In this document: positions 1-64,000 of the stretch, piece by piece
How positions within the stretch are numbered: position 1 is the first letter of the stretch
How the letters are laid out: each line of letters starts with the position of its first letter
Assembly: GCA_044892505.1 (NCBI GenBank)
Contig: CM097882.1
Location: 427,490,001-427,554,000 of the forward strand
Direction: 5' to 3'
Length of the DNA stretch: 64,000 bases
Origin: Schmidtea nova
Taxonomy: Eukaryota
The notes under the pieces: model-generated
What the model was told of the DNA's origin: nothing
The model's input: only the letters and a program-made list of their open reading frames with translations
Databases searched by the model: none
Translations under genes and position numbers: made by a program

Positions 1-3000
1 CATCGACCACAGTTCAACCAACTACCACAACTCCAATCACAACTTCCACCCAACAAACAACAGTCACTCCAATCTCCACTACGCCATCTGCTACAACTAC
101 CAATCCAACAACGACAGTTCAATCAACTACGACAACTCCAATCACAACTTCCATCCAACAAACAACAGTCACTCCAATCTCCACTACGCCATCTGCTACA
201 ACTACCACTCCAACAACGACAGTTCAATCAACTACGACAACTCCAATCACAACTTCCATCCAACAAACAACAGTCACTCCAATCTCCACTACGTCATTTG
301 CTACAACTACCTCTCCATCGACCACAGTTCAACCAACTACCACAACTCCAATCACAACTTCCACCCAACAAACAACAGTCACTCCAATCTCCACTACGCC
401 ATCTGATACAACTACCACTCCAACAACGACAGTTCAATCAACTACCACAACTCCAATCACAACTTCCACCCAACAAACAACAGTCACTCCAATCTCCACA
501 ACGCCATCTGCTACAACTACCACTCCAACAACGACAGTTCAACCAACTACCACAACTCCAATCACAACTTCCACCCAACAAACAACAGTCACTCCAATCT
601 CCACTACGCCATCTGCCACAACTACCACTCCAACAACGACAGTTCAATCAACTACCACAACTCCAATCACTACTTCCACCCAACAAACAACAGTCACTCC
701 AATCTCCACAACGCCATCTGCTACAACTACCACTCCAACAACGACAGTTCAACCAACTACGACAACTCCAATCACAACTTCCACCCAACAAACAACAGTC
801 ACTCCAATCTCCACTACGCCATCTGATACAACTACCACTCCAACAACGACAGTTCAATCAACTACCACAACTCCAATCACAACTTCCACCCAACAAACAA
901 CAGTCACACCAATCTCCACAACGCCATATGCTACAACTACCACTCCAACAACGACAGTTCAACCAACTACCACAACTCCAATCACAACTTCCACCCAACA
1001 AACAACAGTCACTCCAATCTCCACTACGCCATCTGCCACAACTACCACTCCAACAACGACAGTTCAATCAACTACCACAACTCCAATCACTACTTCCACC
1101 CAACAAACAACAGTCACTCCAATCTCCACAACGCCATCTGCTACAACTACCACTCCAACAACGACAGTTCAACCAACTACGACAACTCCAATCACAACTT
1201 CCACCCAACAAACAACAGTCACTCCAATCTCCACTACGCCATCTGCCACAACTACCACTCCAACAACGACAGTTCAATCAACTACCACAACTCCAATCAC
1301 TACTTCCACCCAACAAACAACAGTCACTCCAATCTCCACAACGCCATCTGCTACAACTACCACTCCAACAACGACAGTTCAACCAACTACGACAACTCCA
1401 ATCACAACTTCCACCCAACAAACAACAGTCACTCCAATCTCCACTATGCCATCTGATACAACTACCACTCCAACAACGACAGTTCAATCAACTACCACAA
1501 CTCCAATCACAACTTCCACCCAACAAACAACAGTCACTCCAATCTCCACTACGTCATCTGCCACAACTACCACTCCAACAACGACAGTTCAATCAACTAC
1601 CACAACTCCAATCACAACTTCCACCCAACAAACAACAGTCACTCCAATCTCCACTACGTCATCTGCCACAACTACCACTCCAACAACGACAGTTCAACCA
1701 ACTACCACAACTCCAATCACAACTTCCACCCAACAAACAACCGTCACTCCAATCTCCACAACGCCATCTGCTACAACTACCACTCCAACAACGACAGTTC
1801 AATCAACTACGACAACTCCAATCACAACTTCCATCCAACAAACAACAGTCACTCCAATCTCCACTACGTCATTTGCTACAACTACCTCTCCATCGACCAC
1901 AGTTCAACCAACTACCACAACTCCAATCACAACTTCCACCCAACAAACAACAGTCACTCCAATCTCCACTACGCCATCTGCTACAACTACCAATCCAACA
2001 ACGACAGTTCAATCAACTACGACAACTCCAATCACAACTTCCATCCAACAAACAACAGTCACTCCAATCTCCACTACGCCATCTGCTACAACTACCACTC
2101 CAACAACGACAGTTCAATCAACTACGACAACTCCAATCACAACTTCCATCCAACAAACAACAGTCACTCCAATCTCCACTACGCCATCCGCTACAACTAC
2201 CACTCCAACAACGACAGTTCAATCAACTACAACAACTCCAATCACAACTGCCACCCAACAAACAACAGTCACTCCAATCAGCACAACGTCATTTGCTACA
2301 ACTACCTCTCCATCGACCACAGTTCAACCAACTACCACAACTCCAATCACAACTTCCACTCAACAAACAACAGTCACTCCAATCTCCACTACGCCATCTG
2401 ATACAACTACCACTCCAACAACGACAGTTCAATCAACGACCACAACTCCAATCACAACTTCCACCCAACAAACAACAGTCACTCCAATCTCCACAACGCC
2501 ATCTGCTACAACTACCACTCCAACAACGACAGTTCAACCAACTACGACAACTCCAATCACAACTTCCACCCAACAAACAACAGTCACTCCAATCTCCACT
2601 ACGCCATCTGCCACAACTACCACTCCAACAACGACAGTTCAATCAACTACCACAACTCCAATCACTACTTCCACCCAACAAACAACAGTCACTCCAATCT
2701 CCACAACGCCATCTGCTACAACTACCACTCCAACAACGACAGTTCAATCAACTACGACAACTCCAATCACAACTTCCACCCAACAAACAACAGTCACTCC
2801 AATCTCCACTACGCCATCTGCCACAACTACCACTCCAACAACGACAGTTCAATCAACTACCACAACTCCAATCACTAATTCCACCCAACAAACAACAGTC
2901 ACTCCAATCTCCACAACGCCATCTGCTACAACTACCACTCCAACAACGACAGTTCAACCAACTACGACAACTCCAATCACAACTTCCACCCAACAAACAA

Positions 3001-6000
3001 CAGTCACTCCAATCTCCACAACGCCATCTGCTACAACTACCACTCCAACAACGACAGTTCAACCAACTACGACAACTCCAATCACAACTTCCACCCAACA
3101 AACAACAGTCACTCCAATCTCCACTACGCCATCTGCTACAACTACCACTCCAACAACGACAGTTCAACCAACTACGACAACTCCAATCACAACTTCCACC
3201 CAACAAACAACAGTCACTCCAATCACCACAATGTCATCTGCTACAACTACCTCTCCATCGACCACAGTTCAACCAACTACCACAACTCCAATCACAACTT
3301 CCACACAACAAACAACAATCACTCCAATCACCACAACGTCATCTGCTACAACTACCACTCCAACAACGACAGTTCAATCAACTACGACAACTCCAATCAC
3401 AACTTCCATCCAACAAACAACAGTCACTCCAATCTCCACTACGCCATTTGCTACAACTACCACTCCAACAACGACAGTTCAATCAACTACAACAACTCCA
3501 ATCACAACTTCCACCCAACAAACAACAGTCACTCCAATCACCACAACGTCATCTGCTACAACTACCTCTCCATCGACCACAGTTCAACCAACTACCACAA
3601 CTCCAATCACAACTTCCACCCAACAAACAACAGTCACTCCAATCTCCACTACGCCATCTGCTACAACTACCACTCCAACAACGACAGTTCAATCAACTAC
3701 CACAACTCCAATCACAACTTCCATCCAACAAACAACAGTCACTCCAATCTCCACAACGCCATATGCTACAACTACCACTCCAACAACGACAGTTCAACCA
3801 ACTACCACAACTCCAATCACAACTTCCACCCAACAAACAACAGTCACTCCAATCTCCACTACGCCATCTGCCACAACTACCACTCCAACAACGACAGTTC
3901 AATCAACTACCACAACTCCAATCACTACTTCCACCCAACAAACAACAGTCACTCCAATCTCCACAACGCCATCTGCTACAACTACCACTCCAACAACGAC
4001 AGTTCAACCAACTACGACAACTCCAATCACAACTTCCACCCAACAAACAACAGTCACTCTAATCTCCACTACGCCATCTGCCACAACTACCACTCCAACA
4101 ACGACAGTTCAATCAACTACCACAACTCCAATCACTACTTCCACCCAACAAACAACAGTCACTCCAATCTCCACAACGCCATCTGCTACAACTACCACTC
4201 CAACAACGACAGTTCAACCAACTACGACAACTCCAATCACAACTTCCACCCAACAAACAACAGTCACTCCAATCTCCACTACGCCATCTGATACAACTAC
4301 CACTCCAACAACGACAGTTCAATCAACTACCACAACTCCAATCACAACTTCCACCCAACAAACAACAGTCACTCCAATCTCCACTACGTCATCTGCCACA
4401 ACTACCACTCCAACAACGACAGTTCAATCAACTACCACAACTCCAATCACAACTTCCACCCAACAAACAACAGTCACTCCAATCTCCACTACGTCATTTG
4501 CTACAACTACCTCTCCATCGACCACAGTTCAACCAACTACCACAACTCCAATCACAACTTCCACCCAACAAACAACAGTCACTCCAATCTCCACTACGCC
4601 ATCTGCTACAACTACCAATCCAACAACGACAGTTCAATCAACTACGACAACTCCAATCACAACTTCCATCCAACAAACAACAGTCACTCCAATCTCCACT
4701 ACGCCATCTGCTACAACTACCACTCCAACAACGACAGTTCAATCAACTACGACAACTCCAATCACAACTTCCATCCAACAAACAACAGTCACTCCAATCT
4801 CCACTACGCCATCCGCTACAACTACCACTCCAACAACGACAGTTCAATCAACTACAACAACTCCAATCACAACTTCCACCCAACAAACAACAGTCACTCC
4901 AATCAGCACAACGTCATTTGCTACAACTACCTCTCCATCGACAACAGTTCAACCAACTACCACAACTCCAATCACAACTTCCACCCAACAAACAACAGTC
5001 ACTCCAATCTCCACTACGCCATCTGATACAACTACCACTCCAACAACGACAGTTCAACCAACTACGACAACTCCAATCACAACTTCCACCCAACAAACAA
5101 CAGTCACTCCAATCTCCACTACGCCATCTGCCACAACTACCACTCCAACAACGACAGTTCAATCAACTACCACAACTCCAATCACTACTTCCACCCAACA
5201 AACAACAGTCACTCCAATCTCCACAACGCCATCTGCTACAACTACCACTCCAACAACGACAGTTCAATCAACTACGACAACTCCAATCACAACTTCCACC
5301 CAACAAACAACAGTCACTCCAATCTCCACTACGCCATCTGCCACAACTACCACTCCAACAACGACAGTTCAATCAACTACCACAACTCCAATCACTAATT
5401 CCACCCAACAAACAACAGTCACTCCAATCTCCACAACGCCATCTGCTACAACTACCACTCCAACAACGACAGTTCAACCAACTACGACAACTCCAATCAC
5501 AACTTCCACCCAACAAACAACAGTCACTCCAATCTCCACAACGCCATCTGCTACAACTACCACTCCAACAACGACAGTTCAACCAACTACGACAACTCCA
5601 ATCACAACTTCCACCCAACAAACAACAGTCACTCCAATCTCCACTACGCCATCTGCTACAACTACCACTCCAACAACGACAGTTCAACCAACTACAACAA
5701 CTCCAATCACAACTTCCACCCAACAAACAACAGTCACTCCAATCAGCACAACGTCATCTGCTACAACTACCTCTCCATCGACCACAGTTCAACCAACTAC
5801 CACAACTCTAATCACAACTTCCACCCAACAAACAACAGTCACTCCAATCTCCACTACGCCATCTGCTACAACTACCACTCCAACAACGACAGTTCAACCA
5901 ACTACCACAACTCCAATCACAACTTCCACCCAACAAACAACAGTCACTCCAATCATCACAACATCAATTGATACAACTACCACTCCATCGACCACAGTTC

Positions 6001-6015
6001 AATCAACTACCACAC
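1..6015 (+). repeat. 105-bp coding minisatellite array 1 (at least 57 units)
   Basis: 105-bp period; shadow ORFs recur every 210 bp. Variant blocks recur at 2,520-2,625 bp offsets. Confidence 0.95.
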
Positions 6016-6093
6016 CATTATCCTCATCATTTGGCCTTCTTTCTTCATTGCCTTCTACCACTCTGTCTTTCCCGCAGTCAACTGCATTAACAG
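1..6093 (+). CDS. Mucin PTS exon 1 (5'-partial), Thr/Ser/Pro-rich tandem-repeat domain
   Basis: Open Thr-rich frame from position 3 (includes ORF 1446..6146) of 35-aa repeats TPTTTVQSTTTTPITTSTQQTTVTPISTTPSATTT. Ends ...TTA ACA G|gttata, a phase-1 donor at 6094. Confidence 0.9.
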
Positions 6094-7336
6094 GTTATAT
6101 TTTGATTTTTAATAATTTCATGTTTGTTTCCCTAATGAAATATTAATCGTTTATTATTTATCCGCCAGACGGGAGTATGTATATATTATTCACAAATAAT
6201 ATATGCATCACATAATAATCACTTATAAATTATAATCACGAGTATAATTTAATAATATTTATGGTAATATTAATGTAAGTGATAATGAAATAATAAACTA
6301 TAAGTCACTTATTTATATTTTTTTAAAAAATCTTTTTTTTATTAAAAGTTATTTAGTTAATCTACGATAAGTTGATAATTAAATAATTAATAAAAAATTG
6401 AAAATAATTATTGTCTAACATTTATAAGTGAATAATTATTTTAGAATGTTAAGTTGCATAAATTATAAAATTAAAGAAAAATTAAAAAATTACAAAATTA
6501 TGTGAAGTGAAAATATATTTATATATCTTGTGTGATTTATGGAATGCGAACGATTACGTTATAATACGGACAGGGATATTGAGGCAGAATGATCCTACCC
6601 CCCTACTACTGTCAAATCTGAATTGATACATCAATTATTACAAACTAATTAGCGAAATAAAATAATTTGCTCTATAATATCGGACAAATAACGAAACTAT
6701 GAATGCACTACTAAACGTCGCCTATTTCCCTGCAGGAAATTGAAGGAACTGCTCTGAAGATAAAAGGAAATTTTTTTCAGATTTTCTTTAACTGTGTGTA
6801 ATATTCTTTCAAATTTAACCTAATGTTCTGTTTATTTTTAAGTATTACAGGTAGGATTTAACTGCCTAACTCCACACGTCTTTTTGATCAAACAGCCTTA
6901 ACGCAAAAAAAACAATATTTATTTTGCCTTAAACGAATCGTTAATGAAATTTAATAAATATTTATGAGTTTACCAAAGCTGAACTACCCTATCATACTTG
7001 TGGTAAGAACAATTTCTGTTCTTTAGGATTCTTAATTATTACATCGAAAACACGTTCTGACTGCGTTCTTTTGTTTGTTTGTTTCTGACTGTAGATTTTT
7101 TCTTAAGCAAATTCTAATTTATTTTCTGCCTCTTGTCGATTTCGGCCCTTATTTTATAGCGTTTTGCGCCACATTTCACCGTTGACTAAATTCCTACTAA
7201 ATTGGGTTTTATCTACTTCCAACAAGGGTTTACGAGAACTGTTTTTATTGAACAAAGAATTTTAAAGAAGTTTCAATTATTTGACGGTCACTTAGCTTTT
7301 TGTAATCAGCATATTATAATCTAATTTGATTTTGGG

Positions 7337-7950
7337 CAGGCATGCGCAACTTTTTCGTTATTGACGGCCGCATTACAGACTTTTTACTTTAATAACGACT
7401 ACCAGTAAGTTTAGAAAACCTAATAATGTTTTACGATTTATATAAAAATTTACATATAACGCAATAAAACAGAGTGTGATATTTCTGACAGTATCCAATT
7501 TACTGGTCTACATATGTAAAAAAATGTCTATGTAACGTTATATAGGACAAAAAAACGTTTTTCAACAATTATTTTAAAATGTTTGGAAAACAGCGCTAAT
7601 AATGGCTTCCTTGCTCTTGCATGTTTGCAGACAGACTTGCAAAGTCAGGGGACTCGCTGGAGACCATCAACCGTATTTAAGACTTTAGATTGCTTTCTAC
7701 CAATCGGTTTCGGAACTTGGTTTTCAGATATTTCATTCTGGCAAACGCTGCTTTGAACAAATAAGTGCTTCCGAAAAGAACGAGAATGTTTCTGGCCAGT
7801 TCTCCTAGTTGTGGGTATTCTGCTGCTGATTTCCACGTATCCAGCAAGTCGCTTTCATCCCCAAACCTTTTTACTAGTTGCTCATTGTTCTTCAACTCCA
7901 CTTGTTCTATTTGAAGATACAACGGTGTACTCTCTGTCTCCAACAAATGA
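7337..7950 (-). mobile_element. hAT transposon 3' remnant (dimerisation-domain C-terminus and candidate TIR)
   Basis: ORF 7677..7946: W...EYPQLGELARNILVLFGSTYLFKAAFARMKYLKTKFRNRL, the hAT dimerisation pattern. TIR-like CAGGCATGCGCAAC at 7337. Confidence 0.8.
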
Positions 7951-8377
7951 CCAGAAGCAATGAGTCTTATCTCTTTGGCTTCTAAAAACGAAAAGATTTT
8001 GCAAATAATTTTGGAAATATATGAAATTTTATATCAAAATTCATTAAAATAATACTTGCAACGTTATTTATTTATTCGACAGCTCCCCTATGAAATATTC
8101 CAAATATATACTCATAAACCTTATTTTCAAGATAATAAAAATTATTGCATGTCTCTTAATCTTGTAAAAAAATTTACTTTTTAAAGTATGCATGCATATT
8201 TCATTGTATGCTGTGTTTGTGTGTATAATTTATTTTTCCTTCTACTTTGTCTATCATATAGTAAATCTCTTAAACTATATAAAGTCAAAATTTATCACCA
8301 ACGTAAGTTTTCATTTGAAATTGATAATTTTTATCTTACTATATATAATCTCTAAATGTATGAAGAGGTGTGATTTT

Positions 8378-8497
8378 CGCGTTCAAGATCAATCTTTCAA
8401 ACATATCATTGACAAGGCTGCTTACAATTGATAATGCTTTCCCACATATAACCTTATCAACATGGACATTTTGCAGCACTTGATGAATGCAGATGCT
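8378..8497 (-). pseudogene. Histone H2B-like histone-fold fragment
   Basis: NSICIHQVLQNVHVDKVICGKALSIVSSLVNDMFERLILNAK aligns without gaps to H2B [42 protein letters not shown] (21/42 identical by eye, reference recalled from memory). Confidence 0.75.
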
Positions 8498-8730
8498 GTT
8501 TTTTAAGTTGGTTTAGCTTTTGATCCATATTCCGAAATATTTGACAGACATTGACCTTGTATCGTGAATTTTATAACAATCGACAGTTTCATTGTTTACT
8601 GTCTTCACTTTCTGCAAATGACGAATATAATACCAATAACGACTTTTGGAAGTAACAAAGTCAGATCGAAGGTTTTCATTTGATAAGAAGTTGGGTTTTG
8701 TTGCTTTTCAGTAAGCAATCTTCTCCCTGT

Positions 8731-8996
8731 TATCTTAAATTCTTTCAAGATCTCAATAGTCTCCACCAACGGTTCTTAAAATATGCGGTCGGTCAATCTT
8801 TAGGCATTGAAATCGATATTATTTGGGTTAATTGCAACTTGCTTTTTTTGCAGAATCTCCAATCAGTAAATGCTACATAACTGAGAGTTGTATGATTTCG
8901 TTGTTCGATGACAATAACTTCCACTTTGCCATGTTAAAACACTCCAACGCATGAATCGGTAGTGCCAAAATTGATATCAATTGCATAACCAGACAT
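8731..8996 (-). pseudogene. HSP70: HSP70 N-terminal fragment (stops and frameshifts)
   Basis: Manual translation: [44 protein letters not shown] / IGDSAKK / QVAINPNNIDFNA*RLTDRIF*EPLVE. Compare the canonical [68 protein letters not shown]. Confidence 0.85.
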
Positions 8997-10470
8997 ATTG
9001 AATTGAATTTCAAATTCGTATGAAAGTCACAATTATTATCTAAATTCTATTAAAAATTCAAAACAAATTTTAAATTTTTTTATATTTCCAAAAATCCGTT
9101 TTCAAATTTACAAAAGTTATTAAATCGCCAAAATTAATTTTACTATTTCGATCAAAAATATTATTGTCTAAAGATTCTTTAACAATTATTTAAATAAATT
9201 TCATTTTACATTTTATTTTTATTAATATTTCAAATTCACTTGTTATTTAAATTTTGCCTCTAAATCCCCCATACCATTCAAAACCCCATCAACTCTTTTA
9301 CTAATTAAAATTTATTTTTATTTTACTATGGCCGCAGCTAGGCGCGACCAAGGGATATGGCCATTTTTATAGGAGCACCAAATAATTGTATGCGGTAATC
9401 TACCCTGTATCATATATGGCCAATTTGATATAGATTAAATTGCCACATACCTTTCCATTTGGGGCTCATTTTAAAAATCGCCATATTTTGCAAATAGAAA
9501 GTAAATTTTAATTTCAAAATTAATAAATTAGCATTTGATAAAGAATAATTGAAAAGAGAAAAGATTAATTAATTTTTTTTCATTTTAGCATCAATTTCAT
9601 CGACAACAAACAAGATCGGTAATAATTATTTATAATTTATTTTTATAACATTTATACTATTATTATCATTTATTGGGAGTACATTTGACAGTGTTTTGCA
9701 GTCAGTATTGCACTAATTAGGTCAGCCATTCACAATTTACCTTATTTATTTATTCCCGATCCTTAATATGTGAAACATACACAAAAAGACAACAATGGCA
9801 ACGTGACTTGTCAAAAGATGAAGTCATTCCATTAAGGGGTGACCCTAACTGCCTAATAGTGAGAACGGCCGCAGGAAGCAAGTGGAGAAAAGAAAAGTTT
9901 TAGTAACATCAAAATTGAGATAATTCTTTTTAATAAACATGAGCGTTGTTGCTATGGAAATTGAATTAGTTGAAACGAAAATTTGAGCGCAATTGCGAGC
10001 TCTGTGAGAGCTCTGAACATTTCATTTAAACATCTTAATACATTTGCAGATTTTGCTTTTCTTTTTTTGCAGAAACAAATTATTCGGACAAATTGTTTCC
10101 TTCGCGGAACTTCTAGGAAACTTTGAGAAATTTATCATAAACAAGATAAACTTGAAATTAATATATTCAGTTTATGTAAATAAGCAATATTTGCTACACT
10201 TTATTTTGTTCCTAAGGGGGAATTCGCAGTATAAAACTGTACAACATAAATGCCGATGTTGAAGAAGAACTGGAACACCTTTGCTCTGTTTCGGATGATG
10301 AACGGAATATTCTCGGTTATGACAAATATAGGCCAGATTTGTCACCGGATGTTCATGTCTGTTAGTACGAGCAAATGTTATTTTATGACAACTTTTATAA
10401 ATTATGTTAAAGATTTATTCAAAGATTTATGATATATTTTATGTGTTGACATTTATTTATTTCCCTAAAG

Positions 10471-10681
10471 AAATCGTGACGGCCAAGCCAGCAGTGTCAG
10501 GGGAATACGAGAGTAAAGTGGGCATGAACTGCACATATACATCAGAGGTATACAATGACAATTATAAAGACAGAAATAGCAAAGAATATAAAGAGTTCAC
10601 AAATAGAATGTTTATAAGCATGAGAGATAGTCTTTTGCAGAGGTTGTTGAGGCTGATAGAAATCATATTCAATTCTATTGA
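10471..10681 (+). CDS. SEA domain 1, exon a
   Basis: Acceptor ttccctaaag|AA continues the phase-1 G from 6093 (GAA=E). Reads EIVTAKPAVSGEYESKVGMNCTYTSEVYNDNYKDRNSKEYKEFTNRMFISMRDSLLQRLLRLIEIIFNSI, with the SEA-like Y.D..S.EY..F pattern. Donor GA|gtaaag, phase 2. Confidence 0.8.
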
Positions 10682-10731
10682 GTAAAGATTTTATTCTTTA
10701 TATATTTATTCTACTTTCCCAATATTAACAG

Positions 10732-10862
10732 TCGTGGCAGCGTGATTGCGGATATGCAATTCGTTATGGCGTCGAATTCTTCGATGACTGGATCCAATTT
10801 GTCGGCCATAGTAATGTCAGCAGCAGTTGATGCTTCAAATAACTCTATTATTGTCAATAACT
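10732..10862 (+). CDS. SEA domain 1, exon b (GSVI motif)
   Basis: After a 50-nt intron, acceptor ttaacag|T completes GAT. Reads DRGSVIADMQFVMASNSSMTGSNLSAIVMSAAVDASNNSIIVNN. Donor T|gttagt, phase 1. Confidence 0.8.
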
Positions 10863-10912
10863 GTTAGTTAATTAATTAAATAATATAATCGTGTTTAACA
10901 TTTTACCTTTAG

Positions 10913-10948
10913 TTACGGTCCTTCAATCACCAATAATTGTGGAATACA
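10913..10948 (+). CDS. SEA domain 1, exon c (36-nt linker)
   Basis: After a 50-nt intron, acceptor ctttag|TT. Reads FTVLQSPIIVEY. Donor A|gtatga (phase 1) joins in frame to cag|CT at 16846. Confidence 0.7.
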
Positions 10949-11052
10949 GTATGAATTTTTTTTTCTTTGTATTTTTGTATATTTAACAAATAATTTTATA
11001 ATAATTTATCCTAATAATAATACTAATAATAATTATAATAAAAATAATAATA

Positions 11053-12436
11053 AATAAACTATTAAATAAAAATGGCAATTTATTCAGATAAATAAAAGAA
11101 TACCATTTTTTAAATATATTATTACAATATATTCAATAGCTCAGTTGTCATCATCAGCCTTTAAACAATTTCAATAAAATAAAAACTGATCTTATTTATA
11201 CGCTTATTAATGATTACATAATCACATGTAATAAAACTTTTATTAACACTAGAAAAATAATTAAAAAACTCTCAATATCCATTTAGATATTGCATTTTAT
11301 ATGTTTATTTTAGGATTTATTGATATATTATCAAAGGCTCACAATCCATACGTTCATAATAATTTTTAAAAACCCCTAGAAAGTATTTTGAAATTGGAAA
11401 TATCAATATTTTTCTTGCAAGCCTAATTATGCTCAATAATGTTACTCTTTCCACTCTTTCTGGCATGCTCTTAAACTCGTGTACAGAGATGATGGATAGT
11501 CTCTTCAATGTATGTGGAATTTCATCCATTACAAGTAAACCGATATACGAGATCAGAACCTAGACCAAATGGCACCACAGATTCATTACTGAACATGTCC
11601 CGAACTTTGCAAGACTTATAAATTATTTTAACATTAGTATTTATAATATATTTTCTAAAATATACAAAACTCTCAGAAAACGGTAAAACTATAACAGAAC
11701 CAATGCTATCCTTCAAATTATTTTTATTTATTTCATTATTACAACCATCAACACCATTGTTCATTCCCGTAACTACATCACCTGTTTCAATCTAAGGAGC
11801 ACTATGAAGGGAAATAAACGATTCAACACCAGGCGAAATTTTGTCATCAATCACATTACACTTATGAATTTACATTATCAACAGTTTCACTTACTATTCA
11901 TTGCAAGAAACACTTTGAATATCCGTTATTCTGTAGTAATTTAAATAATGTATCAATACTATTTATAGATTTCCAATAAATTAACGGAAATGTCCAAGAA
12001 CGACAAACCAATTCGATTATGATATTTCTTATTTATTTAAAATCACAAAAGCTTTCCGGTGATGTATAAGAACCAGTACCTGTTGTTTTCCTATAACTTT
12101 CGGTTTCAAAATTCTTAACTTTCTTTTCAATCAACAAATCAAGAAATGATATCTTTGAATTAATTTCCTATTCAAAAGTAAATTTAATAATTTTATGTAA
12201 ATTATTCATATAACACAAAATATGGCTCAACATGTTCTTTATTCTTAAATACAAGAAAAATATCATCAACATAACGTTTATATACTAAGGGTTTATTCAC
12301 ACTACAATTTATAAATTTATTTTCTAAACTTGACATAAAAATAGAGGCCAGTGTAGGAGCTAAATGTGAGCCCATGGCAACGCCATGAATTTGCTAATAC
12401 CATTGATTATCAAAGATAAAATGGACATTAGAAGTA
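11053..12436 (-). mobile_element. Penelope-like element family 1, inverted arm (RT C-terminal part, GIY-YIG, pLTR)
   Basis: ORF 11522..11764 ends VYRFTCNG. Reverse complement of 12940-14330. Confidence 0.85.
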
Positions 12437-14345
12437 GCACAATTTGAAAAGATTGTTAGTTTTCGTAAGAATGGCAAATTACCACCTTTAAAAGATGAAA
12501 CAATATTAATATCTCTACTTCATGAATTAATTTTAAATAACCATATAGATAAGGATATTGTTAATTCACTTTGGCCTCGGGGATCCCAACCTGCTAAATT
12601 ATATGGTCTTCCAAACGTACACAAAGATAATTTACCTATGAGACCTGTATCGTCAATGATTCAAACTTCTTAATATAAGGTTGCGAAGTTTTTAGATAGT
12701 TTGTTGAAACCCTTGATTAAGACTGAATATGAATGTAAAGATAGCTTTGAGTTTGCCTCTTTTATAGTAAATTTAAATAAGAGTATAGATGATGACTTTA
12801 TAGTTTCGTTTGATGTGGTTAGCCTTTTTACAAATGTTCCTTTAATAGAAACGATTGATATTTGTTGAGATTTATGGAGTGTTAACACTTCACTTCATAA
12901 TATTATTGATGTTGTTGCTTTTCGTAAACCTTTGACATTTGCTACTTCTAATGTTCATTTTATCTTTGATAATCAATGGTATAAGCAAATTGATGGCGTT
13001 GCCATGGGCTCACATTTAGCTCCTACACTGGCATCCATTTTTATGTCAAGTTTAGAAAATAAATTTATAAATTGTAGTGTGAATAAACCCTTAGTATATA
13101 CACGTTATGTTGATGACATTTTTCTTGTATTTAAGAATAAAGAACATGTTGAGCCTTTTTTGTATTATATGAGTGATTTGCATAGAAATATTAAATTTAC
13201 TTTTGAAGAAGAAATTAATTCTAAAATATCATTTCTTGATTTGTTGATTGAAAAGAAAGAGAAACATTTTGAAACTGAAAGTTATAGGAAAAGAACAGAT
13301 ACTGGTTTGTAAACATCACCGGAAAGCTTTTGTGATTTTAAATATAGAAGAAATATGATAAAGGGATTGGTTTGTCGTTCTTGGACATTGCCGTCAACTT
13401 ATTGTAAATAGTTTATAAATAGTTTATTAAATTACTTTATTTACTACAGAATAATGGATATTCAAAATGTTTCTTGCAACGAATGGGTAGTGAAACTGTT
13501 GATAAGTAAATTCATAAGTGTAATGTGATTGATGACAAAATTTCGCCTGGTGTTGAATCGTTTAATTACCTTCATAGTGCTCCTTAGATTGAAACAGGTG
13601 ATGTTGTTATAGGAATGAGTGATGATGGTGTTGATTGTAGTAATAATAATGAAATAAATAAAAGTATCTTGAATGATTGCATTGGTTCTGTTATAGTTTT
13701 ACGGTTTTCTAAGGGATTTGTAAATTTAAAAAAATCTATTATAAATTATATTGGAAATTTTAATGTTAAAATAATTTCTGAATCTTGCAAAGTTCGGGAC
13801 ATGTTCAGTAATAAATCTGTGACGCCATTTGGTCTGTGTTCTGGTCTCGTATATCGTTTTACTTGTAATGGGTGTAATGCCACATACATTGGAGAGACTG
13901 TCCATCATCTCTGTACACGGGTTCAAGAACATGCCAGAAAGAGCGGAAAGAGTAACATTATTGAGCATAATAAGACTTGCAAGAAGAGCATTGGTATTTC
14001 TAATTTTAAAATACTTTCTAAGGGTTTTAAAAATTATTATGAGCTTGTGAATTGTGAGGCTTTGATGATAAAATCATTTAATCTAAAAATAAACATACAA
14101 AATGCAATATATACATGCATTTTGAGAGTGTTTAATTAATTTTACTAGGGTAAATTAAAAGTTCAATTGGATTATGCACATGTAATTATGTAATCACTTT
14201 TAAGCGTATAAAAAAGATCAATTTTTATTTTTTGAGATTGTGGAAAGCCTGATGATGACAGCTAAGCTGTTGAAATATATTGCATTAATATATTTAAAAA
14301 AATGGTGTTCTCTTATTTATATGAATAAATTGCCATTTTTATATA
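12437..14345 (+). mobile_element. Penelope-like element family 1, 5'-truncated (RT, GIY-YIG endonuclease, pLTR)
   Basis: RT motifs YGLPNVHK..PMRP, DVVSLFTNVP, QIDGVAMGSHLAP and YTRYVDDIF. Endonuclease motif VYRFTCNGCNATYIGETVHHLCTRVQEH...EALMIK. Multiple stops. Confidence 0.9.
14240..14300 (+). ncRNA. Candidate hammerhead-ribozyme-like motif in a PLE pLTR
   Basis: CTGATGA-t-GACAGC(TAA)GCTGTT-GAA-ATATATT(GCATT)AATATAT. The core boxes and stems II and III are present. Stem I is not convincingly paired and there is an extra T after the first box. Confidence 0.45.
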
Positions 14346-14539
14346 ATAGAATAATAATAGATAATAGATAATAATAATAGATAATTAAAACAAAACATGA
14401 CAACGATTTAATAATTAAGAAACGCTAACAAATTATATTCAACAATAACGCTATCTATTTCGTCCGAATAACAGTCGTCTCCACGCCAATAAATCAGGAT
14501 AATCAATAATAATCCCTTTCAAATTGTATGAAGCTTCTA

Positions 14540-16640
14540 ATACTTTCTAATACCATTAGAATTCTAATTCAGCTGCGCTGACTTTTTGCTTATATAGCAC
14601 ATCACATTTTGTGGTACTTGAAACAAATGTGTTTTTCAACTTTGGTTTTCGCCTTTTTTCCACCACTCTCGTCTTATCGCTGACAGCTGGTGAGATATGT
14701 TTGCGTTTTCATTTTGTTGTTCCGACTTTTTCTTCTACCATTCCTATATTTCTGACAGGCTGTAAAAATATTACTTTCTCTTCGCTTTTTTTGTTATTCG
14801 ATTTCGAAATTCTTTTTGCCATTTGGTACGTTTTATTTAATGACCTTTTTTAGTTATTTATTCAATTTCCTTTGTTTCACTGCCATCTTCTCGTTTCTCA
14901 AGTTTTGTTTTTTTCGTAATTTTAATCGTTACGTCATTTATCCTGTTCATTTTCCCCCAACCATTTTATTTGTTTGTGCCAATATTTATATTATTATTTA
15001 GGTATCCTCGACAATTATAAGAAAAACTCAATTCAAACTTAAACACTAAGTTACTTAAAGACATTCCAAATATCAGTGGAACAAGCAACTTGAGCATTTA
15101 ATTTTGGCTTTAAATATCTAATCAACAATGCCTCACATGTTACTCGTTCGCAATAATTACTCAAACTTTTCGCAAATATTTTAAAATTTGAGATACCAAT
15201 TTTTTTAATGACACATTTCCTAAAATTATTACTTATATTAATAATAAGACATAGTGAGTGCTCGGCACTACTTTGTTTCACGTGGTAACTGTTGCTCACG
15301 TAAAGACACTCATAAATGCGTAATCATCAGCTTTTACATAGGACACAAATTCATAAACATAGAAACTCTATGTGTTTAGCCAGGGAACAGTTAGAGTGAA
15401 TGAAACATATATATTTGTAAACACCAGAGAAATAAATGGTTTTACACAATAAAAAGTAACGAAAGAAATTTGGTGGGAAAAATAAGAGTTTAGCATGTGG
15501 GCATTATAGGGGAAGTGACTCTTTTATAGACCAACAGGATGATCAAGTTTGCAACTCAGTTCAATCACTCAATACAGATTATCGTCTTAATCTCTCAGCT
15601 TTGTGCAAAATTTGGTTTTCATTGTGTTTTATATTTTTTTAATTATTTTTATAAATTTTATTGTATTGTACAGATTTGTCTCAGTCTGTTTTTGTTCTGA
15701 CAAAATGTACTACTTTTATGAATTGTTTTAATTCATTTTATTATGTAAAACCATTTATTTCTTTGGTGTTTACAAATATTAATATGTTTCATTCACTCGG
15801 TTCCCTTAGTAAATACCGAGAGTTATTATGTTTATAAATTTGTGTGCTATGTAAAAACCAATGATTAAGCATTATTGGGCGTCTTTATGCAAGTAAAAGT
15901 TAGCACGTGAAACAAAGTAGTGCCTTGCACTCACCATGTCCTTTTACTATTATTAGTAATAATTTTAGGAAATGTGTTATTAAAAAATAGGTATCTCAAA
16001 ATTTAAAATTAGTGCGAAATGTTTGAGTAATTATTGCGAACGAGTAACATGTGAGGCATTGTTGATTAGATATTTAAAGCCAAAATTTATTGCTCAAGTT
16101 GCTCGTTCCACTGATATTATTATTCTCTTTAAGTAACTAAATGTTTAGGTTTGAATTGGGTTTTTGTTATAATTGTTGAGGATACCTAAATAATAAAATA
16201 AATAATGGCACAAACAAATAAAATGATTGGGAGTAATAAATAGGATAAATGGTGTAATGATAAGCATTACGAAAAAAAGAGGTTTGAAGAACAAAACTTG
16301 GGAAACGAGAAGATGGAAGTGAAACAAAGAAATCAAATAAATAACTAAAAAAGGGCATTAATTAAAAAATAGAGGTAAAAATATTTTCGAAATCGAAAAA
16401 CAAAAAGAAAGTTATAAGTTGAAAGCCTGTCAGAAATATCAAAATGGTAGAGGAAAAAGTCGGAACAACAAAATGAAAACGCAAACATATCTCACCAGCT
16501 GTCAGCGATAAGAGGAGAGTGGTGGAAAAAGGCGAAAAGCAAAGTTGAAAAACACATTTGTTTCAAGTACAACAATATTTGACGCGCTATAAACGCAAAA
16601 ATATCAGCGCAGCTAAATTAGAATTCTAATGGTATTACAA
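14540..16640. mobile_element. Penelope-like element family 2: two inverted GIY-YIG-containing arms (14540-15455 minus, 15725-16640 plus)
   Basis: About 900-bp inverted repeat. Decayed VYKFVC motif and KKIGISNFKIFAKSLSNYCERVTCEALLIRYLKPKLNAQV (ORF 15051..15299). Confidence 0.75.
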
Positions 16641-16845
16641 AGTTGTGTGAAGAAATTGTGTTTTCGAAATATTAACGAGAAAGTGTTATTTAGAAGCTAT
16701 TATCACAATAATCGTTCAAAATTAAACAGTAAATCTTATATTTTCTTTTATTGTTATTTTGCAAAATATATTCATTAATATTTTGAATAATATTTAAATT
16801 AATAATTACATCAAAAAAAACATAATTTTTGAAATTTTATTTCAG

Positions 16846-19800
16846 CTACAAATCCAATCACAACTTCCACCCAACAAACAACAGTCACTCCAATCAGCAC
16901 AACGTCATCTGCTACAACTACCACTCCAACAACAACAGTTCAATCAAATACCACAACTCCAATCACAACTTCCACTCAACAAACAACATTCACTCCAATC
17001 ATCACAACATCAATTGATACAACTACCATTCCATCAACGACAGTTCAATCAACTACCACAACTCCAATCACAACTTCCACACAACAAACAACATTCACTC
17101 CAATCACCACAACGTCATCTGCTACAACTACCACTCCAACAACGACAGTTCAATCAACTACCACCACTCCAATCACAACTTCCACTCAACAAACAACATT
17201 CACTCCAATCATCACAACATCAACTGATACAACTACCATTCCATCAACGACAGTTCAATCAACTACCACCACTCCAATCACAACTTCCACCCAACAAACA
17301 ACATTCACTCCAATCACCACAACGTCATCTGCTACAACTACCACTCCAACAACGACAGTTCAATCAACTACCACCACTCCAATCACAACTTCCACCCAAC
17401 AAACAACATTCACTCCAATCACCACAACGTCATCTGCTACAACTACCACTCCAACAACGACAGTTCAATCAACTACCACCACTCCAATCACAACTTCCAC
17501 CCAACAAACAACAGTCACTCCAATCACCACAACATCATCTGCTATAACTACCACTCCATCAACGACAGTTCAATCAACTTCCACAATTCCAATCACAACT
17601 TCCAGCCAACAAACAACTGTCACACCTATCACCACAACGTCATCTGCTACAACTACTACCCCAACAACAACAGTTCAATCAACTACAACAACTCCAATCA
17701 CAACTTCCACCCAACAAACAACAGTCACTCCAATCACCACAACGCCATCTGCTTCAACTACCACTCCAACAACGACAGTTCAATCTGCTACCACAACTCC
17801 AATCACAACTTCCACCCTACAGACAACAGCCACTCCAATCACCACAACGCCATCTGCTACAACTACCACTCCAACAACGACAGTTCAATCAACTACCACC
17901 ACTCCAATCACAACTTCCACCCAAAAGACAACAGTCACTCCAATCACCACAACGTCATCTGCTACAACTACTACTCCAACAACGACAAATATCTCAACTA
18001 CCACAACTCAAATCACAACTTCCACCCAACAAACAACAGTCACTCCAATCATCACAACATCAATTGATACAACTACCATTCCATCAACGACAGTTCAATC
18101 AATTACCACCACTCCAATCACAACTTCCACCCAACAAACAACAGTCACTCCAATAACCACAACGTCATCTGCTATAACTACCACTCCATCAACGACAGTT
18201 CAATCAACTTCCACAATTCCAATCACAACTTCCACCCAACAAACAACAGTCACTCCGATCACCACAACGTCATCTGCTACAACTACCTCTCCAACAACAA
18301 CAGTTCAATCAAATACCACAACTCCAATCACAACTTCCACACAACAAACAACATTCACTCCAATCACCACAACGTCATCTGCTACAACTACCACTCCAAC
18401 AACGACAGTTCAATCAACTACAACAACTCCAATCACAACTTCCACCCAACAAACAACAGTCACTCCAATCAGCACAACGTCATCTGCTACAACTACCACT
18501 CCAACAACAACAGTTCAATCAAATACCACAACTCCAATCACAACTTCCACTCAACAAACAACATTCACTCCAATCAGCACAACGTCATCTGCTACAACTA
18601 CCACTCCAACAACGACAGTTCAATCTGCTACCACAACTCCAATCACAACTTCCACCCTACAGACAACAGCCACTCCAATCACCACAACGCCATCTGCTAC
18701 AACTACCACTCCAACAACGACAGTTCAATCAACTACCACCACTCCAATCACAACTTCCACCCAAAAGACAACAGTCACTCCAATCACCACAACGTCATCT
18801 GCTACAACTACTACTCCAACAACGACAAATATCTCAACTACCACAACTCAAATCACAACTTCCACCCAACAAACAACAGTCACTCCAATCATCACAACAT
18901 CAATTGATACAACTACCATTCCATCAACGACAGTTCAATCAATTACCACCACTCCAATCACAACTTCCACCCAACAAACAACAGTCACTCCAATAACCAC
19001 AACGTCATCTGCTATAACTACCACTCCATCAACGACAGTTCAATCAACTTCCACAATTCCAATCACAACTTCCACCCAACAAACAACAGTCACTCCAATC
19101 ACCACACCGCCATCTGCTACAACTACCCCGCCAACAACGACAGTTCAATCAACTACTTCAATTCCAATCACAACTTCCAGCCAACAAACAACAGTCACTC
19201 CCATCACCACAACGCCATCTGCTACAACTACCACTCCAACAACGACAGTTCAATCAACTACCACCACTCCAATCACAACTTCCACCCAACAAACAACATT
19301 CACTCCAATCACCACAACGTCATCTGCTACAACTACCACTCCAACAACGACAGTTCAATCAACTACCACCACTCCAATCACAACTTCCACCCAACAAACA
19401 ACAGTCACTCTAATCACCACAACATCATCTGCTATAACTACCACTCCATCAACGACAGTTCAATCAACTTCCACAATTCCAATCACAACTTCCAGCCAAC
19501 AAACAACTGTCACACCTATCACCACAACGTCATCTGCTACAACTACTACCCCAACAACAACAGTTCAATCAACTACCACAACTCCAATCACAACTTCCAC
19601 CCAACAAACAACAGTCACTCCAATCACCACAACGCCATCTGCTTCAACTACCACTCCAACAACGACAGTTCAATCAACTACAACAACTCCAATCACAACT
19701 TCCACCCAACAAACAACAGTCACTCCAATCACCACAACATCATCTGCTATAACTACCACTCCATCAACGACAGTTCAATCAACTTCCACAATTCCAATCA

Positions 19801-22800
19801 CAACTTCCAGCCAACAAACAACAGTCACTCCAATCACCACAACGTCATCTGCTACAACTACTACCCCAACAACAACAGTTCAATCAACTACAACAACTCC
19901 AATCACAACTTCCACCCAACAAACAACAGTCACTCCAATCACCAGAACGCCATCTGCTTCAACTACCACTCCAACAACGACAGTTCAATCTGCTACCACA
20001 ACTCCAATCACAACTTCCACCCTACAGACAACAGCCACTCCAATCACCACAACGCCATCTGCTACAACTACCACTCCAACAACGACAGTTCAATCAACTA
20101 CCACCACTCCAATCACAACTTCCACCCAAAAGACAACAGTCACTCCAATCACCACAACGTCATCTGCTACAACTACTACCCCAACAACAACAGTTCAATC
20201 AACTACAACAACTCCAATCACAACTTCCACCCAACAAACAACAGTCACTCCAATCACCACAACGCCATCTGCTTCAACTACCACTCCAACAACGACAGTT
20301 CAATCTGCTACCACAACTCCAATCACAACTTCCACCCTACAGACAACAGCCACTCCAATCACCACAACGCCATCTGCTACAACTACCACTCCAACAACGA
20401 CAGTTCAATCAACTACCACCACTCCAATCACAACTTCCACCCAAAAGACAACAGTCACTCCAATCACCACAACGTCATCTGCTACAACTACTACTCCAAC
20501 AACGACAAATATCTCAACTACCACAACTCAAATCACAACTTCCACCCAACAAACAACAGTCACTCCAATCATCACAACATCAATTGATACAACTACCATT
20601 CCATCAACGACAGTTCAATCAATTACCACCACTCCAATCACAACTTCCACCCAACAAACAACAGTCACTCCAATAACCACAACGTCATCTGCTATAACTA
20701 CCACTCCATCAACGACAGTTCAATCAACTTCCACAATTCCAATCACAACTTCCACCCAACAAACAACAGTCACTCCAATCACCACACCGCCATCTGCTAC
20801 AACTACCCCGCCAACAACGACAGTTCAATCAACTACTTCAATTCCAATCACAACTTCCAGCCAACAAACAACAGTCACTCCCATCACCACAACGCCATCT
20901 GCTACAACTACCACTCCAACAACGACAGTTCAATCAACTACCACCACTCCAATCACAACTTCCACCCAACAAACAACATTCACTCCAATCACCACAACGT
21001 CATCTGCTACAACTACCACTCCAACAACGGCAGTTCAATCAACTACCACCACTCCAATCACAACTTCCACCCAACAAACAACAGTCACTCCAATCACCAC
21101 AACATCATCTGCTATAACTACCAGTCCATCAACGACAGTTCAATCAACTTCCACAATTCCAATCACAACTTCCAGCCAACAAACAACTGTCACACCTATC
21201 ACCACAACGTCATCTGCTACAACTACTACCCCAACAACAACAGTTCAATCAACTACCACAACTCCAATCACAACTTCCACCCAACAAACAACAGTCACTC
21301 CAATCACCACAACGCCATCTGCTTCAACTACCACTCCAACAACGACAGTTCAATCTGCTACCACAACTCCAATCACAACTTCCACCCAAAAGACAACAGT
21401 CACTCCAATCACCACAACGTCATCTGCTACAACTACTACTCCAACAACGACAAATATCTCAACTACCACAACTCAAATCACAACTTCCACCCAACAAACA
21501 ACAGTCACTCCAATCATCACAACATCAATTGATACAACTACCATTCCATCAACGACAGTTCAATCAATTACCACCACTCCAATCACAACTTCCACCCAAC
21601 AAACAACAGTCACTCCAATCACCACAACGTCATCTGCTATAACTACCAATCCATCAACGACAGTTCAATCAACTTCCACAATTCCAATCACAACTTCCAC
21701 CCTACAAACAACTGTCACTCAAATCACCACAACGCCATCTGCTACAACTACCACTCCAACAACGACAGTTCAATCAACTACCACCACTCCAATCACAACT
21801 TCCACCCAAAAGACAACAGTCACTCCAATCACCACAACGCCATCTGCTTCAACTACCACTCCAACAACGACAGTTCAATCTGCTACCACAACTCCAATCA
21901 CAACTTCCACCCTACAGACAACAGCCACTCCAATCACCACAACGTCATCTGCTACAACTACTACTCCAACAACGACAAATATCTCAACTACCACAACTCC
22001 AATCACAACTTCCACCCAACAAACAACAGTCACTCCAATCATCACAACATCAATTGATACAACTACCATTCCATCAACGACAGTTCAATCAACTACCACC
22101 ACTCCCATCACAACTTCCACCCAACAAACAACAGTCACTCCAATCTCCACTACGCCATCTGCCACAACTACCACTCCAACAACGACAGTTCAATCAACTA
22201 CCACAACTCCAATCACAACTTCCACCCAACAAACAACAGTCACTCCAATCTCCACAACGCCATCTGCTACAACTACCACTCCAACAACGACAGTTCAACC
22301 AACTACGACAACTCCAATCACAACTTCCACCCAACAAACAACAGTCACTCCAATCTCCACTACGCCATCTGCCACAACTACCACTCCAACAACGACAGTT
22401 CGATCAACTACCACAACTCCAATCACTACTTCCACCCAACAAACAACAGTCACTCCAATCTCCACAACGCCATCTGGTACAACTACCACTCCAACAACGA
22501 CAGTTCAACCAACTACGACAACTCCAATCACAACTTCCACCCAACAAACAACAGTCACTCCAATCTCCACAACGCCATCTGCTACAACTACCACTCCAAC
22601 AACGACAGTTCAACCAACTACCACAACTCCAATCACAACTTCCACCCAACAAACAACAGTCACTCCAATCTCCACTACGCCATCTGCCACAACTACCACT
22701 CCAACAACGACAGTTCAATCAACTACCACAACTCCAATCACAACTTCCACCCAAAAGACAACAGTCACTCCAATCACCACAACGTCATCTGCTACAACTA

Positions 22801-25800
22801 CTACTCCAACAACGACAAATATCTCAACTACCACAACTCAAATCACAACTTCCACCCAACAAACAACAGTCACTCCAATCATCACAACATCAATTGATAC
22901 AACTACCATTCCATCAACGACAGTTCAATCAATTACCACCACTCCAATCACAACTTCCACCCAACAAACAACAGTCACTCCAATCACCACAACGTCATCT
23001 GCTATAACTACCAATCCATCAACGACAGTTCAATCAACTTCCACAATTCCAATCACAACTTCCACCCTACAAACAACTGTCACTCAAATCACCACAACGC
23101 CATCTGCTACAACTACCACTCCAACAACGACAGTTCAATCAACTACCACCACTCCAATCACAACTTCCACCCAAAAGACAACAGTCACTCCAATCACCAC
23201 AACGCCATCTGCTTCAACTACCACTCCAACAACGACAGTTCAATCTGCTACCACAACTCCAATCACAACTTCCACCCTACAAACAACAGCCACTCCAATC
23301 ACCACAACGTCATCTGCTACAACTACTACTCCAACAACGACAAATATCTCAACTACCACAACTCCAATCACAACTTCCACCCAACAAACAACAGTCACTC
23401 CAATCATCACAACATCAATTGATACAACTACCATTCCATCAACGACAGTTCAATCAACTACCATCACTCCAATCACAACTTCCACCCAACAAACAACAGT
23501 CACTCCAATCTCCACAACGCCATCTGCTACAACTACCACTCCAACAACGACAGTTCAATCAACTACTTCAATTCCAATCACAACTTCCAGCCAACAAACA
23601 ACAGTCACTCCCATCACCACAACGCCATCTGCTACAACTACCACTCCAACAACGACAGTTCAATCAACTACCACCACTCCAATCACAACTTCCACCCAAC
23701 AAACAACATTCACTCCAATCACCACAACGTCATCTGCTACAACTACCACTCCAACAACGGCAGTTCAATCAACTACCACCACTCCAATCACAACTTCCAC
23801 CCAACAAACAACAGTCACTCCAATCACCACAACATCATCTGCTATAACTACCAGTCCATCAACGACAGTTCAATCAACTTCCACAATTCCAATCACAACT
23901 TCCAGCCAACAAACAACTGTCACACCTATCACCACAACGTCATCTGCTACAACTACTACCCCAACAACAACAGTTCAATCAACTACCACAACTCCAATCA
24001 CAACTTCCACCCAACAAACAACAGTCACTCCAATCACCACAACGCCATCTGCTTCAACTACCACTCCAACAACGACAGTTCAATCTGCTACCACAACTCC
24101 AATCACAACTTCCACCCAAAAGACAACAGTCACTCCAATCACCACAACGTCATCTGCTACAACTACTACTCCAACAACGACAAATATCTCAACTACCACA
24201 ACTCAAATCACAACTTCCACCCAACAAACAACAGTCACTCCAATCATCACAACATCAATTGATACAACTACCATTCCATCAACGACAGTTCAATCAATTA
24301 CCACCACTCCAATCACAACTTCCACCCAACAAACAACAGTCACTCCAATCACCACAACGTCATCTGCTATAACTACCAATCCATCAACGACAGTTCAATC
24401 AACTTCCACAATTCCAATCACAACTTCCACCCTACAAACAACTGTCACTCAAATCACCACAACGCCATCTGCTACAACTACCACTCCAACAACGACAGTT
24501 CAATCAACTACCACCACTCCAATCACAACTTCCACCCAAAAGACAACAGTCACTCCAATCACCACAACGCCATCTGCTTCAACTACCACTCCAACAACGA
24601 CAGTTCAATCTGCTACCACAACTCCAATCACAACTTCCACCCTACAGACAACAGCCACTCCAATCACCACAACGTCATCTGCTACAACTACTACTCCAAC
24701 AACGACAAATATCTCAACTACCACAACTCCAATCACAACTTCCACCCAACAAACAACAGTCACTCCAATCATCACAACATCAATTGATACAACTACCATT
24801 CCATCAACGACAGTTCAATCAACTACCACCACTCCCATCACAACTTCCACCCAACAAACAACAGTCACTCCAATCTCCACTACGCCATCTGCCACAACTA
24901 CCACTCCAACAACGACAGTTCAATCAACTACCACAACTCCAATCACAACTTCCACCCAACAAACAACAGTCACTCCAATCTCCACAACGCCATCTGCTAC
25001 AACTACCACTCCAACAACGACAGTTCAACCAACTACGACAACTCCAATCACAACTTCCACCCAACAAACAACAGTCACTCCAATCTCCACTACGCCATCT
25101 GCCACAACTACCACTCCAACAACGACAGTTCGATCAACTACCACAACTCCAATCACTACTTCCACCCAACAAACAACAGTCACTCCAATCTCCACAACGC
25201 CATCTGGTACAACTACCACTCCAACAACGACAGTTCAACCAACTACGACAACTCCAATCACAACTTCCACCCAACAAACAACAGTCACTCCAATCTCCAC
25301 AACGCCATCTGCTACAACTACCACTCCAACAACGACAGTTCAACCAACTACCACAACTCCAATCACAACTTCCACCCAACAAACAACAGTCACTCCAATC
25401 TCCACTACGCCATCTGCCACAACTACCACTCCAACAACGACAGTTCAATCAACTACCACAACTCCAATCACAACTTCCACCCAAAAGACAACAGTCACTC
25501 CAATCACCACAACGTCATCTGCTACAACTACTACTCCAACAACGACAAATATCTCAACTACCACAACTCAAATCACAACTTCCACCCAACAAACAACAGT
25601 CACTCCAATCATCACAACATCAATTGATACAACTACCATTCCATCAACGACAGTTCAATCAATTACCACCACTCCAATCACAACTTCCACCCAACAAACA
25701 ACAGTCACTCCAATCACCACAACGTCATCTGCTATAACTACCAATCCATCAACGACAGTTCAATCAACTTCCACAATTCCAATCACAACTTCCACCCTAC

Positions 25801-28190
25801 AAACAACTGTCACTCAAATCACCACAACGCCATCTGCTACAACTACCACTCCAACAACGACAGTTCAATCAACTACCACCACTCCAATCACAACTTCCAC
25901 CCAAAAGACAACAGTCACTCCAATCACCACAACGCCATCTGCTTCAACTACCACTCCAACAACGACAGTTCAATCTGCTACCACAACTCCAATCACAACT
26001 TCCACCCTACAAACAACAGCCACTCCAATCACCACAACGTCATCTGCTACAACTACTACTCCAACAACGACAAATATCTCAACTACCACAACTCCAATCA
26101 CAACTTCCACCCAACAAACAACAGTCACTCCAATCATCACAACATCAATTGATACAACTACCATTCCATCAACGACAGTTCAATCAACTACCATCACTCC
26201 AATCACAACTTCCACCCAACAAACAACAGTCACTCCAATCTCCACAACGCCATCTGCTACAACTACCACTCCAACAACGACAGTTCAATCAACTACCACA
26301 ACTCCAATCACTACTTCCACCCAACAAACAACAGTCACTCCAATCTCCACAACGCCATCTGCTACAACTACCACTCCAACAACGACAGTTCAACCAACTA
26401 CGACAACTCCAATCACAACTTCCACCCAACAAACAACAGTCACTCCAATCTCCACTACGCCATCTGCCACAACTACCACTCCAACAACGACAGTTCGATC
26501 AACTACCACAACTCCAATCACTACTTCCACCCAACAAACAACAGTCACTCCAATCTCCACAACGCCATCTGCTACAACTACCACTCCAACAACGACAGTT
26601 CAACCAACTACGACAACTCCAATCACAACTTCCACCGAACAAACAACAGTCACTCCAACCTCCACTACGCCATCTGCCACAACTACCACTCCAACAACGA
26701 CAGTTCAACCAACTACCACAACTCCAATCACAACTTCCACCCAACAAACAACAGTCACTCCAATCTCCACTACGCCATCTGCCACAACTACCACTCCAAC
26801 AACGACAGTTCAATCAACTACCACAACTCCAATCACAACTTCCACCCAACAAACAACAGTCACTCCAATCTCCACAACGCCATCTGCTACAACTACCACT
26901 CCAACAACGACAGTTCAACCAACTACCACAACTCCAATCACAACTTCCACCCAACAAACAACAGTCACTCCAATCTCCACTACGTCATCTGCCACAACTA
27001 CCACTCCAACAACGACAGTTCAATCAACTACCACAACTCCAATCACAACTTCCACCCAACAAACAACAGTCACTCCAATCTCCACTACGTCATCTGCCAC
27101 AACTATTACTCCAACAACGACAGTTCAACCAACTACCACAACTCCAATCACAACTTCCACCCAACAAACAACAGTCACTCCAATCTCCACTACGCCATCT
27201 GCTACAACTACCACTCCAACAACGACAGTTCAATCGACTACGACAACTCCAATCACAACTTCCATCCAACAAACAACAGTCACTCCAATCTCCACTACGT
27301 CATCTGCTACAACTACCTCTCCATCGACCACAGTTCAACCAACTACCACAACTCCAATCACAACTTCCACACAACAAACAACAATCACTCCAATCACCAC
27401 AACGTCATCTGCTACAACTACCACTCCAACAACGACAGTTCAATCAACTACGACAACTCCAATCACAACTTCCATCCAACAAACAACAGTCACTCCAATC
27501 TCCACTACGCCATCTGCTACAACTACCACTCCAACAACGACAGTTCAATCAACTACAACAACTCCAATCACAACTTCCACCCAACAAACAACAGTCACTT
27601 CAATCACCACAACGTCATCTGCTACAACTACCTCTCCATCGACCACAGTTCAACCAACTACCACAACTCCAATCACAACTTCCACCCAACAAACAACAGT
27701 CACTCCAATCTCCACTACGCCATCTGCTACAACTACCACTCCAACAACGACAGTTCAATCAACTACGACAGCTCCAATCACAACTTCCATCCAACAAACA
27801 ACAGTCACTCCAATCTCCACAACGCTATCTGCTACAACTACCACTCCAACAACGACAGTTCAATCAACTACGACAACTCCAATCACAACTTCCATCCAAC
27901 AAACAACAGTCACTCCAATCTCCACTACGCCATCTGCTACAACTACCACTCCAACAACGACAGTTCAATCAACTACGACAACTCCAATCACAACTTCCAC
28001 CCAACAAACAACAGTCACTCCAATCTCCACTACGCCATCTGCCACAACTACCACTCCAACAACGACAGTTCAATCAACTACCACAACTCCAATCACAACT
28101 TCCACCCAACAAACAACAGTCACTCCAATCATCACAACATCAATTGATACAACTACCACTCCATCGACCACAGTTCAATCAACTACCACA
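16846..28190 (+). repeat. 105-bp coding minisatellite array 2 (about 108 units) with higher-order repeats
   Basis: Identical shadow ORFs at 21875/23240/24605/25970 (1,365 bp = 13 units) and 22054/24784 (2,730 bp). An 840-bp offset links 17761 and 18601. Confidence 0.95.
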
Positions 28191-28269
28191 CCATTATCCT
28201 CATCATTTGGCCTTCTTTCTTCATTGCCTTCTACCACTCTGTCTTTCCCGCAGTCAACTGCATTAACAG
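16846..28269 (+). CDS. Mucin PTS exon 2 (11,424 nt, about 3,808 aa)
   Basis: Acceptor ttttatttcag|CT ACA AAT CCA ATC. Length divisible by 3 (phase 1-1). No stop noticed in the Thr frame while reading. Same 3' end and donor (ACA G|gttata) as exon 1. Missing from the ORF track because it has no in-frame start codon. Confidence 0.85.
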
Positions 28270-29511
28270 GTTATATTTTGATTTTTAATAATTTCATGTT
28301 TGTTTCCCTAATGAAATATTAATCGTTTATTATTTATCCGCCAGACGGGAGTATGTATATATTATTCACAAATAATATATGCATCACATAATAATCACTT
28401 ATAAATTATAATCACGAGTATAATTTAATAATATTTATGGTAATATTAATGTAAGTGATAATGAAATAATAAACAATAAGTCACTTATTTATATATTTTT
28501 TTAAAATTTCTTTTTTTTATTAAAAGTTATTTAGTTAATCTACGATAAGTTGATAATTAAATAATTAATAAAAAATTGAAAATAATTATTGTCTAACATT
28601 TATAAGTGAATAATTATTTTAGAATGTTAAGTTGCATAAATTATAAAATTAAAGAAAAATTAAAAAATTACAAAATTATGTGAAGTGAAAATATATTTAT
28701 ATATCTTGTGTGATTTATGGAATGCGAACGATTACGTTATAATACGGACAGGGATATTGAGGCAGAATGATCCTACCCCCCTACCACTGTCAAATCTGAA
28801 TTGATACATCAATAATTACAAACTATTTAGCGAAATAAAATAATTTGCTCTATAATATCGGACAAATAACGAAACTATGAATGCACTACTAAACGTCGCC
28901 TATTTCCCTGCAGGAAATGGAAGTAACTGCTCTGAAGATAAAGGAAATTTTGTTCAGATTTTTTTTAACTGTGTGTAATATTCTTTCAAATTTAACCTAA
29001 TGTTCTGTTTATTTTTAAGTATTACAGGTAGGATTTAACTGCCTAACTCCACACGTCTTTTTGATCAAACAGCCTTAACTCGAAAAATAACAATATTTAT
29101 TTTGCCTTAAACGAATCGTTAATGAAATTTAATAAATATTTATGAGTTTACCAATGCTGAACTACCCTATCCTACTTGTGGTAAGAACAATTTCTGTTCT
29201 TTGGAATTCTCAAATATTACATCGAATGACGTTCTGACTGCGTTCTCTTGTTTGTTTATTTATAACAGTCGAATTTTTCTTCAGCAAATGGTAAATTTCT
29301 TCTACTGCTTGTCGGATTCGGCCTTTATTTTAAAGGGTTTCCGCCACATCCCAACATTGACTAAATTCCTACTAAATTGGATTTTATCTACTACCCACAA
29401 GGGTTTACGAGAACTGTTTTTATTGAACAAGAATATTTAAAGAAGTTTCAATTATTTGACGGTCACTTAGCTTTTTGTAATCAGCATATTATAATCTTAT
29501 TTTGTTTTGGG

Positions 29512-30125
29512 CAGGCATGCGCAACTTTTTCGTTATTGACGACCGCATTACAGACTTTTTATTTTAATAACGACTACCAGTAAGTTTAGAAAACCTAATA
29601 ATGTTTTATGATTTATATAAAAATTTACATATAACGCAATAAAACAGAGTGTGATATTTCTGACAGTATCCAATTTACTGGTCTACATATGTAAAAAAAT
29701 GTCTATGTAACGTTATATAGGACAAAAAACGTTTTTCAGCAATTATTTTAAGATCTTTGGAAAACATCGCCAATAATGGTTTACTTGCTCTTGCATGTTT
29801 GCAGACAGACTTGCAAAGTCAGGGGACTCGCTGGAGACCATCAACCGTATTTTAGACTCTAAATTGCTTTCTACCAATCGGTTTCGGAACTTGTTTTTCA
29901 GATATTTCATTCTGGCAAACGCTGCTTTGAACAAATAAGTGCTTCCGAAAAGAACGAGAATGTTTCTGGCCAGTTCTCCTAGCTGTGGGTATTCTGCTGC
30001 TGATTTCCACGTATCCAGCAAGTCGCTTTCATCCCCAAACCTTTTTAATAGTTGCTCATTGTTCTTTAACTCCACTTGTTCTATTTGAAGATACAACGGT
30101 GTACTCTCTGTCTCCACCAAATGAC
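29512..30125 (-). mobile_element. hAT transposon 3' remnant, duplicate copy
   Basis: ORF 29743..30120 is a more intact version (...RNRLVESNLESKIRLMVSSESPDFASLSANMQEQVNH). Same candidate TIR at 29512. Confidence 0.8.
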
Positions 30126-30553
30126 CAGAAGCAACGAGTCTTATCTCTTTGTCTTCTAAAAACGAAAAGATTTTGCAAATAATTTTATAAATATATGAAA
30201 TTTTATATCAAAATTCATTAAAATAATACTTGCAACGTTATTTATTTATTCTACAGCTCCCCTATGAAATATTCCAAATATATACACATAAACCTTATTT
30301 TCAAGATAATAAAAATTATTGCAGGTCTCTTAATCTTGTAAAAAAATTTACTTTTTAAAGTATGCATGCATATTTCATTGTATGCTGTGTTTGTGTGTAT
30401 AATTTATTTTTCCTTCTACTTTGTCTATCATATAGTAAATCTCTTAAAATATATAAAGTCAAAATTTATCACCAACGTAAGTTTTCATTTGAAATTGATA
30501 ATTTTTATCTTACTATATATAATCTCTAAATGTATGAAAAGAGGTGTGGTTTT

Positions 30554-30673
30554 CGCATTCAAGATCAATCTTTCAAACATATCATTGACAAGGCTGCTTA
30601 CAATTGATAATGCTTTCCCACATATAACCTTATCAACATGGACATTTTGCAGCACTTGATGAATGCAGATGCT
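30554..30673 (-). pseudogene. Histone H2B-like fragment, duplicate copy
   Basis: Paralog of 8378-8497 at offset 22,176. Confidence 0.75.
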
Positions 30674-30906
30674 GTTTTTTAAGTTGGTTTAGCTTTTGAT
30701 CCATATTCCGAAATATTTGACAGACATTGACCTTGTATCGTGAATTTTATAGCAATCGACAGTTTCATTGTTTCCTGTCTTCACTTTCTGAAAATGATGA
30801 ATGAAATACCAATAACGACTTTTGGAAGTAACAAAGTCAGATCGAAGGTTTTCATTTGATAAGAAGTTGGGTTTTGTTGCTTTTCAGTAAGCAATCTTCT
30901 CCCTGT

Positions 30907-31172
30907 TATCTTAAATTCTTTCAAGATCTCAATAGTCTCCACCAACGGTTCTTAAAATATGCGGTCGGTCAATCTTTAGGCATTGAAATCGATATTATTT
31001 GGGTTAATTGCAACTTGCTTTTTTTGCAGAATCTCCAATCAGTAAATGCTACATAACTGAGAGTTGTATGATTTCGTTGTTCGATGACAATAACTTCCAC
31101 TTTGCCATGTTAAAACACTCCAACGCATGAATCGGTAGTGCCAAAATTGATATCAATTGCATAACCAGACAT
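30907..31172 (-). pseudogene. HSP70: HSP70 N-terminal fragment, duplicate copy
   Basis: Paralog of 8731-8996 at offset 22,176. Confidence 0.85.
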
Positions 31173-32652
31173 ATTGAATTGAATTTCAAATTCGTATGAA
31201 AGTCACAATTATTATCTAAATTCTATTAAAAATTCAAAACAAATTTTAAATTTTTTTATATTTCCAAAAATCCGTTTTCAAATTTACAAAAGTTATTAAA
31301 TCGCCAAAATTAATTTTACTATTTCGATCAAAAATATTATTGTCTAAAGATTCTTTAACAATTATTTAAATAAATTTCATTTTACATTTTATTTTTATTA
31401 ATATTTCAAATTCACTTGTTATTTAAATTTTGCCTCTAAATCCCCCATACCATTCAAAACCCCATCAACTCTTTTACTAATTAAAATTTATTTTTATTTT
31501 AATTTTACTATGGCCGCAGCTAGGCGCGACCAAGGGATATGGCCATTTTTATAGGAGCACCAAATAATTGTATGCGGTAATCTACCCTGTATCATATATG
31601 GCCAATATGATATAGATTAAATTGCCACATACCTTTCCATTTGGCGCTCATTTTAAAAATCGCCATATTTTGCAAATAGAAGGTAAATTTTAATTTGAAA
31701 ATTAATTAATTGGCTTTTGATAAAGAATAATTGAAAAGAGAAAAGATTAATTTATTTATTTTTCATTTAGCATCAATTTCATCGACAACAAACAAGATCG
31801 GTAATAATTATTTATAATTTATTTTTATAACATTTATACTATTATTATCATTTATTGGGAGTACATTTGACAGTGTTTTGCAGCCAGTATTGCACTAATT
31901 AGGTCAAACATTCACAATTTACCTTATTTATTTATTTCCGATCCTTAATATGTGAAACATACATAAAAAGACAACAATGGCAACGCGACTTGTCAAAAGA
32001 GGAAGTCATTCTATTAAGGGGTGACCCTAACTGCCTAATAGTGAGAACGGCCGCAGGTAGCAAGTGGAGAAAAGAAAAGTTTTAGTAACATCAAAATTGA
32101 GATAATTCTTTTTAATAAACATGAACGTTGTTGCTATGGAAATTGAATTAGTTGAAACGAAAATTTGCGCGCAATTGCGAGCTCTGTGAGAGCTATGAAC
32201 ATTTCATTTAAACATCTTAATACATTTGCAGAATTTGCTTTTCTTTTTTTGCAGAAACAAATTATTCGGGGAAACTGTTTCCTTCGCGGAACTTCTAGGA
32301 AACTTTGAGAACTTTATCATAAACAACATAAACTTGAAATTAATATATTCAGTTTATGTAAATAAGCAATATTTGCTACACTTTATTTTGTTCCTAAGGG
32401 GGAATTCGCAGTATAAAACTGTACAATATAAATGCCGATGTTGAGGAAGAACTGGAGCACCTTTGCTCTGTTTCGGATGATGAACGGAATATTCTCGGTT
32501 ATGACAAATATAGGCCAGATTTGTCACCGGATGTTCATGTCTGTTAGTACGAGCAAATGTTATTTTATGACAACTTTTATAAATTATGTTAAAGATTTAT
32601 TCAAAGATTTATGATATATTTTATGTGTTGACATTTATTTATTTCCCTAAAG

Positions 32653-32863
32653 AAATCGTGACGGGCAAACCAGCAGTGTCAGGGGAATACGAGAGTAAAG
32701 TGGGCATGAACTGCAGATATACATCAGAGGTATACAATGACAATTATAAAGACAGAAATAGCAAAGAATATAAAGAGTTCACAAATAGAATGTTTATAAG
32801 CATGAGAGATAGTCTTTTGCAGAGGTTGTTGAGGCTGATAGAAATCATATTCAATTCTATTGA
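32653..32863 (+). CDS. SEA domain 2, exon a
   Basis: Near-identical paralog of 10471-10681 (211 nt) with the same splice sites. Matches ORF 32586..32867. Confidence 0.8.
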
Positions 32864-32913
32864 GTAAAGTTTTTATTCTTTATATATTTATTCTACTTTC
32901 CCAATATTAACAG

Positions 32914-33044
32914 TCGTGGCAGCGTGATTGCGGATATGCAAATCGTTATGGCGTCGAATTCTTCGATGACTGGATCCAATTTCTCGGCCATAGTAATGTC
33001 AGCAGCAGTTGATGCTTCAAATAACTCTATTATTGTCAATAACT
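32914..33044 (+). CDS. SEA domain 2, exon b (GSVI motif)
   Basis: Paralog of 10732-10862. Reads DRGSVIADMQIVMASNSSMTGSNFSAIV... Donor gttaat. Confidence 0.8.
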
Positions 33045-33094
33045 GTTAATTAATTAATTAAATAATATAATCGTGTTTAACATTTTACCTTTAG

Positions 33095-33130
33095 TTACGG
33101 TCCTTCAATCACCAATAATTGTGGAATACA
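33095..33130 (+). CDS. SEA domain 2, exon c
   Basis: Identical to 10913-10948. The phase-1 donor gtatga joins to tag|CT at 44413. Confidence 0.7.
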
Positions 33131-35109
33131 GTATGAATTTTTTTTTCTTTGTATTTTTGTATATTTATCAAATATTTTTATTATAATATATCATAATAAT
33201 ACTAATAATAATTAAAATAAAAATAATAATAAATAAACTATTAAATAAAAATGACAATTTATTCAAATAAATAAAAGGATACCATTTTTTAAATATATTA
33301 TTACAATATATTCAATAGCTCAGTTGTCATCATCAGCCTTTAAACAATTTCAAAAAAATAAAACTGATCTTATTTATACGCTTATTAATGATTACGTAAT
33401 CACATGTAATAAAACATTTATTAACCCTAGGAAAAATAATTAAAACCTCTCAAAATCCATATAGATATTGCCTTTTATATGTTGTTTTAAGATTAATTGA
33501 TATAATCAAAGGCTTACAATTCATTCGTTCATAATAATTTTTAAAAACCCATAGAAAGTATTTTGAAATTGGAAATATCAATATTTTTTTGCCAGCCTTG
33601 TTACTCTTTCCACTCTTTCTGGCATGCTCTTAAACTCGTGTACATAGATGACGGGTAGTCTCTTCAATGTATGTGGCATTTCACCCATTACAAGTAAAAC
33701 GATATACGAGATCAGAACATAGACAAATGGTACCACAGATTCATTACTGAACATGTCCCGAACTTTGCAAGACTTAGAAATTATTTTAACATTAGTATTT
33801 ATAATATATTTTCTTAAATATACAAAACTCTCAGAAAACGGTAAAACTATAACAGAACCAATACTATCCTTCAAATTATTTTTATTTATTACATTATTAC
33901 TACCTTTAACACCATTGTTTATTCCCGTAACAACATCACCTGTTTCAATCTAAGGAGCACTATGAAGGTAATTAAACGATTCAACACCAGAAGAAATTTT
34001 GTCATCAATCACATTTAACTTATGAATTCACTTTTCAACAGTTTCAATTACTATTCGTTGCAAGAAACATTTTGAATATCCGTTATTCTGTAGTTATTTA
34101 GGTAATTTATCAATACTATTTATAGATTTCTAAAAAGTTGACGGAAATGTCCAAGAACGACAAACCAATCCGATTATGATATTTCTTATTTATTTAAAAT
34201 CATAAAAGCTTTCCGGTGATGGATACAAACCAGTACCTGTTGTTTTCCTATAACTTTCGGTTTCAAAATTCTTAACTTTCTTTTCAATCAACAAATCAAG
34301 AAATAATATTTTTGAATTAATTTCCTATTCCAAAGTAAATTTAATAATTTTATGCAAATTATTCATATAACACAAAATAAGGCTCAACATGTTCTTTATT
34401 CTTAAATTCAAGAAAGATATCGTCAAGATAACGTGTGTATTCTAAAGGTTTATTCACTACAATTTCTAAAATTATTTTCTAAACTTGACATAAAAATAGA
34501 TGCCAGTGTAGTAGATAATGGTGAGCCCATGGCAACACCGTCAATCTGCATATAACTTTTATTATCAAAGATAAATGGACATAGGAAGTAGCAAATGTCA
34601 AAAGTAAAAAAATGTCAAAATCAAAAAGCAATAACATCAATAATATTATGAAGTGAACACTCTATAAATTACAACAAATATCAATCGTTTTTTTAAAGGA
34701 ACATTTGTAAAAAGGCTAACCACATCAAACGAAAATATAAAGTCACCATTCCTATCTTATCTAAATTTACTATAAAAGAGAGTAACTCAAAGCTATCTTC
34801 ACTTTCATATTCTGTCTTAATCAATGGTTTCAACAAACTATTTTTTTTGACAATACAGATCTCATAGGTATATTATCTTTATGTACTTTTGGAAGACCAT
34901 ATAATTTAACAGGTTAGGATCATCGAGACCAAAGTGAATTAACAATATCCTTCTCTATATGGTTATTTAAAATTTAGTCATGAAGTAGAGATATTAATAT
35001 AGTTTCATCTTTTAAAGATGGTAATTTGCCATTCTTTCGAAAATGACAATCTTTTCAAATTGTGGAGATAACAATGCCATTTCTAACTTTTTTATATAAT
35101 CATCATTAT

Positions 35110-38100
35110 TGTAGTATTACTAGGTTGATGGAGATTTATGTTGTGAATTATATTGTTGAAATAATGTTTTTGATTAATATTGAGTGGAGGACGTGTTTTG
35201 TGTAAGAAGTTTGTTAGAACCCAAAAGAGTCTCCCAAAACTTATTGTGGGGACAATTGGGGTGTCTGTTGTGTGCTTGTGTGCGTGTGTATTTGTGTATG
35301 TTTACAACGAACTAACAACTAAACTATATTTAACCAAAACTTTTATTACTTCAAAAAAAACAACCCTTAAAAACATATACTCACGAAAGTTGTTGGATCG
35401 AAAAAGATTGTAAATGTTAAAATTGAATTTTTGATAAACTTTCTATTTTGTCTCTTGATTTTTGTCTCTGCTTTTGAATTAATCCAATATGGATTTCTGT
35501 TAGCTTCGGATCTAGTTTCTTGTAATTAAAATTATTTATTTTGCAAATGGTTATTTCTTTTTAATTCTAAGTAATTTTTTGTTCCATTTAATCAATTTCT
35601 CGGATTCAATTCATATTGTAAATTATTACTTCCTTTGAATTATTTTATTTATTTCTCATTGATTTTTTTATTAATTTTTAAGTTTCTAATATTTTTTAAT
35701 TCTTTTTAATTCTTCTTCTTTTTTCGTTTATTTGACTTGGCATTCCAACAAAAATAATGAGGGGGGTTATCCGATGTCCGCATGGACGCCCCCATGGATA
35801 ATATCGGCGGTAACGATAATAATACCAACAATAAAAATAATAACAACAATAAAAAATAATAATAATAAAAATATACATCATTAACATAACTTCCATCTTT
35901 AAAACCGGCGGTTACACTATTTACAAAAATTCGAACGTGTTCTATATACATATTTCGACTTCTGTGTTGTGTTGTATGTTTATGTATTGTCTTTAACAAC
36001 TCACGCTAAAAATATAAAATATACAACGATCATATATTTGCATGCTATGTAGTGTTGTGCTGTTTGAAGCATTGGCTGTATAGCTTTTTGTATTGGGTGA
36101 TAATCGCGTTTTTGTCAAATTCTTTTATTGCGTTTCTGTTGCTGAATGTTATGTGTTTTTTCTTTGTTTGGGTTTCGTTGTGTGAAGGATTGCATGAGGG
36201 TTTTGGGTTGTAGTGAAATGGTTTTGTTCTACATATATTTATTCTTATTTTGTTGTTGTTTTTATTATTGTGGCCGCGTTTTTGTTGATTTCCAGTAATT
36301 TGAATAGGCCTTATTATTAACTTTCGGAATCTTTTGTATATGGCCTTTTTATTAGTATATAATGTGTTATTAGTATTGTTTTGCCATCGTTCTCTGAGTT
36401 TGGTCTCATTTTTAGTATTCCTTTTGATTTGTTTTCAATGTTCTCACTGCTTTTAGTGGTTATTTGTTTATTTATTTCTTCGTTGTCTTTTATGTTTGCT
36501 TTCTTGTCGAAAGTTACTTGTGTGATAAGTTTGTCTGCTTTCTCTAGTAGTGTGTTTATTTTTGGGCCATGATTCAGGTTTTGTTTTGATTTGTAGTATA
36601 TTGGACCCATTTGGATAACACCAATGTCTATTTTTGAATCGGTTATCACTATGGTTTTGACGGTTTCTTTGTTTGTGTTTGTGTTTTCTGTTAGTGTTTT
36701 ATTTCGGCAGCCTACTGTGAAGTTGTAGTGTGCCAGGAAGTCAGTTCCTATTATTGCTTGTTGAACATCAGCGATTAAAAATGTCCAGCTGTATTTTTTT
36801 GAGTTTATTGTTAAAGTTAGGGTGTGTTCACCAAATGTTTTATGTTTGTGCCATTGGCTGCGGTTAAATGTTTTTCTGCGTTTTTTGAGTTTTTGTGCAG
36901 GTAATGGGGTAATAAGGAGATCACAGAACCAGTGTCAATTAGAAATTCTGTGTCGTTTGATTGCACCATAAATGCATTATTTTTGTCCCCAAATGTGTGT
37001 GCGACTACTGGCAATGTTTCCAGTTTTTTTGTATTTGTTTCGTCAAATGTACTAGCAACTAATGGCAAACTTTTCAAATTTTCTGAGTTTTTTTCGTTTT
37101 ATCTGCATGGTTTTGTGCATTTGAATGCCTTTTCTCCAAATTTGTTATGGAAATAACAAAATTCTTGATTTGCTAGTCTGATTTCTGGTTTACAGAATTT
37201 TTGTCTATTTCCAGATTCTTTGTTTTTATTGTTGTAAAAGTTTTGGTGTTGATTTCCTGAGTTTGGTTTTGGCCTATTGAGCCTGTACAATATTTGATTT
37301 GGACAGTAGTTTTGTTTTAGATTTTTTTCTTAAATTTCTTTTAGTTCTGATTTGAACCTTTTGTTTTCAGTTGATATTTTGTTTAGTTGACTTATTAAAT
37401 TACTAAGAATTTTATTTGTTTCGCTGAATTCAGTTCTTTCGGTTTCATCCTCATCATGTTCATGGTTGGGTATTCTATTTTTGTTTTCCTGAGTACGGTT
37501 AATACTGAGGTAAGCTCCTGTATTTATTTTATGGACCATGTCTGTCAACATTTTATTTTCAGTTTCGTTATTTTCAGTTGTCAACTTTTGCACTGTTCTT
37601 TGCTCATTTGAGTCAAAGTTTGCTATTTTCGCTTCGATTTACTCCTTATTCTGTTTTTGAGGTTTGTGAAATTATTTTGGGTATTATCTATTTGTCTGTT
37701 ATTTGGGAAAGATTCTTGTATTTGTTTTTTATTTGTTTCATCCCTATTTGCTAATATGCCGCAAAGCTTTTCAAAAGGGTTTTTGTTATTGAAAATTTCG
37801 TCTATTTGATCGGAAATTTCATTGCGGATATGACTTGGAATTGCCGTCAATATTTTCGAGCATATTAGTTTTGATGAAGTAATTCCGCTTAAGGATAATG
37901 TCAAATTGGCTACTTTCAACCATGCTTGTAAAGAGCCATTTTCGCTTACGAAGAAATTTGGCATAGGGTTAGTCATTGTCTTAATTTTTTATGGACTTAA
38001 AATTATTTTATTTCTTGTATTTTTACTTGCTATGTTTGTTAGCGAAAATAAAATGAGCTTCTTTTTAAGGATATGGCTTACTGTGTTCAGCCAACAGAGA

Positions 38101-38983
38101 CGCTATTCTTTATACCTCTATAATAGGTATGCTAAAAGAGCTAGCGTTTGAAAAAAACGACGAAGATGTGCTGTTTTTTTCCTTCTGACACCAATTATAT
38201 TGTAGTATTACTAGGTTGGTGGAGATTTATGTTGTGAATTATATTGTTGAAATAATGTTTTTGATTAATATTGAGTGGAGGACGTGTTTTGTGTAAGAAG
38301 TTTGTTAGAACCCAAAAGAGTCTCCCAAAACTTATTGTGGGGACAATTGGGGTGTCTGTTGTGTGTTTGTGTGCGTGTGTATTTGTGTATGTTTACAACG
38401 AACTAACAACTAAACTATATTTAACCAAAACTTTTATTACTTCAAAAAAAACAACCCTTAAAAACATATACTCACGAAAGTTGTTGGATCGAAAAAGATT
38501 GTAAATGTTAAAATTGAATTTTTGATAAACTTTCTATTTTGTCTCTTGATTTTTGTCTCTGCTTTTGAATTAATCCAATATGGATTTCTGTTAGCTTCGG
38601 ATCTAGTTTCTTGTAATTAAAATTATTTATTTTGCAAATGGTTATTTCTTTTTAATTCTAAGTAATTTTTTGTTCCATTTTATCAATTTCTCGGATTCAA
38701 TTCATATTGTAAATTATTACTTCCTTTGATAATTATTTTATTAATTTCTCATTGATTTTTTTATTAATTTTTAAATTTCTAATATTTTTTAATTCTTTTT
38801 AATTATTCTTCTTTTTACGTTTATTTGACTTGGCATTCCAACAAAAATAATAAGGGGGATGGGTTATCCGATGTCCGCGCGGACTCCCCCTTGGATAATA
38901 TCGGCGGTCACGATAATAATACCAACAATAAAAATAATAACAACAATAAAAAATAATAAAAATAAAAATATACATCATTAACA
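35110..38983 (-). mobile_element. Ty3/Gypsy-type LTR retrotransposon, internally deleted (gag and protease only)
   Basis: LTRs at 35110-35886 and 38201-38983 with TG...CA ends. PBS TGGTGTCAGAAG (38193-38182). Polypurine tract AAAGATGGAAG next to the 3' LTR. Imperfect TSD ATTAT/ATCAT. Gag motif FCYFHNKFGEKAFKCTKPC, protease FLIDTGSVISLLP and WTFLIADVQQAIIGTDFL. No RT or integrase motifs seen; frameshifted. Confidence 0.9.
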
Positions 38984-39672
38984 ATCATGATTAAGAAAGA
39001 CTAAACCATTACCTTTATTAAATTTACATATAATAATATTTTTCTTCGATAAATCCTTTAAAGTATAAAATCATTAATTTTTTTTATTTTTTATTCTTAG
39101 TTAAATAATCATTGACATTAATTTATCAATACTATTTCAAATACCATGATTCGGACCAAACTTGAAAATACGCTCTTCATCACTCGTCAATAACACATCA
39201 CTAACATTCAACACAGTATTCTTAACATTAAATGTACACACACCAATTTTTTAATTTGACAATCAATATTTGAACTTAAATAACGTTGTGAATTTAAAAT
39301 TACGGATTTAATGTACATGTAAAAATGAAAATCACAAATTACCTCGTACAAAACCATACTTACTACTGAACGCTGCTTAACAAGATAATTTTCTTCACCT
39401 TTTCTCCAATTCCAAAATTCTCCTTAAAGTTTGTCGATGAATCACTCTACCGTCATCATCGAGTAGAAATTCGTTCAATTTCATTTTAAAAATAAATGCT
39501 GGTATCAGATGATCTTCCAAATTCGTTTCAAAAATGAAATATCTAATTCTTTTTCCCTCACAGATACGTAATGTTTTAAATATTTCTTGAATATTGGAAC
39601 TAAAGTACAATCTAATCTAAATAAACTATTAAATAAAAATGACAATTCATTCAAATTAATAAAAGAACACCA

Positions 39673-39736
39673 TTTTTTAAATATATTATTACAATATATT
39701 TCAACAGCTCAGTTGTCATCCTCAGCCGTTAAACAA
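39673..39736 (-). ncRNA. Candidate hammerhead-ribozyme-like motif in the 5' pLTR
   Basis: CTGAGGA...GAAA core with the same stem III. More degenerate copies at 11105-11169 (-), 33286-33347 (-) and 40429-40492 (+). Confidence 0.4.
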
Positions 39737-39789
39737 TTTCAATAAAATAAAAACTGATCTGATTTTTAAGTTTATTTCTTATATTCTTA

Positions 39790-40506
39790 TTTCTCCTGTC
39801 GTTGATCCGTTTAATTACCTTGATAGTGCTCCTTTGATTGAAACATGCGATGTTGTTATGGGAATGAAATAAATATAATTTGAAGGATAGTATTGGTTCT
39901 GTTATAGTTTTACGTTTCATGTGGGTTTTGTAAATTTTAGAAAATCTATTAAAATAATGTGGGAAATACTAATGTTAAAATAATTTCTAAGTCTTGTTCA
40001 GTAATAAATCTCTGAAGCCATTTGGCCAGAGTTCTGATCTCGTATATCGTTTTACTTGTAATGGGTGTAATGCCACATACATTGGAGAGAATGTCCGTCA
40101 TCTCTGTACACAAGATCAACAGCATACCAGAAAGAGCGGAAAGGGTATTATTTTTAAGCATAAAAAGATTTGCAAGAAAAAAATTGATATTTCAAATTTC
40201 AAAATACTTTCTAGTTGTTTTAAAATTTTTATGAACGTGTGAATTGTGAGCCTTTGATAGTATATCAATTAATTCTAAAATAAACATACAAAATGCAATA
40301 TCTACATAGATTTTGAGAGGTTTTAATTAATCTTACAATGGTTATTAAAAGTTTTATTGGATTGTGCACATGTAATTAGGTAATCATTAATAAGCGTAAA
40401 AATAATATCAGTTTTTATTTTATTTAAATTGTGTAAAGCTTGATGATGAAAACTGAGCTGTTTAAATATATTGCAATAATATATTTTAAAAATGGTGTTC
40501 TTTTAT

Positions 40507-40507
<1 letters not shown>
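39790..40507 (+). mobile_element. Penelope-like element family 1, inverted 3' fragment (GIY-YIG and pLTR)
   Basis: ORF 39994..40242 contains LVYRFTCNGCNATYIGENVRHLCT. Homologous to 13540-14330. Confidence 0.85.

Positions 40508-40592
<85 letters not shown>
40508..40592 (+). repeat. (TAA)n microsatellite
   Basis: Pure TAA run of about 28 units, followed by TAGATAA variants, directly after the PLE pLTR. Confidence 0.98.
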
Positions 40593-40593
<1 letters not shown>

Positions 40594-41344
40594 GATAATA
40601 ATAGATAATAGATAATAATAACAGATAACAATAATAGATAATCAAAAGAAAACATGACAATGATTTATTAATTAAGAAACGCTAACTAATTACATTCAAC
40701 CTTAACGGTATATATTTCGACCAAATAAAAGTCTTCTTCACGCCAGCAAATCAGGATAATCGATAATAAAACCTTTCAAATTGTATGAAGATTCAATTTT
40801 TAAAATAAATCTTTATATATGAAATTTAATTAATTTAATTTATAGAAAAAGAAAATTTATATTTGAAAAGAAAAACTTTTTTTAAAAACACAAAATTTAG
40901 AAAATAAAAATTTCTCAAAAATATACATAATTATAATGGTTAATTGGGTTGTTGCTGAAATTTAAAAGTTACTAATCAAATTTCTGATTCCAAATACGTG
41001 CTTTATTATTCAATAGAATAAAGAATTTAACAGAAATCTTTTGTGATATCAAAACCGATTTCACAATTACACTGGTACAACCAATATATAATATTTTTAA
41101 TGATGAGACAAGATATCCGTCTAAAAATCACTAGCTACTGATTTAAATTTAACATCGGTTAACAATATATTACTTCTTTGCTTTGACTTGAAATTTTGAA
41201 ATTCGGCTCAACAAACTTTTATCAATAAATTTCTCTCAATCAATTTCGCAATAAATTTCCCAATAACCTTTTCTCCATAAGCTTCTCAATAGCACTTTTC
41301 TCACTAATATTCGAAAACACAATTTCTTCACACAACTTTGAATT

Positions 41345-44200
41345 ACTATTAGAATTATAATTCAGTTGCGCTGACTTTTTGCTTTTATAGCACATCACAT
41401 TTTGTGGTACTTGAAACAAATGTGATTTTCAACTTTGCTTTACGCTCTTTTCCACCACTCTCGTCTTAACGCTGAGAGTTGATAAGATATGCTTGCGTTT
41501 TCTTTTTGTTGTACCGACTTTTTCTTCTATCATTCCGATTTCTCTAAAAGGCTGTCAAAATATTATTTTCTCTTCGTTTTTTTTCAATTTTGAAGTTGCA
41601 TTTGCCTTTTTGTACTTTTTAATTAATGACCTTTTTCAGTTATTTATTCAATTTCATTTGTTTCACTGCCATCTTTTCGTTTCTCAAGTTTTGTTTTTCA
41701 AACCTATTTGTTTCGTAATTTTAATCCTCACATCATTTATATTATTCATTTTTACCCAATTATTTTTTTTGTTTGTGCCAATATCTATTTTATTATTTAG
41801 GTATCCTCAACAATTATAAGAAAAATTCAATTCAAACTTAAACACTTAGTTACTTAAAGACATTCAAAATATCATTAGAACGTGCAACTTGAGCATTTAA
41901 TTTTGGATTTATATATCTAATCAACAATGCCTCGCATGTTACTCGTATCCAATAATTACTCAAACTTTTCGCAAATATTTTAAAATTTGAGATACCTTTT
42001 TTTTAATGACACATTTCCTAAAATTATTACTACTATTAGTAATAGGACATATTGAGTGCACAGCACTACTTTGTTTCACGTGTATGAGGAAGTTGGAAGA
42101 TTTAAGAAATTTTTAAATTTTAAATTTTAAAAATTAATTTTACGATTGATTTTTAAAATTTAAAAATATTTTTAATTAGAAAAGTATTTTTTGGAAATTT
42201 GTTTAAATATCAAATTATTTTGATAATAAAAATTTTTCTGAAATAAAAGTTATGGATTCAAATTGTTGTAAAACTGATTCTAATGTTTTAAAGGATGAAA
42301 ATCTTAATAACGTGGTTACTTTTTTTACGTTAAGACACCCAATAATGCGTTATCATTAGTTTTTACATAGCACACAAATTCATAAACATAATAACTCTCG
42401 GTGTTTAATCAGGGAACTGTTAGAGTGAATAAAACATATATTAATATTTGTAAACACCAGAGAAATAATTAGTTTTACACAAAAAAAGAATTGCAACAAT
42501 TCATAAAAATAGTGCACATGTCAGAACATAAACAGACTTAGACAAATCTGCACAAAACAGTAATATTTAAAAACCAACAAGGATTTCCCCTTAGAAATAA
42601 TTACACATATCCATATCCTGAGAATGTCTATAGATTCTTTCAAAGTTAAGCGCAGAAGCCCAAGACAAACTTGAAATCAATTAAACTGTTACAAATAACA
42701 GTGTAAAGGAAAACGTCATATAATCGTAAAAATTATTAAATTTGTTCTCCCTCCAAATGAATTATGCCTTAACGTATTTGGCTTCGACTACATCTTTCTA
42801 AAAAGAAGGCAACTGAGAAGTGTAAAAAAATACTTCTTAACTATGAAAGAAAACCCTTACTTAACCATGTATTCCGATGTATTCCTTGTATTCCGATCGT
42901 GTAAAAGACCTGCTGAGATGGGAAAGTGTCTTTAGAAATATTTATCATTTATAATTAAACATAAGTCATATTTGGATTGTTACCGAAATAATTTCCAATC
43001 ACAAATTTGCATTAGCTAACTTAGATGACTAAAGAAATTTGGTGGGTAAAAATAAGAGTTTAGCAAATGGGCATAATAGGAAAGTGACTTTTTTATAGAC
43101 CAACAGGATGATCAAGTTTGCAACTCAGTTCAATCACTCAATACAGATTATCGTCTTAATCTCTCAGCTTTGTGCAAAATTTGGTTTTCATTGTGTTTTA
43201 TATTTTTTTAATTATTTTTATAAATTTTATTGTATTGTACAGATTTGTCTCAGTCTGTTTTTGTTCTGACACAAGTACTGATTTAATGAATTGTTTCAAT
43301 TCTTTTTATTGTGTAAAACCATTTATTTCTTTAGTGTTTACAAATATTAATATGTTTCATTCACTTTAACGGTTCCCTTAGTAAATACCGAGAGTTATTA
43401 TGTTTATAAATTTGTGTGCTATGTAAAATCTAATGATTACGCTTCTTTTGTGTCTTTACGTAAGTAAAAGTTAGCACGTCAAACAAAGTAGTGCCTTGCA
43501 CTCACCATGTCCTTTTACTATTATTAGTAATAATTTTAGGAAATGTGTTATTAAAAAATAGGTATCTCAAAATTTAAAATTAGTGCGAAATGTTTGAGAA
43601 ATTATTGATAACGAGTAACATGTGAGTGAATGTTGATTAGACATTTAAATCAAATATTTATTGCTCAAGTTGCTCGTTCTACTGATATTATTAATCTATT
43701 TAAGTAACTAAGTGTTTAGGTTTGAAATGAGATTTTATAATTGTTGACGATAACTAAATAATAATACAAATCAAATGATTGGGGGAAATGAATAGGATAA
43801 ATGGTGTGGTGATTAACATTAAGGAAAAAGAGGTTTGAAGAACAAAACTCGAGAAACGAGAAGATGTAAGTGAAACAAAAGAAAGCGAATAAATAGCTAA
43901 ATAACGTCATTACTAGTTAAAAAGTAGAGTCAAAAAAATTTTCAAAATCGAAAAAAACAACGAAGTAAAAGTTATAATTGGAGAGCCTGCCAGAAATATC
44001 GAAATGGTAGAAGACAAAGTCGGAACAACAAAAGAAAAATCATGATATATCTCGACAAATGTCAGCGATAAGACCAGAGTTGTGGAAGAAGGCGAAAAGC
44101 AAATTTAAAAAACACATTTCTTTCAAAAACAACAATATTTAACGCGTTATAAAAGCAAATAGTCATCGCAGATGAATAAGAATTCTAATGTTACTATAAA
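41345..44200. mobile_element. Penelope-like element family 2 inverted pair, paralog in the second long intron
   Basis: The minus arm from about 41345 and the plus arm at about 43220-44200 match 14540-16640. Extra sequence lies at 42080-42320 and 42570-43030. Confidence 0.75.
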
Positions 44201-44412
44201 GTTGTGTGAAAAAAATGTCTTTTCGAAAGATTAGCGAGAAAGTCTTATTTAGCAGCTATTATCACAATAATGATTGAAAATTAAACAATAAATATTATAT
44301 TTTCTTTTATAGGTATTTTGCAAAATAAATTCATTATTATTTTTCTTAATATTTTCAATATAATTTACATTTGTAATTACATCAAAGAACTATTTTTAAA
44401 ATTTTATTTTAG

Positions 44413-47400
44413 CTACGAATCCAATCACAACTTCCAACCAACAAACAACAGTCACTCCAATCATCACAACATCAATTGATACAACTACGACTCCAACAAC
44501 GACAGTTCAATCAACTACGACATCTCCAATCACAACTTCTAACCAACAAACAACAGTCACTCCAATCACCACAACATCAATTGATACAACTACGACTCCA
44601 ACAACGACAATTCAATCAACTACGACATCTCCAATCACAACTTCCAACCAACAAACAACAGTCACTCCAATCACCACAACATCAATTGATACAACTACGA
44701 CTCCAACAACGACAATTCAATCAACTACGACAACTCCATTCACAACTTATAACCAACAAACAACAGTATCTCCAATTACCACAACGTCATCTGTTACATC
44801 TACCACTCCAACAACGACAGTTCAATCAACTATTACAACTCCAATCACAACTTCTAACCAACAAACAACAGTCACTCCAATCACCACAACATCAATTGAT
44901 ACAACTACGACTCCAACAACGACAGTTCAATCAACTACAACAACTCCATTCACAACTTCTAACCAACAAACAACAGTCACTCCAATTACCACAACGTCAT
45001 CTGCTACAACTACCACTCCAACGACAGTTCAATCAACTACCACAACTCAAATCACAACTTCCAAGCAAGAAACAACTGTCACTCCGATCACCACAACGTC
45101 ATCAGCTACAACTACCACTCCAACAACGACAATTCAATCAACTACCACAACTCCAATCACAACTTCTAACCAACAAACAACAGTCACTCCGAATACTACA
45201 ACGTCATCTGCTACAACTACCACTCCAACGACAGTTCAATCAACTACCACAACTCCTATCACAACTTCCACCCAACAAACAACCGTCACTCCAATCACCA
45301 CAACATCAATTGATACAACTTCCATTCCAACAACGACAGTTCAATCAACTACGACAACTCCAATTACAATTTCTAACCAACAAACAACAGTCACTCCAAT
45401 CACCACAACGTCATCTGCTACAACTACCACTCCAACAACGACAGTTCAATCCACTACGACAACTCCAATCACAACTTCCAACCAACAAACAACAGTCACT
45501 CCAATCACCACAACGTCATCTGCTACAACTACCACGCCAACAACGACAGTTCAATCAACTACCACAACTCCTATCACAACTTCCACCCAACAAACAACAG
45601 TCACTCCAATCATCACAACTTCAATTGATAGAACTACCATTCCAACAACGACAGTTCAATCAACTACGACAACTCCAATTACAATTTCTAACCAACAAAC
45701 AACAGTCACACCAATCACCACAACGTCATCTGCTACAACTACCACTCCAACAACGACAGTTCAATCAACTACTACAACTCCAATCACAACTTCTAACCAA
45801 CAAACAACAGTCACTCCAATCATCACAACTTCAATTGATACAACTACCATTCCAACAACGACAGTTCAATCAACTACGACAAATCCAATAACAATTTCTA
45901 ACCAACAAACAACAGTCACTCCAATCACCACAACGTCATCTGCTACAACTACCACTCCAACAACGACAGTTCAATCCACTACGACAACTCCAATCACAAC
46001 TTCCAACCAACAAACAACAGTCACTCCAATCACCACAACGTCATCTGCTACAACTACCACGCCAACAACGACAGTTCAATCAACTACCACAACTCCTATC
46101 ACAACTTCCACCCAACAAACAACAGTCACTCCAATCATCACAACTTCAATTGATACAACTACCATTCCAACAACGACAGTTCAATCAACTACGACAACTC
46201 CAATTACAATTTCTAACCAACAAACAACAGTCACTCCAATCACCACAACGTCATCTGCTACAACTACCACTCCAACAACGACAGTTCAATCCACTACGAC
46301 AACTCCAATCACAACTTCCAACCAACAAACAACAGTCACTCCAATCACCACAACGTCATCTGCTACAACTACCACGCCAACAACGACAGTTCAATCAACT
46401 ACCACAACTCCTATCACAACTTCCACCCAACAAACAACAGTCACTCCAATCATCACAACTTCAATTGATACAACTACCATTCCAACAACGACAGTTCAAT
46501 CAACTACGACAACTCCAATTACAATTTCTAACCAACAAACAACAGTCACTCCAATCACCACAACGTCATCTGCTACAACTACCACTCCAACAACGACAGT
46601 TCAATCCACTACGACAACTCCAATCACAACTTCCAACCAACAAACAACAGTCACTCCAATCACCACAACGTCATCTGCTACAACTACCACGCCAACAACG
46701 ACAGTTCAATCAACTACCACAACTCCTATCACAACTTCCACCCAACAAACAACAGTCACTCCAATCATCACAACTTCAATTGATACAACTACCATTCCAA
46801 CAACGACAGTTCAATCAACTACGACAACTCCAATTACAATTTCTAACCAACAAACATCAGTCACTCCGATTACCACAACGTCATCTGCTACAACTACCAC
46901 TCCAACAACGACAGTTCAATCCACTACGACAACTCCAATCACAACTTCCAACCAACAAACAACAGTCACTCCAATCACCACAACGTCATCTGCTACAACT
47001 ACCACGCCAACAACGACAGTTCAATCAACTACTACAACTCCAATCACAACTTCTAACCAACAAACAACAGTCACTCCAATCATCACAACGTCATCTGCTA
47101 CAACTACCACGCCAACAACGACAGTTCAATCCACTACGACAACTCCAATCACAACTTCCACCCAACAAACAACAGTCAATCCAATCACCACAACGTCATC
47201 TGCTACAACTACCACTCCAACGACAGTTCAATCAACTACCACAACTCCAATCACAACTTCCAAGCAAGAAACAACTGTCACTCCAATCACCACAACGTCA
47301 TCAGCTACAAATACCACTCCAACAACGACAGTTCAATCAACTACCACCACTCCAATCACAACTTCCACCCAACAAACAACAGTCACTCCAATCATCACAA

Positions 47401-50400
47401 CTTCAATTGATACAACTACCATTCCAACAACGACAGTTCAATCAACTACGACAACTCCAATCACAATTTCTAACCAACAAACAACAGTCACTCCAATCAC
47501 CACAACGTCATCTGCTACAACTACAACTCCAACAACGACAGTTCAATCAACTACCACCACTCCAATCACAACTTCCAAACAACAAACAACAGTCACTCCA
47601 ATCATCACAACTTCAATTGATACAACTACCATTCCAACAACGACAGTTCAATCAACTACGACAACTCCAATTACAATTTCTAACCAACAAACAACAGTCA
47701 CTCCAATCACCACAACGTCATCTGCTACAACTACCACGCCAACAACGACAGTTCAATCCACTACGACAACTCCAATCACAACTTCTAACCAACAAACAAC
47801 AGTCACTCCGATTACTACAACGTCATCAGCTACAACTACCACTCCAACAACGACAATTCAATCAACTACCACAACTCCAATCACAACTTCTAACCAACAA
47901 ACATCAGTCACTCCGATTACCACAACGTCATCAGCTACAACTACCACTCCAACAACGACAGTTCAATCCACTACGACAACTCCAATCACAACTTCCAACC
48001 AACAAACAACAGTCACTCCAATCATCACAACATCAATTGATACAACTTCCATTCCAACAACGACAGTTCAATCAACTACGACAACTCCAATCACAACTTC
48101 CAACCAACAAACAACAGTCACTCCAATCATCACAACATCAATTGATACAACTACCATTCCAACAACGACAGTTCAATCAACTACTACAACTCCAATCACA
48201 ACTTCTAACCAACAAACATCAGTCACTCCGATTACCACAACGTCATCAGCTACAACTACCACTCCAACAACGACAGTTCAATCCACTACGACAACTCCAA
48301 TCACAACTTCCAACCAACAAACAACAGTCACTCCAATCATCACAACATCAATTGATATAACTTCCATTCCAACAACGACAGTTCAATCAACTACGACAAC
48401 TCCAATTACAATTTCTAACCAACAAACAACAGTCACTCCAATCACCACAACGTCATCTGCTACAACTACCACGCCAACAACGACAGTTCAATCAACTACC
48501 ACAACTCCTATCACAACTTCCACCCAACAAACAACAGTCACTCCAATCATCACAACTTCAATTGATACAACTACCATTCCAACAACGACAGTTCAATCAA
48601 CTACTACAACTCCAATCACAACTTCTAACCAACAAACATCAGTCACTCCGATTACCACAACGTCATCAGCTACAACAACCACTCCAACAACGACAGTTCA
48701 ATCAACTACCACCACTCCAATCACAACTTCCACCCAACAAACAACAGTCACTCCAATCATCACAACTTCAATTGATACAACTTCCATTCCAACAACGACA
48801 GTTCAATCAACTACGACAACTCCAATCACAATTTCTAACCAACAAACAACAGTCACTCCAATCACCACAACGTCATCTGTTACAACTACCACGCCAACAA
48901 CGACAGTTCAATCAACTACCACAACTCCTATCACAACTTCCACCCAACAAACAACAGTCACTCCAATCACCACAACGTCATCTGCTACAACTACCACTCC
49001 AACGACAGTTCAATCAACTACCACAACTCCAATCACAACTTCCAAGCAAGAAACAACTGTCACTCCGATCACCACAACGCCATCTGCTACAACTACCACT
49101 CCAACGACAGTTCAATCAACTACCACAACTCCTATCACAACTTCCACCCAACAAACAACCGTCACTCCAATCACCACAACATCAATTGATACAACTTCCA
49201 TTCCAACAACGACAGTTCAATCAACTACGACAACTCCAATTACAATTTCTAACCAACAAACAACAGTCACTCCAATCACCACAACGTCATCTGCTACAAC
49301 TACCACTCCAACAACGACAGTTCAATCCACTACGACAACTCCAATCACAACTTCCAACCAACAAACAACAGTCACTCCAATCACCACAACGTCATCTGCT
49401 ACAACTACCACGCCAACAACGACAGTTCAATCAACTACCACAACTCCTATCACAACTTCCACCCAACAAACAACAGTCACTCCAATCATCACAACTTCAA
49501 TTGATAGAACTACCATTCCAACAACGACAGTTCAATCAACTACGACAACTCCAATTACAATTTCTAACCAACAAACAACAGTCACACCAATCACCACAAC
49601 GTCATCTGCTACAACTACCACTCCAACAACGACAGTTCAATCAACTACTACAACTCCAATCACAACTTCTAACCAACAAACAACAGTCACTCCAATCATC
49701 ACAACTTCAATTGATACAACTACCATTCCAACAACGACAGTTCAATCAACTACGACAAATCCAATAACAATTTCTAACCAACAAACAACAGTCACTCCAA
49801 TCACCACAACGTCATCTGCTACAACTACCACTCCAACAACGACAGTTCAATCCACTACGACAACTCCAATCACAACTTCCAACCAACAAACAACAGTCAC
49901 TCCAATCACCACAACGTCATCTGCTACAACTACCACGACAACAACGACAGTTCAATCAACTACCACAACTCCTATCACAACTTCCACCCAACAAACAACA
50001 GTCACTCCAATCATCACAACTTCAATTGATACAACTACCATTCCAACAACGACAGTTCAATCAACTACGACAACTCCAATTACAATTTCTAACCAACAAA
50101 CAACAGTCACTCCAATCACCACAACGTCATCTGCTACAACTACCACTCCAACAACGACAGTTCAATCCACTACGACAACTCCAATCACAACTTCCAACCA
50201 ACAAACAACAGTCACTCCAATCACCACAACGTCATCTGCTACAACTACCACGCCAACAACGACAGTTCAATCAACTACCACAACTCCTATCACAACTTCC
50301 ACCCAACAAACAACAGTCACTCCAATCATCACAACTTCAATTGATACAACTACCATTCCAACAACGACAGTTCAATCAACTACGACAACTCCAATTACAA

Positions 50401-53400
50401 TTTCTAACCAACAAACAACAGTCACTCCAATCACCACAACGTCATCTGCTACAACTACCACTCCAACAACGACAGTTCAATCCACTACGACAACTCCAAT
50501 CACAACTTCCAACCAACAAACAACAGTCACTCCAATCACCACAACGTCATCTGCTACAACTACCACGCCAACAACGACAGTTCAATCAACTACCACAACT
50601 CCTATCACAACTTCCACCCAACAAACAACAGTCACTCCAATCATCACAACTTCAATTGATACAACTACCATTCCAACAACGACAGTTCAATCAACTACGA
50701 CAACTCCAATTACAATTTCTAACCAACAAACATCAGTCACTCCGATTACCACAACGTCATCTGCTACAACTACCACTCCAACAACGACAGTTCAATCCAC
50801 TACGACAACTCCAATCACAACTTCCAACCAACAAACAACAGTCACTCCAATCACCACAACGTCATCTGCTACAACTACCACGCCAACAACGACAGTTCAA
50901 TCAACTACTACAACTCCAATCACAACTTCTAACCAACAAACAACAGTCACTCCAATCATCACAACGTCATCTGCTACAACTACCACGCCAACAACGACAG
51001 TTCAATCCACTACGACAACTCCAATCACAACTTCCACCCAACAAACAACAGTCAATCCAATCACCACAACGTCATCTGCTACAACTACCACTCCAACGAC
51101 AGTTCAATCAACTACCACAACTCCAATCACAACTTCCAAGCAAGAAACAACTGTCACTCCAATCACCACAACGTCATCAGCTACAAATACCACTCCAACA
51201 ACGACAGTTCAATCAACTACCACCACTCCAATCACAACTTCCACCCAACAAACAACAGTCACTCCAATCATCACAACTTCAATTGATACAACTACCATTC
51301 CAACAACGACAGTTCAATCAACTACGACAACTCCAATCACAATTTCTAACCAACAAACAACAGTCACTCCAATCACCACAACGTCATCTGCTACAACTAC
51401 AACTCCAACAACGACAGTTCAATCAACTACCACCACTCCAATCACAACTTCCAAACAACAAACAACAGTCACTCCAATCATCACAACTTCAATTGATACA
51501 ACTACCATTCCAACAACGACAGTTCAATCAACTACGACAACTCCAATTACAATTTCTAACCAACAAACAACAGTCACTCCAATCACCACAACGTCATCTG
51601 CTACAACTACCACGCCAACAACGACAGTTCAATCCACTACGACAACTCCAATCACAACTTCTAACCAACAAACAACAGTCACTCCGATTACTACAACGTC
51701 ATCAGCTACAACTACCACTCCAACAACGACAATTCAATCAACTACCACAACTCCAATCACAACTTCTAACCAACAAACATCAGTCACTCCGATTACCACA
51801 ACGTCATCAGCTACAACTACCACTCCAACAACGACAGTTCAATCCACTACGACAACTCCAATCACAACTTCCAACCAACAAACAACAGTCACTCCAATCA
51901 TCACAACATCAATTGATACAACTTCCATTCCAACAACGACAGTTCAATCAACTACGACAACTCCAATCACAACTTCCAACCAACAAACAACAGTCACTCC
52001 AATCATCACAACATCAATTGATACAACTACCATTCCAACAACGACAGTTCAATCAACTACTACAACTCCAATCACAACTTTCAACCAACAAACAACAGTC
52101 ACTCCAATCACCACAACATCAATTGATACAACTTCCATTCCAACAACGACAGTTCAATCAACTACGACAACTCCAATCACAACTTCCAACCAACAAACAA
52201 CAGTCACTCCAATCATCACAACATCAATTGATACAACTACCATTCCAACAACGACAGTTCAATCAACTACTACAACTCCAATCACAACTTCTAACCAACA
52301 AACATCAGTCACTCCGATTACCACAACGTCATCAGCTACAACTACCACTCCAACAACGACAGTTCAATCCACTACGACAACTCCAATCACAACTTCCAAC
52401 CAACAAACAACAGTCACTCCAATCATCACAACATCAATTGATATAACTTCCATTCCAACAACGACAGTTCAATCAACTACGACAACTCCAATTACAATTT
52501 CTAACCAACAAACAACAGTCACTCCAATCACCACAACGTCATCTGCTACAACTACCACGCCAACAACGACAGTTCAATCAACTACCACAACTCCTATCAC
52601 AACTTCCACCCAACAAACAACAGTCACTCCAATCATCACAACTTCAATTGATACAACTACCATTCCAACAACGACAGTTCAATCAACTACTACAACTCCA
52701 ATCACAACTTCTAACCAACAAACATCAGTCACTCCGATTACCACAACGTCATCAGCTACAACAACCACTCCAACAACGACAGTTCAATCAACTACCACCA
52801 CTCCAATCACAACTTCCACCCAACAAACAACAGTCACTCCAATCATCACAACTTCAATTGATACAACTTCCATTCCAACAACGACAGTTCAATCAACTAC
52901 GACAACTCCAATCACAATTTCTAACCAACAAACAACAGTCACTCCAATCACCACAACGTCATCTGTTACAACTACCACGCCAACAACGACAGTTCAATCC
53001 ACTACCACAACTCCTATCACAACTTCCACCCAACAAACAACAGTCACTCCAATCACCACAACGTCATCTGCTACAACTACCACTCCAACGACAGTTCAAT
53101 CAACTACCACAACTCCAATCACAACTTCCAAGCAAGAAACAACTGTCACTCCGATCACCACAACGTCATCTGCTACAACTACCACTCCAACAACGACAAT
53201 TCCATCAACTACGACAACTCCAATCACAATTTCTAACCAACAAACAACAGTCACTCCAATCACCACAACGTCATCAGCTACAACTACCACTCCAACAACG
53301 ACAATTCAATCAACTACCACAACTCCAATCACAACTTTCAACCAACAAACAACAGTCACTCCAATCACCACAACATCAATTGATACAACTTCCATTCCAA

Positions 53401-55550
53401 CAACGACAGTTCAATCAACTACGACAACTCCAATCACAACTTCCAACCAACAAACAACAGTCACTCCAATCATCACAACATCAATTGATACAACTACCAT
53501 TCCAACAACGACAGTTCAATCAACTACTACAACTCCAATCACAACTTCTAACCAACAAACATCAGTCACTCCGATTACCACAACGTCATCAGCTACAACT
53601 ACCACTCCAACAACGACAGTTCAATCCACTACGACAACTCCAATCACAACTTCCAACCAACAAACAACAGTCACTCCAATCATCACAACATCAATTGATA
53701 CAACTACCATTCCAACAACGACAGTTCAATCAACTACTACAACTCCAATCACAACTTCTAACCAACAAACATCAGTCACTCCGAATACCACAACGTCATC
53801 TGCTACAACTACCACTCCAACGTCAGTTCAATCAACTACCACAACTCCAATCACAACTTTCAACCAACAAACAACAGTCACTCCAATCAAAAGAACATCA
53901 ATTGATATAACTTCCATTCCAACAACGACAGTTCAATCAACTACGACAACTCCAATTACAATTTCTAACCAACAAACAACAGTCACTCCAATCACCACAA
54001 CGTCATCTGCTACAACTACCACTCCAACAACGACAGTTCAATCCACTACGACAACTCCAATCACAACTTCCAACCAACAAACAACAGTCACTCCAATCAT
54101 CACAACATCAATTGATACAACTACCATTCCAACAACGACAGTTCAATCAACTACTACAACTCCAATCACAACTTCTAACCAACAAACATCAGTCACTCCA
54201 ATCATCACAACATCAATTGATACAACTACCATTCGAACAACGACAGTTCAATCAACTACCACAACTCCTATCACAACTTCCACCCAACAAACAACAGTCA
54301 CTCCAATCACCACAACGTCATCTGCTACAACTACCACTCCAACGACAGTTCAATCAACTACCACAACTCCAATCACAACTTCCAAGCAAGAAACAACTGT
54401 CACTCCGATCACCACAACGTCATCTGCTACAACTACCACTCCAACAACGACAATTCCATCAACTTCGACAACTCCAATCACAATTTCTAACCAACAAACA
54501 ACAGTCACTCCAATCACCACAACGTCATCAGCTACAACTACCACTCCAACAACGACAGTTCAATCAACTACCACCACTCCAATCACAACTTCCACCCAAC
54601 AAACAACAGTCACTCCAATCATCACAACTTCAATTGATACAACTACCATTCCAACAACGACAGTTCAATCAACTACGACAACTCCAATCACAATTTCTAA
54701 CCAACAAACAACAGTCACTCCAATCACCACAACGTCATCTGCTACAACTACTACTCCAACAACGACAGTTCAATCAACTACCACCACTCCTATCACAACT
54801 TCCACCCAACAAACAACAGTCACTCCAATCATCACAACTTCAATTCATACAACTACCATTCCAACAACGACAGTTCAATCAACTACGACAACTCCAATTA
54901 CAATTTCTAACCAACAAACAACAGTCACTCCAATCATCACAACATCAATTGATACAACTACCCTTCCAACAACGACAGTTCAATCAACTACTACAACTCC
55001 AATCACAATTTCTAACCAACAAACAACAGTCACTCCAATCACCACAACGTCATCTGCTACAACTACTACTCCAACAACGACAGTTCAATCAACTACCACC
55101 ACTCCTATCACAACTTCCACCCAACAAACAACAGTCACTCCAATCATCACAACTTCAATTCATACAACTACCATTCCAACAACGACAGTTCAATCAACTA
55201 CGACAACTCCAATTACAATTTCTAACCAACAAACAACAGTCACTCCAATCACCACAACGTCATCTGCTACAACTACCACTCCAACAACGACAGTTCAATC
55301 AACTACCACAACTCCAATCACAACTTCCAACCAACAAACAACAGTCACTCCAATCATCACAACATCAATTGATACAACTACCCTTCCAACAACGACAGTT
55401 CAATCAACTACTACAACTCCAATCACAACTTCTAACCAACAAACATCAGTCACTCCGATTACCACAACGTCATCAGCTACAACTACCACTCCAACAACGA
55501 CAGTTCAATCAACTACGACAACTCCAATCACAACTTCCACCCAACAAACG
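44413..55550 (+). repeat. 105/102-bp coding minisatellite array 3 (about 106 units) with a 3,876-bp higher-order duplication
   Basis: Shadow ORFs at 46150/50026 and ORF ends at 45891/49767 are both offset by 3,876 bp (37 units, three of them 102 bp). Confidence 0.95.
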
Positions 55551-55641
55551 ACTCTCTTTTCTCAATCATCCTCATCATTTGGTCCTTTTTCTTCATTACC
55601 TCTTTCCAATCTGTCTTCTCCACCGTCAAATGTAATAACAG
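44413..55641 (+). CDS. Mucin PTS exon 3 (11,229 nt, about 3,743 aa)
   Basis: Acceptor ttttattttag|CT ACG AAT CCA ATC. Repeat variants include SNQQ and SKQE and some 102-bp units. Ends ...AAT GTA ATA ACA G|gttaat (phase 1). Length divisible by 3. Confidence 0.85.
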
Positions 55642-57314
55642 GTTAATATTTTCCTTTTTAATTTATTTATTTTTAATTTATATTTCTGTAACATTCAAAG
55701 TTTCTTAACTATAATAATATTTTTATTTTCTGTACGTTTTCGTCCTCCTCTTTATTCTTACTAGTTACTCTTTTTATATTTGGAATTTTGTGTGAAGTTT
55801 ATTTTCAATTTTCTTTCAAAATCCCTTCAACTTTCTTATAATAACGAAAGGAAACTTCCACAGGTCTCAACAGATTTATTGTTTGCCTAATTTCTGCTAT
55901 TGCTTTTTATTTGTTTTTTACGTTTTCTTTACTTTTAGAGAAAACATTTAAATGAATTTTATTGTAAAAAATCTCTTTTTATAATTTGAAAAATCCTTAT
56001 TACGTTGAAAATCTTTTTGTTTATTTTCAATTGTCTTTTATTCATGACTTTTTAAATTTTAAAAATTTTAAAACTTTTTAAATTTTCTCTTTAGGTAAAC
56101 TTTATATTCCTTTTTATATGAAGGACATTTCTCTGAAATGGCTTTCGATATGTTTCTTACATATCCTCTTTGGTCAGCAGTTACAAAATTGTGGAATTAA
56201 AAAATTTAAGACACCTGGACAGGTCCATTTTAAAAATATTGCTGCCTTTTGCGACTAGATATATTTGCGTAACGTGGTATTCTATCTTTATCATAATTAA
56301 AAGAAGGCGAGAAATTATCGCAATTTGCGAGTACTCCATCAAAAGAGATTAGCCGCAATTCAATATCGTGACGGAGAACTTGTCACAGAGACATGGAAGT
56401 TAATAATTAAAATAAATATATTTTTACTTGAATAATATATGATGGTCACGGGTTAACTATCAAAGGATTCTTTGCTTTAATAGATGGACATCGTGTGCTG
56501 TTTACGATCAATATTATGTCGTGGCGATTGCAGAGATCGGAACCCCCTCCCAGATTTATCCTTTTTTCTTTTTCAGAAATAATTGCATTTAAGAATTAAA
56601 AAAAAAGAGAAAAATTTAAAAGAAAAAAAACATTAAAAAATATAAATAACTAGAAATTTCAAAAATATAATAACAGAAGGAATTTTGAAATAATTACAAT
56701 GGGAATTTTGGAAATCGATAAAATCTCCCAAAACCAACGTTGGGCAAACTAAAGATCGCCAATTGTTGTATTGTCTAAAACCCGTGAAAACCCAATTTAG
56801 TGAAATATTATTAACATATTTTCATCCCATGTCATCCCGACACAATTTCAAAGGATATTCGACTTTGCTCAACAGATTTCCAACACACAAATTTGTCTTG
56901 GATCTTACAATGGGCAAAGATATATTTCCCCTAAATTTGTTTTCAAATAATATTTATAAAATATATTTTATTATAAACAGCGTTGTTGTGCGCGTTTCGG
57001 AGTATTCTTATACATGAACTTGCTTCAATATGCATTAAACTCTATATGAGCTCGCACATTTTCGAACTTTTAACATTTTATTCAATCGGAATTTTTATCG
57101 AGTTGGTCTTTCATGTCAACTTTTGCTCTATTATTATATTGAAAAAGTATGTCACTGAAATAATATAATAACAAATAAATATTTTGCAACTTACAAAATT
57201 TTACTTTGTAAAATAAATATAAAAAATCTCTGAACAGAAAGGTAAGAGAAAAATTATTATTTTTTGGAAAAAATGAACTTGACATAGAGTGCATGTAAAA
57301 TCTCTTATAATATA

Positions 57315-57340
57315 AGTTTCCCAACCTGAGGTCCGCGGAA
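57315..57340 (+). mobile_element. Possible hAT/MITE terminal sequence
   Basis: AGTTTCCCAACCTGAGGTCCGCGGA resembles hAT-type termini. No partner end was found. Confidence 0.3.
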
Positions 57341-58358
57341 CTCATTTGTGGCGTTTGCGGGTCATTTGAGAAATTTTATAAATTAATATACAAGTTTTAA
57401 GTAAATTTCTTAATAGAGCTACGTTTTCTCCCTTTTAATGCACAGAATCCTTTCTTGAAATAGAATAATAAATTATTGAAGAAAAATATAGCATATACAA
57501 GCTATTTTTAAACAATGCTTATCATTTTTTCCGACGACAAATAAATATTTTTATAAAAATTGACAGTAGCGGTTTGTGACGAGAAATTCTTTCATCCAAA
57601 ATGTCCTATTTTTGTAAAATAGCGCTCAATTTTGACATTAATTTGAATTATGGGAAGTGAGGAAACAAATTCAAAATGAAGTATAATTTCATGTAGAATC
57701 CTTAATTTATAACGAGTGACAGTTAATAAATTTTAATGAAACAATTTGTGATTCAGATTATTGATGGATTTGCTTATCCAGCAAAATAGCTATGAAGTGT
57801 GACACTTTACCGGAATATATATATATTTAGTTTATTATTATTATCAATAATTCTCATAATGACTATAGATCAAATTTTTTTTTATAAACAATAACACAAT
57901 ATTTCGGCACAGCCTTTATCAAGTGTGTATATTAATATATTAAGCCCTTCCTGATTGTCGGGAATTATATTTCAACAAATATATCTTACTTGTATTATCA
58001 GTTGGAAATAAACTTAATAATATCAGTAAAATCCAAAGCCTTCATAAAAATTAACACAAAGGTATTTGGGTCACAAAAAATAAAAAAAAATTTACAAATT
58101 ATCTTTATTAGTAAGAAAATTTTATTAACTTCATATTAATCAATAAAATAAATTTTCAAATAAATAAAATTATTATTATGTTAATTAACAGCTAAAAAGA
58201 AAATTTATAAATTAAAAATATTGAAATAAGCAAGTTTAGCAAACTAACATTTTTGAGATAATTTTTAATTAATAAACTTTAATTTATTTTATTATAACTT
58301 GTTGATTTCTAATTGCAAATTTCAATTGATAGAAACTGCAAGAATTTCACTTTTACAG

Positions 58359-59280
58359 AAAACAGAAACAACAAAAATTTAATTTAATGCGGGCAACGAT
58401 AAATCTTTTAACGAATATTCCGACAGAAATAATGCAATCAGGATCTACAAATGTTCAATCGCCAACATCAGTAGCACGAGCAGCAAGTGGACCCTTTCAC
58501 AAACCCCTCAGTTTGCATCTACCTTGTCATCATCAAAAATTTATACTTTATAAACACTTGGTTCATCGGTTTCTACACAATCACCTTCATCAAATCTTAA
58601 AACATTTACAAGTGTTATAATAGCACAAACCCGAACAATTTTTAGCAAAACAATAGGACCAACATCACAGACACCTCCACTAGCTTCTAAACAATCAACT
58701 TCCGAAGATGTTCACAATTCGTCCATTAACTTTAACACAATCAGCTTTCTCAGCTGTTGAATTATCCACACATTTTGTAGGAACAAGTAGTGCAATATCA
58801 CAAACTCCTTCTTCAACACCAGTAGGAAGAATAACCAATGTACCGATTTCATAAGCACCTCTATTAACATCTGATTTGTTATTATCCCAATTTTCAACTG
58901 TATTAACAAATAAACCACTGCCTTCAAAACAAAAAGCTGCATCGAATTTTCCATCTTCAGTAACTCCTGGCAGTTCTACAAATGTATTATTTTATCAATC
59001 ATCTTCTTCATCTGCAACTGTCCTTTCTTCTGTATCACCCTTCATGGCATCTATTCATTCACCTCAACAAACTCAAATTTTTATTTCCTCTTTTCCTATC
59101 TCAAATAATCCTATAGAAATTTCAACGTCATAATCTATCAAAGATTCTTTTTCAAGCAATTCTGTTTCTTAAATTATTCAATCAACTTTATCAAGCTTTT
59201 GTGAACTCTCAAATACCTGCTGAAATATCAAGTACTTCTAATTTATGAACGAGTTTCCATATATTAGTATACATTACGTA
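58359..59280 (+). pseudogene. Decayed Ser/Thr-rich mucin-like exon
   Basis: Acceptor-like ttttacag at 58358. Ser/Thr/Pro-rich pieces switch frames (QSGSTNVQSPTS; SQTPQFASTLSSS; TLGSSVSTQSPSS; PSSVTPGSSTNVLFYQSSSSSATVLSS) with stops. The 3' boundary is approximate. Confidence 0.6.
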
Positions 59281-60817
59281 ATAATCTCTTTTTCCTTCGT
59301 TCTACAACTTTTACATTATGTTAGAAAGATAATGGTTACTTATCATTAAACAAAAATCTTCTTGACACTCGTTTCAACTTGAAATGGACAAACTTGACGC
59401 TTGAACCGTCATATTATGCTCCAAATATTGTTTAAATGTAAAGTTTCAAGTTTTGAATAAAATTAAAAATTTATTTCACAGGTTCATAGAGATTATTAGA
59501 AAACATTTTATTCATAAATATAATTTAATAAAATTAAATCAATTTAAATAAATAATTCATTCCATAAAATCATTTTAGTTTAGAATCGTTTGAAATTAAT
59601 TTTATCGTTAATTGAATTGTTTTAATATGAATCGCTTGTTGAATATTGTAATGCGCTCGCATTTAATAGTTGTAATTATTAGTTATCATTTTTTATAAGC
59701 TGATTTGTGTGGGTATTCAGAAATTAAAAAAATTTTAAAACTTAGAACTTAAATCGAAAAAATGTTGAAGTTGGTTTTGTGTGAAATTGTTGTTATCAAT
59801 ATCAGAATGTTTGTCAAAATGATACATAATTTGAAAATCAGTAATTATTTTTTCGATCTTTAATAAATTTTATAATTAGCTTTGATTTTATGGGAAACGA
59901 AATTTATGAATAAGAAAAGATTTGGTATATAATACGTTACAAGTACATCTAGAGACTTTGATTTAATTCGAGTTTCGTCATTAATTCAGTTTTCCTTCGG
60001 GGGGAAGATAGGCTTTTTTAATTTTTCTTTTATGGATCTAATCAATTTTAAAATTGATTTTGCGAATTTTATTATTTTTCAATCAGACACTGAGACTCAT
60101 TTTATTTCTCACAAAATTAGTAAATGGGCTATCCTTATCGCGAATGTTTGGTTGGTTCTAGATTGAATTGATAGGCTGTAAGTTTTCTTCACCGATGGTG
60201 AAGAAAAAGTAATCTTCACCGTTATGTAAGAAGTATTCACAATTTGTGTCTGTTACTGGATAAAATTGATAGAAGCTCATAAAGGATTATGCTAATGATT
60301 GTTATTGTAGTATGTGTGTGAGTAATGAGCTTTACCAGATAAAAACCATCACAAAAGATGTTCTGTTAGAAAGGTTCTGCTACAGGATAAAATTGAAACA
60401 TTGATCGAATCCCATAATGTATTATGATAATGATTGTAAGGTAATATATGTGTGATTAATGAGCTTTAGCAGATAAAACCATAACAAAGGATGTTCTGCT
60501 ACTAAAGGGACTTTGTCACCTACTGTCTCGTCAGTCTTGTTTTCGTTTTCGGAATTCATTAATGGGTCAATCTAAAATTACAAAGAAATGGTAGTTTTCG
60601 TAATTTTAAGCATTTTTAGTACCAACATTGTGGTTATAACAATTTAGAATAATTTTAAACAATACCGTCGGTGAATAAAACTTCTAACGGAATTGATAAC
60701 CTATTGCGAGTAGTTAGAAGTTGTATGAAATAAATTGAAAAATTGGTTTATTGCAATGCACAAATTGGTTCTCTTTTCGATGTTTTTGTTACCATTATTG
60801 CTGACACTGAAAGCAAT

Positions 60818-60985
60818 CTATTTGTATTTATTTGTTTCTGAAATACATTGCACGTGAATTTTGACGGGTTGTTTGCTAAAGTCATCGTTGCAGGAATAAC
60901 AGGAAAATGTTGCATTACACGAATAGACAGTGACTTGATTAATTCTCAACGAAAAGTTGCAAGATGAGCACACAAAAGCAGCCAT
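60818..60985 (-). pseudogene. LYAR: LYAR-type C2HC zinc-finger fragment (55 aa, below the ORF-track cutoff)
   Basis: MAAFVCSSCNFSLRINQVTVYSCNATFSCYSCNDDFSKQPVKIHVQCISETNKYK* versus LYAR MVFFTCNACGESVKKIQVEKH...LSCIDCGKDF....KNHVKCISEDQKY. The second finger (C-x2-C-x11-H-x2-C) is intact; the first has His replaced by Tyr. Confidence 0.75.
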
Positions 60986-61181
60986 TATTATTTGAAGGGA
61001 AAACGTAATTCTGTTACAAGGTTTTATTTAAACAAAGTTAAAAAAAGTTAATTTAAAATAATAAAACAATAATTAAATTAATATTAATGTATGAGGCACT
61101 ACATGAAAACTAAAATGTTATTGAAATTAATAAGTGGTATAAAATACCATAATCATTAACTATTGAAAACCTTTAATTCAG

Positions 61182-61413
61182 GTCAAAGCACGGCTCCAAT
61201 ACAACCTTTTTCTGATTTTCCGGCTCGAGTTGGAGAATTTGAATATATTCTAAACATGACAACCAGATTTATTAATGAGACCTTTGATTCGACTTATTCT
61301 GATCTTAATTCCGCCTCGTCTATAGCTTTTATGAGTAATATCTGTCAAAAATTACGGAAACCATTTCTACTTTTAAATATAAGATTGATTCGATGTTTAC
61401 CAAACAATATAAG
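61182..61413 (+). CDS. SEA domain 3 (diverged), exon a
   Basis: Acceptor ttaattcag|GT (phase 1). Reads GQSTAPIQPFSDFPARVGEFEYILNMTTRFINETFDSTYSDLNSASSIAFMSNICQKLRKPFLLLNIRLIRCLPNNI, which aligns without gaps to SEA1 (PAVSGEYE..M...E.Y...Y.D.NS...F...R.....RLI). Donor AG|gttaat, phase 2. Confidence 0.75.
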
Positions 61414-61469
61414 GTTAATTTTAATTTTACTATACTGTATAAATTTTATTTTAACTATTTTCCCGCTAG

Positions 61470-61603
61470 ATCCGGAAGTGTTATTATCGATATGGTATTG
61501 GACATTGCATCAAACATGTCAAATATAAACGTCACTTTGACATCAGATTTTCCTAATTTGTATTTTTCACAAAATAATCTCGAGACAATTTCAGTTATTC
61601 AAT
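61470..61603 (+). CDS. SEA domain 3, exon b (GSVI motif)
   Basis: After a 56-nt intron, acceptor cccgctag|A. Reads RSGSVIIDMVLDIASNMSNINVTLTSDFPNLYFSQNNLETISVIQ. Donor T|gtaagt, phase 1. The intron sits at the same position and phase as in SEA1 and SEA2. Confidence 0.8.
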
Positions 61604-62482
61604 GTAAGTTTTATTTATTTTATATGTTTTGGGAATTGAATGTCACAGATCCCAGTTATGCTTTTACTTAATAATGTTTATAAATGCGTGGGTGACACAA
61701 TACTATTTATGTAAAACAAAGGCGAATGATCAATAAATTTGGAATTATATGCAAATATAATTTGATAAAAAAAATAACCAACAATTACCATAAATAAATG
61801 AAATAGGATAAATAAATATTTTTCTTGACAATCGCAATAAATCATTAAAACCTCAGTTAACAATTACGAGCTGATAATAAATCATATATAGAATTGTGGA
61901 TTGAAGGTCGCTGGAAATTTTCATGTTTTGATAAATAAAATTTAAGTGAAGAAAAACGATACAATATGATAATGTAATAAATAACATTTTATTGATAATA
62001 AAACAATCGCAGTAAATTCTAGTGGAAATTACTGGGCAATTCAAATTTCAAAAAAGTGCAAAGTGAAGTTATGTTAAAATTGAAATATTAATCTGGATTA
62101 TATAAAACGATACCAAAGAATTATTCTTCTACAATTTAAAAAAATTCTTTTTTTATGTATTATGATTGACTTTTCTTTTATACATATCTTTGTTTAATAT
62201 ATTTAATACATAGTTGATTGAATGTTAAACTTCAGAAGTTTATTGCAGAAAGCAAGTCAGGGTCTGGTTTATGTTACAATTAGTCAGCAAGGCACATGAT
62301 CAGCTTTAGCTGGAAGCGGTGGATGCAAAATAATTGGACGCCTCTTGTAAAGGACGCTTTAAAAATCGAATTTGTCTCTATTTAATATGTCAAAAAACCA
62401 TTAAAAAGATTTGCGACAAATTAGAAATGCATAATGTATTTGATGAAATTGCAAGTTTCAAAGCTAGAAAAGTATAAATCTA

Positions 62483-63723
62483 TGTAGTGCCTCCTATAAT
62501 AAATATTTAAATATTTATTTAATTATTTATTAAAAAAAGAAAAATAACTTGTTTTAATAACAAGTTATTTTGAAGAAGCAGTTTTTCAAATTTGTATTTG
62601 AAAGAATAAATATTTGCAAGTTGTATTGTAGTTTTTTCTATATTCCTACAATTGGTGTCAGAAGCGACAAATCAAAGCAATCCAAGCACCACGCACTCAA
62701 AGCACCAAGAACTCTAATCACTCAAAGCACCACGCACTCCAATCATCAAAGCACCAAGAACTCTAATCACTCAAAGCAGCACGCACTCCAATCATCAAAG
62801 CACCAAGAACTCTAATCACTCAAATCTCCACGCACTCCAATCACTCAAAGCACTCAGAACTCCCATCATTAAAGCACCACGCACTCCAATCACTCAAAGC
62901 ACTCAGAACTCCAATCACTCAAAGCACCAAGCACTCAAAGCACCACGCACTCCAAGCATTAAAGCACCAAGCACTCAAAGCATCACGCACTCCAATCATC
63001 AAAGCACTCCAATCACTCAAAGCTCCACGCACTCCAATCACTCAAAGCACTCAGAACTCCAATCACTCAAAGCACCAAGCACTCCAAGCATTAAAGCACC
63101 AAGCACTCAAAGCATCACGCACTCCAAGCACCACGCATTCAAAGCACCAAGCACTCAAAGCATCACGCACTCCAATCATCAAAGCACCAAGCACTCCAAT
63201 CACTCAAAGCTCCACGCACTCCAATCACTCAAAGCACTCAGAACTCCAATCACTCAAAGCACCAAGCACTCCAAGCATTAAAGCACCAAGCACTCAAAGC
63301 ATCACGCACTCCAAGCACCACGCATTCAAAGCACCAAGCACTCAAAACACCAATCACTCAGAGCTCCACGCAGTCCAATCCATTAAAGCACCACGCACTC
63401 AAAGCACCACGCACTCCAATCATTAAAGAACCACGAACTCCAAGCACTCAGAACTCCAAACATTCAATCACTCAAAGCAACGCACACTTCAATCACCAAG
63501 CACTCCACCACTGCAATGGCTCTAAATACGCTCCGCGCACTTCGGCGGGGGCCATTGTAGTGCCTCCTATAATAAATATTTAAATATTTATTTAATTATT
63601 TATTAAAAAAAGAAAAATAACTTGTTTTAATAACAAGTTATTTTGAAGAAGCAGTTTTTCAAATTTGTATTTGAAAGAATAAATATTTGCAAGTTGTATT
63701 GTAGTTTTTTCTATATTCCTACA
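62483..63723 (+). mobile_element. TRIM-like non-autonomous LTR element (1,241 bp)
   Basis: 168-bp LTRs at 62483-62650 and 63556-63723, identical by eye, with TGTAG...CTACA ends. PBS TGGTGTCAGAAG at 62653. PPT-like CGGCGGGGG before the 3' LTR. Perfect 5-bp TSD ATCTA at 62478 and 63724. Internal region is non-coding repeats. Confidence 0.92.
62670..63510 (+). repeat. Modular 16-25-bp A/C-rich tandem repeats inside the TRIM
   Basis: Units start with AAAGCA, e.g. AAGCACCACGCACTCCAATCACTCA and AAGCACTCAGAACTCCAATCACTCA. A 187-bp internal duplication links 63004 and 63191. Confidence 0.9.
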
Positions 63724-64000
63724 ATCTAGAATAATAGTTTTGTCTGTTTTTATACAAAATTCTACTCATTACATGTTATGTTACAGAAAAATATTGTTAT
63801 ATAAAATAAATAAATATATAAACAAAACAAAATCCTGTATTTCAGTTGAAAAAGAATTATTATTTTTTTAATGTGTTTATTACAAATTTAACATTGCCAA
63901 TTGAATTACATTAAGGCCAAAATACCGATAAAATAATACTCCTAGAAAATGGGTGTCTAAATGAATTTCGCATCGGGGTGATACTAATTCTAGAGCTAGC

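Follow-up and report, generated by a model that had tools for sequence, protein, structure and literature searches.

Gene model and exon structure

The stretch of DNA analysed here (the window, 64,000 nucleotides) carries eleven exons on the forward strand, all bordered by GT-AG, with a pyrimidine-rich tract at every acceptor. Rebuilt and joined, these exons amount to 29,866 nt, or 9,955 codons without a stop, in the module order PTS-SEA-PTS-SEA-PTS-SEA. A single G-S-V-I is present in each small module (protein positions 2103, 6037 and 9913). The first-pass annotation had proposed such a chain (eleven exons in one frame, about 29.9 kb and about 9,950 aa, in this order, with G-S-V-I kept in all three SEA domains and PTS rods of ~3,800 aa), and the rebuilt model reproduces it throughout. 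The five junctions that it listed (6093/10471, 10948/16846, 28269/32653, 33130/44413 and 55641/61182) are all correct and GT-AG. The model extends beyond the window at both the 5' and 3' sides.

The three large modules are G-poor blocks (positions 1–6093, 16846–28269 and 44413–55641; GC skew about −0.77), each of which is a single exon consisting of a 105-nt tandem array that encodes a Thr-rich unit of 35 aa. PTS exon 1 (1..6093, modelled as 3–6093) ends in phase 1 at the donor G/GTTATA; the window start truncates it, so its length of at least 2,030 aa is a minimum, with at least 58 repeat copies (57.2 as a 105-nt array). PTS exon 2 (16846..28269, 11,424 nt) contains 108 repeats (108.0 copies; 3,808 aa), and PTS exon 3 (44413..55641, 11,229 nt) about 106 (106.3 copies; 3,743 aa). 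Serine and threonine together make up 62–64% of these 2,030, 3,808 and 3,743 residues, and proline 9–12%, which is the long Thr/Ser/Pro-rich tandem-repeat region of a mucin. PTS1 ends in a short, non-repeat, Ser-rich 3' tail, whereas PTS3 has a Ser-rich tail of its own and some repeats of 34 aa. A higher-order periodicity of 13 units is found in PTS2 and none in PTS1.

The PTS exons are under coding constraint, with stops and frameshifts avoided beyond chance. One and the same frame stays open through all three (2047, 3829 and 3748 codons), the remaining two frames contain 3–91 stops, and length variants among the repeats are whole codons. When the variants observed in PTS2 are placed at random, about 12 in-frame stops are expected, none is observed, and 0 of 2000 simulations were stop-free. 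The same randomisation of PTS1 gives about 3.5 expected stops, again against none observed, with 2.2% of simulations stop-free.

The small modules, of roughly 125 aa, are encoded by two or three small exons each and carry 4–5 N-glycosylation sequons (N-X-S/T) apiece. In SEA1, exon a (10471..10681) encodes β1, α1 and β2, starting in phase 1 and ending in phase 2; exon b (10732..10862) starts with R-G-S-V-I-A, its G-S codons lying at 10736–10741; and exon c (10913..10948), 36 nt long, encodes the last β strand and ends in phase 1. SEA2 consists of exon a (32653..32863), which was duplicated together with SEA1 exon a and differs from it by 3 substitutions, exon b (32914..33044; G-S codons at 32918–32923) and exon c (33095..33130), the counterpart of SEA1 exon c in the duplicated unit. 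SEA3 is of a divergent type, with its intron placed as in SEA1. Its exon a spans 61182..61413, and its exon b (61470..61603) starts with R-S-G-S-V-I-I (G-S codons at 61474–61479). Exon b ends in phase 1, so one more exon must come after it; none is recognisable in the last 2.4 kb of the window. Both window ends fall inside the gene; between them there is neither a signal peptide nor a transmembrane segment nor any other terminus of the gene, and no VWD or cysteine-knot exon was seen. A membrane anchor may be located at the true 3' end, beyond SEA3 and the window.

SEA homology of the small modules

The SEA domains of the window form part of a small SEA subfamily that has rarely been sampled, and for which a profile search of 1.84 billion representative proteins returned five relatives. 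SEA1 exon a aligns to residues 76–145 of one of them, P0001, with 63% identity, and the P0001 alignment runs gap-free across the predicted junctions of SEA1 exons a, b and c. P0001 consists of a Ser/Thr-rich region, a SEA domain, a transmembrane helix and a cytoplasmic tail. The contig of another relative, P0002, has an intron at the same position in another organism. SEA3 is 29–33% identical to SEA1, and G-S-V is invariant in the six known members of the subfamily, whose mutual identity is 21–63%.

Scored exon by exon and not as a spliced domain, exon a of SEA1 and of SEA2 matches Pfam SEA (PF01390) with 15.4–15.5 bits (E=0.019–0.02; gathering cut-off 26.4 bits) as its only relevant match, and the SEA3 exons, submitted singly, match no Pfam entry. 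Among the relatives, P0005 scores above the cut-off (30.0 bits, E=6e-7), and P0004 (20.5 bits, E=5e-4) and P0001 (16.6 bits, E=0.009) score below it. At E=2e-14, the exon-a profile also retrieves P0003, a fish protein in which Pfam recognises 10 SEA domains, from the 1.84 billion proteins. The best PDB match of the family profile is the SEA region of ADGRF1 (E=0.33), in which G-S is aligned to G-S.

Structure prediction was run on relatives. The AlphaFold model of P0001 residues 72–205, a proxy 63% identical to SEA1, has a pLDDT of 74.9 and displays the β-α-β-β-α-β order of the SEA fold (E16-30, H41-61, E66-74, E77-88, H94-108 and E113-124), with G76-S77 at the β2/β3 turn between E66-74 and E77-88; only one of five P0001 models is confident. 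P0005, modelled as a further proxy, came out poorly (pLDDT 62), with the hairpin not formed. The best Foldseek match of the P0001 model is TMPRSS6 (TM 0.56, probability 1.00), a protease with a SEA domain; SEA domains of MUC16 are among the other high-probability matches, and none of the matches reaches E <= 0.001. These predictions lend moderate structural support to a SEA fold. Together, the Pfam match of exon a, the profile search and the P0001 model with its Foldseek matches bear out the earlier assignment of the small modules to SEA.

Duplication of PTS-SEA units

The segment 6050..12451 (forward strand) has a second copy at 28226–34604, 95.8% identical over 6.4 kb. Identity along the two units is uneven (97.4%, 98.7% and 93.3%, then 80–87% with inversions), reaching 99.5% over the final 200 nt of PTS1 and PTS2 and 93–97% in the introns. 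SEA1 and SEA2 are 96% identical; four of the five nucleotide differences between them are non-synonymous, so there is no sign of purifying selection on the pair since duplication. By these identities, units 1 and 2 are recent tandem duplicates of one PTS-SEA cassette. The count of three SEA domains in the first-pass annotation therefore stands for modules, each with G-S-V-I, but not for types, of which just two are independent. For the same reason, the independent junctions supporting the gene model are fewer than eleven exons would suggest.

The intron after SEA1 is 5.9 kb long and that after SEA2 11.3 kb. The former, which leads to PTS2, contains the remnant of a Penelope-like retroelement (RT and GIY-YIG; 12869..14136, forward strand), which marks the spacers as ordinary introns laden with transposable elements.

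The cleavage motif

SEA1 and SEA2 carry RGSVIA and SEA3 carries SGSVII, so that each displays the G-S-[V/I]-[V/I] of the autoproteolytic subtype, at a position that is the β2/β3 turn in the P0001 model. A G-S motif is necessary for SEA cleavage but not sufficient, as a strained hairpin is also needed. In matriptase, G-S-V-I-A is hydrolysed between Gly149 and Ser150 and the halves remain non-covalently attached (PMC3799725). SEA1 and SEA2 contain this exact pentapeptide. Because every member of the subfamily keeps G-S-V at the β2/β3 turn, the SEA domains of the window most likely self-cleave between Gly and Ser while folding, and their halves would stay non-covalently joined.

Relation to known mucins

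The first-pass annotation knew of no described mucin with this layout. Alternation of SEA and PTS in one protein had, as summarised in PMC4948705, already been described in 2007 for a Xenopus mucin-like family (Lang 2007); the likeness is drawn from the description of the Xenopus proteins in that summary and holds for the gene model alone. The locus studied here lies in an AT-rich genome and carries a SEA subfamily with five database relatives.

MUC16 has long been described as the sole mucin with multiple SEA domains (PMC1552070; PMC10687090). Like the window, it carries numerous SEA domains with O-glycosylated linkers between them, its short PT-rich linkers alternating with SEA. MUC16 starts with one giant PTS region, after which SEA domains are packed at intervals of ~156 aa, most of them without a G-S site. 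The SEA domains of the window are not packed in a short tandem after the PTS region but lie ~3,800 aa (3,743–3,808 aa) of PTS apart, interleaved with it, and each keeps G-S-V-I. MUC1, MUC3, MUC12, MUC13 and MUC17 have PTS followed by a SEA domain with G↓S[V/I]V, and P0001 ends as they do. In these proteins the one SEA domain is next to the membrane, whereas SEA1 and SEA2 each precede another giant PTS exon; within the window, no single SEA domain directly precedes a transmembrane segment and tail.

Other likenesses are partial. Matriptase (ST14), which has the same G-S-V-I-A, is a type II membrane protease, and its homology is distant and confined to the domain. The long glycan rods of MUC2, MUC5AC and MUC5B are also interrupted by small folded domains (PMC1552070), but there the small domain is CysD, which does not cleave itself. 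The 'FLO11-like' protein of Notolabrus celidotus (XP_034533091; P0003) has ten Pfam SEA domains that alternate with PT-rich linkers, but these linkers are ~25 aa long, the G-S motif is absent, and its domains match the window SEA domains weakly (5–14 bits each; hhalign probability 53%). The interphotoreceptor matrix proteoglycans IMPG1 and IMPG2 have a SEA domain on either side of a mucin-like region, which is short and non-tandem, and they contain other domains too. Taken against these systems, the locus is an unusually enlarged form of an established layout, and what appears new is its scale, together with the presence of the cleavage motif at every node.

Interpretation

The window probably covers an interior part of a single, very large mucin gene in an AT-rich animal genome, composed of PTS/SEA cassettes whose SEA domains are likely to self-cleave. 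The gene model is assembled from symmetrical phase-1/phase-1 cassettes of two kinds. One kind is a single 11-kb exon that repeats a 35-aa Thr/Ser/Pro unit ~107 times, a putative substrate for dense O-glycosylation that would have an extended length of ~0.95 micrometre, and the other is a ~125-aa SEA domain built from two or three small exons. The array has expanded through tandem duplication of entire PTS-SEA cassettes, with units 1 and 2 as the product of the newest event. Indirect hints of secretory routing are that SEA domains are extracellular and that those of the window each carry 4–5 N-X-S/T sequons. If the internal SEA domains self-cleave at Gly/Ser and their halves hold together non-covalently, in the manner of MUC1 and matriptase, maturation would yield a string of glycan rods linked by non-covalent SEA joints able to part under mechanical load.

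In a rival reading, the cassettes share one locus but not one mRNA. Every cassette border is phase 1/phase 1, so that skipping exons would preserve the frame too and mucins with one or two rods could be made by splicing; frame compatibility cannot separate one long mRNA from cassette-skipping isoforms. Besides skipping, units 1 and 2, being near-identical, might be used in a mutually exclusive way, or the units might be separate genes in tandem whose first and last exons went unrecognised. Read-through of the SEA exon c donor leads to a stop after 13–19 codons. A signal-peptide-like frame with a phase-1 donor is also found upstream of PTS2 (15208–15253) and PTS3 (42006–42081). However, this frame, the only one of its kind between the modules, belongs to an element that occurs four times, in both orientations, and is thus probably transposon sequence. 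Moreover, no exon resembling the transmembrane helix and tail of P0001 is present between the modules, and PTS2 and PTS3 begin at strong acceptors whose nearest in-phase upstream donors are SEA exons. We consider separate messages quite unlikely. An assembly artefact, in which a long-repeat or haplotype error has doubled one unit and the true gene has fewer nodes, is very unlikely. The high identity of the two units, up to the ends of PTS1 and PTS2, and the difficulty of assembling 11-kb arrays of 105-nt repeats are compatible with such an error, but the divergence between the units is uneven and ends in inversions, the introns after SEA1 and SEA2 differ almost twofold in length, PTS2 has a higher-order repeat that PTS1 lacks, and the sequence is continuous with 0 N. 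Even then, at least PTS-SEA-PTS-SEA would survive, as PTS3 and SEA3 are clearly distinct.

The gene could also be as modelled and its internal SEA domains neither cleave nor part, serving as folded, N-glycosylated spacers comparable to CysD or to the motif-less SEA domains of MUC16. The dependence of cleavage on a strained hairpin leaves room for this, and many SEA domains are uncleaved, those of the MUC16 type and of ADGRG4 being without the motif (PMC10687090). The fish relative P0003 lacks it as well. Against such spacers stand the invariance of G-S-V in six members as divergent as 21% identity, the matriptase-cleaved pentapeptide in SEA1 and SEA2, and the position of the G-S pair in the P0001 model. 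On this evidence, inert spacers are unlikely.

The SEA joint of membrane mucins is thought to part under force before the membrane tears, thereby protecting cells. A fuller version of the self-cleaving reading, with one polypeptide of >10,000 aa, cleavage at all internal SEA domains and outer, micrometre-long rods shed one by one under shear, is possible, if somewhat doubtful. If true, the mucin would act as a graded mechanical fuse, in contrast to MUC1-type mucins with their one joint near the membrane, and its micrometre-spaced joints would offer a natural test of the force-parting idea and a model for stepwise trimming of the glycocalyx. The locus also illustrates how mucins grow, with symmetrical phase-1 cassettes duplicated wholesale and one duplication still young by the 93–97% identity of its introns. 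The recovery of just five relatives from 1.84 billion proteins shows that giant repetitive mucin genes are poorly captured by current annotation.

Organization of the mucin locus

The window carries a real, intact and unusually large modular SEA-type mucin gene, as predicted from its sequence. The DNA is animal genomic, contains no N in its 64 kb, and is made up of three long G-poor blocks (GC about 0.42–0.46 and GC skew about −0.77 in the composition scan) separated by AT-rich spacers (GC 0.25–0.32). The G-poor blocks are 105-nt tandem arrays of 57.2, 108.0 and 106.3 copies, in which one common frame is open over 2047, 3829 and 3748 codons, respectively. The spacers contain transposon debris (Penelope-like RT and GIY-YIG, hAT and DUF7041) and repeated inverted elements. 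Rfam and tRNA scans of the window were both empty of RNA genes.

Eleven exons, each bounded by a GT donor and by an AG acceptor that follows a pyrimidine-rich stretch, were rebuilt from the sequence into a spliced chain of 29,866 nt (9,955 codons) with no stops, and all sizes and junctions proposed in the first-pass annotation proved correct. The joined protein consists of three arrays of Thr-rich repeats, each followed by a small module: PTS1 (exon 3–6093, residues 1–2030, its 5′ part cut off by the window start), SEA1 (residues 2031–2156), PTS2 (exon 16846–28269, residues 2157–5964), SEA2 (residues 5965–6090), PTS3 (exon 44413–55641, residues 6091–9833) and SEA3 (residues 9834–9955). G-S-V-I occurs once in every SEA module. 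A pseudogene was ruled out by the lack of stops and frameshifts across 29.9 kb.

The PTS rods

The PTS repeat unit is 35 residues long (consensus QQTTVTPISTTPSATTTTPTTTVQSTTTTPITTST), exists in 19–37 variant forms per block, with a few 34-residue units in PTS3, and is composed of 62–64% Ser plus Thr and 9–12% Pro. PTS1 and PTS2 have no in-frame stops, and the other two frames have 3–91. When the observed deviations from the repeat consensus were reshuffled randomly in 2000 runs, a procedure that is somewhat generous because some repeat variants are common to several copies, about 12 in-frame stops were expected in PTS2 and none of the 2000 simulations was stop-free; for PTS1, about 3.5 stops were expected and 2.2% of simulations were stop-free. 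Length variants are whole codons. The PTS arrays are under coding constraint. Synonymous changes make up 49% (PTS1) and 33% (PTS2) of the variant codons, where 31% would be expected at random; the precise residues are under weak selection, as is usual in mucin repeats.

A word-indexed protein search with the tail of PTS2 gave no match. PTS2 also displays a higher-order repeat of 13 units (1,365 nt) over 16848–28190, with a self-identity of 0.940 at a lag of 13 units, 0.935 at 26 and 0.924 at 39, compared with about 0.905 at other lags. By the same self-identity analysis, this periodicity is absent from PTS1. Glycosylated mucins extend by 2.5 Å per residue (PMC10687090), at which PTS2 and PTS3 are predicted to span ~0.95 micrometre each.

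Assignment of the small modules to the SEA family

Pfam tests on the window were run on single exons, and database relatives served as proxies for the spliced domains. SEA was the sole match for exon a of SEA1 and SEA2 (E=0.02, 15.5 bits, with a cut-off of 26.4 bits); the remaining single exons gave nothing relevant, and those of SEA3 had no SEA match. A profile was built from the three exon-a peptides; of 1.84 billion representative proteins, it retrieved only five, P0001–P0005. In P0001, a Ser/Thr-rich region precedes a domain with 63% identity to SEA1, after which come a transmembrane helix and a cytoplasmic tail. Two further relatives, P0004 and P0005, are shorter, P0002 corresponds to exon a alone, and the fish protein P0003 has ten SEA domains by Pfam (380 bits). 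Pfam SEA scores were 30.0 bits for P0005, which is above the cut-off, 20.5 for P0004 and 16.6 for P0001. Related loci were also sought in genomes and metagenomes, and the P0005 contig alone was recovered.

The best PDB match of the family profile was the SEA region of ADGRF1, which is weak (E=0.33) and places G-S on G-S. PDB sequence searches with P0004 and P0005 gave no match, and a word-indexed protein search with P0001 found only P0001 itself. The best AlphaFold model of P0001 residues 72–205 has a pLDDT of 74.9, with four of the five models being poor. Its secondary-structure elements follow the beta-alpha-beta-beta-alpha-beta order of SEA domains, and G76-S77 falls in the turn that separates strand 66–74 from strand 77–88. 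The top match of this model in a fold search was TMPRSS6 (TM 0.56, probability 1.00), a protease with an N-terminal SEA domain, for which the aligned part of the 720-residue chain is unspecified. MUC16 SEA domains were among further high-probability matches; the E-values of all matches exceeded 0.001, and unrelated ferredoxin-like folds were numerous lower in the ranking. The confidence of the P0005 model was too low for use. SEA3 is homologous to SEA1, with 33% identity over 90 residues (pairwise E=1e-13) and an intron in the same position, one codon before the residue preceding G-S. The combined case from single exons and proxy relatives that the small modules are SEA domains is sound.

The relatives also bear on the splice model. 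P0001, a contiguous database protein, aligns without gaps to SEA1 over both junctions predicted there (a/b and b/c). In the 729-nt P0002 contig, one called gene stops exactly at the end of exon a and a second starts 54 nt later, a layout indicating that another organism has the same intron. The P0005 locus has no intron at that SEA position. Its contig, JAYSWT010000094.1 (1,837 nt, 45% GC), is filed as ‘MAG: bacterium isolate GFS_12994’ and looks like a eukaryotic contaminant of a bacterial genome bin. In P0001 (residues 199–230), S-T-T-N-P-P-P-I-P links the SEA domain to the transmembrane helix, and the exons after SEA1 and SEA2 open with T-T-N-P-I-T-T followed by PTS (16846–16870 for the second PTS exon). 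This T-T-N-P opening, common to both, is a hint of a shared 5′ end between the PTS exon and the P0001 transmembrane exon. By analogy with P0001, the gene may finish beyond the window with a transmembrane helix and tail, or alternatively with a further PTS exon or a secreted terminus.

Duplication history

Segments 6050–12451 and 28226–34604 are 95.8% identical. Between units 1 and 2 (PTS1–SEA1 and PTS2–SEA2), identity is 97.4% in the intron before the SEA, 98.7% in the SEA exons (five changes, four of them non-synonymous), 93.3% in the 1.5 kb after the SEA and 80–87% in the remainder, which carries inversions and insertions. The last 1.4 kb upstream of PTS2 and of PTS3 are homologous (87% identity). 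SEA3 and the intron after PTS3 show no DNA-level relationship to the corresponding parts of units 1 and 2. These comparisons identify units 1 and 2 as a young tandem duplication of a PTS–SEA cassette, and SEA3 as an older, divergent SEA type. Given the near-identity of SEA1 and SEA2 and the divergence of SEA3, the number of independent SEA types is effectively two, not three. A mis-assembly in which one unit was falsely doubled into units 1 and 2 fits poorly, as the divergence of the two units is uneven, the introns downstream of SEA1 and SEA2 differ in length (5.9 vs 11.3 kb), the internal organization of PTS1 and PTS2 differs and the sequence has no gaps.

Penelope-like remnants lie at 12869–14136 in the SEA1-to-PTS2 intron (RT E=4e-9, GIY-YIG E=1e-3). 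The unit 2 counterpart of this segment is inverted (33238–34841, reverse).

Transcript structure

A predicted chain with all modules in one gene and one mRNA is plausible. Searched between the modules, the spacers yielded no stop and no transmembrane or tail exon like those of P0001, PTS2 and PTS3 start at strong acceptors, and the donors of the SEA exons are the nearest in-phase donors upstream. Both borders of every cassette are in phase 1, so that cassettes can be duplicated or skipped with the frame kept; this symmetry makes cassette skipping equally frame-compatible with one long mRNA. Separate transcript starts would draw on a signal-peptide-like frame with a phase-1 donor found upstream of PTS2 and of PTS3, but this frame, the single one found in the search for a hidden first exon between modules, belongs to an inverted repeat present in four copies in both orientations. 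It is thus regarded as transposon sequence and was dismissed as a first exon. The element is foldback-like, with one inverted pair per SEA-to-PTS intron (15150–15330 with 15861–16037, reverse; 41950–42082 with 43430–43607, reverse), and each forward copy has an open frame that begins MTHFLKLLL, with a phase-1 GT donor after it.

The PTS3-to-SEA3 intron contains non-repetitive Ser/Thr-rich open stretches at 58690–59133 (e.g. 58876–59133, 85 residues) with a weak low-complexity likeness to P0001 and P0004, in the N-termini that are rich in Ser and Thr; these stretches may represent an exon that has decayed or was missed. A CA-rich, G-poor minisatellite at 62694–63507, flanked by direct repeats of ~160 nt (near 62480–62640 and 63540–63700), resembles the PTS coding strand in composition and is non-coding in its present form. 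It was ruled out as a fourth PTS exon, since neither of its periods (25 and 49 nt) is divisible by three and stops occur in all three frames.

The cleavage motif

G-S-V is unchanged in all six family members, whose mutual identity is only 21–63%, and this conservation argues that the predicted cleavage motif is used. SEA1 and SEA2 carry R-G-S-V-I-A. In matriptase, the conserved G-S-V-I-A is hydrolysed at Gly149–Ser150 and the halves remain non-covalently attached (PMC3799725); the general mucin cleavage motif is G|S[V/I]VV (PMC10687090). Separation of cleaved SEA halves needs mechanical force (PMC10556640). SEA autoproteolysis, with the stepwise shedding or force-triggered release that the first-pass annotation derived from it, would be a plausible mechanism in this mucin.

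Comparison with known mucins

The suggestion of the first-pass annotation that no mucin with such a layout has been described was overstated: according to the summary of Lang et al. 2007 in PMC4948705, alternation of SEA and PTS in one protein, in a Xenopus family, had already been described. In MUC16, SEA domains alternate with short linkers (PMC1552070), as they do in P0003, whereas rods of ~3,800 residues lie between the nodes here. In gel-forming mucins, PTS regions alternate with CysD domains (PMC1552070). The locus differs from the described systems in its ~3,800-residue rods, an autoproteolysis motif at every node and a rare SEA subfamily. Within the window, neither the arrangement that defines the MUC1 class nor the one that defines the MUC16 class is present, and the locus is therefore assigned to neither.

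The ten SEA domains of P0003 (XP_034533091, Notolabrus celidotus) are joined by PT-rich linkers of ~25 residues, form two alternating repeat subtypes and have no G-S motif. The protein is annotated as ‘flocculation protein FLO11-like’, which appears to be a misnomer.

What the first reader, a model, noticed from the sequence alone, without database searches (positions are those of the whole stretch)
8378..8996. Intronic antisense chimera: HSP70 N-terminus followed by a histone H2B-like fold
Seen in sequence: on the minus strand an ATG-initiated HSP70 nucleotide-binding-domain start (about 85 codons, decayed) is followed about 230 bp later by a gap-free H2B-like histone fold. The spacer has only faint H3-like words (KTQLLIK, FQKS, C..IH..R), which I cannot support firmly. 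The unit lies next to a same-strand hAT transposase remnant and is duplicated at 30554-31172. Inference: either a relic of an unreported HSP70-histone-fold fusion gene, or host fragments captured as transposon cargo (Pack-type hAT or template switching).
Basis: partly seen in the sequence, partly recalled or inferred. Interest (0 to 1): 0.75.

Follow-up and report, generated by a model that had tools for sequence, protein, structure and literature searches.

The report
Dead three-gene mosaic pseudogene in intron
The region is a decayed, non-coding patchwork of partial copies of three very abundant housekeeping messages (HSP70, ribosomal protein eL20 and histone H2B) inside an intron of a mucin-like gene, so it is an ordinary kind of genomic fossil and not a new fusion gene.

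Summary
On the minus strand, 8996-8375 carries the first ~82 codons of a cytosolic HSP70, and further on about 41 codons of histone H2B (residues ~35-78, less than a whole histone fold). The "spacer" between them is not H3-like. It is ribosomal protein eL20/RPL18A, residues ~6-83 (PDB E 1e-9; 1.84-billion-protein library E 5e-10).

The three partial pieces abut, share one orientation, and carry stops and frameshifts. They form a 32-38% GC island in 13-25% GC intron DNA.

The second copy (30551-31172) is 99% identical and has the same breaks. It lies inside a 6.4-kb segmental duplication of a mucin exon-intron module, so it is not evidence of transposition.

The neighbouring hAT remnant (7336-7970) is only the last 635 bp of an element. 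It has no partner end or second target-site copy, and about 400 bp of AT-rich DNA separates it from the mosaic.

Best reading: a chimeric processed pseudogene, made by reverse-transcriptase template switching or by end-joining of cDNA fragments. Transposon cargo is a weaker rival. A fusion-gene relic is very unlikely. Other copies in the host genome could not be searched. Interest is low.

The parts
8752..8996 (-). HSP70 fragment: start codon to about residue 82 of a cytosolic HSP70/HSC70-type nucleotide-binding domain. Broken by 3 in-frame stops and 1 frameshift. The lower bound is uncertain by about 20 nt.
   Evidence: PDB phmmer. Two collinear DnaK tblastn matches, joint E 6e-6. The 20-aa middle piece is not significant on its own.
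8519..8751 (-). eL20 (RPL18A) fragment, residues ~6-83. Broken by 1 frameshift, with no stop inside.
   Evidence: E 9.5e-10; E 4.9e-10 in 1.84e9 proteins; names; residues 6-30 and 35-83, joint E 1.4e-14.
8375..8497 (-). Histone H2B fragment, residues ~35-78 only, covering roughly alpha1, loop 1 and most of alpha2. No break inside. One stop lies in the short stretch between it and the eL20 part.
8350..9010 (-). The whole mosaic seen as a composition island: 32-38% GC between flanks of 13-25% GC.
30551..31172 (-). Second copy of the mosaic: HSP70 30928-31172, eL20 30695-30927, H2B 30551-30673. It is 99% identical to the first copy and shares its breaks.
7336..7970 (-). hAT (FAM200/ZBED5/GTF2IRD2-like) right-hand end. 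It holds the last 123 codons of the transposase (1 in-frame stop in this copy) plus the 3' non-coding part up to the element tip. The rest of the element is absent.
   Evidence: (E 5e-48). Searches show 88% DNA identity over 637 bp to a Ladona fulva contig, ending exactly at the tip.
29511..30144 (-). The same hAT end in the duplicated block, with no stop in its 123 codons.
7971..8374 (.). AT-rich stretch (19-25% GC) between the mosaic and the hAT end. No recognisable content.
6000..12451 (+). Duplicated block, paired with 28176-34604 at 95.8% identity. It holds the end of a mucin exon, the intron with the hAT end and the mosaic, and a possible SEA-like exon.
6094..16845 (+). Host intron region between two giant Thr-rich exons. 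The GT donor is at 6094 and the AG acceptor ends at 16845. Small exons may lie inside it.

Best explanation
The region is a dead mosaic pseudogene. It consists of three partial, sense-oriented copies of abundant host messages, joined head to tail with little or nothing between them: the HSP70 5' end, then eL20, then an internal piece of H2B.

The most likely origin is RNA. One route is a reverse transcriptase (from a non-LTR, LTR or Penelope-like element) that began on one message and switched template twice. The other is cDNA fragments joined and captured at a chromosome break. Either way the product landed antisense in an intron of a mucin-like gene.

It then decayed neutrally. Later it was copied passively when a 6.4-kb exon-intron module of the mucin gene duplicated. 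The hAT end beside it is a separate, truncated insertion.

Shown: the identity, bounds, orientation and breaks of the pieces; the intronic antisense position; and the segmental nature of the duplicate. Inferred: the RNA origin and the template switching.
For: All three pieces are identified by tools. They are on the same strand. At most ~20 nt lies between the alignable parts, and the HSP70 and eL20 matches meet or overlap.

All three parents are highly expressed housekeeping genes. [quoted passage not shown]

The eL20 piece runs unbroken across residue ~67, where the one animal eL20 gene I could inspect has a 5.3-kb intron.

The mosaic is a discrete GC island. A reverse transcriptase source exists in the same window, in the form of Penelope-like RVT_1 plus GIY-YIG ORFs.

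Identity to conserved parents is only about 45-68%, and both copies share all breaks. The decay is therefore old and predates the duplication.
Against: No A-tail and no flanking direct repeat were found (and reading). The H2B part is cut at both ends, and the HSP70 part is not a full-length copy. Features i, ii and v of the published definition are therefore not met, or are blurred by age and AT-rich flanks.

No retroelement sequence is joined to the mosaic. The host's own eL20 gene structure is unknown. HSP70 and H2B genes are commonly intronless, so they say nothing about RNA versus DNA origin. No other copy could be looked for, because the host genome is not in any searchable collection.
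Confidence: 0.58

Rival explanations
1. DNA-level capture by a transposon. The fragments would have been copied in as filler during repair of a gap in the neighbouring hAT element (Pack-TIR type), or picked up by a Helitron-like element.
For: A hAT end lies about 400 bp away on the same strand. In animals hAT carries most Pack-TIRs (208 of 370), and these form by template switching during gap filling (PMC8277862). Such repair can string fillers together.
Against: Only the right-hand 635 bp of the hAT is present. Its terminal 12-18-mer has no inverted partner anywhere in the window, and the 8-bp flank has no second copy nearby. About 400 bp of unrelated AT-rich DNA separates the hAT end from the mosaic. 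In that study most single-copy Pack-TIRs were cis duplications lying close to the parental copy on the same chromosome, whereas here there are three different housekeeping genes. The eL20 piece lacks an intron position seen in an animal eL20 gene. Reading the flanks showed no obvious GC-rich hairpin of the Helitron kind, but I did not scan for Helitron ends.
Confidence: 0.2
2. Three independent pseudogene fragments that ended up side by side by chance or by nested insertion and deletion.
For: No shared boundary marks (target duplication, tail) tie the three together.
Against: The pieces are directly abutting, in the same orientation and of similar decay. They form one compact GC island of about 650 bp. 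No other such fragments came to notice in the parts of the 64-kb window that were examined; the introns were not scanned exhaustively.
Confidence: 0.07
3. Relic of a once-functional HSP70-histone-fold fusion gene.
For: The first piece begins at an ATG, and the H2B piece has no internal break.
Against: The middle piece is eL20. Every piece is truncated inside its domain. H2B lacks the end of alpha2, alpha3 and alphaC. There is a stop at a junction and the pieces lie in three frames. Word searches with the H2B and eL20 pieces found no candidates. None of 106 eL20-like proteins has an HSP70 or H2B part, and the best identity of any library hit is 52%.
Confidence: 0.02
4. Artefact: chimeric cDNA contamination or a misassembly.
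For: Mosaics of abundant messages are typical of library chimeras.
Against: The pieces are heavily diverged from very conserved proteins and carry stops and frameshifts. The mosaic occurs twice, in two diverged copies of its surrounding intron (96-97% over 4.4-6.4 kb).
Confidence: 0.03

Closest known systems
Tripartite chimeric retropseudogenes formed by double template switching during LINE reverse transcription (human, mouse, Magnaporthe; PMC2104539)
   Same: There are three different cellular transcripts' copies, directly fused in one transcriptional orientation. The parents are abundant RNAs and the product is non-functional.
   Different: In the published cases the 3' part is usually a LINE or SINE with an A-rich tail, the 5' part is a full-length RNA copy, and the best case has a 14-bp target duplication. 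Here all three parts are mRNA pieces, two are cut at both ends, and no tail or target duplication is visible.
LTR-retrotransposon-mediated partial or chimeric retrocopies (reviewed in PMC5470649)
   Same: These are partial coding fragments of host mRNAs. More than one switch gives chimeras of several transcripts.
   Different: Such copies are flanked by LTR-element sequence on both sides. No repeat pair flanks this mosaic within the 4.4 kb around it.
Pack-TIR / Pack-hAT captures in animals (PMC8277862)
   Same: Host gene fragments lie next to hAT sequence, and template switching is the proposed joining process.
   Different: Pack-TIRs hold the cargo between the two ends of one element. Here only one end exists and it is about 400 bp away.
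Ordinary processed pseudogenes of ribosomal protein genes
   Same: The eL20 part looks like an intron-less copy of a very abundant message.
   Different: It covers only residues 6-83, has no 3' end or tail, and is fused to two other genes' fragments.

Membership tests
Chimeric retropseudogene by RT template switching (features i-v of PMC2104539) | Parts directly joined, in the same transcriptional orientation | tested here: met
   HSP70 runs to ~8752, eL20 covers 8751-8519 and H2B covers 8497-8375, all on the minus strand.
Chimeric retropseudogene by RT template switching (features i-v of PMC2104539) | The 5' part is a full-length copy of a cellular RNA | tested here: not met
   The HSP70 part starts at the start codon but holds only ~82 codons. 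Whether the 5' UTR is present cannot be told.
Chimeric retropseudogene by RT template switching (features i-v of PMC2104539) | The 3' part is a 5'-truncated copy reaching the RNA's 3' end (A-rich tail) | tested here: not met
   H2B stops at residue ~78 in both copies, and no A-run follows.
Chimeric retropseudogene by RT template switching (features i-v of PMC2104539) | Flanked by short direct repeats (target-site duplication) | tested here: inconclusive
   No direct repeat brackets the island. The flanks are 13-25% GC and old, so a target duplication could be erased.
Chimeric retropseudogene by RT template switching (features i-v of PMC2104539) | Parts lack the introns of their parent genes | tested here: inconclusive
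   The eL20 part is continuous across residue ~67, an intron site in the Pomphorhynchus laevis eL20 gene. The host's own genes were not available.
Pack-TIR (Pack-hAT) | Cargo lies between the two terminal inverted repeats of one element | tested here: not met
   The hAT tip at 7336/7337 has no inverted partner in the window at up to 3 mismatches in 18 nt or 2 in 12 nt.
Pack-TIR (Pack-hAT) | 8-bp target-site duplication at both ends | tested here: not met
   The 8-mer flanking the tip recurs only at 37674, which is unrelated.
Pack-TIR (Pack-hAT) | Parental sequence elsewhere in the genome, with microhomology at the breakpoints | not testable with these tools
   The host genome is not in any searchable collection.
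Histone H2B (functional histone-fold protein) | Complete histone fold (alpha1-alpha2-alpha3) plus alphaC in one open frame | tested here: not met
   Only residues ~35-78 align. The Pfam Histone score of 19.9 bits is below the gathering score of 26.4.
HSP70 | Complete nucleotide-binding and substrate-binding domains | tested here: not met
   Only ~82 N-terminal codons remain, with 3 stops and 1 frameshift. There is no Pfam hit for any piece.
Ribosomal protein eL20 (Ribosomal_L18A) | Sequence similarity to eL20 across the family | tested here: met
   55 of 57 PDB hits are eL20, the best at E 9.5e-10. There are 100 library hits, and named ones are eL20. The copy is partial and frameshifted, so it is a pseudogene fragment and not a gene.
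hAT transposon (FAM200/ZBED5/GTF2IRD2-like group) | Transposase with a C-terminal hAT dimerisation region | tested here: met
   58 homologues, the best at E 5e-48. Pfam Dimer_Tnp_hAT is weak, at E 1e-3. Relatives carry the FAM200-ZBED5/GTF2IRD2-like domains.
hAT transposon (FAM200/ZBED5/GTF2IRD2-like group) | Both ends and a whole transposase (an intact element) | tested here: not met
   Relatives' upstream ~100 residues find nothing in the window. DNA similarity to the Ladona copy starts at 7970 and ends at the tip.

The most novel reading that the evidence does not exclude
The mosaic could be one member of a family of mRNA-only, multi-switch chimeras. These would be made by an arthropod reverse transcriptase, for instance that of the Penelope-like elements in the same introns, jumping between internal sites of abundant messages without leaving any retroelement sequence. 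If many such mosaics, or mobile copies of this one, exist in the host genome, that would document a little-described route of sequence shuffling outside mammals and fungi.
Probability: 0.1. Interest if true: 0.4.

Novelty: new member of a known kind. Interest (0 to 1): 0.2.

Why it matters
It matters mostly as a correction. An apparent 'HSP70-histone fusion' is really a three-part dead mosaic whose middle third is a ribosomal protein. Its 'second copy' is a by-product of a duplicated mucin exon-intron module.

Such mosaics are useful as markers of past reverse-transcriptase activity, and this one helps date the module duplication. It does not point to a new gene, domain architecture or mobile element. 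Tripartite chimeras made only of mRNA pieces are seldom described in invertebrates, so a genome-wide count in the host would have modest value.

Tried and rejected
**H3-like spacer:** rejected, because the spacer is eL20.

**Pfam on the pieces:** only Histone and Dimer_Tnp_hAT gave weak hits. There was nothing for the HSP70 or eL20 pieces, so PDB sequence search carried the identifications.

**The 20-aa middle HSP70 piece alone:** not significant. Its place in HSP70 rests on the collinear DnaK match.

**Word searches with the H2B (67 aa) and eL20 (64 aa) pieces:** no candidates.

**Two metagenome scans for the junction 23- and 24-mers:** nothing.

**Exact look-up of a window ORF, to find the host assembly:** not on record.

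**Rfam and tRNA scans for small-RNA parts of the chimera:** nothing.

**A second eL20 piece downstream of H2B:** a 17-nt repeat suggested it, but it is no better than shuffles.

**Partner terminal repeat, second target-site copy, flanking LTR-like repeats:** none found.

**Intron positions of insect eL20 genes from papers:** not found in the texts read.

- I did not read the three pieces through as one protein.
- I did not scan the viral contig collection for a virus carrying histone and HSP70 genes side by side, because that could fetch animal-virus contigs.

Full report
**Setting.** The window is AT-rich eukaryotic DNA and nothing suggests it is human. Three long stretches (9-6014, 16848-28190, 44420-55549) are arrays of a 105-bp unit with no indels. 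In one plus-strand frame they are open for 2047+, 3829 and 3748 codons, with 50-52% threonine plus serine and proline. They are bounded by canonical splice sites: acceptors ending at 16845 and ~44412, and donors at 6094, ~28270 and ~55643. These are giant exons of a mucin-like gene. The 27-30% GC DNA between them is intron, possibly with small exons. The finding lies in the first such intron, on the opposite strand, so 'intronic antisense' holds at the level of a sequence-based gene model.

**The observation.** I translated the minus strand in three frames and cut it at stops. Each open piece was searched on its own.
- **HSP70.** The ATG at 8996 opens a piece matching residues 3-21 of cytosolic HSP70/HSC70 (E 0.08). 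The next piece matches residues 23-47 (E 1e-3, 17 of 25 identical). The following 20-aa piece, in another frame, is too short to score alone. With E. coli DnaK as a neutral comparator, tblastn gives two collinear matches, residues 2-43 at 8990-8865 and residues 55-93 at 8847-8731, with a joint E of 6e-6. The HSP70 part therefore runs from 8996 to about 8752, or ~82 codons. It has three in-frame stops and one frameshift.
- **H2B.** The piece 8342-8512 matches histone H2B and nothing else. All 60 listed PDB hits (of 179 at E<=1) are H2B. The best single-domain hit has E 1.2e-6, and Pfam Histone scores E 9e-4, below its cut-off. The match covers H2B residues ~35-78 (window 8497-8375) and ends there in both copies.

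**The spacer.** This is the main correction. The ~230 bp between the two is not H3-like. The 64-aa piece 8516-8707 matches ribosomal protein eL20 (RPL18A) residues 33-83 at E 9.5e-10, and 55 of its 57 PDB hits are eL20. The piece before it, in another frame, matches eL20 residues 6-34 (E 0.024). Pfam and the word search both missed this, so I ran the exhaustive search. It found 100 proteins at E<=1e-3 among 1.84 billion, the best at 4.9e-10, with identity never above 52%. Members that carry names are 'Large ribosomal subunit protein eL20'. Against one of them, tblastn places residues 6-30 at 8751-8677 and residues 35-83 at 8665-8519, with a joint E of 1.4e-14. The eL20 part has one frameshift and no stop.

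**Anatomy.** Reading 5' to 3' on the minus strand, the order is HSP70 (1 to ~82), eL20 (~6-83), then H2B (~35-78).
- All three are sense-oriented. The HSP70 and eL20 matches meet or overlap, and about 20 nt, with one stop, lies between eL20 and H2B.
- Together they form a 32-38% GC island of about 650 bp. It sits between flanks of 13-18% GC upstream and 19-25% GC downstream.
- Identity to very conserved parents is only 45-68%, so the copies are old and have evolved without constraint.
- No A-tail, flanking direct repeat, small-RNA part or tRNA was found.

**The duplicate.** Region 30476-31276 aligns to 8300-9100 with 791 of 803 columns identical and every break shared. It is embedded in a block, 6000-12451 against 28176-34604, that is 95.8% identical over 6466 bp. 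That block starts inside the mucin exon and includes its splice donor. The third intron shares only its first ~100 bp with the other two and has no mosaic. The second copy therefore arose by duplication of a mucin exon-intron module, about 22 kb away, after the mosaic had already decayed. It says nothing about mobility.

**The hAT neighbour.**
- The C-terminal hAT piece is real. It has 58 homologues, the best at E 5e-48, and belongs to the FAM200/ZBED5/GTF2IRD2-like group.
- Relatives match only their last 123 residues, at 7970-7602. Their upstream parts find nothing anywhere in the window.
- A contig of the dragonfly Ladona fulva matches 7970-7336 at 88% DNA identity over 637 bp. The match ends exactly at the same terminal bases in both, after which the flanks differ. 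So 7336-7970 is the right-hand 635 bp of an element that arrived by transposition and later lost the rest.
- Its terminal 12-18-mer has no inverted partner, and its 8-bp flank has no nearby second copy.
- About 400 bp of featureless AT-rich DNA separates it from the mosaic.
- The features that define a Pack-type hAT are therefore not met. The match to Ladona suggests, but does not prove, an insect host.

**Mechanism.** Three partial copies of abundant messages, fused directly in one orientation, are what reverse-transcriptase template switching produces. [quoted passage not shown] LTR-element reverse transcription gives partial and, with repeated switches, chimeric retrocopies (PMC5470649).
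- **In favour of an RNA origin.** The eL20 part is continuous across residue ~67, where the eL20 gene of the acanthocephalan Pomphorhynchus laevis has a 5.3-kb intron. Intron-less ribosomal protein copies are read as retrocopies in Drosophila (PMC2246290). Penelope-like RT plus GIY-YIG ORFs in the same introns show that reverse transcriptases were active here.
- **Against a textbook case.** There is no tail, no target duplication and no retroelement part. Two of the pieces are cut at both ends. Joining of cDNA fragments at a break is therefore an equally good variant, and I fold it into the same explanation.
- **DNA-level capture.** Capture by a transposon, through gap filling with template switches (PMC8277862), remains possible at about 0.2.
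- **Fusion-gene relic.** This is very unlikely. Every part is truncated inside its domain, the parts lie in different frames with a stop at a junction, and none of 106 eL20-like proteins retrieved carries an HSP70 or H2B part.

**Limits.** The host genome is not in any collection I could search by DNA. A window ORF is not on record, two junction scans of metagenomes were blank, and the word searches were blank. The parents' intron positions, the junction microhomology and the relative ages of the pieces also need the host's own genes.

I did not run a joined read-through of the three pieces. I did not scan the viral contig collection, because it could fetch animal-virus contigs.

- In early private reasoning I recalled HSP70 and H2B residues from memory.

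**Verdict.** The thing itself is an ordinary, dead chimeric pseudogene, duplicated passively. It is a new member of a known kind and of low interest.

Noticed in passing
window 9-6014, 16848-28190, 44420-55549 (+): Giant exons made of a 105-bp (35-aa) Thr/Ser/Pro-rich repeat with no indels. They are open for 2047+, 3829 and 3748 codons and have canonical splice sites. This is a very large mucin-like gene built of repeated exon-intron modules.
   Followed up: partly
window 11059-12449 and 12931-14349; also 33238-34841 and 39618-40571: Penelope-like retroelement remains: RVT_1 (E 5e-9) and GIY-YIG (E 9e-4) ORFs on the plus strand at 12932-14139. They are arranged as a 1.4-kb head-to-head inverted pair at 87% identity, with further copies in the next intron. 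No hammerhead ribozyme or other Rfam family reached threshold. The ORFs are fragmentary and I did not count the breaks.
   Followed up: partly
window 14542-15454 and 15736-16643; also 41335-42082 and 43302-44202: A second inverted-repeat pair (85% identity), with copies in the second intron. Parts are weakly similar at protein level to the GIY-YIG ORF of the Penelope-like element, so it is probably another family of the same kind.
   Followed up: no
window 10404-10685 and 32586-32867 (+): An open frame with a weak SEA-domain match (E 0.034), preceded by a pyrimidine tract and AG. It may be a small exon of the mucin-like gene inside the 'intron'.
   Followed up: no
window 7336-7970 and L005 5188-5823: The hAT end is 88% identical in DNA to a copy in the dragonfly Ladona fulva (contig KZ308649.1), non-coding part included. 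This is either a clue to the host lineage or a sign of horizontal spread of this hAT family. L005 contains N runs, which I left as they are.
   Followed up: partly
window 37626-37976 (-): A 117-aa ORF with a weak DUF7041 match (E 6e-4), possibly a retroelement Gag-like remnant.
   Followed up: no
window 62694-63507 (+): A different, less regular tandem array (periods 25, 49 and 187 nt) that is open in all three plus frames and Ser/Thr/His/Ala-rich. It may be another repetitive exon of the same gene.
   Followed up: no
window 6948-7262 versus 29126-29496: Within the otherwise 96-99% identical duplicated block, this stretch just beyond the hAT tip is much more diverged (about 69-88% at translated level). 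I have no explanation for it.
   Followed up: no
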